Of a stretch of 55,048 nucleotides of DNA, positions 1-55,048 are shown one piece after another. The translations under genes and the position numbers were made by a program. Within the stretch, counting starts at the first letter, position 1; each line of letters begins with the position of its first letter. Where the stretch lies: NCBI GenBank assembly GCA_964476705.1, contig CAYZBM010000003.1, forward strand, positions 1 through 55,048. The letters run 5' to 3'. This stretch comes from an uncultured Rickettsiales bacterium (GTDB lineage: Bacteria > Pseudomonadota > Alphaproteobacteria > Rickettsiales > UBA6187). Under the pieces are notes generated by a model. It was not told the origin of the DNA. It saw nothing but the letters and a program-made list of their open reading frames with translations, and did not search any database.

Positions 1-91
1 GAAGAAAAATGAACCAGTGTTCATTTTTCAGGATTTGTCTATAATACGACGGGCCTACCCTGAGTATTATAGACTACATATACGACTGGGA

Positions 92-122
92 AAAAAGTGT
101 TTTTTATAAAAAAACACTTTTT
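92..122. terminator. Bidirectional terminator-like hairpin (aaaaagtgttttt / aaaaacacttttt)
   Basis: Arms 92-104 and 110-122 are exact reverse complements, with an A-run on one side and a T-run on the other. The gene it serves lies outside the window. Confidence 0.45.
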
Positions 123-134
123 CACAACCGACTA

Positions 135-373
135 TATAGTATTTCATGATTGAAATGACCTATGTTATGGATCCTTCAGCAAAACATAAATGGTATTATA
201 AGCATATGTTTTTTCAGGATATCTAGCATCATAGAAATAATTTAATAATTATTGATTACAGGTAAATTATTTCTTGATCTACTATAGATCCCAGAATAAA
301 TCCGGGATATGTAGCATCATAGTAATGATTTATGTAAGTAATTAAAGTGGAAAATCATTGCTTGATCTACTAT
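135..373 (+). repeat. Modular palindromic repeat, composite copy: A module + H2 (135-286) followed directly by an S module (287-373)
   Basis: Starts TATAGTATTTCATGATTGAAATGA. H1 hairpin runs GGATCC..AAAACATA..TATGTTTT..CAGGAT. H2 inner stem is AGAAATAATTT/AAATTATTTCT and ends CTACTATA at 286. Then GATCCCAGAATAAATCCGGGATAT plus a second H2 ending CTACTAT at 373. Near-identical to 38440-38590. Confidence 0.9.
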
Positions 374-378
374 GTTTA

Positions 379-561
379 CTAACTCATCCAATTATCATTT
401 ACTTTCCTGCGAACGCAAGGAGCTTTCTGGCTAGTGTTTTTCCCGTTATCGTCAGCAGCCACGCACGGACTTTTAAGTTCGTATTTTTTTTCAGTATCTT
501 CGGCATAGCAGCCGCTTAAAAAACTGATGGCAAATAACATGCAAATTGTTAGAAATTTCAT
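379..561 (-). CDS. Small (60 aa) Cys-containing lipoprotein, function unknown
   Basis: N-terminal signal with lipobox FLSGC. The mature ~40-aa peptide has two further Cys (SPCV, APCV) and ends RRKVNDNW. Confidence 0.55.
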   Translation of the reverse strand: MKFLTICMLFAISFLSGCYAEDTEKKYELKSPCVAADDNGKNTSQKAPCVRRKVNDNWMS

Positions 562-758
562 TTTTATATACCTGATTTTAGGTTTTTAACTTGTCCTAAG
601 AAGTATTATAATCAGAAAATAATCTTGAGTCCAAAGTTAAATGTAAAAAAATAATATAAAATTATCGATCATTGTTATTGTAAGAGTAATTTATAATTGT
701 ATAATCTCTAGCCTCTTACAAATGTTATTAAAAATATATTAAAGTATAAATAAAAGTT

Positions 759-3539
759 ATGCCTGAAGCAAATCAAGAAGTAGTCTCTATAGTTAAAGAA
801 ATGCGTGAATCTTATTTAGATTACGCGATGAGTGTTATTGTTAGTAGGGCAATACCAGATGTTTGTGATGGTTTAAAGCCAGTTCATCGGCGGATATTAT
901 TTTCGATGAATGAAACAGGCTGTGATTTTAATAAGCCATACCGAAAGTCGGCACGTATAGTAGGTGAGGTGATGGGTAAGTATCACCCGCATGGCGATGC
1001 AGCTATTTATCAATCTTTAGTCAGAATGGCGCAGAGTTTTTCGATGCGAGTTCCGCTGATTGACGGGCAAGGAAATTTTGGTTCGATGGATGGCGATTCT
1101 CCGGCGGCTATGCGTTATACTGAGTCACGTATGGCTAAAATAGCCCATACTTTACTTGATGATATTGATAAAGAGACGGTTGATTTTCAAGAAAATTATG
1201 ATGGTTCAGAAGTAGAGCCAAAAGTGTTGCCAGCACGTTTTCCTAATTTGCTAGTAAATGGTGGTGGTGGTATCGCAGTTGGTATGGCGACTAATATTCC
1301 GCCACATAATTTAGGGGAAATTATTGATGCCTTATTGTTATATTTAGAAAATAATGATGTAACTGATGAAGAATTAATCCGGATAGTTCCAGGTCCAGAC
1401 TTTCCAACAGGCGGAGTTATTTTAGGTAGGTCTGGTTCAACAAGTGCCTTAAGAACTGGACGTGGCTCTGTAGTTATGCGCGCTAAATATCATATAGAAG
1501 AGTTAAAAAATAGATCAGCAATAATATTTACCGAAATCCCTTATCAAGTAAATAAAGCCTTAGTTGTTGAAAAAATTGGTGAATTAGTTCGCGAGAAAAA
1601 GATTGAAGGCATTGCCGAAATGCGTGATGAGTCTGATAAAGATGGAGTAAGAATAGTTATTGAAGTTAAGCGTGATGCGGTAATTGATGTTTTGGTTAAT
1701 CAATTATTTAGTTATACCCAATTACAAACTTCTTTTAGTGTAAATATGTTGGCGCTGGATGCTGGTATTCCGCGTTTGATGAATTTAAAGCAGGTGCTTG
1801 CTGCCTTTGCAGTTTTTAGAGAAACAGTTATAACTAAAAGAACGGCTTATCTTTTAAATAAAACTCGTAACAGGGCCCATGTTTTAATAGGTTTATCTAT
1901 AGCAGTTGCTAATATTGATGAGGTTATTGCGGTAATTCGTAGTGCGCCAGATCCAAATACGGCTAAAGATTTATTAATGGAAAAAGCTTGGATTGCTGAC
2001 AATGTTAATGTTCTAATTAATTTAGTTGATGATAGCAGAAATAAAATAGTAAATGGCAAATGTTACTTTACTGAGACGCAAGCTAAGGCAATTCTTGAGA
2101 TGAAACTTTCTAGACTTACAGGTTTAGAGCAAGGAAAAATTAGTGCTGAGCTAGAAGAATTAGCCATCCACATTAAAGATTATCTTGATATATTACATTC
2201 ACGCAAAAGAGTTATTGATATTATTTGTTCTGAGCTTAAGGCAATAAGAGAAGAATTTGCAACTCCTCGAATGACAGAATTTTCTGAAAGCGAATTAGAT
2301 ACTGATATGGAAGATTTAATCCCGGTTGAAGATATGGTGGTAACCGTTACTTCTGGTGGTTATATAAAAAGAGTTCCGCTTTCGACTTATAGAGCACAAA
2401 AACGTGGTGGTAAAGGCAGGTCAGGTCTATCGATGCATGATGAAGATATAACTACTAAAGTTTTTGTGGCGACAACTCATACTCCGGTGTTATTTTTCTC
2501 GACTAAAGGTAAAGTCTACAAACTTAAAGTCTATAAATTACCATTAGGGGCGCCTCAATCAAAAGGTCGCGCTTTAATTAATATTTTCCCGTTGGATGCT
2601 GATGAATCTATAAATGTAGTTATGCCACTTCCTGAAAATGAAAAAGAATGGGATAAAATGGGCATAATATTTGCAACTAACTCAGGAACGGTAAGACGTA
2701 ATGACCTTTCTGACTTTAAATCAATTCAAGCTAATGGCAAAATTGCAATGAAACTTGATGATGGTAGTAGGTTAGTTAGTATAAAAACTTGTTTAGAAAA
2801 TGATCATATTTTAATGAGTAGTAAAGATGGTAAATGTATAAGATTCCCAGTTACAGCAGTTAGAGAGTTTAAAAGTCGAGCTTCAACTGGAGTTAGGGCA
2901 ATAAAATTATCTGAGGGTAATGAGGTTGTTTCTATGGATATTTTGTCTGGAGTTGAGCTTCTAGATAATGAACTTAGGGATCAATATTTAAAAATCTCAG
3001 TTGCTTTAAGAATTTCTTTATCTGAAATTTTACATAAAATAGCTCACGAACAAGAAGAAAATAAAGCTAATTTCCAGCAACAAGTTGATGAGATTTTGGC
3101 AAAAATAGAAAGCACTTTAAGTAAAGAGAAAATTCTTGAGCTAGCAAAAACTGAAGAATTTATTCTTTCAATAACTGAAAATGGTTATGGTAAACGTAGT
3201 TCGGCTTATGAATATCGAGTTACTAATCGAGGCGGTACTGGTATTGTAAATATTATAACCTCTGAGCGAAATGGTAAGGTGGTTGCAAGTTATCGGGCTG
3301 ATGATGGTGATCAAGTTTTACTAATTACGACCAAAGGAAAGTTAATTAGATGCGCAGTTAATGAAATTAGAATTACTAGTCGTAGTGCGCAAGGTGTTAG
3401 AATCTTTAAGACTGCAGATGATGAAAAAGTTATTTCAGCAGCTAGTATCGAAGAGTCTGCTGAATCTAAAGAGGTTTTGGAGGTGAAGGAAACTGAGATA
3501 AGTTCTGATATTAATAGTGATGTTGGTACGGAAGAATAA
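759..3539 (+). CDS. gyrA: DNA gyrase subunit A
   Basis: 926 aa. Contains HPHGDAAIYQSLVRMAQ (QRDR region) and the catalytic Tyr context AAMRYTE. The C-terminal beta-pinwheel repeats carry an inserted helical segment. Confidence 0.97.
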   Translation: MPEANQEVVSIVKEMRESYLDYAMSVIVSRAIPDVCDGLKPVHRRILFSMNETGCDFNKPYRKSARIVGEVMGKYHPHGDAAIYQSLVRMAQSFSMRVPLIDGQGNFGSMDGDSPAAMRYTESRMAKIAHTLLDDIDKETVDFQENYDGSEVEPKVLPARFPNLLVNGGGGIAVGMATNIPPHNLGEIIDALLLYLENNDVTDEELIRIVPGPDFPTGGVILGRSGSTSALRTGRGSVVMRAKYHIEELKNRSAIIFTEIPYQVNKALVVEKIGELVREKKIEGIAEMRDESDKDGVRIVIEVKRDAVIDVLVNQLFSYTQLQTSFSVNMLALDAGIPRLMNLKQVLAAFAVFRETVITKRTAYLLNKTRNRAHVLIGLSIAVANIDEVIAVIRSAPDPNTAKDLLMEKAWIADNVNVLINLVDDSRNKIVNGKCYFTETQAKAILEMKLSRLTGLEQGKISAELEELAIHIKDYLDILHSRKRVIDIICSELKAIREEFATPRMTEFSESELDTDMEDLIPVEDMVVTVTSGGYIKRVPLSTYRAQKRGGKGRSGLSMHDEDITTKVFVATTHTPVLFFSTKGKVYKLKVYKLPLGAPQSKGRALINIFPLDADESINVVMPLPENEKEWDKMGIIFATNSGTVRRNDLSDFKSIQANGKIAMKLDDGSRLVSIKTCLENDHILMSSKDGKCIRFPVTAVREFKSRASTGVRAIKLSEGNEVVSMDILSGVELLDNELRDQYLKISVALRISLSEILHKIAHEQEENKANFQQQVDEILAKIESTLSKEKILELAKTEEFILSITENGYGKRSSAYEYRVTNRGGTGIVNIITSERNGKVVASYRADDGDQVLLITTKGKLIRCAVNEIRITSRSAQGVRIFKTADDEKVISAASIEESAESKEVLEVKETEISSDINSDVGTEE

Positions 3540-3567
3540 GGTTGAGTCGTTTTTTCTCTAAGTCGTC

Positions 3568-4110
3568 TTAAATTGGGTTTCTTAGAGAGAAAGGCTTAAA
3601 CTCCCGGATAGTTTTTTTGCACTCAATAGAGCAGCTGGTGTATAACTCAGGATTAACTTCAAAAAAATTATAATATTTTTTTTGCTGAATATAAAATATT
3701 CCCAATATATTATTTTTAACTATATTTGATTTATTGTGGGATATAGTAGATTTTGTTAGGACTTGAGCGATTTGTTTGGCTAGCGTTGCGTATTCTTTAG
3801 TATAAAATATTTTGTTGTTTTCTAGATCGTATTTTTCTATTAAATTATTTAATTCATTAGAAATTATATTTTTTATATTGGTAGGAATTTCAGAGATTTT
3901 TATATGATTTTCTTTTAAAGCTTCGGCTATACTTTTTCCTTCTAGTTTATGAATATCTATCCAAGAATTTTGATTTTTATCATTTTTATCTCTTAATAAT
4001 ATCCTAATTTTCCAATGTTTTCTGGTCGATAATAATATTTTTCTTACCAAAAAATGTTGGTTGTGCTCAATATTGGCGTAAGGAAAGCCTAATAATTGTA
4101 ATATTTTCAT
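3568..4110 (-). CDS. Hypothetical protein (180 aa), Lys/Asn/Ile-rich
   Basis: Uninterrupted ORF in AT-rich DNA between gyrA and a repeat copy. No motif recognised. Confidence 0.5.
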   Translation of the reverse strand: MKILQLLGFPYANIEHNQHFLVRKILLSTRKHWKIRILLRDKNDKNQNSWIDIHKLEGKSIAEALKENHIKISEIPTNIKNIISNELNNLIEKYDLENNKIFYTKEYATLAKQIAQVLTKSTISHNKSNIVKNNILGIFYIQQKKYYNFFEVNPELYTSCSIECKKTIREFKPFSLRNPI

Positions 4111-4245
4111 CTATTATATTAGTTAATATTAATATGTAGTAATTTAAAAGGTTAATCTATTAATTTTTATTATATTAAATCATCCTTAAGAAAGGGTTAA
4201 TTGTATATTCGAAGCTTATTTGCTGGATTTTGGCTTCTGATATTA

Positions 4246-4399
4246 TATAGTATTTCATTAATTGAAATGAATGTATTTTTGGATCCCGAATAAAACATAA
4301 AATAGTATTATAAGGATATGTTTTTTCAGGATATGTAGCATTATAAAAATGATTGATGATATATGTATTTTACTGTCAATCATTTTTTAATCTACTATA
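4246..4399 (+). repeat. Modular palindromic repeat, A + H2 copy
   Basis: TATAGTATTTCATTAATTGAAATGA...GGATCCCGAATAAAACATA...TATGTTTTTTCAGGATAT...H2 inner stem AAAAATGATTG/CAATCATTTTT...AATCTACTATA. Confidence 0.9.
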
Positions 4400-4454
4400 T
4401 ATTGATTATTGCAGATTGCGTTTTAAAATAGATTAGCTTAAACAAGGAGCTTTT

Positions 4455-4946
4455 ATGCGTATAGGAGTCTATGCTGGAACTTTTGATCCTATAACTATGG
4501 GGCATGTGGATATTATAAAAAGAGCAGCAAAAATAGTAGATAAATTAATTATTGGGGTAGCCCAAGATTCGGTTAAAATACCTCTTTTTTCCCTAAATGA
4601 GCGTATCGAGATGGTTAAGCATGATGTGGCTGGTCTACATTCTTTAGGAGCTGATTTGCATGTGGAGGGGTTCTCTGGATTGTTGGTTAAATTTGCTAAG
4701 GATCATAATGCAACTTTACTTATCAGGGGTTTGCGGGCTGTATCTGATTTTGAATATGAGTTTCAAATGGCGGGAATGAATAGTAAATTGGCGACTAATT
4801 TAGAGACAGTTTTTTTACCAGCTACTGAAAGTACGCACTTTATTGCCTCTCGTTTCGTGAAAGAGGTGGTAAGGTTAGGAGGAGATATAAAGGGTTTGGT
4901 TTCTGGGTATGTAGCGGATAAATTGCAAAATAAGTATAATAACTGA
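4455..4946 (+). CDS. coaD: Phosphopantetheine adenylyltransferase
   Basis: GTFDPITMGHVDIIKRA nucleotidyltransferase motif; 163 aa; RBS AAGGAG upstream. Confidence 0.95.
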   Translation: MRIGVYAGTFDPITMGHVDIIKRAAKIVDKLIIGVAQDSVKIPLFSLNERIEMVKHDVAGLHSLGADLHVEGFSGLLVKFAKDHNATLLIRGLRAVSDFEYEFQMAGMNSKLATNLETVFLPATESTHFIASRFVKEVVRLGGDIKGLVSGYVADKLQNKYNN

Positions 4947-5064
4947 TTTTAGCTATTGTGCTAAAAATAATCCGATTAAGGCTTTTAACGCATTTTTATG
5001 TCAATTAAGAGTTTTTCTGTTGGCTTAAGTGCAGTCTATTTTTAAAAATATAAATTTGGAACTT

Positions 5065-5637
5065 ATGGGTAAAAGAACTTCTAAAAATGAGACTAATTCA
5101 AATAAAATTAACTGGAATGGTGTTGTTATTCTTGGTCTTTTGCTGGGTAATATGTCTGTAGTTATAGCTGCACAAACTGCTCAAAAACAAAAAACTACTC
5201 AAGAATTGGTAGAGGATGAAATATCTACGCTTAGAAGCGAGATAAATCAAGAACAAGCTGCTATAATAGAAGAGCTAAAAAAATATCGTCAGCAGATTGA
5301 AAATCTAAGACGCGAAAAGTCTGATCCTGCTATAATAAATCAGCTTGAAAATGGCGCAGATAAGGTTGAAGCTAAGTTGGTAGCCCAAACAGAAATGGCT
5401 AAACAAAGAGAACAGCGGATTCGTCAAAAATTAGAAAAAGGCGTGGATATGCAAAAAGGAGTTTTGTATAACTATTACAAAGAGAGAAATGGTTTAAAAG
5501 ACGAACGTGAGGAATATAACGATAATCAGCGCTACTCTAGGGGAGTAAATGAAAATAAATCTAGTTCATTAAGTAGAGCTAATGCAACGAGTTTAAGAAT
5601 GAGTAGAAGAAATAATTCTGCTTCAGCTGGACGTTAA
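5065..5637 (+). CDS. Hypothetical membrane-anchored coiled-coil protein
   Basis: The ORF track starts at GTG 5029; the first ATG is at 5065 (MGKRTSKNE). One N-terminal hydrophobic helix (VVILGLLLGNMSVVIAA), then Glu/Gln/Lys-rich heptad-like sequence, then an Arg/Ser-rich C-terminus. Confidence 0.6.
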   Translation: MGKRTSKNETNSNKINWNGVVILGLLLGNMSVVIAAQTAQKQKTTQELVEDEISTLRSEINQEQAAIIEELKKYRQQIENLRREKSDPAIINQLENGADKVEAKLVAQTEMAKQREQRIRQKLEKGVDMQKGVLYNYYKERNGLKDEREEYNDNQRYSRGVNENKSSSLSRANATSLRMSRRNNSASAGR

Positions 5638-5814
5638 TAAATATATTATCTTAATTTGCTTGCTTCTTGTCTTCGATTAATCTTAAGTTGGCTATAGATA
5701 AAAGCTTTTAAGGGGGGGCTCGCCTTGTATTTAAGCTTATCTATGGACTATTAAGGTTAAATTTTAGAGGGTTGGATAGCTGTTAATATCTTGTGAAGAA
5801 AAAATATAATTTTG

Positions 5815-5843
5815 TTGACAAGCCTGAGCTTGGTCACTATTCT
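5815..5843 (+). promoter_or_regulatory. Sigma70-type promoter for rplU-rpmA
   Basis: TTGACA (5815-5820), 17-nt spacer, TATTCT (5838-5843), then the C-rich tract TCGCCCTCC. Confidence 0.5.
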
Positions 5844-5903
5844 TCGCCCTCCTTTTAGAGTTTTAAAGGGTTATTTTAGATATTTTACAAAGAGAAATGA
5901 AGT

Positions 5904-6440
5904 ATGTACGCTATATTTAAGTCTGGTGGCAAGCAATATAAGGTTGAAGAAAATACAGTAGTTAAGCTAGAAAAGCTTGATGGTAAAGAAGGTGAGATAA
6001 TAAAGCTGAGTAGTGTTTTAGCTTTATCTGGTGAAAAAGGCCTTACTGTAGGATCACCTTTTATCGAATCAGCCGTTGTTAGTGCTGAAGTTTTAAAACA
6101 AACTAAAGATGAGAAAGTTATCATCTTTAAGAAAAAACGTCGTCAAAATTATAGAAGAAAAAGAGGCCATAGACAAGAGATTACTATTGTACGTATTCTT
6201 GATGTTAGTGGTAAAGGTGAAGCTAAGACTTTTACTAAAGAGCCTAAAAAAATAGTAGCTGAGCAAGTACAAGATGCTAATGTTGCTGAAAATGCGGCAA
6301 CTACGACTGATGTAAAAACAGAAGTTAAAGCTAAAGCTAAAAAAGCAGCTCCAGCTAAAGAAGTTAAAGCTAAAGTTGAAACTAAGCCTAAAGCTGAAAA
6401 AGCAACTAAAGCTAAAACTGCTAAAAAAGCAGCTGAATAA
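5904..6440 (+). CDS. rplU: 50S ribosomal protein L21 with Lys/Ala-rich C-terminal extension
   Basis: MYAIFKSGGKQYKV start. The ~100-aa L21 core is followed by ~75 aa of AKAKKAAPAKEVKAK-type repeats. Confidence 0.95.
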   Translation: MYAIFKSGGKQYKVEENTVVKLEKLDGKEGEIIKLSSVLALSGEKGLTVGSPFIESAVVSAEVLKQTKDEKVIIFKKKRRQNYRRKRGHRQEITIVRILDVSGKGEAKTFTKEPKKIVAEQVQDANVAENAATTTDVKTEVKAKAKKAAPAKEVKAKVETKPKAEKATKAKTAKKAAE

Positions 6441-6486
6441 TAACTATAGTAAATAAAAATATAATAAAATTTAAGCGAGTTTTAAT

Positions 6487-6732
6487 ATGGCACATAAGAA
6501 GGCAGGTGGTAGTTCAAGAAACGGAAGAGATTCAGCAGGCCGTAGATTGGGCGTTAAAAAATTTGGTAATGAAAAAGTTATAGCTGGAAATATTATTGTT
6601 CGTCAACGTGGAACAAAATATTGTGCCGGTAAAAATGTTGGTATGGGTCGTGATCATACATTATTTGCCTTAGTGGAAGGGATAGTTACTTTCCATGTTT
6701 CTGGTCACAGACAATATGTTTCTGTAAATTAA
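6487..6732 (+). CDS. rpmA: 50S ribosomal protein L27
   Basis: [24 protein letters not shown] signature. Confidence 0.97.
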
Positions 6733-6787
6733 TTCTTTTTGGTAATTTTCTCCAAAATAATTAATTTAAAAAAATATTATAATTATA

Positions 6788-6823
6788 AAAAGGGTGCGAG
6801 TTTCTTGTGCCCTTTGTTTTTTA
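6788..6823 (+). terminator. Rho-independent terminator after rpmA
   Basis: AAAGGGTGC...GTGCCCTTT stem (with G-T wobbles) followed by TGTTTTTT. Confidence 0.55.
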
Positions 6824-6846
6824 TTTAAAGGGTCTGGCATTAAATT

Positions 6847-7863
6847 ATGCAATTTATCGATGAAGCAAAGATTTTTATTCGCAGTGGCTATGGCGGCAAT
6901 GGTTGTGTAAGCTTTCGCCGTGAGGCTAATGTTCCGCGTGGTGGTCCTGATGGTGGCGATGGCGGTAAAGGTGGCGATATTATATTTGAATGTGTTGCTG
7001 GATTAAATACCCTTATTGATTTTAGATATAGTCAGCATTTTAAAGCTTCGCGTGGTGAAGGTGGAATGGGGCAAAATCGTCATGGTAAGAATGCTGAAGA
7101 TTTAATTATAAAAGTACCGGCTGGTACCCAAATTTTTGATGAAGAAAGTGATAGTCTAATTGCGGATATTACTGAAATAGGTCAGAAAGTAATTCTATGT
7201 AAGGGCGGTCGTGGTGGTGTAGGTAATGCCCATTTTAAAAGTTCAATTAATCAGGCGCCAAAATTTGCGCAATCTGGTGAACCTGGCGAAGAAATGTGGA
7301 TTTGGTTAAAATTAAAATTATTATCTGATGCGGGGTTGATAGGGTTGCCTAATGCTGGAAAATCAACCTTTTTAAGTGTAGTATCGAGAGCTAAACCAAA
7401 AATAGCTGATTATCCTTTTACGACGTTAAAGCCGCAGCTAGGAGTGGTGTATGTTGATGAGAAGGAGTTTACCTTAGCTGATTTACCTGGTTTAATTAAA
7501 GGTGCGCATGAAGGTGTGGGGCTCGGGGTTAGATTTTTAAAGCATGTTGAAAGATGTGGGGTTAATATTCATTTAATCGATGCTTCATCTGAGAATGTGG
7601 TAGAAAGTTATGAAATAATCCGCGATGAGCTTGAAGGTTATGGACCTGAGCTTTCCTCGAAACCAGAAATTGTGGTTTTAAGTAAGGCAGATAGTGTTTC
7701 TGAAGATGAAATAAAGCAAAAAATTAAAGCTTTAAAAAAACTTAAAATTAAGAAAATAATGGTTATTTCTGCGGTAACGCATCAGGGGGTAACTGAGCTT
7801 TTACGTGAGGTTATGGCGGAAATTATAAGTTATAGAAGTAAAGATCGGGTAGCATCTAGCTAG
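6847..7863 (+). CDS. obg: GTPase Obg/CgtA
   Basis: Gly-rich Obg fold (GGPDGGDGGKGGD), G1 motif GLPNAGKST, DLPG. Confidence 0.96.
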   Translation: MQFIDEAKIFIRSGYGGNGCVSFRREANVPRGGPDGGDGGKGGDIIFECVAGLNTLIDFRYSQHFKASRGEGGMGQNRHGKNAEDLIIKVPAGTQIFDEESDSLIADITEIGQKVILCKGGRGGVGNAHFKSSINQAPKFAQSGEPGEEMWIWLKLKLLSDAGLIGLPNAGKSTFLSVVSRAKPKIADYPFTTLKPQLGVVYVDEKEFTLADLPGLIKGAHEGVGLGVRFLKHVERCGVNIHLIDASSENVVESYEIIRDELEGYGPELSSKPEIVVLSKADSVSEDEIKQKIKALKKLKIKKIMVISAVTHQGVTELLREVMAEIISYRSKDRVASS

Positions 7864-7907
7864 TCTTTGGTGATTTTTTAATAAAAGAAAAAAAATTGAA
7901 AATAACT

Positions 7908-7936
7908 TTGACCAATATAATAACTTATGCTATGTT
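7908..7936 (+). promoter_or_regulatory. Sigma70-type promoter for the rpsP-rimM-trmD-rplS operon
   Basis: TTGACC (7908-7913), 17-nt spacer, TATGTT (7931-7936), then the C-rich tract CCCGCCTC. Leader to the rpsP ATG is ~220 nt. Confidence 0.45.
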
Positions 7937-8156
7937 CCCGCCTCTTTTCCTGGTAAGGGGTTATTAAAAATTAATTCTTTTTGGTAATTTTGTTGTTAAA
8001 GCTTATTTAGGCTGTCCTCACGTATGAAGAATATGTTGCGGTATTTTAAATAATATTTGCCTAAAAATTCTACAAAAATAATTCAATTTTTAAGAATCCT
8101 AAATAGTTTATGCTTGGAAGAAATAGAATGTTTAATTTGTATAGGAATAATTAATT

Positions 8157-8525
8157 ATGGCAACACGTATTCGCTTAGCAAGAGGTGGTACTAAAAAACG
8201 TCCTTATTATCGTATAGTTATTACGGATGCACGTTCTCCACGCGATGGAAAATTTATTGAAAAAGTTGGTACTTATAATCCACTAGCTTCTGAAGAAGCA
8301 GGTACTAAAATTAAATTAAAAGAAGATCGGATTAAATATTGGCTTGGTCAAGGTGCTTCTCCAAGTGAGAGAGTAGAGCGCTTTTTGGTAGCGGCTAATT
8401 TATTTACCCGTTCAAAAACTAGAGAAAAAATTCTTGATTTTAGAGCTAAAAAAGCGGCTGCTGATAAATTGAAAAAACAGCAAGCTGAAGAGCAGAAAAA
8501 AGCAGAAGAAGCTGCTGCTTCTTAG
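8157..8525 (+). CDS. rpsP: 30S ribosomal protein S16 (with Lys/Ala/Glu-rich C-terminal tail)
   Basis: [21 protein letters not shown] signature. Confidence 0.96.
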
Positions 8526-8581
8526 AGCCTTAAGCTTAGAAGAATTTAGCAGTTTATCCTAACTGTTTAATGTTATAGAAT

Positions 8582-8624
8582 GAAGAAGAGGTGCTTTATG
8601 AAAAGGGACCTCTTCTTTTTTTTA
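8582..8624 (+). terminator. Hairpin + T-run (attenuator/terminator) between rpsP and rimM
   Basis: GAAGAAGAGGT / ACCTCTTCTT(C) arms followed by a T-run. Confidence 0.6.
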
Positions 8625-8662
8625 AAAGTCAGTTAAAAAATATTAATATAAAAGCAGAATAT

Positions 8663-9178
8663 ATGGATATAGAATCTAGGATTTGTGTAGGTAAAATAAT
8701 TGGCGCTCACGGTATAAAAGGTGAGGTTAAGATAGATAGTTATACTGAAAATCCTCAAGATATCGAAAAATATTCTCCTCTTATATGTCATTTAGGTAAA
8801 AAATCCTTTAGCATTAAAGTTCGCTCGGTTAATAAAAATATTGTTATAGCTGCGATAAAAGATGTAACTAATCGTAATCAATCTGAATTGTTACGGGGTG
8901 TAAAATTATATGTTGCTAGAGAACAATTGCCTGAGATAGAAAATGATGGTGAGTTTTATATTGAAGACCTAGTCGGAATGAATGTGTTTAATATAAAAAA
9001 TAAAGAATTATTTGGCAAAGTGCTAGCTGTAGTTAATTATGGTGCTTCGGATATTTTAGAGATTAAAAGTACTGATAATAAAGAATATATGTATGCTTTT
9101 ACTTTTGAGAATTTTCCTGAGATTAATGTTAAAGAAAAATTTCTAACTATAGATATTCCTGAGATATTAGACGAATAA
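8663..9178 (+). CDS. rimM: 16S rRNA processing protein RimM
   Basis: [15 protein letters not shown] motif. Start moved to ATG 8663 because the track start (GTG 8591) lies inside the terminator hairpin. Confidence 0.9.
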
Positions 9179-9182
9179 TACT

Positions 9183-9935
9183 ATGAATTTTAAATTGCTA
9201 ACCCTATTTCCAGAAATGTTTCCTGGGCCTTTAAATTATTCTTTAGCTGGTAAAGCTTTAGATAGTGGTAAATGGAGTTTTTCGACTGTTAATATTCGTG
9301 ACTATGCTGAAGATAAGCATGGGACTGTTGATGATATTTGTTATGGCGGTGGTACTGGAATGGTTATGCGCCCTGATATATTAGGTAATGCCATTGATAA
9401 GAATATCGGTAAAAATAGCAAATTACTTTATATGTCGCCAAGAGGTAAGATTTTTAACCAAAATAAAGCTTATGAGCTTGTGAACTCGCCTGAGGATATA
9501 GTGATAATTTGTGGGCGTTATGAGGGTATAGATCAGCGAATTATTGATAAATATGAGATTGAAGAAGTTAGTATGGGCGATTTTGTGCTCTCTGGTGGCG
9601 AAATAGCAGCATTAATGCTTATGGATGCTTGTATTAGGCTTTTACCGGGAGTGATCAGCAAAGGCGAGGCTTTAAATGAAGAAAGTTTTGGAAAAAATAA
9701 AGAATATGCTGGACTTTTGGAATATCCGTTGTATACAAGACCGTCTGAATGGGATGGTTATAAAGTTCCGGATGTTTTATTATCTGGTAATCATGAAAAA
9801 ATAGCCGCATGGCGATTGGCCCAAGCTCAGGAAATTACTAAAAAACGTCGGCCTGATTTATGGCGTTTATATAATAGTTTTACAAATAATAATGGTGATT
9901 CTGCTTTTAAGTTAAAGGATGATAACGAGGTTTAA
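9183..9935 (+). CDS. trmD: tRNA (guanine37-N1)-methyltransferase
   Basis: [10 protein letters not shown] and [13 protein letters not shown] motifs; canonical operon position. Confidence 0.96.
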
Positions 9936-9936
9936 G

Positions 9937-10374
9937 ATGGCACAAAATATACTTGAAAAATTTAATGAACAACAAATAGCACGTTTAGCACAAGAAGATA
10001 AAAAATCTTTTAATTTTGCTCCTGGCGATACTGTAAAAGTTAATGTTAGAATTACTGAAGGTAAAACTGAAAGATTGCAGGCTTTTGAAGGACTTTGTAT
10101 TTCAATTAAAAGACGTGGCTTAAATTCAGCTTTCACAGTAAGAAAAATTTCTCATGGTGAAGGTGTTGAACGTACTTTCCCTCTATATTCTCCAGTAGTT
10201 GAAAGTGTTACTACATTACGTAAAGGTGTGGTACGTAGAGCTAAATTATACTACATGCGCGAGCTATCTGGTAAATCTGCACGTATTACTGAGAAAAAAC
10301 AATATGTTGAAAATGTTGCTTCTAAAGCTGCTGCAGCTAAAAATATTGTAGCTGAAGATAATTCTGCAGCGTAA
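9937..10374 (+). CDS. rplS: 50S ribosomal protein L19
   Basis: [23 protein letters not shown] signature. ATG 9937 follows the trmD stop and a GAGG RBS. The track start at 9919 overlaps trmD. Confidence 0.95.
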
Positions 10375-10386
10375 ATTGCTAATATA

Positions 10387-10427
10387 AATACAGTAAATAT
10401 TTTTGTAATAAGGATATTTATTGTATT
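10387..10427 (+). terminator. AT-rich hairpin after rplS (possible terminator)
   Basis: AATACAGTAAATAT / ATATTTATTGTATT arms with one mismatch; only a weak T tract follows. Confidence 0.35.
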
Positions 10428-10520
10428 TTATATATCAATATATAGTTATGTAGTGCTATAATTTCTCTTTAAATTATTTCATTTATTTCATTTTTTATAA
10501 TTAAAAAATTAGGTTTGGAT

Positions 10521-11945
10521 ATGGTAGCTAAGACCTTATACCAGAAGATACTCGATAATCATTTAGTTGATTTAAGTGATGATGGAGTAACTTGTTTATT
10601 ATATATAGACAGACATTTAATTCACGAAGTAACTAGTCCTCAAGCCTTTGAAGGTTTGCGTATCTCTGGACGTAAAGTTTTAAATCCTGCATCATCATTA
10701 GCTGTGGCTGACCATAATGTACCGACAACTCCTGATCGGGTGAATGGTATTGCCGATGAAACCTCGCGAATTCAAGTCCAAACTTTAGAAGATAATGCTA
10801 AAGAATTTGGTGTTAAATATTTTTCTATGGATGATATTAGGCAAGGTATAGTCCATGTGGTAGGACCAGAGCAAGGTTTAACACAACCAGGAATGACTAT
10901 AGTTTGTGGTGATAGCCATACTTCAACTCATGGTGCTTTTGGCGCTTTAGCTTTTGGTATTGGTACTAGTGAAGTTGAGCATGTACTTGCAACGCAGACT
11001 CTTATCCATAAACGCGCTAAAAATATGCGAGTTAATGTAAAAGGTAAGTTAGCTTTAGGGGTTACGGCCAAAGATATAGTGCTAGCAATTATTGGTAAAA
11101 TAGGGACCGCTGGTGGTACCGGGTATGTTATTGAATATAGTGGTGATGCGATTAAAGATTTGTCAATGGAAGGACGGATGACCGTTTGTAATATGACAAT
11201 CGAAGCTGGAGCCAGAGCAGGTCTTATAGCGCCAGATGAAAAAACTTTTACTTATTTAAAAAATCGGCCAATGGCACCAAAAGATCAATATTGGGATCAG
11301 GCGGTAAAATTTTGGCAAAGTTTAGTTTCGGACCAAGATGCAGTTTATGATAAAGAAGTTAATTTAGATGCCAGTGAGATTATTCCGCAAGTAACTTGGG
11401 GTACAAGTCCACAAGATGTGGTGCCAATTAACGGTTTAATTCCTAAAGCTGAAGATGCTAAAGATGAAATCACTAAATCGACTATTAAACGCTCGTTAGA
11501 TTATATGGGCTTTAAGGGTGGTGAAAAATTACAAGATATAGAATTTGATAAAATATTTATCGGTTCTTGTACTAATGGCCGGATTGAAGATTTTAGAGCG
11601 GTTGCTTCTATTGTTAAAGGTCATAAAGTTGCACCAAATATTAAACTTGCGATGATAGTTCCAGGCTCTGGCTTAGTTAAAAAACAGGCTGAAGATGAAG
11701 GTTTAAATAAAATATTTGTCGAGGCAGGTTTTGAATGGCGTGAACCTGGATGCTCTATGTGTTTAGCGATGAATGCCGATAAATTAGAACCAGGTGAACG
11801 TTGTGCTTCAACTTCAAATCGTAATTTTGAAGGTAGGCAAGGCCGAGGTGGTAGAACACATTTGATGAGTCCAATTATGGCTGCAGCTTGCGCGATTAAA
11901 GGTAGATTTGCTGATGTTAGAGAATTTCAAAAGGAGGGCAATTAG
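10521..11945 (+). CDS. leuC: 3-isopropylmalate dehydratase large subunit
   Basis: [14 protein letters not shown] start; Fe-S ligand motifs [23 protein letters not shown]. Confidence 0.96.
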
Positions 11946-12557
11946 ATGGAAAAATTTATAAAGTTAGAAGCAGTAATTGCTCCTCTTCCTATTGTAAATA
12001 TTGATACGGATATGATTATCCCGAAGCAATTTTTAAAAACTATTAAACGTACGGGCTTAGGCAAAAATCTTTTTGACGAAATGCGTTTTACGCCAGATGG
12101 CGAAGAAGTAAAAGAATTTATCTTAAATAAAGAACCATACCGCAAGGCTAAAGTTATAGTAGCTGGCGATAATTTTGGGTGTGGATCATCAAGGGAACAT
12201 GCGCCTTGGGCTTTAGTTGATTTTGGTATAACCTGTATAATAGCGCCTAGTTTTGCCGATATTTTTTATAATAATTCTTTTAAAAATGGAATCTTGCCAA
12301 TAACTTTACCGCAAGCAGATATTGATGTAATTACTGAGTATGCGAGCAAGGATAAAAATCCAGTTATCTCTATTGATCTTCCTGCACAAACAATTACCTG
12401 TGTAAATAATGGCAAATCTTTTGCTTTTAATCTTGATCCTTTTAACAAAAAATGTTTGCTTGAGGGCTTAGACGATATCGGCCTTACTTTAGCTAAACAT
12501 AATAAAATTACTTCTTATGTTGAGGGTTATAAACATAAATTTCCGTGGTTGTTTTAA
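11946..12557 (+). CDS. leuD: 3-isopropylmalate dehydratase small subunit
   Basis: [17 protein letters not shown] motif; starts directly after the leuC stop. Confidence 0.95.
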
Positions 12558-12613
12558 GCTTAACCTAGCATTTTTCCCCACTTCCTCATATATGATATGA
12601 CGAAGTGGTGAAT

Positions 12614-15600
12614 TTATTTCGGAGGTTGCCCATTTCCTCTTCCTCGCGCACCTCTTCCTCTTCCAGCATTAGTAGCCCTGGCACCAACTAGATGAGTTGA
12701 GCTATCTTTCGATGTGGAATCATGGCGTCCTTTTTTCATTGCGTTAGCAAGCTTTACTGCCGCTGTTGCTTGGTCCATAGCGGCGGTTAGATCTTCTGCT
12801 AAAGGATTATCTCCCATCGTTATACTCAGACTATTTGCGAATGTGCTTCGAGCTGAGGTAGCTGAGCTGGCATTAGCTTTATCGGCACCAGTTGTTATTG
12901 CCGCGCTATCTGTAGGTTTACTTACCGCTAAATGAAGATTACGCGGCTTTGGCTGAGGGCTAAGTTTTGGTGCTGCCGCTGCAGTAGTTGCAGTTGTAGA
13001 AGAAGTGCCTGTAGTAGAGCTAGAATTTGCAGAAGCAGCGCCTTCTACGTTACGTGGAGTTGCTATAGGAGGGCGAGCTAGAGTAGAATATTTAGGTGTT
13101 GATGCGGCGGTGATAACTGCAGCTCCAGGGCTTGGAGTTTTAGTAGTTATTGAAAGCGTTGTTGTTTGGCTACGTATAGGAAGTGTAGGTGATGCTGCTG
13201 CCGCTGTAGTTATAGTAGAAGCATATAATACAACATCAGCTGCTGATACAGACTCTGCAGCTTTAGCCTTATCTGCTGCAGTTCCTAGCTCACTTAATGC
13301 TGTTAATAAATCCATATCTTTATCTTTTTCCTCATTAGCTTGTGCTAATGTAAAATCAGGCATTGATCTCGTAGGTTGAGTCCGCGAACTTCTACCAGTT
13401 CCACTAACTGATCCGGTCCATGTTCCTGTTGATACACTTCCATAATCATAAGGTTGTTTTCTTTCTATTCTAGCTGGTTTTGCAAGCGCGTTATAAACCA
13501 GATATTCCAGTTCTTTAGGTAAGCCTAAATAACTCTCGATATTTTCTGAAGTACAAATTGCTTTATATAATTCTAATTTAAGCTTATTTTCTTCAGAGGC
13601 TCTATTAATTGCATTGATCTCATCAGGAGTTAATAAAAATAGATGGATTTTTGGTGCTTTAGTTATTTCATTGCCAGCAAAAATAGATAGATAATATTTA
13701 TTATCTTTGTCAAAAGTAACACCAAAACTAAACTTTCTTTCTTCAGATTTATTTATTTGTACAATTTTTTCTGAGAAATTTTTAAGTAAGTGATTTTCTT
13801 CTGTAGCTTTTTCTACAGTAAAGAAATTATAAGGATTCTTAGCAAAATCTGTACTTGCTTTTCCTTTTGATTTTTGGTCTTCTTCCATATATTTTAATAA
13901 ATCTATGGAAGCAATTTTCTGTCCCTCACTGTCTAATATATTAGCGCTTCTACCTTGATCATCTGGATTAACTCGTACGGTATGAGTACTGATATGTTGG
14001 CTAGGATTGGCTAGAACTGTAAGATTAGCTACGGCAATTTTATTTGCGTGGATAAAATCTTGTACTTCCTGATTAGTTCTTTTTTGTATGCTGGCTGAAA
14101 TTTTATTTACTAGAACTTCAGCTGCAACTGAGGGCTCTAATTCAACTCTAGTCATTTCAACTTTGCCACGTGAAATTACTATATGTGTTTTGTTCTTTTC
14201 TGTTTCTATAGATACTTCGTCTTTATGGTTGATAATAGCAATATCGTTATGAGATAAATATTCCTTTAATATATTTTTTAATAGTTCAAGTGCTTTATCT
14301 TTTTCTTTTTTATTTTGGTTATGAGCCATTAATGCTTTAATGGCTCCTTCAATAAGCTTGTCTGCAATTTTAGGATCAATAGGTTTTGAACTTTGTTCTA
14401 TTGGTTGGGCATTTTCTGCTTGTGCTGCTTCTGTAGTAGTTTTTTTTTCTTTTTTATCTAAAGTGCTTGGCACTCTAGTTTGATCAAATTTTATTTGGTC
14501 CTTTTTATATTCTGTTATTGAAAATATTGTACTTTGTTCTCCTGCTTGCCTTCTATCTGTCTTACGATTATTTAATAATAATTTATGAACATAATATTGT
14601 AGTGGATGAGTTAAAAATTCAGCAGTATTTGGCTTGCAGGCTTTATATAATATTTCTTTTATGCGATCTATATCAGTTTCTTTATTTAGTGAAGCTAGAA
14701 TGTCTTTGTCTAATTTAACTTTATATACATCTCCAGTTATGCCAAGCTTGCCTTTAGCTACGCATAGGTAATAAGATCCTGCATCACTGCCATCTGCTAC
14801 CATGGTAAAATTAATCTCTTTAATATCACTTTTGGTAATATCTTGATTAAGTTGACATAAATTTTCTTGAGCTTTATTATATTCTCTATCATTTTCTTGA
14901 GAAGCAGTTTTTTGTTGTCTAAGTGCTGATAAAAAATTTTGAGGTGTTTTTTTAAGTTCCTTTAGCGCTTTATTTTTATCAGAGTTATATTGAGATAAAA
15001 ATAAAGACCAATCAAAATTTGCTACATGTCGTTCTTCTTCTTCTTTAACTCCTATAACCTTTAGAAAAGCACCATTGCTTTCTGTATCTATTTCAAAGGT
15101 ATGTGATTCTCTGTCATCTTGGGCTGGATTAAGAAGAATCATATAGCGGTTAATGGCATCCATTACCGGATAATTATCTAATTTATTAAGAGATTCTGTT
15201 TGGTATTGCTTAAAACTTTTCTCCAGTTCACTTAAAATAACATTAGGTCCTAAAAGTGGGTGGCCGCTCCAGGTGGCAATATTATTTTGGTTCTCATCGA
15301 AAACTTGTAAAGTTAGTTGTTTATTTTTTTCGTCTATGCTGTGTTTGATTGTGCAGTTGATTGGAAACATATTTGTTGCCAAAATTTTTGTTGCTAATTC
15401 TTTTATATTATAACCTAACGAATTATTGGTTATATCTTGAGCTACTGCTTTAGCAATATGAGCTGTATATGTGCTAGTGTTTGGGATATTGGTTAAGCTG
15501 TTTGCTTTATTATTATTACTTTTATGTTTTACATCAAGTAGTCCAGCTGTTTCTTTAATAAGTTTTGCCATATCTTCATCAACAACGGCATCTATTTTTC

Positions 15601-15742
15601 TAAAACCATCCGCCCCAGCAATTGCTATACAAAGCTCTGCGATTTCCTGATTAAAGACTTTTTGTTGTTTAGATTTGTCTGCTGCTGTAGCTGATCCGGT
15701 ACTTGATCTTGATTCTTGTTGGCCTTGTCTACTTGCTGCCAT
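12614..15742 (-). CDS. Large ORFan protein (1042 aa): two tandem ~290-aa modules plus a ~280-aa Ala/Thr/Ser/Pro low-complexity tail ending in an RG-rich peptide
   Basis: A 3.1-kb open frame in AT-rich DNA with RBS AAAGGA upstream. Internal duplication is visible in the translation (LLNPAQ..SHTFEI vs LANPSQ..THTVRV; YYLCVAKG..LYKACK..YYVHKLL vs YYLSIFAG..LYKAIC..YLVYNAL). C-terminus is GARATNAGRGRGARGRGNGQPPK. Confidence 0.8.
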   Translation of the reverse strand: MAASRQGQQESRSSTGSATAADKSKQQKVFNQEIAELCIAIAGADGFRKIDAVVDEDMAKLIKETAGLLDVKHKSNNNKANSLTNIPNTSTYTAHIAKAVAQDITNNSLGYNIKELATKILATNMFPINCTIKHSIDEKNKQLTLQVFDENQNNIATWSGHPLLGPNVILSELEKSFKQYQTESLNKLDNYPVMDAINRYMILLNPAQDDRESHTFEIDTESNGAFLKVIGVKEEEERHVANFDWSLFLSQYNSDKNKALKELKKTPQNFLSALRQQKTASQENDREYNKAQENLCQLNQDITKSDIKEINFTMVADGSDAGSYYLCVAKGKLGITGDVYKVKLDKDILASLNKETDIDRIKEILYKACKPNTAEFLTHPLQYYVHKLLLNNRKTDRRQAGEQSTIFSITEYKKDQIKFDQTRVPSTLDKKEKKTTTEAAQAENAQPIEQSSKPIDPKIADKLIEGAIKALMAHNQNKKEKDKALELLKNILKEYLSHNDIAIINHKDEVSIETEKNKTHIVISRGKVEMTRVELEPSVAAEVLVNKISASIQKRTNQEVQDFIHANKIAVANLTVLANPSQHISTHTVRVNPDDQGRSANILDSEGQKIASIDLLKYMEEDQKSKGKASTDFAKNPYNFFTVEKATEENHLLKNFSEKIVQINKSEERKFSFGVTFDKDNKYYLSIFAGNEITKAPKIHLFLLTPDEINAINRASEENKLKLELYKAICTSENIESYLGLPKELEYLVYNALAKPARIERKQPYDYGSVSTGTWTGSVSGTGRSSRTQPTRSMPDFTLAQANEEKDKDMDLLTALSELGTAADKAKAAESVSAADVVLYASTITTAAAASPTLPIRSQTTTLSITTKTPSPGAAVITAASTPKYSTLARPPIATPRNVEGAASANSSSTTGTSSTTATTAAAAPKLSPQPKPRNLHLAVSKPTDSAAITTGADKANASSATSARSTFANSLSITMGDNPLAEDLTAAMDQATAAVKLANAMKKGRHDSTSKDSSTHLVGARATNAGRGRGARGRGNGQPPK

Positions 15743-15878
15743 ATTCTTTTCCTTTATACTAACTGTATTTAGATATTTATTATTGCTAATAAATTAATTG
15801 ATAATTAATTTAGCTTTCTGTCGAGGATTATCACTTGGGTAAATATTTGTAAATTAAATAATAAATATATATTCAAAA

Positions 15879-16007
15879 TATAGCAGTTAAAGCTTGCGCT
15901 TACCTAAATTTTTTATAGATCCCAGACTAAATCTGGGATATGCAAAATCATAGCAATGATTTATGGTAAGTAAATAAAGTGGAAAATCATTGCTATGATT
16001 TGCTATA
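15879..16007 (+). repeat. Modular palindromic repeat, L' + S copy
   Basis: TATAGCAGTTAAAGCTTGCGCTTACCTAAATTTTTTATA, then GATCCCAGACTAAATCTGGGATAT (perfect 8-bp stem), then an H2 with a 16-bp perfect stem ATCATAGCAATGATTT/AAATCATTGCTATGAT. Confidence 0.9.
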
Positions 16008-16162
16008 CTTCATAAGATAAATATCTTGCTAGCTATAACTTTCTGATAATTAAGTGTTTTCTAATTGATTAACGACAATCTTTTAAAAGGCATAATTTTT
16101 TCTATTTTTTACCATTTTTGTTAATATTTTCTTAACCAAGATGGAGTATAAAGATAGGTATT

Positions 16163-16648
16163 ATGGCACAAAGAGGACAAAAATTTATCGCCATGATAGT
16201 ATTATTTGGGGGACTTTTATCAGTATGGGCAGTTAATGCCTATGCTGATAGATTTTATGGTGAATATTATCATACCAAAGAACGCTATGCATGCATGATT
16301 GAAGGAAGACCAAGCGCATTTGGTTTAGCGCAAAATATTGCGCGCGGAACCAACGATGCTTATGCTAAATATAATGTTATTTTAGAAAGTTATAGCTTTG
16401 ATGAAAAAATTGAAGCGCCTGACTTGGCTTATGCTTTATATCTAATCTCTGAACGAATTGGTGATAGGCGGGCCGTAGAAAAAAAAGAATGGTTAGAACG
16501 TTATATTGATCATGAAACTGTAGATAAAATAGCCTCCACAGTTTATCTTAAATATTCTAAAGAATATCTCGAAAATTGCTTTTCGATAGATGGTAGAGTT
16601 CCGGTTTTATCAGTAAATGAAATTTATCCTATATATATGGATCAGTAG
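16163..16648 (+). CDS. Secreted small protein (161 aa), paralog of 26933..27457
   Basis: Sec-type signal ending AYA/D. Shared blocks with the 174-aa paralog: RPSAFGLA/RPEAYAIA, AYALYLISE/AYAYYLVAD, KKEWLERYIDHETVDKI/KIKWLDIYLKENETKQI, YLENCFS/YLKKCFT. Confidence 0.75.
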   Translation: MAQRGQKFIAMIVLFGGLLSVWAVNAYADRFYGEYYHTKERYACMIEGRPSAFGLAQNIARGTNDAYAKYNVILESYSFDEKIEAPDLAYALYLISERIGDRRAVEKKEWLERYIDHETVDKIASTVYLKYSKEYLENCFSIDGRVPVLSVNEIYPIYMDQ

Positions 16649-16738
16649 TTGGTTTTGTATTTCTTGATTAAATAATTAATATTTGTTATTATTGGTCTTT
16701 AAAAATTAATATTCTTAATAGTTAAAGTAGGATTTTAT

Positions 16739-16885
16739 ATGGGGACTCAAGCTGCGGAATTTGCTAGAATTGCTTCAAGGGATTACCTTAGTACTATAAT
16801 TGTCCAAGCGGGCCAAGCCCAGCAGGTAACCAGTATTTTGACAGATGTTAGTGCTGTTTCCTCTTCGCCTGAACATAAAAGATAA
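16739..16885 (+). CDS. Possible 48-aa small ORF (MGTQAAEFARIASRDYLSTIIVQAGQAQQVTSILTDVSAVSSSPEHKR)
   Basis: Hand translation. It sits in a locally GC-enriched patch of an otherwise very AT-rich spacer, with AGGA 8-9 nt upstream. It is below the ORF-track size cutoff. Confidence 0.3.
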   Translation: MGTQAAEFARIASRDYLSTIIVQAGQAQQVTSILTDVSAVSSSPEHKR

Positions 16886-17025
16886 AATTTGTAGTTTTAT
16901 CTATAGATGGCCATTATGTGAGTTCAAATGATTATCTGTCACCTCCGTCTATTTATTGATTAATTAACTAATGTCTGGTATAAATATGTTATAAAAAATA
17001 GCAATTTAGTTTAGGAAATTCGTCC

Positions 17026-18558
17026 ATGGCACAATCAAAAGAAAGTTTAAGTGCAGTTAATAGTGCAGTTAAGAAATTAATACGTCTTGTGGTGGGGGAT
17101 TTACAATCTTTTGTAAAAAGAGATGGTAATTTTGAGAATCCTTTGCTAGTGCTTACCAGAAAAGAGATAGAAAGTCTATCTATATGGAAATATATTGGTA
17201 AGGATTATATTGGTAAAATATGTGGAGTTGAAGCTAAAGTTGAGGAAAAAGACGGGAAAGAGTTAAAAATATCAAAATTTACGAATATTTTACCGCAAAC
17301 ACCTACATATTTTCCTTGGCAAAAGGCAAGCGTTCTTCTTGATTATCAATTAGATGGTACAAGAGCTCAAACTGAAGAAAAAAAAATAGAGATAGCTACT
17401 TTAGCTATGAGAGAGCTGGCTAAAGAGTTGGTTCCTTCAGTTTTAAGTGAAATGAACTTAGCTCTAAAAAAGTTTGTAACTGAAAATGCAAAAACAGATA
17501 AGCAGAGTATTTTTAATAAAATTAAAAATACTCTTGAAGAGAGTAAAGGGAATACAGCAAAAACAAATCCGATAAATGTTTCGACATCTAGTGAATCTTC
17601 TAGAGATATTAATCTAGGTTTAGAAATAAATTATGACCTAATAGATATAGAAGAATTAGATATTATAATTAAATCTCTCTATAAATTATCAGCAATTATA
17701 AATATAGCAAAAGATGAACCAAAAAAAACTCAGAGATCTCCTGATACACCTGATGATGATGGTATCACTGAGCGAACTATTCTCTATGTTTTGCGGGATA
17801 ATTTATGTTATCAGATAAGCTATACTGAATTACCTGTGATGGATGAAAGGTTTAAAGGTTTTGAAGATTTAATACTGAAGGCCAATAATATTATATATTA
17901 TTCTGGTGATTATAATGATTTAGAAACTTCTGAGATAAACGCTCTTTTTAAAGATATTTCTGATAAAATAATTTCTTTATATCCAGGACTTAAAGAGTTT
18001 TTAGAAGAAATAAATGCAAAAATAGCTAAAGAATATGCTCGTTTTGCTCCTGATAATGCATCTGCAGCAGTTTCAGCATCAGCTCATTCTGATGCAGATG
18101 TTGGTACTCCTCGGAACATGGATTTCTTTACAAAAATGGAAGGAAGTGATGATCCTTTGTTCTCGGCTGAAGAGCTAAGTAAACTAAAATTTAAAATATT
18201 TAAAGATGATTATTTTGATATTAATCAATCAAATATTAATAAATTAAAAGAATTTTGGAGTAAATTTTTGAACCAAAAGGTTTTTGATTTTAATGATCAA
18301 CCCATAAATAAGCCATTATTTGATAATCTTTTAAAAGCTTGTGGTGAAGTATTGCCAGGTCTAATTGTAATCCCTACTATAAATATAGTAAAGAATAGTG
18401 ATGTACATATTTTTCTGTCTAGTTTTGCTACATTTTATGAACTTTGTTTGGATTGTAAGAAAGAAAAAGCTGAAAAGAGTACTACTACACTATCTGGAGC
18501 TAATGCGGCTAGTGCAGCTCAAGTTGGAGGCCTAACTCCAGCTGGATTACCTGGTTAA
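17026..18558 (+). CDS. ORFan protein (510 aa), acidic, no recognisable domain
   Basis: 1.5-kb open frame with RBS AGGAAA upstream. No signal peptide; Ala/Ser-rich patches at ~aa 345-360 and at the C-terminus. Confidence 0.75.
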   Translation: MAQSKESLSAVNSAVKKLIRLVVGDLQSFVKRDGNFENPLLVLTRKEIESLSIWKYIGKDYIGKICGVEAKVEEKDGKELKISKFTNILPQTPTYFPWQKASVLLDYQLDGTRAQTEEKKIEIATLAMRELAKELVPSVLSEMNLALKKFVTENAKTDKQSIFNKIKNTLEESKGNTAKTNPINVSTSSESSRDINLGLEINYDLIDIEELDIIIKSLYKLSAIINIAKDEPKKTQRSPDTPDDDGITERTILYVLRDNLCYQISYTELPVMDERFKGFEDLILKANNIIYYSGDYNDLETSEINALFKDISDKIISLYPGLKEFLEEINAKIAKEYARFAPDNASAAVSASAHSDADVGTPRNMDFFTKMEGSDDPLFSAEELSKLKFKIFKDDYFDINQSNINKLKEFWSKFLNQKVFDFNDQPINKPLFDNLLKACGEVLPGLIVIPTINIVKNSDVHIFLSSFATFYELCLDCKKEKAEKSTTTLSGANAASAAQVGGLTPAGLPG

Positions 18559-18719
18559 TAATCAGCTAATGTTTAATATAATAGAGATTTTTCCTTAAAT
18601 CTCTTAAATTTCACATGATTTTTCTATAAAATTGCTTTATAAGCCATCTAAGCCTATGACTTTTAAGATAGGGTAGATGGCTTATTAAAAATAAAAAGAT
18701 TTATATTTTAGGAACAATT

Positions 18720-29199: not shown

Positions 29200-30153
29200 A
29201 TGCTAAATAGAAAATCCTTATACTTTATAAAAACTATAATTGCGAGTAGTTTACTAGTTTTATTTTTTAGTAAAATTGCTTCTGCTGATAATTTTAATTT
29301 AGATAATCAAAATAACCAACTGAAAACTGGCGCAAGTTTAGCTCAAGATTCAAGTGTCCCTGATTACAAATATACAAGTCCAGCAGCTGGTTATAATAAA
29401 GGTGTAGCCCCGCGTTATAATAGCGAAGTTAAAGTTTCTGAGCCAGCCGTAAATAAAGATTTTATGGACAAGTTAAAAGTAAAAATGGGTGTTGCAACTA
29501 TATATGCTCCTTATTACGAAGGTAGTGATGATTACGGTGGAATGATAGTTCCATCACTTAGTTTTTCATATGATAAATTTTATGCCTCAAGCAGAGATGG
29601 TATTGGCTATAATTTTGTGCAAGATCCTAATTTAACTATGAGTGCGGCTTTAGGCTATAATCCTGGGCGTAGAGAGCATCAACGTCATGCTTTAAATGGC
29701 TTGGGTAATGTAGATTCTGCTTTAACTACTAATCTTTATACTGAATATAGAACAGAGCCTTTTAGTTATAATCTTTTGGTTTCTGCTGATGCCTTTAATC
29801 AAAGTTATCATGGGTTAACTGCAACAATGGGTGCTTATTATAAACATAAACTTTATGATGATTATACTTTTAGCTTTGGACCATCTGCTACTTGGGCTAG
29901 TAGTAATTATATGCAAGCTTATTATGGTGTAGATAATACTCAATCACAGAATTCAGGTTATGAAGTTTTTAATGCTTCTTCTGGCTTTAAAGATGCTAAT
30001 CTTAATTCACAATTATCTTATCAATATGATACTAATACTTTATTTTATGGTACGGCTACTTACACCAAATTATTAGGTGATGCCGCAGATAGTCCGATTT
30101 CAATAAAAAATAATCAATATTTCTTTGGCGTGGGTGTTGACTATAGTTTATAA
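29200..30153 (+). CDS. MipA/OmpV-family outer-membrane beta-barrel protein
   Basis: Signal peptide ending ASA/D. Contains PYYEGSDDYGGMIVPSLSFSYDKFY and alternating aromatic beta-strand patterns through to the C-terminus. Confidence 0.7.
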   Translation: MLNRKSLYFIKTIIASSLLVLFFSKIASADNFNLDNQNNQLKTGASLAQDSSVPDYKYTSPAAGYNKGVAPRYNSEVKVSEPAVNKDFMDKLKVKMGVATIYAPYYEGSDDYGGMIVPSLSFSYDKFYASSRDGIGYNFVQDPNLTMSAALGYNPGRREHQRHALNGLGNVDSALTTNLYTEYRTEPFSYNLLVSADAFNQSYHGLTATMGAYYKHKLYDDYTFSFGPSATWASSNYMQAYYGVDNTQSQNSGYEVFNASSGFKDANLNSQLSYQYDTNTLFYGTATYTKLLGDAADSPISIKNNQYFFGVGVDYSL

Positions 30154-30211
30154 AATTGTTATGATGCTTTAACGCGCCTTAATGGTCGCTTAAAATGTTT
30201 ACCAAAATAAA

Positions 30212-30245
30212 AGGTCCAGGAGAAATTCTGGGCCTTTTTTTGTTT
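30212..30245 (+). terminator. Rho-independent terminator after the MipA-family gene
   Basis: AGGTCCAG / CTGGGCCT stem (one G-T pair) followed by TTTTTTTGTTTTT. Confidence 0.65.
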
Positions 30246-30318
30246 TTGCTTAATTTTTTTGTGCTTAATATTAGCCCTGCGAGACAACATATTGAATTAT
30301 AAAGATAAAATTAGAAGG

Positions 30319-30358
30319 TTAATAAAATGTTAATTTTGTAATATTAATGTAATGTTAA
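30319..30358 (+). promoter_or_regulatory. Two tandem TTAA-N7-TTAA motifs (CtrA-box pattern) upstream of the RcdA-like gene
   Basis: TTAATAAAATGTTAA (30319-30333) and TTAATGTAATGTTAA (30344-30358). The pattern is also expected by chance in AT-rich DNA. Confidence 0.3.
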
Positions 30359-30420
30359 TATGTTATATTAACTATTAGTTTAAGCGTTGACTTTAAAATC
30401 TAATCTAGGGTTGATATAGT

Positions 30421-30894
30421 ATGGCAGTAGTAAATAGAGGATTTGTATTTTTAGAAAGTTTAGAAAATGAAGCAAATAAGCTTTTAACCATTGCTAATGA
30501 ATTTTTTGCTTTGCAAAGTAAAGAGCAAGAAAGTTTAGATATTAGCAAAGAAGCGCGTCTTTCTTATGTGATTACTATGTCAAATATAAATGTTAGACTT
30601 TATAATGTTCTTGCCTGGATCCGTGAAATGAAAAAAATAGATTTTTCAAATTTAAATGGAACTACAGGTGGAGATAAAGAAAAAATTATCCAGTTTGAAG
30701 AAAAGATTTTTGATGATGAAATCTATTATGGTTATTTACCTAAGCTTATGATTCAATTAGCTTATATGAGTAACCAGTTACAAAGTAGGGTGTCCAGATT
30801 ACATACCGAGATTCTTAATTCGCAAGAACAACGCCCAAATGTAGTTATTGGTACTAATTGGAGCGCGAATGTTTTAAAGTTAAGGGCGAGTTAA
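30421..30894 (+). CDS. DUF1465-family protein, RcdA-like (regulator of CtrA degradation)
   Basis: Size (157 aa), helical character and the E..RL.Y..T.....RL..VLAW pattern resemble alphaproteobacterial DUF1465/RcdA. Assigned from memory of the family, not from a search. Confidence 0.45.
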   Translation: MAVVNRGFVFLESLENEANKLLTIANEFFALQSKEQESLDISKEARLSYVITMSNINVRLYNVLAWIREMKKIDFSNLNGTTGGDKEKIIQFEEKIFDDEIYYGYLPKLMIQLAYMSNQLQSRVSRLHTEILNSQEQRPNVVIGTNWSANVLKLRAS

Positions 30895-30901
30895 TAATTG
30901 G

Positions 30902-32533
30902 TTATAAAAATCCATTAGTAATAGGCTGCCTTCTATCACGGCCAAAAGCCATTTTAGAGATTTTAACGCCAGGCGCTGCTTGTCTACGTTTATATTCAGA
31001 ATTCTTTAGCATTAAAGCAATTTTCTGTACTAAATCTTTATTTAGTTTAAGCTTAGTACTAGTTTTAGCAATAGATGATCTTTCTTCGATAAGCTCATAT
31101 AATATTTTATCTAAAATTTCATAAGCAGGTAGACTATCTTGATCGGTTTGATTCGGCCGAAGTTCTGCTGTTGCTGGTTTGGTTAAAATATTTGTGGGGA
31201 TAATAATTTGTTTTTTATTGATAAATTTAGCTAACTCATAAATTTTAGTTTTATATAAATCTTTTAGCAGATTAAACCCGCCACACATATCACCATATAA
31301 TGTAGCATAGCCTGTAGCCATTTCAGATTTATTACCAGTTGTAAGTACCATTAGTCCGAATTTGTTGCTTAAAGCCATAAGCATTAGCCCGCGAATACGG
31401 GCTTGAATATTTTCTTCAGTAATATCTTTTTTATAATCTTTAAATAAATCTGCAGTAGCTGCATATATATTATCAACTGAGGATTTTATGTCAATAATTT
31501 CTAAATTTATTCCTAGATTATTCGCACATTCTTTAGCGTCTTTAATACTTTCTTTTGAAGTATAAATATAAGGTAGCATAACTAATCTTACTTTATTTTT
31601 ACCTAAAGCCTCTTTAGCTAAATAAGCACTAATTGCAGAATCTATTCCGCCTGACATGCCAATAATTACGCCTTTAAAATTATTTTTTTCAATATAATCT
31701 TTAAGGCCAAGTTTTAGCGCATTTAATATATGTTCATTAGTAGATAAAGTAGATGATTCTTTAGTTTTATTTTTAGTAGGAACATAAATTAAGTTCTTAT
31801 TTTTTTTCTGCCAATTAGAATAACTAATATTTTCTTGCCAATAATTTGTATAAATAATTTTGTTTTTATCCGGCAGAATAAAAGACCCGCCATCAAAAAC
31901 TACTTCATCTTGCCCGCCTATTTGATTGACATAAATTATCGGTAAGTTAGTTTTTGTCCTAATATTTTTAATTTGTTTTTCGCGGAGTTTATCTTTATTT
32001 AGTTCATAAGGTGAGGCGTTGATCGAGATTATGATGTCAGCACCTTGTTTTTTAAGTTCGTTAGCTGAGTTTTCTACCCAAATATCTTCACAAATTAATA
32101 GGCCGTAATTAATATTTTTATATTTAATAATTTTATTATCTTGTCCTGGAGTAAAGACTCTTTTTTCATCAAAAATACCATAATTAGGTAAATTGATTTT
32201 ATTTTTACTTGCAATTATTTTTCCCTCGGCAATAAAGAAGGCGGTATTATATAATTTTTTGGTTTTATTATTATTATCAATATTGCCTACTATGATTGCT
32301 GGACCATTTTTAGTGATTTTTGTTAATTTAACTAAAGCTTTTTTGGCCTGGTTTTGAAATTCGCTAAATAAAACTAAATCTTCAGCTGGATAGCCGGTTA
32401 TAGCCATTTCAGAAAAAATAACTAAATCAGCTTGTTCTTGTTTAGCTTTTATATAGGCTTGGTTAATTTTAGCGATATTACCAGTAATATCTCCGACAGT
32501 AAAATTTAATTGGCAGGAAGCAATTTTTAACAT
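30902..32533 (-). CDS. nadE: Glutamine-dependent NAD+ synthetase
   Basis: N-terminal CN-hydrolase domain (LLICEDIW) plus an NAD synthetase domain (MSGGIDSA). Confidence 0.95.
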   Translation of the reverse strand: MLKIASCQLNFTVGDITGNIAKINQAYIKAKQEQADLVIFSEMAITGYPAEDLVLFSEFQNQAKKALVKLTKITKNGPAIIVGNIDNNNKTKKLYNTAFFIAEGKIIASKNKINLPNYGIFDEKRVFTPGQDNKIIKYKNINYGLLICEDIWVENSANELKKQGADIIISINASPYELNKDKLREKQIKNIRTKTNLPIIYVNQIGGQDEVVFDGGSFILPDKNKIIYTNYWQENISYSNWQKKNKNLIYVPTKNKTKESSTLSTNEHILNALKLGLKDYIEKNNFKGVIIGMSGGIDSAISAYLAKEALGKNKVRLVMLPYIYTSKESIKDAKECANNLGINLEIIDIKSSVDNIYAATADLFKDYKKDITEENIQARIRGLMLMALSNKFGLMVLTTGNKSEMATGYATLYGDMCGGFNLLKDLYKTKIYELAKFINKKQIIIPTNILTKPATAELRPNQTDQDSLPAYEILDKILYELIEERSSIAKTSTKLKLNKDLVQKIALMLKNSEYKRRQAAPGVKISKMAFGRDRRQPITNGFL

Positions 32534-32549
32534 AGATTTCTATAAGGCC

Positions 32550-33485
32550 TTAAATCAATTTTTCAAATTCAGGGAGTATAGTAAATAAATCGCCAACTAG
32601 ACCATAATCAGCAATTTCAAATATTGGAGCATTTTCATCTTTATTAATGGCGACAATAATTTTACTATCTTTCATTCCGGCTAAATGTTGAATAGCTCCT
32701 GAAATACCAACTGCAATATATAATTCTGGTGCTACTATTTTACCAGTTTGGCCAACTTGATAATCATTAGGAACATATCCGGCATCAACTGCAGCGCGTG
32801 ATGCGCCAATAGCACAATTACCTAATTTATCAGCTATTTTTTTAAGGAGTGAAAAATTCTCCGCGCTTCCTAAACCGCGTCCTCCTGATATTACTATTTT
32901 AGCGCTAGTTAGTTCAGGTCCGGTTCCTCCTGATTCTTTACTAGTTACAAATTCTACTAAATTATTAGCAATTTTTGCAGTTAATTTTTCTTGTGGAATA
33001 TTTTGATTATTGTCAATTTTAGCTTTAGCAAAAGCGGTACTTCTGATAGTTAGAATCTTAATTTTATCTTCACTTTGAACCGTAGCTATAATATTTCCGG
33101 CATAAATAGGGCGCTTAAAGCTATTTTCGTTTAAAATTTCAATTACATCAGTTATTTGGCTCATATCTAGAAGGGCGGCAACTCTAGGTAATATGTTTTT
33201 ACCAAAGGTAGTTGCTGGAGCTAGTATATGGGTATAATTTTGAGCAATTTCTAAAATTAAAGCGCTAAAATTTTCAGCTAGAGGATTTTTATAAGTAGGA
33301 TCATCACAACTAATTACTTTAGTTAACCCCGTAATTTTTTTAGCATTTTCAATAACCTGTTCGCAGTTACTACCTAAAACTAAAAGTTCAACATCTTTAG
33401 CGATAATATTTGCGGCCATAATGCTGTTTAAAGTTGCATCTTTTATTACGCTATTATTATGCTCGGCTATAACTAAAACTTTCAT
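32550..33485 (-). CDS. etfA: Electron transfer flavoprotein subunit alpha
   Basis: PELYIAVGISGAIQHLAGM FAD-binding signature. Confidence 0.95.
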   Translation of the reverse strand: MKVLVIAEHNNSVIKDATLNSIMAANIIAKDVELLVLGSNCEQVIENAKKITGLTKVISCDDPTYKNPLAENFSALILEIAQNYTHILAPATTFGKNILPRVAALLDMSQITDVIEILNENSFKRPIYAGNIIATVQSEDKIKILTIRSTAFAKAKIDNNQNIPQEKLTAKIANNLVEFVTSKESGGTGPELTSAKIVISGGRGLGSAENFSLLKKIADKLGNCAIGASRAAVDAGYVPNDYQVGQTGKIVAPELYIAVGISGAIQHLAGMKDSKIIVAINKDENAPIFEIADYGLVGDLFTILPEFEKLI

Positions 33486-34231
33486 TATAATACTCCTGCC
33501 TCTTTTAATTTTGCGACTAATTCATTTACATCGGCAACTTTTTTGCCACCTACTCGTTTTTTAGGTTCTTCAACTTTGATAGTTTTAACATTAGTTTGTA
33601 AGCTTACATTAAAATCACTAGGTTTTTTCTTATCAAGTGGTTTACTGCGGGCTTTCATAATATTAGGTAAAGTTACATAACGTGGTTCATTTAATCTTAA
33701 ATCTGTAGTTATTATTGCAGGTAGAGTTACTTTAATTACCTCAGTACCACTATCTACTTCGCGATCAATTATAGCTTGTCTGTCTTTTAGTTCAATTTTG
33801 GAAGCAAAAGTTGCTTGTGGCCAGGCAAGTAATGCGCTTAACATTTGACCAGTTTGATTACAATCATCATCAATTGCTTGTTTGCCCATGATTACTAAAT
33901 CTATTTTTTGCTCTAAGGTAATATTTTTTAAGATTTTAGCTACAGGTAAGGGGCTTGTTTCCTCGTTAGTTTCAACCAATATTGCTCTATCGGCACCCAT
34001 GGCCAGAGCGGTTCTTAAGATATCTTCAGCTTTATTTGGGCCTATAGTTACTACGATAATTTCTGCAGCTAAATTTTTTTCTTTTAAACGAATAGCTTCT
34101 TCAACGGCAATTTCATCAAAAGGATTTATAGACATTTTTACATTTTCTATGTCGACCATGCTGCAGTCTGACTTGGCACGTACTTTTATATTGTAATCAA
34201 CTACACGTTTTATCGGTACTAGAATTTTCAT
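33485..34231 (-). CDS. etfB: Electron transfer flavoprotein subunit beta
   Basis: [13 protein letters not shown] start and ETF-beta fold motifs. Its stop overlaps the etfA start. Confidence 0.95.
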
Positions 34232-34255
34232 ATTTTATTATCTCCCTTGTTATAA

Positions 34256-34384
34256 TATAGCAGTTAAAGTTTGCGCTTTCCTAAATTTTTTATGGATCCA
34301 GGTTTAAGTACCCTGGATATGTAGCATCATAGCAATGATTTATTTAAATAATTAAAACGGAAAATCATTGCTTAATCTACTATA
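34256..34384 (+). repeat. Modular palindromic repeat, L' + S copy
   Basis: TATAGCAGTTAAAGTTTGCGCTTTCCTAAATTTTTTAT + GGATCCAGGTTTAAGTACCCTGGATAT (stem ATCCAGG/CCTGGAT) + H2, ending AATCTACTATA. Confidence 0.9.
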
Positions 34385-34460
34385 ATTTCGGCTACTCACT
34401 CTTTTAATTAATCTTTTAGCATTATGGTGGGGATTTGTTAAATAATTATTAACAATAGGA

Positions 34461-34649
34461 TTATTTCTTAAGTAAATATAGCAAAAACAAGCTAATAATG
34501 GTAAGAAATTGCATAATAACGCGCAAAGCCATAAGTTTAGTACTGTATTTTTTATTTTGTTTGCCACCAATGGCTAGCAGTACAAGCCCTGCAACTAAAG
34601 CCAGTACAGTTAAAGTAAGGAAGATAAGAACTAGAGAATAACCGAACAT
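34461..34649 (-). CDS. Twin-transmembrane-helix small protein (HIG1-domain-like)
   Basis: 62 aa with two hydrophobic helices separated by GGKQNKKYSTKLM. Resembles the small HIG1-like proteins of alphaproteobacteria. Confidence 0.55.
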   Translation of the reverse strand: MFGYSLVLIFLTLTVLALVAGLVLLAIGGKQNKKYSTKLMALRVIMQFLTIISLFLLYLLKK

Positions 34650-34671
34650 ATCTATACCTTAAAGCAATTAT

Positions 34672-34721
34672 GAGTTAATTAAAAAAACAAAAAAGGCAGC
34701 TTTTTATAAAGGCTGCCTTTT
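34672..34721 (-). terminator. Rho-independent terminator downstream of rpmG
   Basis: AAAAGGCAGC / GCTGCCTTTT arms. On the minus strand the hairpin is followed by TTTTTTGTTTTTTT. Confidence 0.7.
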
Positions 34722-34769
34722 AATGATATAGTTTTTGCGGTCAAAAACAACTTTAATTTTAAGGATAAT

Positions 34770-34991
34770 TTAAGCTGAGTGACTTGGCATTTTCTTTTCA
34801 ACAAACTTAACATGCATGCCAGTTTTGCCAGGAGTTTTTGGATTCACAGCCTTTGGATCATATTTAGTGAATTCTAATTTTTCAGTTTGTTTTTTTGGAT
34901 TACGTTTTTTAACAAAATAAACCCCAGTTGGCTTACCTTTAGTGTTTAAACCAGTGCTAGTTAATTTTACTAATGTATATTTTTTGGCCAT
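34770..34991 (-). CDS. rpmG: 50S ribosomal protein L33 (unusually long, 73 aa)
   Basis: MAKK...VKLTST...TG..Y..KRN....EKLEF.KYDP pattern. An extra segment ([12 protein letters not shown]) precedes HVKFVEKK, and there is a C-terminal tail. Confidence 0.85.
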
Positions 34992-35073
34992 TTTTTAAAC
35001 TTCTGTATCTGTAATTGAATAAATTATATTTTGCTTTAATATAGGCTTTTCCCTATAAGTATATAGGAAGGGC

Positions 35074-35102
35074 AAAATATATTGTAGCTTGAGCTTTGTC
35101 AA
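35074..35102 (-). promoter_or_regulatory. Sigma70-type promoter for rpmG
   Basis: On the minus strand: TTGACA (35102-35097), 17-nt spacer, TATTTT (35079-35074), then the C-rich tract GCCCTTCC. Confidence 0.45.
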
Positions 35103-35152
35103 GCAACAAGCATAATAAACTTGGGCTTTAAAGCAAAATAAGGGATGTTATA

Positions 35153-36025
35153 ATGAAAAATATAAGAAAAGCGGTGTTTCCAGTAGGTGGTAGAGGGACT
35201 AGATTTTTGCCGGCAACTAAGTCTGTGCCTAAAGAAATGCTATCGGTTGCTGCTAAACCTCTAATTCAATATGCTTACGAAGAAGCTTTAGAGGCGGGGA
35301 TTGAAGAATTTATTTTTATTACTGGGCGTAATAAAAATGCTATAAATAACCATTTTAACCATGCTTATGAACTACAGTCATTTTTAAGTAAAAAAGAGCA
35401 GTTTGATACTTTAGCTAAGGTTAAAAGTTGGTTACCTAAGGCTGGAAATATCGTTTTTATTCCCCAACAAGAGCCTTTTGGCTTAGGTCATGCAGTTTGG
35501 TGTGCGCGAAATGTAATTGGTAATGAACCTTTTGCGGTAATTTTGGCTGATGAAATGGTTTTAGATGAAACTCCAGCCTTAAAACAAATGTTAGGTAGTT
35601 ATAAAAAAGTTAAAAGTAACATTATTGCCGTTGCTGAAGTTGCCAGAAATCAGGTGCAAAATTATGGAATTATTGCTAAAGAACAAGACATTAGCGCAAA
35701 TTTAAGTAAGATAAAGACTATGGTTGAAAAGCCAGACCCTAGCGAGGCTCCGTCTAATCTTTCAATAACTGGTAGATATATATTGCAGCCAGAAATATTT
35801 GACTATCTAGAAAAAGTCATAAAAAACCATGACGGTAAAGGAGAGATTCAATTAACCGATGCTATGGCTTTTATGGCTAAGAAACATGATTTTTATGCCC
35901 ATAAACTTAAAGGACAAAGATTTGACTGTGGTGTAAGATCAGGTTTTTTAGAAGCTAATATTGCTTATGAAATGCTCGAAATGGGCGAAAAAGCGGTTAA
36001 GGATATTTTGCGGAAATATATTTAG
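35153..36025 (+). CDS. galU: UTP-glucose-1-phosphate uridylyltransferase
   Basis: KAVFPVGGRGTRFLPATKSVPKEML signature. Confidence 0.95.
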   Translation: MKNIRKAVFPVGGRGTRFLPATKSVPKEMLSVAAKPLIQYAYEEALEAGIEEFIFITGRNKNAINNHFNHAYELQSFLSKKEQFDTLAKVKSWLPKAGNIVFIPQQEPFGLGHAVWCARNVIGNEPFAVILADEMVLDETPALKQMLGSYKKVKSNIIAVAEVARNQVQNYGIIAKEQDISANLSKIKTMVEKPDPSEAPSNLSITGRYILQPEIFDYLEKVIKNHDGKGEIQLTDAMAFMAKKHDFYAHKLKGQRFDCGVRSGFLEANIAYEMLEMGEKAVKDILRKYI

Positions 36026-36026
36026 T

Positions 36027-36446
36027 TTAGGCTATTTTGTTATAACTATGTTGGCTTAAAAAAATGCTATTAAAGGCAGTGTTAGGCTTTTTAGTTGGAA
36101 TTGGATTTTTTTCCGGAAATTCTTCTAGTATTAATTTTTTTTCTTTGGCGTAATCTGCCGCTTTTTTGTTGTTGCTATCTATATAATCAAGATTGGCACT
36201 GCTTTGAATTAAGAATGTAATTATATCTTTTTGAGTGTTTTTATCAGATTTGGTTTCAGGGGTTGCTTCTATTGCAAGCATTAATAAACTTTTTTTAGGT
36301 TCGTCTCTTAATCTAAGATTAACAAGTTTATTTCTTTCTTCATCATCTAACATTGATAAAGTTATCCAAATATAAGAGTATGATTTTTTGCTTGGGATAG
36401 ATACGGATTTTATTAGCTTTCTAACTATTTGATTATTTTCTACCAT
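36027..36446 (-). CDS. Hypothetical protein (139 aa) with one ankyrin-repeat-like segment
   Basis: SLLMLAIEA...DIITFLIQSSANLDYIDSNNKKAADYA fits the loose ANK pattern (L..A......v..LL..gA..n..D..g.tA.d.A). Convergent with galU, 1 nt apart. Confidence 0.45.
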   Translation of the reverse strand: MVENNQIVRKLIKSVSIPSKKSYSYIWITLSMLDDEERNKLVNLRLRDEPKKSLLMLAIEATPETKSDKNTQKDIITFLIQSSANLDYIDSNNKKAADYAKEKKLILEEFPEKNPIPTKKPNTAFNSIFLSQHSYNKIA

Positions 36447-36607
36447 GTCAGTCTCTTTTTTTTAATTCGCCTTGGTAATATATTAATATATTAATAAATT
36501 ACCTTTTGAAATTTTGCAATTAAAAAAATGAAAAAAATATATCATATTTTTATTTACGAGGTTATCTTAAGCGAAAATATATTATTTAGGTGGAGTAGTA
36601 TTAAATT

Positions 36608-37930
36608 ATGAAAATTACAGTAATTGGTACGGGTTATGTTGGGTTGGTGTCTGGAGCTTGTTTTGCTAAATTAGGACATGATGTAATTTGTGTCGATAAA
36701 GATAAAGATAAAATTACCAATCTTAAAAAGGGTATTATTCCGATTTATGAACCAGGGTTAAAAGATCTGGTATTTACTACTGTAGCTAAAAATAAACTAT
36801 CTTTTACTGCAGATTTAAAGTTAGCTTTAGCTAAAACTGAAATAGTTATTATCGCTGTAGGTACGCCAACTGATGATAAAACTGGCGATGCAGATTTATC
36901 TTATGTATTTGCTGCGGTTAAAGAAATTGCTATTTTGCTTAAAAAAAAGATAGTTTTTTTAGTTAAATCGACAGTACCTGTAGGTACAAATGCTAAAATA
37001 AAAAAAATAGTAACTGAATTAAGACCGGATCTTAAATGTTCTTTTGTTTCAAATCCTGAATTTTTGCGCGAAGGAAGTGCGATAAAAGATTTTATGGAGC
37101 CTGACCGGGTGTTAATTGGCGTAGAATCGAATAAAGATAAAAAAACTATGCTAGATTTATATAAAAAATTAGCACAAAAAAAATATCCAATTCTATTTAC
37201 CGATATAGCAAGTGCTGAACTTACTAAATATGCAGCTAATGCTTTTTTAGCGATGAAAACTTCATTTGTTAATGAGATAGCAAATATTTGTGATGCAGTA
37301 AAGGCTAATATAGAAGATGTAGTTTTAGGAATAGGAATGGATCAACGAATTGGTTTAAAACATATGAAGCCTGGCCCTGGTTATGGCGGTTCTTGTTTTC
37401 CTAAAGATAATTTAGCCTTAGTTGGGATTGCTAAAAGAGTTGGAGCTAGATCAAGTATAGTTGAAACAGTTATAAAGAGTAATGAACTGCACAAACTAAA
37501 AATGGCCGAGAAAATAAATAAAGTTTTTAAGCAAGAATTAAAAAATAAAAAAATTGCAATATTAGGCCTAACTTTTAAAGCCAATACAGATGATATGCGT
37601 TATGCAGCTTCTTTAACCATAATTCCTAAATTACTTGAATATGGGGCTATCTTAAATTTATATGATCCAGAAGGAATGAAGGAAGCGCAAAAATATTTAT
37701 CCTTACCAGATAACAAAAAGCAAATGAGTTTTACTAATTCGTTAGAAGTTGCAATAAAAGATGTTGATGCTGTGGTAATTTTAACTGAATGGGCTGAATT
37801 TACAAAAATCACCCCGCTAAAATTAAAGAAAAATATGGCAGGTAAAATAATTTTTGATTTTAGAAATATATTAGAATCTAAATTATTTAAAAAAGCTGGA
37901 TTTGAATATTTTGGTATAGGAAGAAGATAA
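36608..37930 (+). CDS. ugd: UDP-glucose 6-dehydrogenase
   Basis: GTGYVGLVSGACFA Rossmann motif and the catalytic GGSCFPKD. Confidence 0.95.
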   Translation: MKITVIGTGYVGLVSGACFAKLGHDVICVDKDKDKITNLKKGIIPIYEPGLKDLVFTTVAKNKLSFTADLKLALAKTEIVIIAVGTPTDDKTGDADLSYVFAAVKEIAILLKKKIVFLVKSTVPVGTNAKIKKIVTELRPDLKCSFVSNPEFLREGSAIKDFMEPDRVLIGVESNKDKKTMLDLYKKLAQKKYPILFTDIASAELTKYAANAFLAMKTSFVNEIANICDAVKANIEDVVLGIGMDQRIGLKHMKPGPGYGGSCFPKDNLALVGIAKRVGARSSIVETVIKSNELHKLKMAEKINKVFKQELKNKKIAILGLTFKANTDDMRYAASLTIIPKLLEYGAILNLYDPEGMKEAQKYLSLPDNKKQMSFTNSLEVAIKDVDAVVILTEWAEFTKITPLKLKKNMAGKIIFDFRNILESKLFKKAGFEYFGIGRR

Positions 37931-38041
37931 TATAACTTAAATATTAAAAAATATTTTGCTCAACCTTGTATTAGTTTTTTTTGCTGCTATATTTTTAATC
38001 TAGGATAAAAAAACAAAAAATCTTTATGTGAGGAAAAAAAT

Positions 38042-38335
38042 ATGTCATACGGAGTTACTGCTGAGCAATTACGTTCTTATATCGAAAGATTAGAGCGCCT
38101 TGAAGAAGAAAAAAAGAATATGGCACAAGATATGAAAGAAGTCTTTGCTGAAGCTAAAGGTAATGGTTTTGATGTTAAGACTATTCGTACTATTTTAAGA
38201 TTACGTAAAATGGATGCTAATGATCTACAAGAGCAAGAATATTTACTCGATACCTACAAAAGAGCTTTAGGTATGCTTCCGGAAATGGAAGAGGAAAGTA
38301 CTGAAGTTGCCGAAAAAGAAGCGCAAGCGGCTTAA
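38042..38335 (+). CDS. gapR: DUF2312/UPF0335 protein, GapR-type nucleoid-associated protein
   Basis: LRSYIERLERLEEEKKNMAQDMKEVFAEAKGNGFDVKTIRTILRLRKMD closely matches the conserved core of Caulobacter GapR. Confidence 0.85.
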   Translation: MSYGVTAEQLRSYIERLERLEEEKKNMAQDMKEVFAEAKGNGFDVKTIRTILRLRKMDANDLQEQEYLLDTYKRALGMLPEMEEESTEVAEKEAQAA

Positions 38336-38439
38336 GGTGTAATTTATAATCTATACTACAGGAAGCTCCCAAGTATAGATTATCCATTATTATAACTGAA
38401 AAAATATCGTAAGATATTTTTTCACGGGCAACTATATTA

Positions 38440-38590
38440 TATAGTATTTCATGATTGAAATGACCTATATTATGGATCCTGAACAAAACATAAATAGTAT
38501 TATAAGTATATGTTTTTTCAGGATATATAGCATCATAGAAATAATTTAATAATTATTGATTAGAGGTAAATTATTTCTTGATCTACTATA
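38440..38590 (+). repeat. Modular palindromic repeat, A + H2 copy
   Basis: Near-identical to 135-286, including ~15 nt of upstream flank (TTTTCAC...ACTATA). H2 inner stem is AGAAATAATTT/AAATTATTTCT. Confidence 0.9.
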
Positions 38591-38642
38591 TATTGTAAGA
38601 TGTTTTTTCGCTGAGGACTTTATATCCCGGTCGTAAAGCAAC

Positions 38643-38688
38643 AAAAAAAGCTCCTCACAAAATTAATGTAAGGAGCTTCTTTTTTTTA
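38643..38688. terminator. Bidirectional rho-independent terminator
   Basis: AAGCTCCT / AGGAGCTT stem with an A7 run upstream and a T8 run downstream. Serves the minus-strand DUF465 gene and possibly gapR. Confidence 0.7.
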
Positions 38689-38698
38689 TTTCGCAGTA

Positions 38699-38881
38699 TT
38701 AAGCGGCTTTAGCCAGATGTACGCTGCGCTCTAGAGCTGCTATTTCATCCTTAATACTAAGTTTTTCCCTCTTTAATGTCAGGGCCTCGTCGGACCTGTG
38801 ATGCTTATATGCATTATATATTTTTTCTTCTAATTCATGATGCTTCTTGTATAAAGAGTCAATATGTGCTTTAATAGACAT
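38699..38881 (-). CDS. DUF465 (YdcH-like) small coiled-coil protein
   Basis: 60 aa; the HELEEKI....H.....D.....LKREKL.IKDEI pattern is typical of DUF465. Confidence 0.7.
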   Translation of the reverse strand: MSIKAHIDSLYKKHHELEEKIYNAYKHHRSDEALTLKREKLSIKDEIAALERSVHLAKAA

Positions 38882-39016
38882 TAAGAACCTCCAATTTTGT
38901 AAGAATTATAGACATAAAATTATTGCTATCATTATAACATATTTTTTGTAATTCTGCTAAATAATTTTTTAAAAATATAGTTAATAAATAGTTAAAAAAT
39001 AACATAATTTTTAAAT

Positions 39017-39610
39017 ATGACAAAAGAACAAAAAAAGAAAATTATTATTGGTATAAGTGGAGCCTCTGGAGCTATTTATGGGATTAGAGCGTTAGAGATG
39101 TTAAAATCTTTTTCTGAGGTAGAAACCCATCTTATTATAAGTAAGGCTGCTGTTATCACTATTAACCATGAAACCAGCTATAAACTAGAAGATGTTATTG
39201 GGCTTGCCGATCAATATTATTTAATAAGTGATATTGGAGCTTCTATTGCTAGCGGTTCTTTTAAAACTCATTCTATGCTTATTGCTCCTTGTTCAATAAA
39301 GACCATGTCTGAGATTGCCTGTGGTATAACTAGTAATCTTATGAGTCGTGCGGCTGATGTAGTTTTAAAAGAGAATAAAAAGTTAGTATTAATGCTCAGG
39401 GAAACCCCACTACATTTTGGTCATTTGAGTAATTTGACTAAACTTAGCCAAATAGGTGCAATTATAGCTCCTCCAGTTCCGGCATTTTATACGTTACCTA
39501 GGAATATAGATGATATAATTAACCATTCAGTGGCTAGATGTCTTGATATACTGGGCTTTGAGGTTGATGTGCTTAAAAGGTGGCAAGGGCTTAAACAATC
39601 TAACTTATAG
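39017..39610 (+). CDS. ubiX: Flavin prenyltransferase UbiX
   Basis: IIIGISGASGAIYGIRALEML and PCSIKTMSEIACG motifs. Confidence 0.93.
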   Translation: MTKEQKKKIIIGISGASGAIYGIRALEMLKSFSEVETHLIISKAAVITINHETSYKLEDVIGLADQYYLISDIGASIASGSFKTHSMLIAPCSIKTMSEIACGITSNLMSRAADVVLKENKKLVLMLRETPLHFGHLSNLTKLSQIGAIIAPPVPAFYTLPRNIDDIINHSVARCLDILGFEVDVLKRWQGLKQSNL

Positions 39611-39756
39611 CTATGTTATAATAAAAATCTAAGGAAATAGCCTTTTTTTATATTAAAAAATATGTTATAATGGAACTATGACCTCTATATATACTCATAG
39701 ATATTATTACTAGAGTTGGGGTTTTTAAATAAGGTGGGATTCTATTTTATCTTAGA

Positions 39757-39909
39757 TATAGTATTTCTTAATTGAAATGAATGTATTTATGGATCCCGAA
39801 TAAAACATAAAATAGTATTGTAAGTATATGTTTTTTCGGGATATGTAGCATTGTAGAAAGAATTTATTATATATGTATTTTACTGTCAATTCTTTCTTAA
39901 TCTACTATA
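39757..39909 (+). repeat. Modular palindromic repeat, A + H2 copy
   Basis: TATAGTATTTCTTAATTGAAATGA...GGATCCCGAATAAAACATA...TATGTTTTTTCGGGATAT. H2 inner stem is AGAAAGAATT/AATTCTTTCT, ending AATCTACTATA. Confidence 0.9.
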
Positions 39910-39996
39910 ATTTAAAACAATAGTATAAGTAATACTAATGGGCCCTGTTTTTATTTTTTTGTAAAATTTTATTTTCAAAAAGGGAAGTATTTAGAT

Positions 39997-40197
39997 ATGG
40001 TTGAAGAACAAAAAATGAGAGATAAGATTGCGGTGCTTGATAGAGAATATAATCAGATCAAGGTAGACATAGTTGAGCTTACCCATGACAAAATATTTGA
40101 TCAGTTGCAGGTGCAAAGACTTAAAAAACGTAAATTAAATCTAAAAGATCAGATAACATATTTACGGACGTCGTTATGTGATGATATCATTGCCTAA
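39997..40197 (+). CDS. DUF465 (YdcH-like) small coiled-coil protein, second copy
   Basis: 66 aa; D....QRLKKRKLNLKDQI matches the DUF465 C-terminal motif. Confidence 0.65.
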   Translation: MVEEQKMRDKIAVLDREYNQIKVDIVELTHDKIFDQLQVQRLKKRKLNLKDQITYLRTSLCDDIIA

Positions 40198-40241
40198 TTT
40201 TTTATCATTAATTTTAGTTTATATTTGTTTTTATATTATTA

Positions 40242-40417
40242 TATAGTAAAAGAAGTTGAGAAATACTTATTTGAATGGATCCTTCAGTAAAACATAAATT
40301 TGTTATAAGGATATGTTTTTTCAGGATGACCTGTCCTTAGATTTAGTTCGGGATGTAGCATTATAGTAATGATTTATTTTTTAAAAAAAATAGCAAATCA
40401 TTACTTGATCTACTATA
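40242..40417 (+). repeat. Modular palindromic repeat, divergent A module + degenerate short hairpin + H2
   Basis: GGATCCTTCAGTAAAACATAAA..ATATGTTTTTTCAGGAT, then GACCTGTCCTTAGATTTAGTTCGGGAT, then H2 with inner stem AGTAATGATTT/AAATCATTACT, ending GATCTACTATA. Confidence 0.85.
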
Positions 40418-40473
40418 ATTGTAATAATATAAAAACTTAAAATATTATTTTCTACAGATATATAAGGTGTATA

Positions 40474-40968
40474 ATGGACATAAAGGTAGCTATTGTTATG
40501 GGCAGTCAGTCAGACTGGCAGACAATGATTCATGCTAATGAAATCTTAAAAACTTTTTCAATTCCTACAGTTGTTAAAATTGTTTCCGCGCATAGAACTC
40601 CAGATAGATTATATGAATTTGCTACAAATGCTGAAAAAGAGGGGATAAAAGTTATTATCGCCGGAGCTGGTGGGGCGGCGCATTTACCTGGCATGGTTGC
40701 AGCTTTAACACCAATTCCAGTTTTAGGAGTGCCAGTTGCAAGTAAGGCTTTAAATGGGATAGATAGTTTATTATCGATTGTGCAAATGCCAGCTGGAGTT
40801 CCGGTTGCAACTTTTGCAATTGGTGAAGCTGGAGCTAAAAATGCTGGAATTACTGCCGCTTCTATCCTTGCGCTTAATGATAAAAAAATTATGACTAAGT
40901 TAAAAGCTTTCCGCAAAAAACAAACTGATTCGGTTGCTGAATATCCTAGCAATGAAAAAAATAAATAA
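40474..40968 (+). CDS. purE: N5-carboxyaminoimidazole ribonucleotide mutase
   Basis: MGSQSDW and [13 protein letters not shown] motifs. Confidence 0.95.
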
Positions 40969-40991
40969 TTTTTATAGATTGAGAAAAAACA

Positions 40992-42065
40992 GTGAAAATA
41001 TTTAACCCTGGTTCAGTTATTGGTATTTTAGGTGGTGGACAATTAGGTAGAATGACAGCTTTAGCTGCTGCAACTTTAGGAATGAAAACTCATATTTTTA
41101 CTGATGAAAAAGATAGTCCGGCATCGCATGTTGCAGATAAAGTTACAGTTGCCAGTTATAGTAATAAAAAAGCTCTAATAAAATTTGCCAAAGAAGTAGA
41201 TTTAGTTACTTTTGAATTTGAAAATATTCCACTTAAGACTGCAAATATAGTTGCTGATATTACTACATTTAGACCAAATTTAAATTGTTTAGCAATTACA
41301 CAAAATAGATTACTAGAAAAAGATTTTTTAAATAATATAGGCGTTAAAACGGCTAAATATAAAAAGATTGAAAATAACAAAGATTTCGTCTTAGCATTTA
41401 AAGAAGTAGGAGTTGCTGGTATTTTAAAAACCGCAACTTTAGGTTATGATGGTAAGGGGCAATATGTTGTTAACAAAAATAGTAAAATTTTAGCTGAATT
41501 AAAAATTAGTCGAAGTAAACCTTATATTCTAGAAGAAAAAATAGATTTTATTAAAGAAATATCTGTAATTATAGCAAGGGGAATAGATGGAAGTTCTTTA
41601 TGTTATGTGCCAGCTGAAAATATTCATAAAAATGGTATTTTAGATGTTTCTGTAGTGCCTGCAAAAATTAATGATAAACTTGAAGTTAAGGCCTATGAAA
41701 TTGCTAAATTGATAGCTGATAAATTAGATTTAATTGGTATTTTAGCTGTTGAATTTTTTGTGACCAAAAATGATGAGCTTTTAGTTAATGAATTAGCGCC
41801 AAGACCACATAATTCGGGTCACTTTACTTTAGATGCTTGTTATACTAGCCAATTTGAACAATTTATTAGAGCTATTTGTGGTTGGCCACTAGGCAGTAAT
41901 TTAAATCATTCTGCAGCTGAAATGAAAAATTTAATAGGCAATGATATAAAATCCTATGCTGAATTTTTACAGGATCCAGCAAATAAACTACATCTATATG
42001 GAAAAAAAGAAATCCGTGATGGTAGAAAAATGGGACATGTCACCAAGTTATTAAGAAAAAATTAA
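40992..42065 (+). CDS. purK: N5-carboxyaminoimidazole ribonucleotide synthase
   Basis: GTG start, ATP-grasp fold, ELAPRPHNSGH motif. Confidence 0.93.
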   Translation: MKIFNPGSVIGILGGGQLGRMTALAAATLGMKTHIFTDEKDSPASHVADKVTVASYSNKKALIKFAKEVDLVTFEFENIPLKTANIVADITTFRPNLNCLAITQNRLLEKDFLNNIGVKTAKYKKIENNKDFVLAFKEVGVAGILKTATLGYDGKGQYVVNKNSKILAELKISRSKPYILEEKIDFIKEISVIIARGIDGSSLCYVPAENIHKNGILDVSVVPAKINDKLEVKAYEIAKLIADKLDLIGILAVEFFVTKNDELLVNELAPRPHNSGHFTLDACYTSQFEQFIRAICGWPLGSNLNHSAAEMKNLIGNDIKSYAEFLQDPANKLHLYGKKEIRDGRKMGHVTKLLRKN

Positions 42066-42169
42066 TATTATTTAGCTTTTATTATAGCTATTTTAATAAC
42101 TTCTTAATAGATATAAGCTATATTATAGTTATGGTAACTTTGTAACATTTAAAAATATTGCTTAAAATA

Positions 42170-43831
42170 ATGGATCCGATTGCAAAAATAGTTCAGGCTT
42201 ATAAAAAGCATATTCTTTCAATATTGTTGTTTAGTGTATTTAGTAATTTACTATTACTAATAATGCCTATTTATAGTTTACAATTATTCGATAGGGTAGT
42301 TAGTAGCCATAGTATATCAACTTTACTGATGCTTTCAATTATTGTGGTACTTTCCTTTATTGCTTTTGGGGTATTAAATTTAGTCAGATCATTAATTATT
42401 AGCTCTACCAATAGCTGGATTGATAAAAACGTAGTTCCAGATTTATTGCGTAGATCTATAATGAAATCCTCAGGGGTAGTAAAAATTGCGGTCGGAAATA
42501 ATTTAAGACAATTAAATAATATTAAAAATTTTATTTCAGGTCATGCAATTAATTTCTTTTTTGATGTTCCTTGGTCGGTAGTATTTCTTTTTGTAATTTT
42601 TATGGTTCATCCTTACCAAGGTATTATAGCCATGTGCGGGATTATAATTATTTTTTCTATGGCACTTATTTATGAGGCTGCTACAGCAAAAAATATTGGT
42701 GAATCTGAAGATAAATTTAATGAAAATGTCAAAATATCTGATGAAGCAGTAAGAAATGCAGAATCTGTGGTGGCATTAGGTATGGTAAATAGAGCTATTG
42801 AAAGATGGCAAAAACAATATGATGAATATATGAAAGCTAACCATAGTGTTAGTTTGAAATCTAATTTTATTTTAAGTTTGCTGAAAACCATCCGTTATAT
42901 ATTACAAATTTTAGTTCTAGGTATGGGAGTATATTTAGTATTAAAAAATGAAATGACTATGGGTGGAGTTATAGCCTGCTCAGTTTTAGTTGGCCGAACT
43001 TTAGCTCCGTTTGAAAGTTCTACAACTTCGTGGAAAAGTTTTGTGGAAGCAAGAAAATCATTTGCAAAACTTAAAGAGATTTATGCCTCAGATGATGAAG
43101 AAGTAGTGCTAGTTGATTTGCCAGAGCCAAAGGGTGAGTTATTAGTTGAGGATGTTAGTTATACTTTACCTAGACAACATGTACCGATTATTAATGGAAT
43201 TAATTTTAAATTAGCTGCTGGAGATTCATTAGGAATATTAGGGCGTAATGCTGCAGGAAAATCAACATTAATTAAAGTTTTAGTTGGAATATTAGAGGCA
43301 ACAAAAGGTGAGGTTAGATTAGATGGTGCTAGTATGCATTATGTATTACAGCATGGTTTTGGCAAATATATAGGTTACGTACCTCAGGCACCACAATTAT
43401 TTGAACGTTCTATAGCAGAAAATATTGCTAGGCTTGAGTCAAAAAAAATTGATAGTAAAGAAATTATTCGGGTTACTGAGTTATTAGGTATTCATGATAT
43501 GATCTTAAGAATGCCTAAAGGTTATGAAACTTTAATTGGTCCTGATGGGGCTGGATTATCAGCTGGGCAAAGACAAGCTGTAGCTTTGGCTAGAGCTTTT
43601 TATGGTAGTCCACGTTATATTATTATGGATGAGCCAAATACTAATCTTGACCGTGAAACTGAACTTGGTTTAATCAGAGCGATAAGAGATAGTAAAGAAA
43701 AAGGCGTAACCATAATTATAGTTACTCATACTCAGTGGTTGTTAACTGAACTAGATAAAGCTTTGGTAATGGATCAAGGTGAGTTAAAATTATTTGGTGG
43801 TACTCGAGAAGTGATGGAAAGGCTTAAGTAA
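42170..43831 (+). CDS. Type I secretion system ABC transporter (PrtD/AprD/HasD class, no C39 peptidase domain)
   Basis: N-terminal 6-TM domain starts immediately. Walker A GRNAAGKST, signature LSAGQRQ, Walker B IIMDEP. The track start TTG 42158 is possible, but ATG 42170 is preferred. Confidence 0.9.
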   Translation: MDPIAKIVQAYKKHILSILLFSVFSNLLLLIMPIYSLQLFDRVVSSHSISTLLMLSIIVVLSFIAFGVLNLVRSLIISSTNSWIDKNVVPDLLRRSIMKSSGVVKIAVGNNLRQLNNIKNFISGHAINFFFDVPWSVVFLFVIFMVHPYQGIIAMCGIIIIFSMALIYEAATAKNIGESEDKFNENVKISDEAVRNAESVVALGMVNRAIERWQKQYDEYMKANHSVSLKSNFILSLLKTIRYILQILVLGMGVYLVLKNEMTMGGVIACSVLVGRTLAPFESSTTSWKSFVEARKSFAKLKEIYASDDEEVVLVDLPEPKGELLVEDVSYTLPRQHVPIINGINFKLAAGDSLGILGRNAAGKSTLIKVLVGILEATKGEVRLDGASMHYVLQHGFGKYIGYVPQAPQLFERSIAENIARLESKKIDSKEIIRVTELLGIHDMILRMPKGYETLIGPDGAGLSAGQRQAVALARAFYGSPRYIIMDEPNTNLDRETELGLIRAIRDSKEKGVTIIIVTHTQWLLTELDKALVMDQGELKLFGGTREVMERLK

Positions 43832-43836
43832 TTTTT

Positions 43837-45312
43837 ATGAAAAAAGATTTCACTAGTATCAAATTGGCAAAAGATAAAATCAGCGCAATATTACCTATTG
43901 ATAACCATAAATTACGTGAATATTTTATTATAATGCGTAATGTTTTTAAAATTGGTTATGAAGATTTAGCTGATAATTTAGAAAAACGTACTGATCTTTT
44001 TGTTGCAGATATTGCAGGAGAGGCTAAAAATTCTAAGATTGCTGGTTATATAACTATTTTGATTCTGTTTTTGTTTTTTATAGTTTGGGGATTTTTAGCG
44101 CCACTTGAAAGTGCGGTTGTGGGTGAGGGTACTGTAGTTGTTGATACCAATAAAAGAACAGTGCAGCATTTAGAAGGTGGAATTATTAAAGAGATTTTAG
44201 TTAAAAATGGAGATCTAGTTAAAGAAGGTCAACATTTAATAACTCTTGAAGGTGATACCGCGCAATCACATTATGATTTTTTAGAATGGCGTTTATTAGT
44301 TGAGAAAGCAGCTATAGATAGATTGCTTGCTGAAAGAATGGATGCTGATGAAATAGATTATTCCACTGAATTACTATCTAGAAGTAAAGAAAAAGAAGTG
44401 GCAAAAATTCTTGAAGTGCAAAATAATTTATTTAAAGTTAGGAAGGATTCTATTGCTCAAAATATAAGTATATTAAATCAGCGAATATCCCAGCTGGAAA
44501 AACAAATAGATGGGCTTAATGCTCAGAAAAGATCTGGTCAAGAGCAAATTAGGTTAATAAGAGAAGAGTTGGAGACAGCACAAAAATTATTAGCTAAAGG
44601 TCTTGAACAAAAACCTAGAATTTTGGCCTTACAAAGAACTGCTGCAGAATTAGATGGTAGAATTGGCGAATATGATGCTTCAATTGCACGAGCTGCAGAT
44701 GCAATTAATGAAAATAAACTGCAAATGATAAGTGTTAAAACTGAAAGATTAAAAGACACGGCTAATGAAAGTAGAGAATCTGAAAATCGGGTTGCAAGTA
44801 TTGAAGAAGAATTAACTAAAGCGACCGATATTTATAAAAGAACGGTTATTGTGGCTACTCGTTCAGGGGTAGTTACTAATTTAAAATATCATACGGTTGG
44901 AGGAGTGATTACTCCAGGGGCTGCAATAATGGATATTGTGCCGCAAAATGATGAGTTGGTAATAGAGGCAAAATTATCACCAACAGATATTGATAATATA
45001 GTAAAAGGACAAAAAACTAAGGTAATGCTAACTTCTTATCAAGCACGGTTTATGCCTAGACTTGATGCCAAAGTTATGGATATTTCTCCGGATAAAGTTA
45101 CTGATGAGGCGACTCATCAATCTTTTTATATTGTAAGAGTTAGCATAGATAAGGAAGCGTTTAAACATTTAAGGAAAAAAATAGAATTATATCCTGGTAT
45201 GCCAGCGCAAGTATTTATTGTTGCAGATTCTTCTACCTTTATGGAATATATGTTCTATCCACTTAAAGCTAGTATGCAAAAAGCATTTATTGAATCTAGT
45301 TCAGTTAAGTGA
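43837..45312 (+). CDS. Type I secretion membrane fusion protein (HlyD/PrtE family)
   Basis: A single N-terminal TM helix, long coiled-coil hairpin, lipoyl/beta-barrel segments, and the conserved PGMPAQVFI near the C-terminus. Lies 5 nt after the ABC gene. Confidence 0.9.
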   Translation: MKKDFTSIKLAKDKISAILPIDNHKLREYFIIMRNVFKIGYEDLADNLEKRTDLFVADIAGEAKNSKIAGYITILILFLFFIVWGFLAPLESAVVGEGTVVVDTNKRTVQHLEGGIIKEILVKNGDLVKEGQHLITLEGDTAQSHYDFLEWRLLVEKAAIDRLLAERMDADEIDYSTELLSRSKEKEVAKILEVQNNLFKVRKDSIAQNISILNQRISQLEKQIDGLNAQKRSGQEQIRLIREELETAQKLLAKGLEQKPRILALQRTAAELDGRIGEYDASIARAADAINENKLQMISVKTERLKDTANESRESENRVASIEEELTKATDIYKRTVIVATRSGVVTNLKYHTVGGVITPGAAIMDIVPQNDELVIEAKLSPTDIDNIVKGQKTKVMLTSYQARFMPRLDAKVMDISPDKVTDEATHQSFYIVRVSIDKEAFKHLRKKIELYPGMPAQVFIVADSSTFMEYMFYPLKASMQKAFIESSSVK

Positions 45313-45359
45313 TATCCTTTAAAATATAAAATATATTTTAAAGGTGAGAGATTGTTATT

Positions 45360-46382
45360 ATGGATGTACAGTTAGTTCGTAATGCCCTTAATCAAGAAAT
45401 TGGAAAAATATTAGAGCATTTTAATTCACATGATAACCAGGTTGGCGTTGCTATTCAAACTGGAATTAGGTCTTTACGTTATACCAATATTGATAATGAA
45501 TTTAATCAATTAAAATTACATTATGATCCAGCTTTGTTAACGCAAATATTAAACTCCCATAAAATTTCAGAAAGCGAATTGCAAACTTCAGCAATCTTAG
45601 TAGCTAAATTAAGAGCAGAAGGTAATAAAGAAGCTATAGAAGAAGAGTTAGCAGGACTTCCTGATTATGTGCAGCAAGCTATATTTTCTCTAGCAGATAA
45701 TGTTGAGCTAAAGGCAGAAGAGATTTCTTTTTCCCATAAGTTACCATCATTTTCTGATGTAAAAAAAGAAGTCAAAGATGCCTTGATCTTAAGCCAATTG
45801 GGTGAACTAACTCTGCAGGCCAAAGAGCGAGCAGCATATCATAATAATCTTCCGGGGCTTAAAGAACATATACTTCCTGATTTACTTTATGATTTTGTAA
45901 TAGTAGGTAATCTAGCGCGGCAAGAAATAGGTGAAATATCTAATGAGCCGGAATATCTAGTTGTGTCTAAAGCAATATTACATTTGGCCGATTTATTTGA
46001 TGGGGTAATTAAGTTAGTACCTAAAGCTAAAAATGATCCTAATATAATTGAAGGTTTAAAACTGTTAGAATTACTGGCCTTTAGAATTTTTTCTTTATCA
46101 GTAAAAAAATTACATGAAGTAGGTAATATAGATGCAGCTAATAAAATTAATATTATAGTTAAGGATATTGAAGAAAAATTACAAAATAATCAATCTTCTA
46201 CTATAAATTCCGAAACAGCAATTATGTTTATTGAAAATATTTTACGGGATATGGGCAATATTTTAAGTGCAGAATCTATTTTAGATACCAAAGAATATGC
46301 TGATTTTAATCATTTAATTAGTCAACGTGCTAATCAAATACTAGTACATAATAAAGATTTTGTTTTGCGGGAATTAATATAA
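45360..46382 (+). CDS. ORFan protein (340 aa), acidic, no Cys and no Trp; candidate T1SS cargo or accessory protein
   Basis: Lies 47 nt after the MFP gene with RBS GGTGAGAG. No signal peptide and no GGxGxD repeats. Confidence 0.7.
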   Translation: MDVQLVRNALNQEIGKILEHFNSHDNQVGVAIQTGIRSLRYTNIDNEFNQLKLHYDPALLTQILNSHKISESELQTSAILVAKLRAEGNKEAIEEELAGLPDYVQQAIFSLADNVELKAEEISFSHKLPSFSDVKKEVKDALILSQLGELTLQAKERAAYHNNLPGLKEHILPDLLYDFVIVGNLARQEIGEISNEPEYLVVSKAILHLADLFDGVIKLVPKAKNDPNIIEGLKLLELLAFRIFSLSVKKLHEVGNIDAANKINIIVKDIEEKLQNNQSSTINSETAIMFIENILRDMGNILSAESILDTKEYADFNHLISQRANQILVHNKDFVLRELI

Positions 46383-46489
46383 AAAGTGAATGTAAAAAAT
46401 ATTTTATCTATTCTTTATTTTCTTAATAATTTGTTAACCTGAGTGTGTTATAAATGTAGTATCACATTAGTGTAGATATGGGAATATTT

Positions 46490-46513
46490 AGCCGCTTTGG
46501 GGAGCGGCTTTCT
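46490..46513 (+). terminator. Possible terminator after the 340-aa gene
   Basis: AGCCGCT / AGCGGCT 7-bp stem with a TTGGGG loop, followed by only TTTCT. Confidence 0.35.
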
Positions 46514-46550
46514 ACCGCGATATTGCATTTTTAAATTATTATTGGTAAGG

Positions 46551-46598
46551 TATAGTAGATTGACTGTAAGTTATTGATTTCAATTAAGAAATACTATA
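46551..46598 (-). repeat. 48-bp mini-copy of the palindromic repeat (both termini only), inverted orientation
   Basis: The reverse complement reads TATAGTATTTCTTAATTGAAAT-CAATAACTTACAGTCAATCTACTATA. That is the L hairpin fused to the 3' end of H2. Confidence 0.75.
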
Positions 46599-46615
46599 AG
46601 CGGTAGCCATAATTT

Positions 46616-47371
46616 ATGACTGAAATATTATCTTCAAATAATCACCAATCTAATAAACAATCAGGATTTACTTTAGTTGAACTATCCATTGTTATGGTAA
46701 TAATGGGTATATTGGTTGCAGCTGTAGTTGGGGGACGAGTATTATATGAGTCCGCACAAACTAAAGCGGTATTAGCGGAGATAGAAAATTATAAAATAGC
46801 GGTAAATAATTTTACTTTACAATACGGTGCTTTGCCAGGAGATATCAATAAAGCTACTAGTTTTTGGCCAGAAGCTAATACAAAAGATGGCAATAATAAT
46901 GGTAAAATAGAACGGTCAGAATATTTTACTTTATGGCAACACTTATCTTTAAGTAAAATGATTGCCGGCAATTTTACCGGCAAGGAAAATAAAACTATTT
47001 TAGGTGAGAATGTTCCAGCTTCCCGTTATTATTCTGGCGGTTATTATATTGCTTGGAAAGATAAACCAGGAAATTGGCAAGATAATAGTCAAAGATATTT
47101 TGCAGGAAATTATATTATTTTTGGAAGTGTTGATAGTGATGAAACTAAAATTCAAAATAATAATATTAACAATGCAGAAGATATTTTAAATTATGGTGTA
47201 CTTAAACCTGAGACCGCATATGATATAGATATGAAGTTAGATAATGGAAAGCCAAACTCAGGTAGGGTTCTGGCAACATCTGGAATAAATAGTTTAGAAT
47301 GTATAAAAAATAATGAATATAATTTTGCAACAAATAATGTTGAATGTTTACTTTTTATTAACTTAAAATAG
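46616..47371 (+). CDS. Type IV pilin-like protein (prepilin-type N-terminal cleavage/methylation signal)
   Basis: 17-aa leader ending G, then FTLVELSIVMVIMGILVAAVVGG with Glu at +5. The only two Cys form a C-terminal C-x17-C pair (D-region-like). Confidence 0.8.
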   Translation: MTEILSSNNHQSNKQSGFTLVELSIVMVIMGILVAAVVGGRVLYESAQTKAVLAEIENYKIAVNNFTLQYGALPGDINKATSFWPEANTKDGNNNGKIERSEYFTLWQHLSLSKMIAGNFTGKENKTILGENVPASRYYSGGYYIAWKDKPGNWQDNSQRYFAGNYIIFGSVDSDETKIQNNNINNAEDILNYGVLKPETAYDIDMKLDNGKPNSGRVLATSGINSLECIKNNEYNFATNNVECLLFINLK

Positions 47372-47430
47372 AAATTGTTAACTTTAAGTAAGATTATTTT
47401 TTTATTATTTTTTTGTGCGATATTTTTTTT

Positions 47431-47457
47431 CTCCAAGGAAAACCTTGAGGTGTTTTA
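47431..47457 (+). terminator. Possible terminator after pilin gene 1
   Basis: CTCCAAGG / CCTTGAGG imperfect stem followed by TGTTTT. Confidence 0.35.
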
Positions 47458-47662
47458 GAATTTTATAAGTTAAAGCACAGTGTAAAAAAAAATTAAGTAA
47501 AAAATCTAAAAATTTTGTTGCAGAAAGTACATGATGTTGCGTATTTTATAATGTATAGTTATAAAAACTCTTTTAAAGCTGAGCTTCAAAGAAAATTTTA
47601 TTTTTTATTTCACACAAGTAACTTTGTGAGAGTCGTTATTTTAAAAAAGGCTAGGATTTTAT

Positions 47663-55048: not shown

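Follow-up and report, generated by a model that had tools for sequence, protein, structure and literature searches.

A previously undescribed family of small, hairpin-rich intergenic repeats in an uncultured Rickettsiales-like bacterium

Described hairpin repeats and the present family

RAYT-associated REP, REPIN and BIME sequences are extragenic and multicopy, each with an imperfect palindrome (21-65 nt) that GT[AG]G precedes on the 5' side at a distance of 0-2 nt; long 'double-foot' REPs carry GT[AG]G at the 5' side and C[TC]AC at the 3' side (PMC6006769). We found 11 repeat units at 10 loci of the window, that is, the whole 55-kb contig of an uncultured Rickettsiales-like bacterium. Like REPs, these units are multicopy and extragenic, and their main hairpin (H2) is 62-64 nt long, with GTAG at the 5' foot in six of nine copies (CTAG, ATAG and GCAA in the rest) and CTAC at the 3' foot in eight of nine. 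A structure conserved through compensation, several subfamilies per genome and mosaic hairpin clusters as in BIMEs are further points of similarity. In contrast, the stems are A+T-rich and lack the G+C-rich base of the REP rule (the G+C content of H2-containing units is 20-29%), three different hairpins follow one another in direct order instead of forming inverted REP pairs, and the TATA...TATA termini are invariant. In a REPtron, the cognate RAYT gene is flanked by the same REPs. No RAYT gene was seen in the window, and Y1 genes are few or absent in Alphaproteobacteria, Rickettsiales included (PMC6006769).

Elements of the IS200/IS605 group, from which palindrome-associated transposable elements are derived and for which IS608 is the paradigm, insert 3' of a specific tetranucleotide, contain subterminal hairpins and show an orientation bias connected with the lagging-strand template (PMC5027513). 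The present units likewise have hairpins near both ends and are apparently inserted 3' of one fixed tetranucleotide, as TATA precedes 11 of 11 units, the tandem one included, with no demonstrable duplication beyond it; their strand bias is also consistent with a lagging-strand template when the replication direction is taken from skew. They differ in that the same palindromic tetranucleotide serves as terminus and target, and in that neither tnpA nor tnpB is present in the window. The ends of IS200/IS605 elements are not inverted repeats and are handled as single strands by a Y1 TnpA; the present units have short inverted termini. In IS608 the distance from the left junction to the hairpin is about 19 nt, whereas here the L hairpin lies just 2 nt from the left junction.

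The Correia repeats of Neisseria (CREE/nemis) start with TATAG[CT]GG..., insert at TA, have no known transposase and fall into length classes of about 155, 105 and 70 bp (PMC2649163). TATAG...CTATA termini, a TA-containing target, an overlapping size (about 70-157 bp for Correia), internal-deletion classes and TATAAT boxes at the junctions are common to both families. In Correia repeats, however, inverted repeats of 26 bp form a single long stem, an IHF site is present, a strand bias has not been reported, and the host belongs to a different class; sequence similarity ends at TATAG and does not extend into the 26-bp TATAG[CT]GGATTAA... repeat. Pneumococcal BOX and other modular repeats are similar in that a few modules occur in variable number and kind, form stable hairpins and lie in clusters of abutting copies (PMC10969869). 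BOX is built as boxA-(boxB)n-boxC with complementarity between A and C, whereas the present modules largely co-vary as subfamilies and are joined at TATA. Finally, Rickettsia palindromic elements (RPEs) are small palindromic repeats that also proliferate in Rickettsiales genomes, but they encode a conserved peptide and are often inserted in frame in genes (PMC10969869), whereas the elements described here are untranslatable and all intergenic.

Extent, architecture and boundaries of the units

The hairpin-rich, small, non-coding repeat is a previously undescribed family of an ordinary kind. The original prediction had placed it at ten loci, and all ten were recovered in searches of the window. 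Dispersed-repeat detection returned the family as repeats D1-D8, D10 and D12, and the pattern TAGCATYRTAR-N35-50-TTRATCTACTATA gave seven matches compared with 0.00 expected. A covariance model of H2 gave nine matches of 77-93 bits, all on the + strand, while the best match outside the elements reached 16 bits. Module HMMs matched L six times, H1 six times, L' three times and A four times; as they matched nothing else in the window, the list of loci is complete. The units are 48-176 bp long and contain stops in all six frames, so tracing further copies by way of their translations was given up. Every locus is intergenic (10/10, compared with 17% intergenic DNA in the window), and the family occupies 15% of the intergenic DNA of the contig.

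The order within each unit is a left arm that varies (L, L' or other), a GGATCC...GGAT hairpin in a short (A) or a long (H1) form, H2 (GTAG...CTAC) and TATA. The conserved part is the right two-thirds (the first hairpin, H2 and CTACTATA), and the left ends vary by subfamily. The module combinations reported earlier are for the most part not free shuffling; they largely fall into three co-varying subfamilies, Ia (L-a+H1+H2a), Ic (L-b+H1+H2c) and II (L'+A+H2b), together with four derivatives: one truncation, one internal deletion, one recombinant and one head-to-tail tandem. The tandem changes the unit count, since the locus predicted at 135-373 contains two units (135-286 and 283-374) joined through a common TATA at 283-286, and the junction, ...CTAC-TATA-GATCC..., has this single TATA. 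The left limits of the 135 and 38440 loci were also revised, because weak homology reaches back to 39 and 38351, some 95 nt beyond the predicted starts, and adds two hairpin modules, P and T. Global alignment of these two extensions scored 19 (shuffles 8.7 +/- 2.4, none of 1000 as good; other flanks 3-13), and module T recurs twice in a relative (L002).

The unit ends are sharp (TATA|G...C|TATA), with unrelated flanks and no similarity past the termini. TATA is found at both ends of every complete copy, where it is inseparable from the termini, and no direct repeats lie outside it. The predicted terminal inverted repeats are real, although they extend over just 5-7 bp: the termini of subfamily I (TATAGTA/TACTATA) form a perfect 7-bp inverted repeat and match at 11 of the first 14 nt, and only TATAG is common across the subfamilies.

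H2 pairs at loci 27-38 kb apart are 97%, 97% and 87% identical, which points to recent spread. In particular, the 135..286 unit shares 97% H2 identity with the copy at 38521, and the H2 of the 283..374 unit matches 27619-27688 at 97% identity. In the 15879..16007 unit, the A hairpin is perfect (ATCCCAGA/TCTGGGAT), and the H2b foot has become GCAA...TTGC, a compensated change. The 4246..4399 unit is located in the divergent spacer between an ORF at 3568-4110 (-) and coaD (4455, +). We also observed that the 283..374 unit ends 4 nt before a stop codon, which belongs to a small lipoprotein-like ORF on the minus strand (379-561), that 2 nt separate the right end of the 27561..27688 unit from the gltX (-) stop codon, and that a promoter-like CTGTCA-17-TATAAT spans the right junction of the 39757..39909 unit.

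Table 1. Repeat units and left extensions on the 55-kb contig.
Feature	Position	Strand	Support or relation
Left extension of first locus, modules P+T	39..134	+	Weak homology to 38351-38439; folds
Module P, small palindrome CTATAATAC...GTATTATAG	39-72	+	Left extension of first locus
Module T, A-run/T-run hairpin then TTTTTCAC..GACTA	88-134	+	Left extension of first locus
Ia unit: TATAG, L 141-156, H1 171-220, H2a 223-282, TATA	135..286	+	H2 model 78.6 bits
Short unit: TATAG, A hairpin, H2b, end CTACTATG	283..374	+	H2 model 88.1 bits
Ic unit (L-b + H1 + H2c)	4246..4399	+	H2 model 86 bits; module HMMs
II unit: L' arm of 39 nt + A + H2b	15879..16007	+	H2 model 85.5 bits; DNA fold z = -6.5
3'-truncated Ic unit: L-b + H1, without H2	21924..22010	+	Module HMMs
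II unit (L' + A + H2b)	27561..27688	+	H2 model 92.6 bits
II unit (L' + A variant ATCCAGG/CCTGGAT + H2b)	34256..34384	+	H2 model 89.3 bits
Left extension: P (CTATACT...AGTATAG, 38351-38378) + T (38393-38439)	38351..38439	+	Homology to 39-134
Ia unit (L-a + H1 + H2a)	38440..38590	+	H2 model 77.6 bits
Ic unit (L-b + H1 + H2c)	39757..39909	+	H2 model 82.6 bits
Recombinant/aberrant unit: odd left arm, H1 of Ia type, 25-nt extra piece ending TTCGGGAT, H2b-like	40242..40417	+	H2 model 78.9 bits
Internally deleted Ic unit: L-b hairpin fused to terminal ~20 nt of H2c	46551..46598	-	L HMM E = 1e-4

Hairpin covariation, strand orientation and comparison with relatives

The hairpins claimed in the original prediction proved to be real. 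When folded as DNA, the units gave z values of about -6 on either strand, and folding as RNA gave z = -4.25 compared with shuffles. Compensatory changes hold H2 together: 97.7% of cells are paired, both sides have changed in 8 of 19 pairs, and none of 500 shuffles was as good, while slid controls were only 28-58% paired. G·T and A·C mismatches in H2 (three compared with two) are too few to pick a functional strand.

Ten of the 11 units lie on the + strand, which is the G-rich one (two-sided binomial 0.012, within one contig), and the 46551..46598 unit is the sole minus-strand copy. Half of the loci are located among minus-strand genes, and unit orientation is independent of the direction of the neighbouring gene. 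Third-codon GC skew, expressed in + strand terms, was +0.35 for + genes and +0.25 for - genes; as it is positive for genes of both strands, the + strand would be the leading-strand sequence (lagging-strand template), with the replication direction inferred from skew alone. The strand bias is modest evidence, coming from 11 units on one contig.

Comparison with relatives and databases did not place the family in any described one, in line with the prediction that it would not be recognisable as such. Exact look-ups of FtsZ, CysS and L27 gave no record, and no other contig was found to contain the same GyrA. At gathering and permissive thresholds, Rfam gave only weak chance matches to the elements, and blastn searches of plasmids and phages with two of the units gave no match. 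The H2 pattern had no matches in species-representative genomes or viral contigs and one chance match in metagenome contigs, within a coding region. The family is absent from 74 kb of the closest relatives (GyrA at most 78% identical), and no copy occupies the orthologous gyrA-coaD spacers that were tested in relatives. In particular, the spacer between the ORF and coaD measures 190 nt and 159 nt in two relatives (L004 and L002, respectively) and 344 nt here, where 344 - 154 = 190; this spacer is too diverged for base-level alignment, and the length difference alone is informative. For an empty site at the 38-40 kb cluster, the best relatives found through UbiX homologues were at most 68% identical, with the top two on 1-kb contigs, and a search with a lineage-specific paralogous protein returned only the window's own protein. 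As predicted, no transposase, integrase or RAYT gene is present among the ORFs of at least 80 aa in the window; the search for a Y1/RAYT gene was also negative among the called genes of the relatives' loci. Promoter and terminator scans gave counts that were not significantly different from shuffles.

The attC, dif/IMEX, CRISPR and tRNA-derived readings were provisionally set aside on inspection as unlikely. By eye, no GTTRRRY-type attC core was seen in the units read; the neighbours are housekeeping genes on both strands and not a cassette array, and tRNA genes occur only at 54.3-54.7 kb, away from the elements.

Proposed mode of spread and alternative readings

The best reading is that the repeat is more similar to REP/BIME or IS200/IS605 elements than to a classical inverted-repeat MITE. 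We tentatively propose a lineage-specific, non-autonomous mobile repeat that would be moved in trans as folded single-stranded DNA. The enzyme, whose gene would lie in another part of the genome, would be of the hairpin-recognising HUH/Y1 type (as are IS200/IS605 TnpA and RAYT); it may bind hairpins bearing a 5' foot (TATAG, TATGG or GTAG) and make one cut 3' of the TATA that flanks the unit and another 3' of the TATA at its end, and the strand would be re-inserted 3' of another TATA on the lagging-strand template. Such a mechanism would result in one-strand orientation, would let the terminal TATA of an older unit receive a new one head-to-tail, and would leave the right-hand hairpins conserved and the left arms variable; use of an internal TATA|G by the enzyme would give the short A+H2 form. 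The 10:1 bias, the GTAG...CTAC 'double-foot' hairpin and the common-TATA junction fit this mechanism at least as well as a MITE. Against it stand the scarcity of Y1 genes in the host clade and the lack of a Y1/RAYT gene in the window, the perfect 7-bp inverted repeat and the basal stem that is not G+C-rich. The TATA at both ends could just as well be a 4-bp target duplication made by a DDE transposase.

That last point belongs to a reading that we regard as possible but rather doubtful, in which the family is a classical MITE, a deletion derivative of an insertion sequence that a DDE transposase would recognise by its short terminal inverted repeats (TATAGTA...TACTATA) and mobilise in trans as double-stranded DNA, with a TA or TATA target duplication like that of Correia elements. 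The units are indeed small (90-176 bp, and all below about 300 bp), non-coding, multicopy and intergenic, with sharp ends and perfect 7-bp terminal repeats; TATA flanks every copy, internally deleted and truncated variants are present, and -10-like TATAAT sequences occur at four right junctions, with a 10/12 promoter-like site across one, while the start, target, length classes and lack of a known transposase of Correia repeats offer a parallel. The earlier comparison with a MITE was right about short inverted termini, but weak in that these cover 5-7 bp, of which four bases are the palindrome TATA, and the left ends differ by subfamily; terminal repeats that serve as a transposase binding site are usually 10 bp or longer. 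Past TATAG, no relationship is seen among the left ends (L, L', A and the odd arm of the 40242 unit), so a transposase acting on two ends would have about 5 bp in common. Furthermore, the CTAC-TATA-GATCC junction is not produced by TA duplication and needs either a 4-bp TATA duplication or none, neither the orientation bias nor selection on the internal hairpins H1/A and H2 is predicted by double-stranded cut-and-paste, and no related insertion sequence is present in the window. It is improbable, in our view, that the units are host-function elements, that is, structured RNAs or DNA sites (sRNAs, mRNA-stabilising or RNase III hairpins, terminators or nucleoid-protein sites) kept by selection and spread by duplication or recombination. 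The compensatory changes, as a sign of selection on pairing, and the RNA fold agree with such a role, in several cases the copy directly follows a stop codon or precedes a gene by 56-156 nt, and secondary roles of this kind are described for REP, ERIC and Correia elements (PMC10969869). However, orientation tracks the DNA strand, and copies are found alike in divergent promoter regions, convergent spacers and 3' regions; no promoter or terminator is consistent and no Rfam match exists; truncated or gutted copies persist (21924 and 46551); relatives that keep the same genes have the orthologous spacer without the element; and quasi-palindrome correction during replication could yield 'compensated' arms without any RNA function. 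Membership of the RPEs, which the original prediction had left open, is effectively refuted on the coding criterion, as stops occur in every frame and all loci are intergenic. The host is Rickettsiales-like and the elements are palindromic and about 90-176 bp long, and one relative (L005, GyrA identity 74%) has repeats with GTCATTCCAGAA... and CGTCATTGCGAG motifs, which may be RPE-like, but the present elements have no sequence resemblance to them.

The single-strand reading can be extended, more speculatively, to REP/BIME-like units of a TATA-specific HUH/Y1 system in Rickettsiales that builds head-to-tail, strand-specific mosaic arrays at the replication fork. With a TATA-specific system, every inserted unit would end in a fresh target.

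Small palindromic repeats, although hardly catalogued outside Rickettsia itself, shape the intergenic regions of intracellular bacteria. The family described here adjoins promoters and stop codons of housekeeping genes, and its paralogous copies show unusually clean covariation. Should the strand bias and the head-to-tail rule at TATA fail genome-wide, it would be one more MITE family, still useful for strain marking and annotation. If they hold, it would represent a compact natural case of hairpin-dependent, replication-coupled building of mosaic repeats and would suggest that environmental Rickettsiales have a mobilising enzyme that has gone unrecognised. Were the HUH/Y1 reading true, a single-strand system would exist in a clade thought to be almost devoid of such enzymes.

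Detection and architecture of the repeat family

The ten loci were found to carry one repeat family, on which the reading of the loci and a repeat finder agreed, and the description of this family in the original prediction was correct in outline. A two-box pattern for H2, the right-hand hairpin, matched seven times (0.00 expected). A covariance model of H2, run on the window, recovered nine copies, all on the + (forward) strand, at 77-93 bits; the best match outside the elements scored 16 bits. Module HMMs located the left arms L and L' six and three times and the long (H1) and short (A) forms of hairpin 1 six and four times, and revealed no additional module remnants in the window. Since the flanks showed no relatedness beyond the unit termini, the boundaries (TATA/G and C/TATA) are sharp. 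All ten loci were intergenic, compared with 16.8% of the window, and the units occupied 1,395 of its 9,238 intergenic bases. At the contig start, a hairpin (AAAAATGAAC...GTTCATTTTT) followed by CAGGAT resembled the H1 3' end (E = 8.9 only with the H1 HMM); it may be a remnant, or a piece of a unit cut by the contig end.

A complete unit consisted, in order, of TATAG, a left arm, hairpin 1 (GGATCC...GGAT), AT, H2 (GTAGCAT...CTAC) and TATA. Hairpin 1 was present as A, with 7-8 bp, or as H1, with an additional AAAACATA/TATGTTTT stem. H2 formed an interrupted stem of 19 bp that was 97.7% paired (171 cells), with two-sided changes in eight pairs; none of 500 shuffles equaled the observed pairing, which fell to 28-58% in a control in which the partner was slid by 1-3 columns. 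Relative to shuffles, whole units showed a fold z of about -6 as DNA, on either strand, and of -4.25 as RNA. By reading of the unit sequences, a similar foot preceded most hairpins: TATAG-T before the L hairpin, TAT[AG]G before hairpin 1 (8/10 copies) and TAT-[GAC]TAG before H2.

Ten of the 11 units lay on the + strand (two-sided binomial, 0.012), whatever the direction of the neighboring genes, and minus-strand genes flanked or adjoined four loci. In + strand terms, third codon positions had a GC skew of +0.35 in + genes and of +0.25 in - genes; in intergenic DNA the skew was +0.12. The positive skew suggests that the G-rich + strand is the leading-strand sequence and therefore the lagging-strand template.

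Subfamilies and associated modules

The H2 copies fell into three types and a lone b-like copy (see table), and the left arm tracked the H2 type: L-a occurred with H2a, L-b with H2c, and L' plus A with H2b. The L-b/H2c group takes in the truncated copy 21924, and the remnant of the gutted minus-strand copy 46551 (L-b) is c-type. The module combinations listed in the original prediction largely reflect these co-varying subfamilies and not modules that combine freely. Two units were exceptions: 283-374 has A and H2b without L' and has one TATA in common with the end of the preceding unit, and 40242-40417 pairs an Ia-type H1 with an H2 resembling type b and includes an additional fragment.

At loci 135 and 38440, weak but significant homology extended approximately 95 nt further left, with an alignment score of 19 compared with 8.7 +/- 2.4 for shuffles (0/1000 as good) and 3-13 for other flanks. 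This extension holds two further hairpin modules, P and T. Each P (DNA fold z = -4.2 for 39-72 and -2.5 for 38351-38378) precedes a subfamily Ia unit (L-a, H1, H2a) by approximately 60 nt, with the order of its termini reversed compared with the units. Module T was the only part of the system found outside the window; it occurs twice in L002, a contig of the closest relative, after another long hairpin (CATGAAAGAAAAT...ATTTTCTTTCATG). Every module junction was at TATA(G).

Features of the window and of two related contigs (L002, L005); positions are in the window unless a contig is named
Feature	Positions (strand)	Remarks
H2 type a	217, 38521	97% identical
H2 type b	305, 27619, 34315, 15936	81-97% identical
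H2 type c	4329, 39839	87% identical
H2, b-like, lone copy	40349	
Module P	39-72; 38351-38378	small CTATA...TATAG palindrome, short inner G/C stem
Module T	88-134; 38393-38439	terminator-like A-run/T-run hairpin, then TTTTTCAC-N-(G/A)ACTAT
Module T in L002	18-55; 3426-3463	nhmmer E = 4e-9 to 2e-7
Contig-start hairpin	4-34	
leuC, leuD, leuB, citramalate synthase	10515-12557; 18720-19799; 23830-25419	
Large ORFs	12614-15742 (-); 17026-18558 (+); 19817-21796 (-); 45360-46382 (+)	no Pfam/NCBIfam match
Paralogues	16163-16648 (+); 26933-27457 (-)	28% identical; signal-peptide-like N-termini
Bidirectional terminator-like hairpin	38643-38683	17 bp; between unit 38440-38590 and convergent DUF465 gene
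DUF465-like small genes	38699-38881 (-); 39997-40197 (+)	within 2-kb stretch with three repeat units
Retropepsin-like aspartyl protease	52580-53260 (-)	gag-asp_proteas, E = 8e-27
Palindromic intergenic repeats, L005	9382-9414; 9564-9600; 10328-10492; 13360-13525; 14635-14825; 16573-16655	GTCATTCCAGAA/TTCTGGAATGA and CGTCATTGCGAG/CTCGCAATGACG arms
Tandem repeat, L005	3531-4478	108-nt unit, seven copies, inside 632-aa ORF adjoining gyrA; no Pfam match

Host, gene content and distribution in relatives

The window (32% G+C) is ordinary chromosome, with gyrA, coaD, rplU-rpmA-obg, rpsP-rimM-trmD-rplS, leuCD, leuB, cimA, cysS, gltX, nadE, etfAB, galU, ugd, gapR, ubiX, purEK, ftsZ, dapB, a type I secretion pair, pilin-like genes, tRNA-Tyr and tRNA-Gly. 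Its GyrA is the sole member of its own protein cluster and is recorded on a single contig of 55,048 bp, so the window spans that contig completely; the nearest GyrA proteins were 72-78% identical and came from metagenome assemblies, and the named sources were labeled Rickettsiales or Rickettsiaceae. The gene order gyrA-(orf)-coaD-L21-L27-obg was common to the window and the relatives' contigs, reaching S16 in L004 and L006 and, in L006, continuing via rimM-trmD-L19 to leuC; TrbL/VirB6, ankyrin and LRR genes were also present on relatives' contigs. The GyrA identities, labels and common gene order therefore identify the host as an uncultured Rickettsiales-like alphaproteobacterium without a close sequenced relative. 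The leucine and citramalate genes amount to a greater biosynthetic capacity than that of classical Rickettsiaceae, which suggests a less reduced lineage.

The large unmatched ORFs may encode lineage-specific proteins that an intracellular bacterium secretes or uses as effectors; one of them, of 1042 aa, has a long Ala/Thr/Ser/Pro-rich tail with RGRG repeats at its end. Neither paralogue had a homologue in a collection of 5.8 billion proteins, and a subfamily II unit (L', A, H2b) lies 104-156 nt upstream of the start of each, in opposite relative orientations. The bidirectional terminator-like hairpin at 38643-38683 gave weak, chance-like Rfam matches below threshold (uup, Gram-positive sRNAs).

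Neither the H2 covariance model nor any of the module HMMs found a match in 74 kb from five related contigs. The H2 pattern was absent from species-representative genomes and viral contigs and gave only a chance coding match in metagenome contigs; blastn against plasmids and phages found no match, and Rfam gave only weak chance matches on the elements. Between coaD and the orf that follows gyrA, the window has a 344-nt spacer that includes a 154-nt unit; the corresponding spacers of L004 (190 nt) and L002 (159 nt) lack a unit, a difference consistent with insertion in the window's lineage. L005 (GyrA 74% identical) instead carries unrelated palindromic repeats, which may resemble Rickettsia palindromic elements, so each lineage seems to have its own repeat families.

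Mobility and classification

Mobility of the family, now or in the recent past, is well supported: its units have sharp ends and flanks that are unrelated, copies far apart are nearly identical, decayed derivatives exist, and the relatives' spacers lack it. We favor movement that would be single-stranded and hairpin-dependent, mediated by HUH/Y1 enzymes (IS200/IS605 TnpA or RAYT), because conservation is of pairing, not of sequence, and concerns internal hairpins, not long terminal repeats, and because the left ends share only TATAG while the right two-thirds are common to the subfamilies. The tandem junction CTAC-TATA-GATCC requires either an insertion placed precisely 3' of TATA or the duplication of 4 bp; duplicating TA does not reproduce it. 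Additionally, the orientation bias is consistent with that documented for IS200/IS605 elements (PMC5027513), and H2 fits the published "double-foot" long REP (5' GT[AG]G ... C[TC]AC 3', 21-65 nt; PMC6006769). Against this route, neither the window nor the loci of the relatives contained a Y1 gene, Y1 genes are rare in Alphaproteobacteria (PMC6006769), and the stems are A+T-rich. A Correia-like MITE moved by a DDE enzyme fits nearly as well, given the inverted termini of 7 bp and the invariant TATA; Correia repeats likewise start with TATAG and insert at TA (PMC2649163). The units may have a secondary role as host RNAs or DNA sites; as the primary explanation, such a role is disfavored by orientation and context.

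Identity with Rickettsia palindromic elements was rejected, as the units are not coding, in-frame insertions, and identity with Correia elements was rejected, as the 26-bp repeat is absent. The family follows the foot-and-hairpin rule of REPs but departs from their G+C rule, and its size and non-coding nature are those of a generic MITE. On the one contig analyzed, the family is clean, and its strand and junction rules are suggestive. These small structured repeats are a real, previously undescribed family, best placed broadly among non-autonomous palindromic mobile repeats, with features that lean toward REP/IS200-IS605.

Follow-up and report, generated by a model that had tools for sequence, protein, structure and literature searches.

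An undescribed family of intergenic patchwork repeats with a covarying hairpin in an uncultured low-GC alphaproteobacterium

Repeat copies and their genomic setting

The window, i.e. the whole stretch of 55,048 nucleotides that was analysed, comes from an uncultured low-GC alphaproteobacterium and carries, between its genes, patchwork repeats that form an undescribed family. Our sample consists of ten loci on this single 55-kb contig, holding nine copies of a stem-loop named H2, one derivative with modules A and B only and one derivative reduced to the ends of the element. The repeat is present in 10 of the 31 intergenic regions of at least 60 nt, whatever the gene arrangement, and its copies occur in tandem and in mosaics, with insertions flush against stop and start codons. 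The loci are as follows.

88..124, plus strand: terminator-like hairpin GAAAAAA...TTTTTTC, immediately preceding copy #1
135..287, plus strand: copy #1a, composite; module A hairpin (137-158), B hairpin (168-222) and H2 of subfamily B (221-287; inner arms 233-243/264-274)
283..375, plus strand: copy #1b, in tandem with #1a, TATAG being common to both; short hairpin ATCCCAGA/TCCGGGAT (one A.C mismatch) and H2 of subfamily A (309-375; inner arms 321-331/352-362) with a T.G wobble; ends 3 nt from the stop of a lipoprotein gene (379-561, minus strand)
4246..4400, plus strand: copy #2; A, B and H2 of subfamily C (4333-4400; inner arms 4345-4355/4377-4387, AAAAATGATTG/CAATCATTTTT); precedes the gene at 4455 by 55 nt, within a divergent promoter region
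15878..16007, plus strand: copy #3; X, perfect short hairpin ATCCCAGA/TCTGGGAT and H2 (inner arms 15952-15962/15984-15994) with a perfect 16-bp stem from 15947 to 15999; two compensated changes in the outer stem and an A inserted opposite the usual T12 bulge; termini TATAGCA/TGCTATA
21924..22011, plus strand: copy #4; A and B only, without H2; flanked on both sides by minus-strand genes and downstream of the rpsD terminator (~22136-22170)
27560..27690, plus strand: copy #5; X, degenerate short hairpin and H2 of subfamily A (27623-27689; inner arms 27635-27645/27666-27676); adjoins the gltX stop codon (27691)
34255..34386, plus strand: copy #6; X, short hairpin ATCCAGG/CCTGGAT and H2 of subfamily A (34319-34385; inner arms 34331-34341/34362-34372) with one C.A mismatch at pair 10-58; begins 24 nt from the etfB start codon
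38397..38424, plus strand: another Z-like hairpin; follows gapR and immediately precedes copy #7
38440..38591, plus strand: copy #7; A, B and H2 of subfamily B (38525-38591; inner arms 38537-38547/38568-38578); between the convergent gapR (plus) and DUF465 (minus) genes and between their terminator hairpins
39757..39910, plus strand: copy #8; A, B and H2 of subfamily C (39843-39910; inner arms 39855-39865/39887-39897, AGAAAGAATT/AATTCTTTCT)
40242..40418, plus strand: copy #9; TATAGTA terminus, unique 5' module, B, partial short hairpin and H2 of subfamily D (40353-40418; inner arms 40365-40375/40395-40405, AGTAATGATTT/AAATCATTACT) with pair 10-58 as a T.G wobble; purE follows after 57 nt
46551..46598, minus strand: internally deleted element of 48 nt, the sole minus-strand locus; right end TCAATCTACTATA fused to the module A hairpin and a TATAGTA end; 18 nt upstream of a pilin-like gene

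Searches of the window with nhmmer and with a covariance model each returned exactly nine H2 copies, all on the plus strand, and a pattern restricted to the flanks, which leaves the inner stem free (TAGCATYRTAR-N36-48-TRATCTACTAT), gave 8 matches versus 0 expected. A preliminary description of this DNA had claimed ten copies, had missed the one at 309-375 and had quoted coordinates at which the composite copies, not H2, start, H2 lying 75-100 nt further on; every arm pair that it quoted is present in the sequence. The flanks of the hairpins at 88..124 and 38397-38424 resemble each other, and the former may be a further module (Z) of the repeat, its membership being uncertain.

Anatomy of the repeat

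The basic unit comprises, in this order, a hairpin built on TAT(A/G)GATCC...GGAT, the triplet ATG and H2, which ends in CTACTATA; optional modules may precede it on the 5' side (A, X or a unique type), each beginning with TATAG. The whole unit is flanked by 7-nt inverted termini, TATAG(T/C)A ... T(A/G)CTATA, with TA at both extremities in every copy, and both termini are retained even in the 48-nt deletion derivative. H2 itself is made of an outer stem conserved in sequence, an inner stem of 11 bp that is variable yet complementary, and a variable loop of ~20 nt. Eight of the nine copies conserve the outer stem together with the three bases in it that are unpaired (C7, T12 and T65). As H2 is close to symmetric (GTAG...CTAC), the active strand is not readable from H2 itself.

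The termini raise the question of whether the element is a MITE of the classical type that moves by double-strand cut-and-paste, as do Correia/NEMIS, RUP or ERIC, and whose short ends an IS630/Tc1-type DDE transposase would read, inserting it at TA; H2 would then be an internal palindrome and not the recognition site, its pairing being kept by something else or relevant only as RNA after read-through. We consider this fairly unlikely, even though TATAGYA/TRCTATA termini with TA ends occur in every copy, the 48-nt derivative has kept only its ends, the flanks show a preference (TTA on the left and AT on the right, each in 4/9 copies), and size, non-coding nature and long stem-loops fit the published table of bacterial MITEs (PMC2229807). 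No donor IS with matching ends was seen in the window, and without an empty site a target duplication is indistinguishable from the terminal repeat.

Covariation of the H2 and short hairpins

Covariation was measured on an alignment (A1) of the nine H2 copies of the window. The helix has 22 pairs, with 97.9% of the cells paired, and in 8 of these pairs both partners have changed, giving 15 compensated cells. Covariation scored 0.251 (0.106 in shuffles), a value reached by 0 of 500 shuffles, while slid controls gave at most two double-changed pairs. RNAalifold predicted the identical helix without prior input, and all nine copies fold to it as DNA (z-scores from -2.5 to -6.9). The preliminary claim that the arms differ between copies and remain complementary is confirmed.

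Six different inner-stem sequences, each self-complementary, are found among the nine copies; that at 309-375 (AGTAATGATTT/AAATCATTGCT), with its T.G wobble, is an intermediate of the C:G and T:A variants. Pair 10-58 varies as well, and the outer stem covaries too, the copy at 15940 having C:G for T:A and A:T for G:C. The uncompensated cells (n=7) are three G.T wobbles and four mismatches. In the loop-defined subfamilies A and B, three pairwise comparisons gave no difference at the 22 inner-stem positions and 9-17 differences in the rest of the element, and the variants listed over H2 for subfamily A copies elsewhere in the genome (three metagenomes) all fall in the loop. Copies #2 and #8 differ at 7/22 inner-stem positions (three compensated pairs) versus 8/133 elsewhere; the roughly fivefold faster divergence of their inner stem (Fisher p = 0.0014) is unpredicted by simple purifying selection and counts against the explanation favoured below.

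This pattern, like the conserved bulges, is best read as a constraint on the folded structure. The preliminary description had proposed selection on the fold and not on the primary sequence, of which the first half is supported; the primary sequence matters as well, the outer stem and bulges being conserved in 8/9 copies. For the cut-and-paste MITE, a protein reading sequence would fix both arms and not permit covariation, so that the covariation of an internal stem is left unexplained.

The short hairpin, which is the base of the longer B hairpin, had also been said to covary, and it does so weakly and less cleanly than H2: 87.5% of its cells are paired, three pairs are double-changed and 1 of 500 shuffles reaches its score, with four of its ten copies perfect, two with one mismatch and four broken. 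The 5' arm of the B hairpin reads TTCA in the copies at 168 and 40276 and TGAA in the others, a 4-nt reverse-complement swap.

A non-selective cause of pairing had not been considered in the preliminary description. Template switching in a quasi-palindrome, or hairpin repair, could copy arm onto arm, each single change being reverted or mirrored in a functionless H2. Replication template switching of this kind is established in bacteria and can yield compensatory changes in one step (PMC8794818; PMC7202029, PMC8604942). The H2 copy at 15940 looks like such a product, since its inserted A fills the T12 bulge to give the 16-bp perfect stem, and the TTCA/TGAA swap and the three compensated pairs between copies #2 and #8, otherwise 94% identical, are also consistent with it. 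However, unselected homogenisation should erase the three unpaired outer-stem bases, which are kept in 8/9 copies, and loop inversion between subfamilies was not seen (A1, by eye). Moreover, the short hairpin lies a few nt 5' of H2 and should be equally exposed, yet 12.5% of its cells are unpaired, versus 2.1% in H2. Altogether, we regard arm copying as unlikely.

Orientation and neighbouring transcription

The plus strand holds 9 of the 10 loci (binomial p = 0.021), independently of the direction in which neighbouring genes are transcribed. G exceeds C on this strand at third codon positions of plus genes (+0.35) and minus genes (+0.24), as well as in repeat-free intergenic DNA (+0.16); the plus strand is the leading strand, and the repeat strand there is the lagging-strand template. 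The 9:1 bias, unexpected for symmetric-ended MITEs, fits the ssDNA-transposase hairpin among the earlier proposals; against the latter, no transposase or recombinase was matched among the scanned ORFs of at least 100 aa of the window (Pfam, NCBIfam). With ten loci on one contig and p = 0.02, the bias could be a regional effect or chance.

H2 could instead serve the host at the RNA level. It would then be a terminator, a small RNA or a hairpin for mRNA stabilisation or processing, as in REP, ERIC and Correia transcripts, and selection on RNA folding would account for the covariation. Five copies lie 55-430 nt upstream of plus-strand genes, the right junction is TATAAT in four copies, with one promoter-like match (CTGTCA-17-TATAAT) at 39883-39911, three T.G cells on the plus strand are G.U-compatible intermediates, and known MITE transcripts are RNase III substrates (PMC2229807). 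The wobbles, however, number 3 read on the plus strand and 2 on the minus strand, without strand asymmetry, and promoter-like sites in 38000-40600 (21 vs 16.9 +/- 4.4 in shuffled sequence) are not above expectation. No T-run follows H2, a scan of 38000-40600 gave no terminator-like site at H2, and terminators separate from H2 adjoin copies #1, #4 and #7. The orientation ignores transcription, copies #4-#6 being antisense to both neighbours and #7 lying between convergent terminators; no Rfam family matches the repeat, which is absent from syntenic relatives. We consider a role as host RNA unlikely, the terminator and sRNA functions suggested earlier being both disfavoured.

Distribution

In an independent wastewater metagenome, depth was 3-6 on unique DNA versus 42-318 on the modules, and this 10-70x excess points to tens of copies in each genome. 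More loci and other module combinations are revealed by loose ends and joints in the metagenome data. A groundwater relative (~92% identical) has the repeat. Searches with an HMM and a covariance model did not detect it in the contigs that are syntenic in the nearest relatives, whose FtsZ is 59-63% identical. It was not found in the GTDB genomes, JGI metagenomes, viral contigs, plasmids, phages, Rfam and literature searched, nor was sequence similarity to any described element. The family is expanded within one lineage of uncultured low-GC alphaproteobacteria. No empty site, which would show movement and target duplication, was found for this putative mobile repeat.

Proposed mode of propagation

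The repeat is a real element of a fairly ordinary kind, since its arms stay complementary despite changing sequence, as in known bacterial mobile hairpin repeats. Its mobile-element traits are the inverted termini, retained also by the 48-nt derivative, the tandem and mosaic layout and the flush insertion at stops and starts. We tentatively favour, with slightly less than even confidence, that H2 is the main stem-loop of a non-autonomous mosaic intergenic repeat of the REPIN/BIME and MITE kind, whose propagation needs the folded H2, probably read as ssDNA. An enzyme encoded elsewhere in the genome would propagate the copies, and only lineages whose arms still pair would leave descendants; such pairing-dependent propagation would account for stems that are invariant inside a subfamily and for the compensated nature of the differences from one subfamily to another. 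The recognised form would most likely be ssDNA that becomes accessible at the replication fork, like the substrate of Y1/HUH transposases (IS200/IS605 TnpA, RAYT/TnpA-REP), because nine of ten loci share the strand that is the lagging-strand template, whatever the neighbouring transcription. This recognition step is the least certain part of the explanation, and the TATAG/CTATA inverted termini with TA ends, which are more suggestive of a cut-and-paste MITE than of an IS200-type element, count against it.

Comparison with known systems

The REP/REPIN-BIME elements of Pseudomonas, E. coli and Stenotrophomonas, associated with RAYT (TnpA-REP), are likewise high-copy, strictly intergenic imperfect palindromes arranged in mosaics. 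REPINs also have a long hairpin with conserved ends and a less conserved middle in which compensatory changes are common (PMC3116915), and REPs have conserved bulges, required there by TnpA-REP for recognition of the folded ssDNA (PMC8266576). The GTAG of REPs is found at the H2 5' foot in 6/9 copies, with CTAC mirrored at the 3' foot, but here it is part of the predicted stem instead of preceding it, and three copies have CTAG, ATAG or GCAA in its place. Unlike REPs, the present repeat is AT-rich, has a much larger loop (~20 nt) and 7-nt inverted termini with TA ends, occurs as single hairpins nearly all in one orientation instead of inverted doublets or alternating BIMEs, and has no RAYT gene in the window.

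Correia/NEMIS (Neisseria), RUP, ERIC and RPE are similarly non-coding, multi-copy and 100-200 bp long, and bacterial MITEs have terminal inverted repeats with 5'-TA-3' ends, long stem-loops formed by transcripts or strands, and size variants arising by internal deletion (PMC2229807). Our repeat differs from them in its strong strand bias, in a covarying stem that is internal and not the terminal repeat, and in having no demonstrated target duplication or donor IS; unlike RPE, it makes no in-frame insertion into genes. Correia ends likewise start with TATAG, with terminal repeats of 24 nt there versus only 7 nt here.

The ends of IS200/IS605 elements and their non-autonomous derivatives are hairpins with unpaired bases recognised as ssDNA, and their orientation is tied to the lagging-strand template, their insertion target (PMC5027513). 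They lack inverted termini and target duplication and insert 3' of a fixed tetra- or pentanucleotide, whereas the present repeat has inverted repeats as ends and a loosely conserved left flank (TTA 4/9). Integron attC sites have conserved outer boxes with extrahelical bases, a variable complementary stem, a variable loop and one orientation. Here, by contrast, there is neither cassette array nor integrase, and the copies are separated by housekeeping genes of either orientation, which are syntenic with repeat-less relatives. What the repeat has in common with attC is the logic of structure over sequence, attC being recombined as folded ssDNA (mentioned in PMC8266576).

Covariation of the H2 hairpin

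The preliminary description had reported that the two arms of H2, the main hairpin of a composite intergenic repeat (outer stem, 11-bp inner stem and loop), change together between copies and stay complementary. All the arm pairs that it quoted are present in the sequence; its positions mark the first base of each composite copy, H2 itself lying 75-100 nt downstream, and its list of copies overlooked an H2 at 309-375. A pattern limited to the flanks of the hairpin (TAGCATYRTAR-N36-48-TRATCTACTAT), which leaves the inner stem unconstrained, has eight matches on the + strand and none in shuffles. A divergent copy at 15940 was added by nhmmer and a covariance model, bringing the true count to exactly nine H2 copies, all on the + strand, with scores of 72-89 bits, against 22-36 bits for palindromic echoes on the opposite strand.

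The helix was written by hand for the nine rows of the H2 alignment (A1) and comprises 22 pairs and three unpaired bases. Standard pairs occupy 97.9% of its cells, and both-sided changes occur at eight pairs (15 cells). None of 500 shuffles equalled the alignment in pairing, number of double changes or covariation score, slid controls gave at most two double-change pairs, and RNAalifold, unprompted, recovered the identical helix on A1. Based on these statistics, the covariation of the H2 arms is real and well above chance. DNA folding also predicts that each H2 copy adopts the helix (z-scores -2.5 to -6.9). The inner stem exists in six different self-complementary versions, and the loop defines four subfamilies (A-D, distinct from the modules of the same letters). 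The copy at 309-375 carries a T.G wobble (AGTAATGATTT/AAATCATTGCT), the intermediate form linking the C:G variant to the T:A variant. The outer stem, together with the unpaired C7, T12 and T65, is kept in eight of the nine copies; it covaries too, which had been overlooked, with T:A to C:G and G:C to A:T changes in copy 15940 and with C:G, U:A, U:G and C.A at pair 10-58 across copies. Covariation had also been claimed for the short hairpin, which corresponds to the base of the longer B hairpin; three double-change pairs bear this out, but the signal is less clean, with 87.5% of cells paired, four of ten copies perfect and four of ten broken.

Two further ideas were set aside: wobble asymmetry as a guide to the folding strand was uninformative (3 versus 2), and a reading of the individual arms of H2 as REP-like mini-palindromes (ATCAT-AGCA-ATGAT) was treated as coincidence, since only subfamily A has the motif in perfect form.

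Within subfamilies A and B, none of the 22 inner-stem positions differs (three comparisons), for 9-17 differences in the rest of the element, and the subfamily A variants listed over H2 in contigs of three other metagenomes all fall in the loop. Conservation within lineages combined with compensated change between them is the expected signature of structural constraint, and the earlier suggestion of selection on the folded structure is a reasonable one. One pair of copies is an exception: 4246-4400 and 39757-39910 differ at 7 of 22 inner-stem positions, including three compensated pairs, and at only 8 of 133 positions elsewhere (94% identity; Fisher p = 0.0014). Between these two copies, change in the inner stem is about fivefold faster than in the remainder. 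In the 5' arm of the B hairpin, TTCA is found at 168-222 and 40276-40329 where other copies (e.g. 38473-38526) have TGAA, a 4-nt reverse-complement swap that breaks pairing and is the type of footprint left by a replication template switch. Correction of the H2 arms by template switching, with no selection (PMC8794818), would fit this swap in two B arms, copy 15940 and the fast compensated divergence of the exceptional pair. The conserved bulges of H2 and the much leakier neighbouring short hairpin nevertheless speak against it, and we regard such an origin as quite unlikely.

Anatomy of the composite element

The element is a mosaic, in which H2 is joined by modules termed A, B and X. Copies on the + strand are numbered 1 to 9, copy 1 being a tandem.

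Copies of the composite repeat
135-287, +, full copy, A, B and H2 (copy 1a)
283-375, +, tandem unit, short hairpin and H2 (copy 1b)
4246-4400, +, full copy, A, B and H2 (copy 2)
15878-16007, +, full copy, X, short hairpin and H2 (copy 3)
21924-22011, +, A and B only (copy 4)
27560-27690, +, full copy, X, short hairpin and H2 (copy 5)
34255-34386, +, full copy, X, short hairpin and H2 (copy 6)
38440-38591, +, full copy, A, B and H2 (copy 7)
39757-39910, +, full copy, A, B and H2 (copy 8)
40242-40418, +, full copy, unique 5' module, B and H2 (copy 9)
46551-46598, -, 48-nt mini-element, two termini only; the sole copy in opposite orientation

Units measure 93-177 nt; every one of them, and the 48-nt derivative as well, opens with TATAG(T/C)A and closes with T(A/G)CTATA. 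The terminal inverted repeat is only 7 nt long, and the TA at both element ends, which could include a target-site duplication of the MITE type, is inseparable from it. The tandem H2 pair (221/309) is a direct repeat, not an inverted one. Left flanks read TTA in four copies and CTA, TAT, AGA, AAA or TAA in the others. The left junction is TTA/TATAG in four of nine full copies, and the right junction CTACTA/TAAT, also in four of nine, creates an outward-facing TATAAT box; together they point to either a preference for TTATAAT-like targets or slightly longer ends.

Terminator-like hairpins of the form GAAAAAA...TTTTTTC stand directly 5' of copies 1 (88-124) and 7 (38397-38424). They have flanks in common (ACTG..GAAAAAA and TTTTTCAC..ACTATAT) and different inner stems, each perfect, and a contig of the groundwater run X4 links GGGCCTACCCTG (as at 49-60) with a stretch like 38372-38428. 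Possibly they represent an additional module of the repeat that covaries in its own right. The window itself opens (1-60) within an apparent degenerate B-type arm (TGTTCATTTTTCAGGAT), and its end at position 1 is therefore probably a break at a repeat.

Genomic context and orientation

The ten loci occupy 10 of the 31 intergenic regions of at least 60 nt, all nine H2 copies are intergenic, and every kind of gene arrangement is represented, the mini-element lying 18 nt upstream of a pilin-like (N_methyl) gene.

Gene arrangements around the + strand copies
Convergent pairs: copies 1 and 7 (copy 7 between two terminators)
Divergent pairs: copies 2 and 3
Tandem minus-strand genes, the copies thus antisense: copies 4, 5 (abutting the stop codon of gltX) and 6 (etfB start codon 24 nt away)
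Tandem plus-strand genes: copies 8 and 9

The genes between copies (gyrA, ribosomal proteins, leuCD, gltX, etfAB, purEK and others) run in both orientations. Nine of the ten loci are nonetheless on the + strand (binomial p = 0.021, for a small sample). On this strand, third codon positions are rich in G whichever way the genes run, as is repeat-free intergenic DNA, and by this composition the strand is predicted to be the leading strand, i.e. the lagging-strand template. Repeat orientation follows replication, not transcription. Cut-and-paste movement as a MITE, with H2 a passenger, would suit the TA-ended inverted termini, but it explains neither the covariation nor the strand bias, and we consider it unlikely.

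H2 had also been put forward as a possible terminator or sRNA. As a terminator it fails: a scan of 38000-40600 placed no terminator-like site at H2, its 3' flank (CTACTATAAT or similar) has no T-run, and its orientation is independent of genes. The sRNA proposal is disfavoured by an orientation that ignores transcription and by the lack of an Rfam match: over the whole window only two tRNAs reach the gathering score, and at E<=1 on 38380-40430 there are only sub-threshold matches, on a terminator at 38641-38685. Given the orientation of the copies, the missing T-run, the presence of separate terminators and the Rfam result, any RNA role of H2 seems very unlikely. A promoter-donor reading was also rejected, promoter-like sites not being enriched.

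Host, abundance and distribution

The window is an entire metagenomic contig (55,048 bp, about 32% G+C) with the housekeeping genes gyrA, L21, obg, S16, rimM, trmD, L19, leuCD, leuB, cimA, cysS and gltX; further housekeeping genes are nadE, etfAB, purEK, a type I secretion pair, ftsZ, dapB, tRNA-Tyr and tRNA-Gly. The best outside match of FtsZ is 63% identical, and the named matches are uncultured Alphaproteobacteria or Rickettsiales. Host markers are consistent with an alphaproteobacterium, two DUF465 genes lying either side of the repeat cluster.

Host markers
38042-38335, GapR nucleoid protein
38699-38881, -, DUF465
39997-40197, DUF465
52580-53260, -, retropepsin-like aspartyl protease

Three large ORFs have no Pfam or NCBIfam match: 12614-15742 (-, 1042 aa), whose 5' end adjoins copy 3, 19817-21796 (-, 659 aa) and 17026-18558 (+, 510 aa). 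Ribosomal protein L21 (5904-6440) has an Ala/Lys-rich C-terminal extension of about 78 aa, encoded by 39-nt DNA repeats (family D9).

The sequence occurs in wastewater, freshwater and groundwater metagenome runs, and no RNA run was found to contain the locus. In the wastewater run X1, word depth is 3-6 over unique stretches and 42-318 over repeat modules, a 10-70x excess, and many short contigs show the modules next to different flanks and in different combinations. This points to tens of copies in each genome. The contigs are 31-mer unitigs, too short to link the two H2 arms or to reveal empty sites; they gave copy number and loop-versus-stem variation, and in four metagenomes none skips an element precisely. 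A relative in the groundwater run X4, about 92% identical in coding DNA (e.g. contigs on 33266-33416), carries the family: among its contigs on 27587-27686 are H2 copies whose outer arm is of the 15940 type (T>C, G>A and C>A at 27626-27629). The family is therefore older than the split of the two lineages.

Elsewhere, the nearest relatives judged by FtsZ (59-63% identity) have syntenic contigs in which neither the HMM, the covariance model nor a de novo search finds the repeat; these relatives have diverged too far for their intergenic DNA to be aligned at element sites. The flank-only pattern, run against GTDB genomes and JGI metagenomes, and the repeat's sequence strings, sought in the literature, gave chance matches only (for the genomes and metagenomes, e.g. 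a Granulicatella coding sequence), and no similar element turned up in a scan of viral contigs or in BLAST searches of plasmids and phages. Stop-free six-frame translations of the repeats were also assembled into a 565-aa pseudo-protein, meant to reveal spurious ORFs annotated on other copies; it matched nothing at E<=1.

Proposed mode of propagation

[quoted passage not shown] Compensatory changes are common in REPIN hairpins (PMC3116915), and TnpA-REP requires a folded, bulged REP (PMC8266576). Movement, the enzyme and the active strand are what we infer here. A more specific proposal is that a structure-specific ssDNA enzyme (HUH or integrase-like) uses H2 as its site of recombination or recognition, a site that would combine attC/REP-like recognition through conserved extrahelical bases, a rapidly changing inner stem that always stays complementary and serves as variable address or specificity segment, short inverted termini and insertion on one replication strand. 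The variable address draws on the 7 of 22 inner-stem differences between copies 2 and 8; such a combination of features would not have been seen together before, and we think the proposal improbable.

Interspersed hairpin repeats shape bacterial intergenic DNA, and the spread of REP/RAYT systems is still being worked out. The present family is a clean, small example from a poorly sampled, uncultured alphaproteobacterial lineage, joining a sequence-conserved, bulged outer stem to a freely covarying inner stem, with an orientation that tracks replication. It would offer a natural test of selection on folding versus template-switch mutation as the source of compensatory changes. Replication-linked orientation and the variable inner stem deserve attention in a complete genome; if the strand bias and an enzyme were confirmed, an AT-rich, alphaproteobacterial case would be added to single-strand DNA transposition.

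Comparison with known systems

Unlike RPEs, which frequently insert in frame into protein-coding genes, all ten loci are intergenic, the distinction resting on insertion habit, not on sequence comparison. CIR-type repeats were discarded, no GANTC site being seen by eye in the element. Integron attC sites differ in that here housekeeping genes, not a promoterless cassette array, separate the copies, and no integrase is found among the genes of the window. Like MITEs of the Correia/RUP/ERIC type, the repeat is small, non-coding and multi-copy with terminal inverted repeats; the window holds no parent IS with the same termini. Residence of nine of ten loci on one replication strand, the G-rich (leading) one, recalls IS200/IS605 (p = 0.021, small sample), but those elements lack terminal inverted repeats and have a fixed 5' target tetra- or pentanucleotide, whereas this one has inverted termini and varied left flanks.

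With REPs and REPINs the repeat shares a short imperfect palindrome, high copy number and strictly intergenic location. REPs have a GTAG tetranucleotide directly 5' of the palindrome (PMC8266576); GTAG is found at A1 columns 3-6 in six of nine H2 copies (CTAG, ATAG and GCAA in the others), where it pairs with CTAC within the predicted stem and so does not form a free 5' tail. Inverted doublets and alternating orientations, as in REPINs and BIMEs, are absent, all nine H2 copies being on the + strand, and no RAYT/TnpA-REP gene (Y1 HUH) or other transposase was found among the ORFs scanned in the 55-kb window. The repeat family itself is new, and compensatory change is already known for bacterial hairpin repeats; what we report is a further, well-supported case of it, with no new principle involved.
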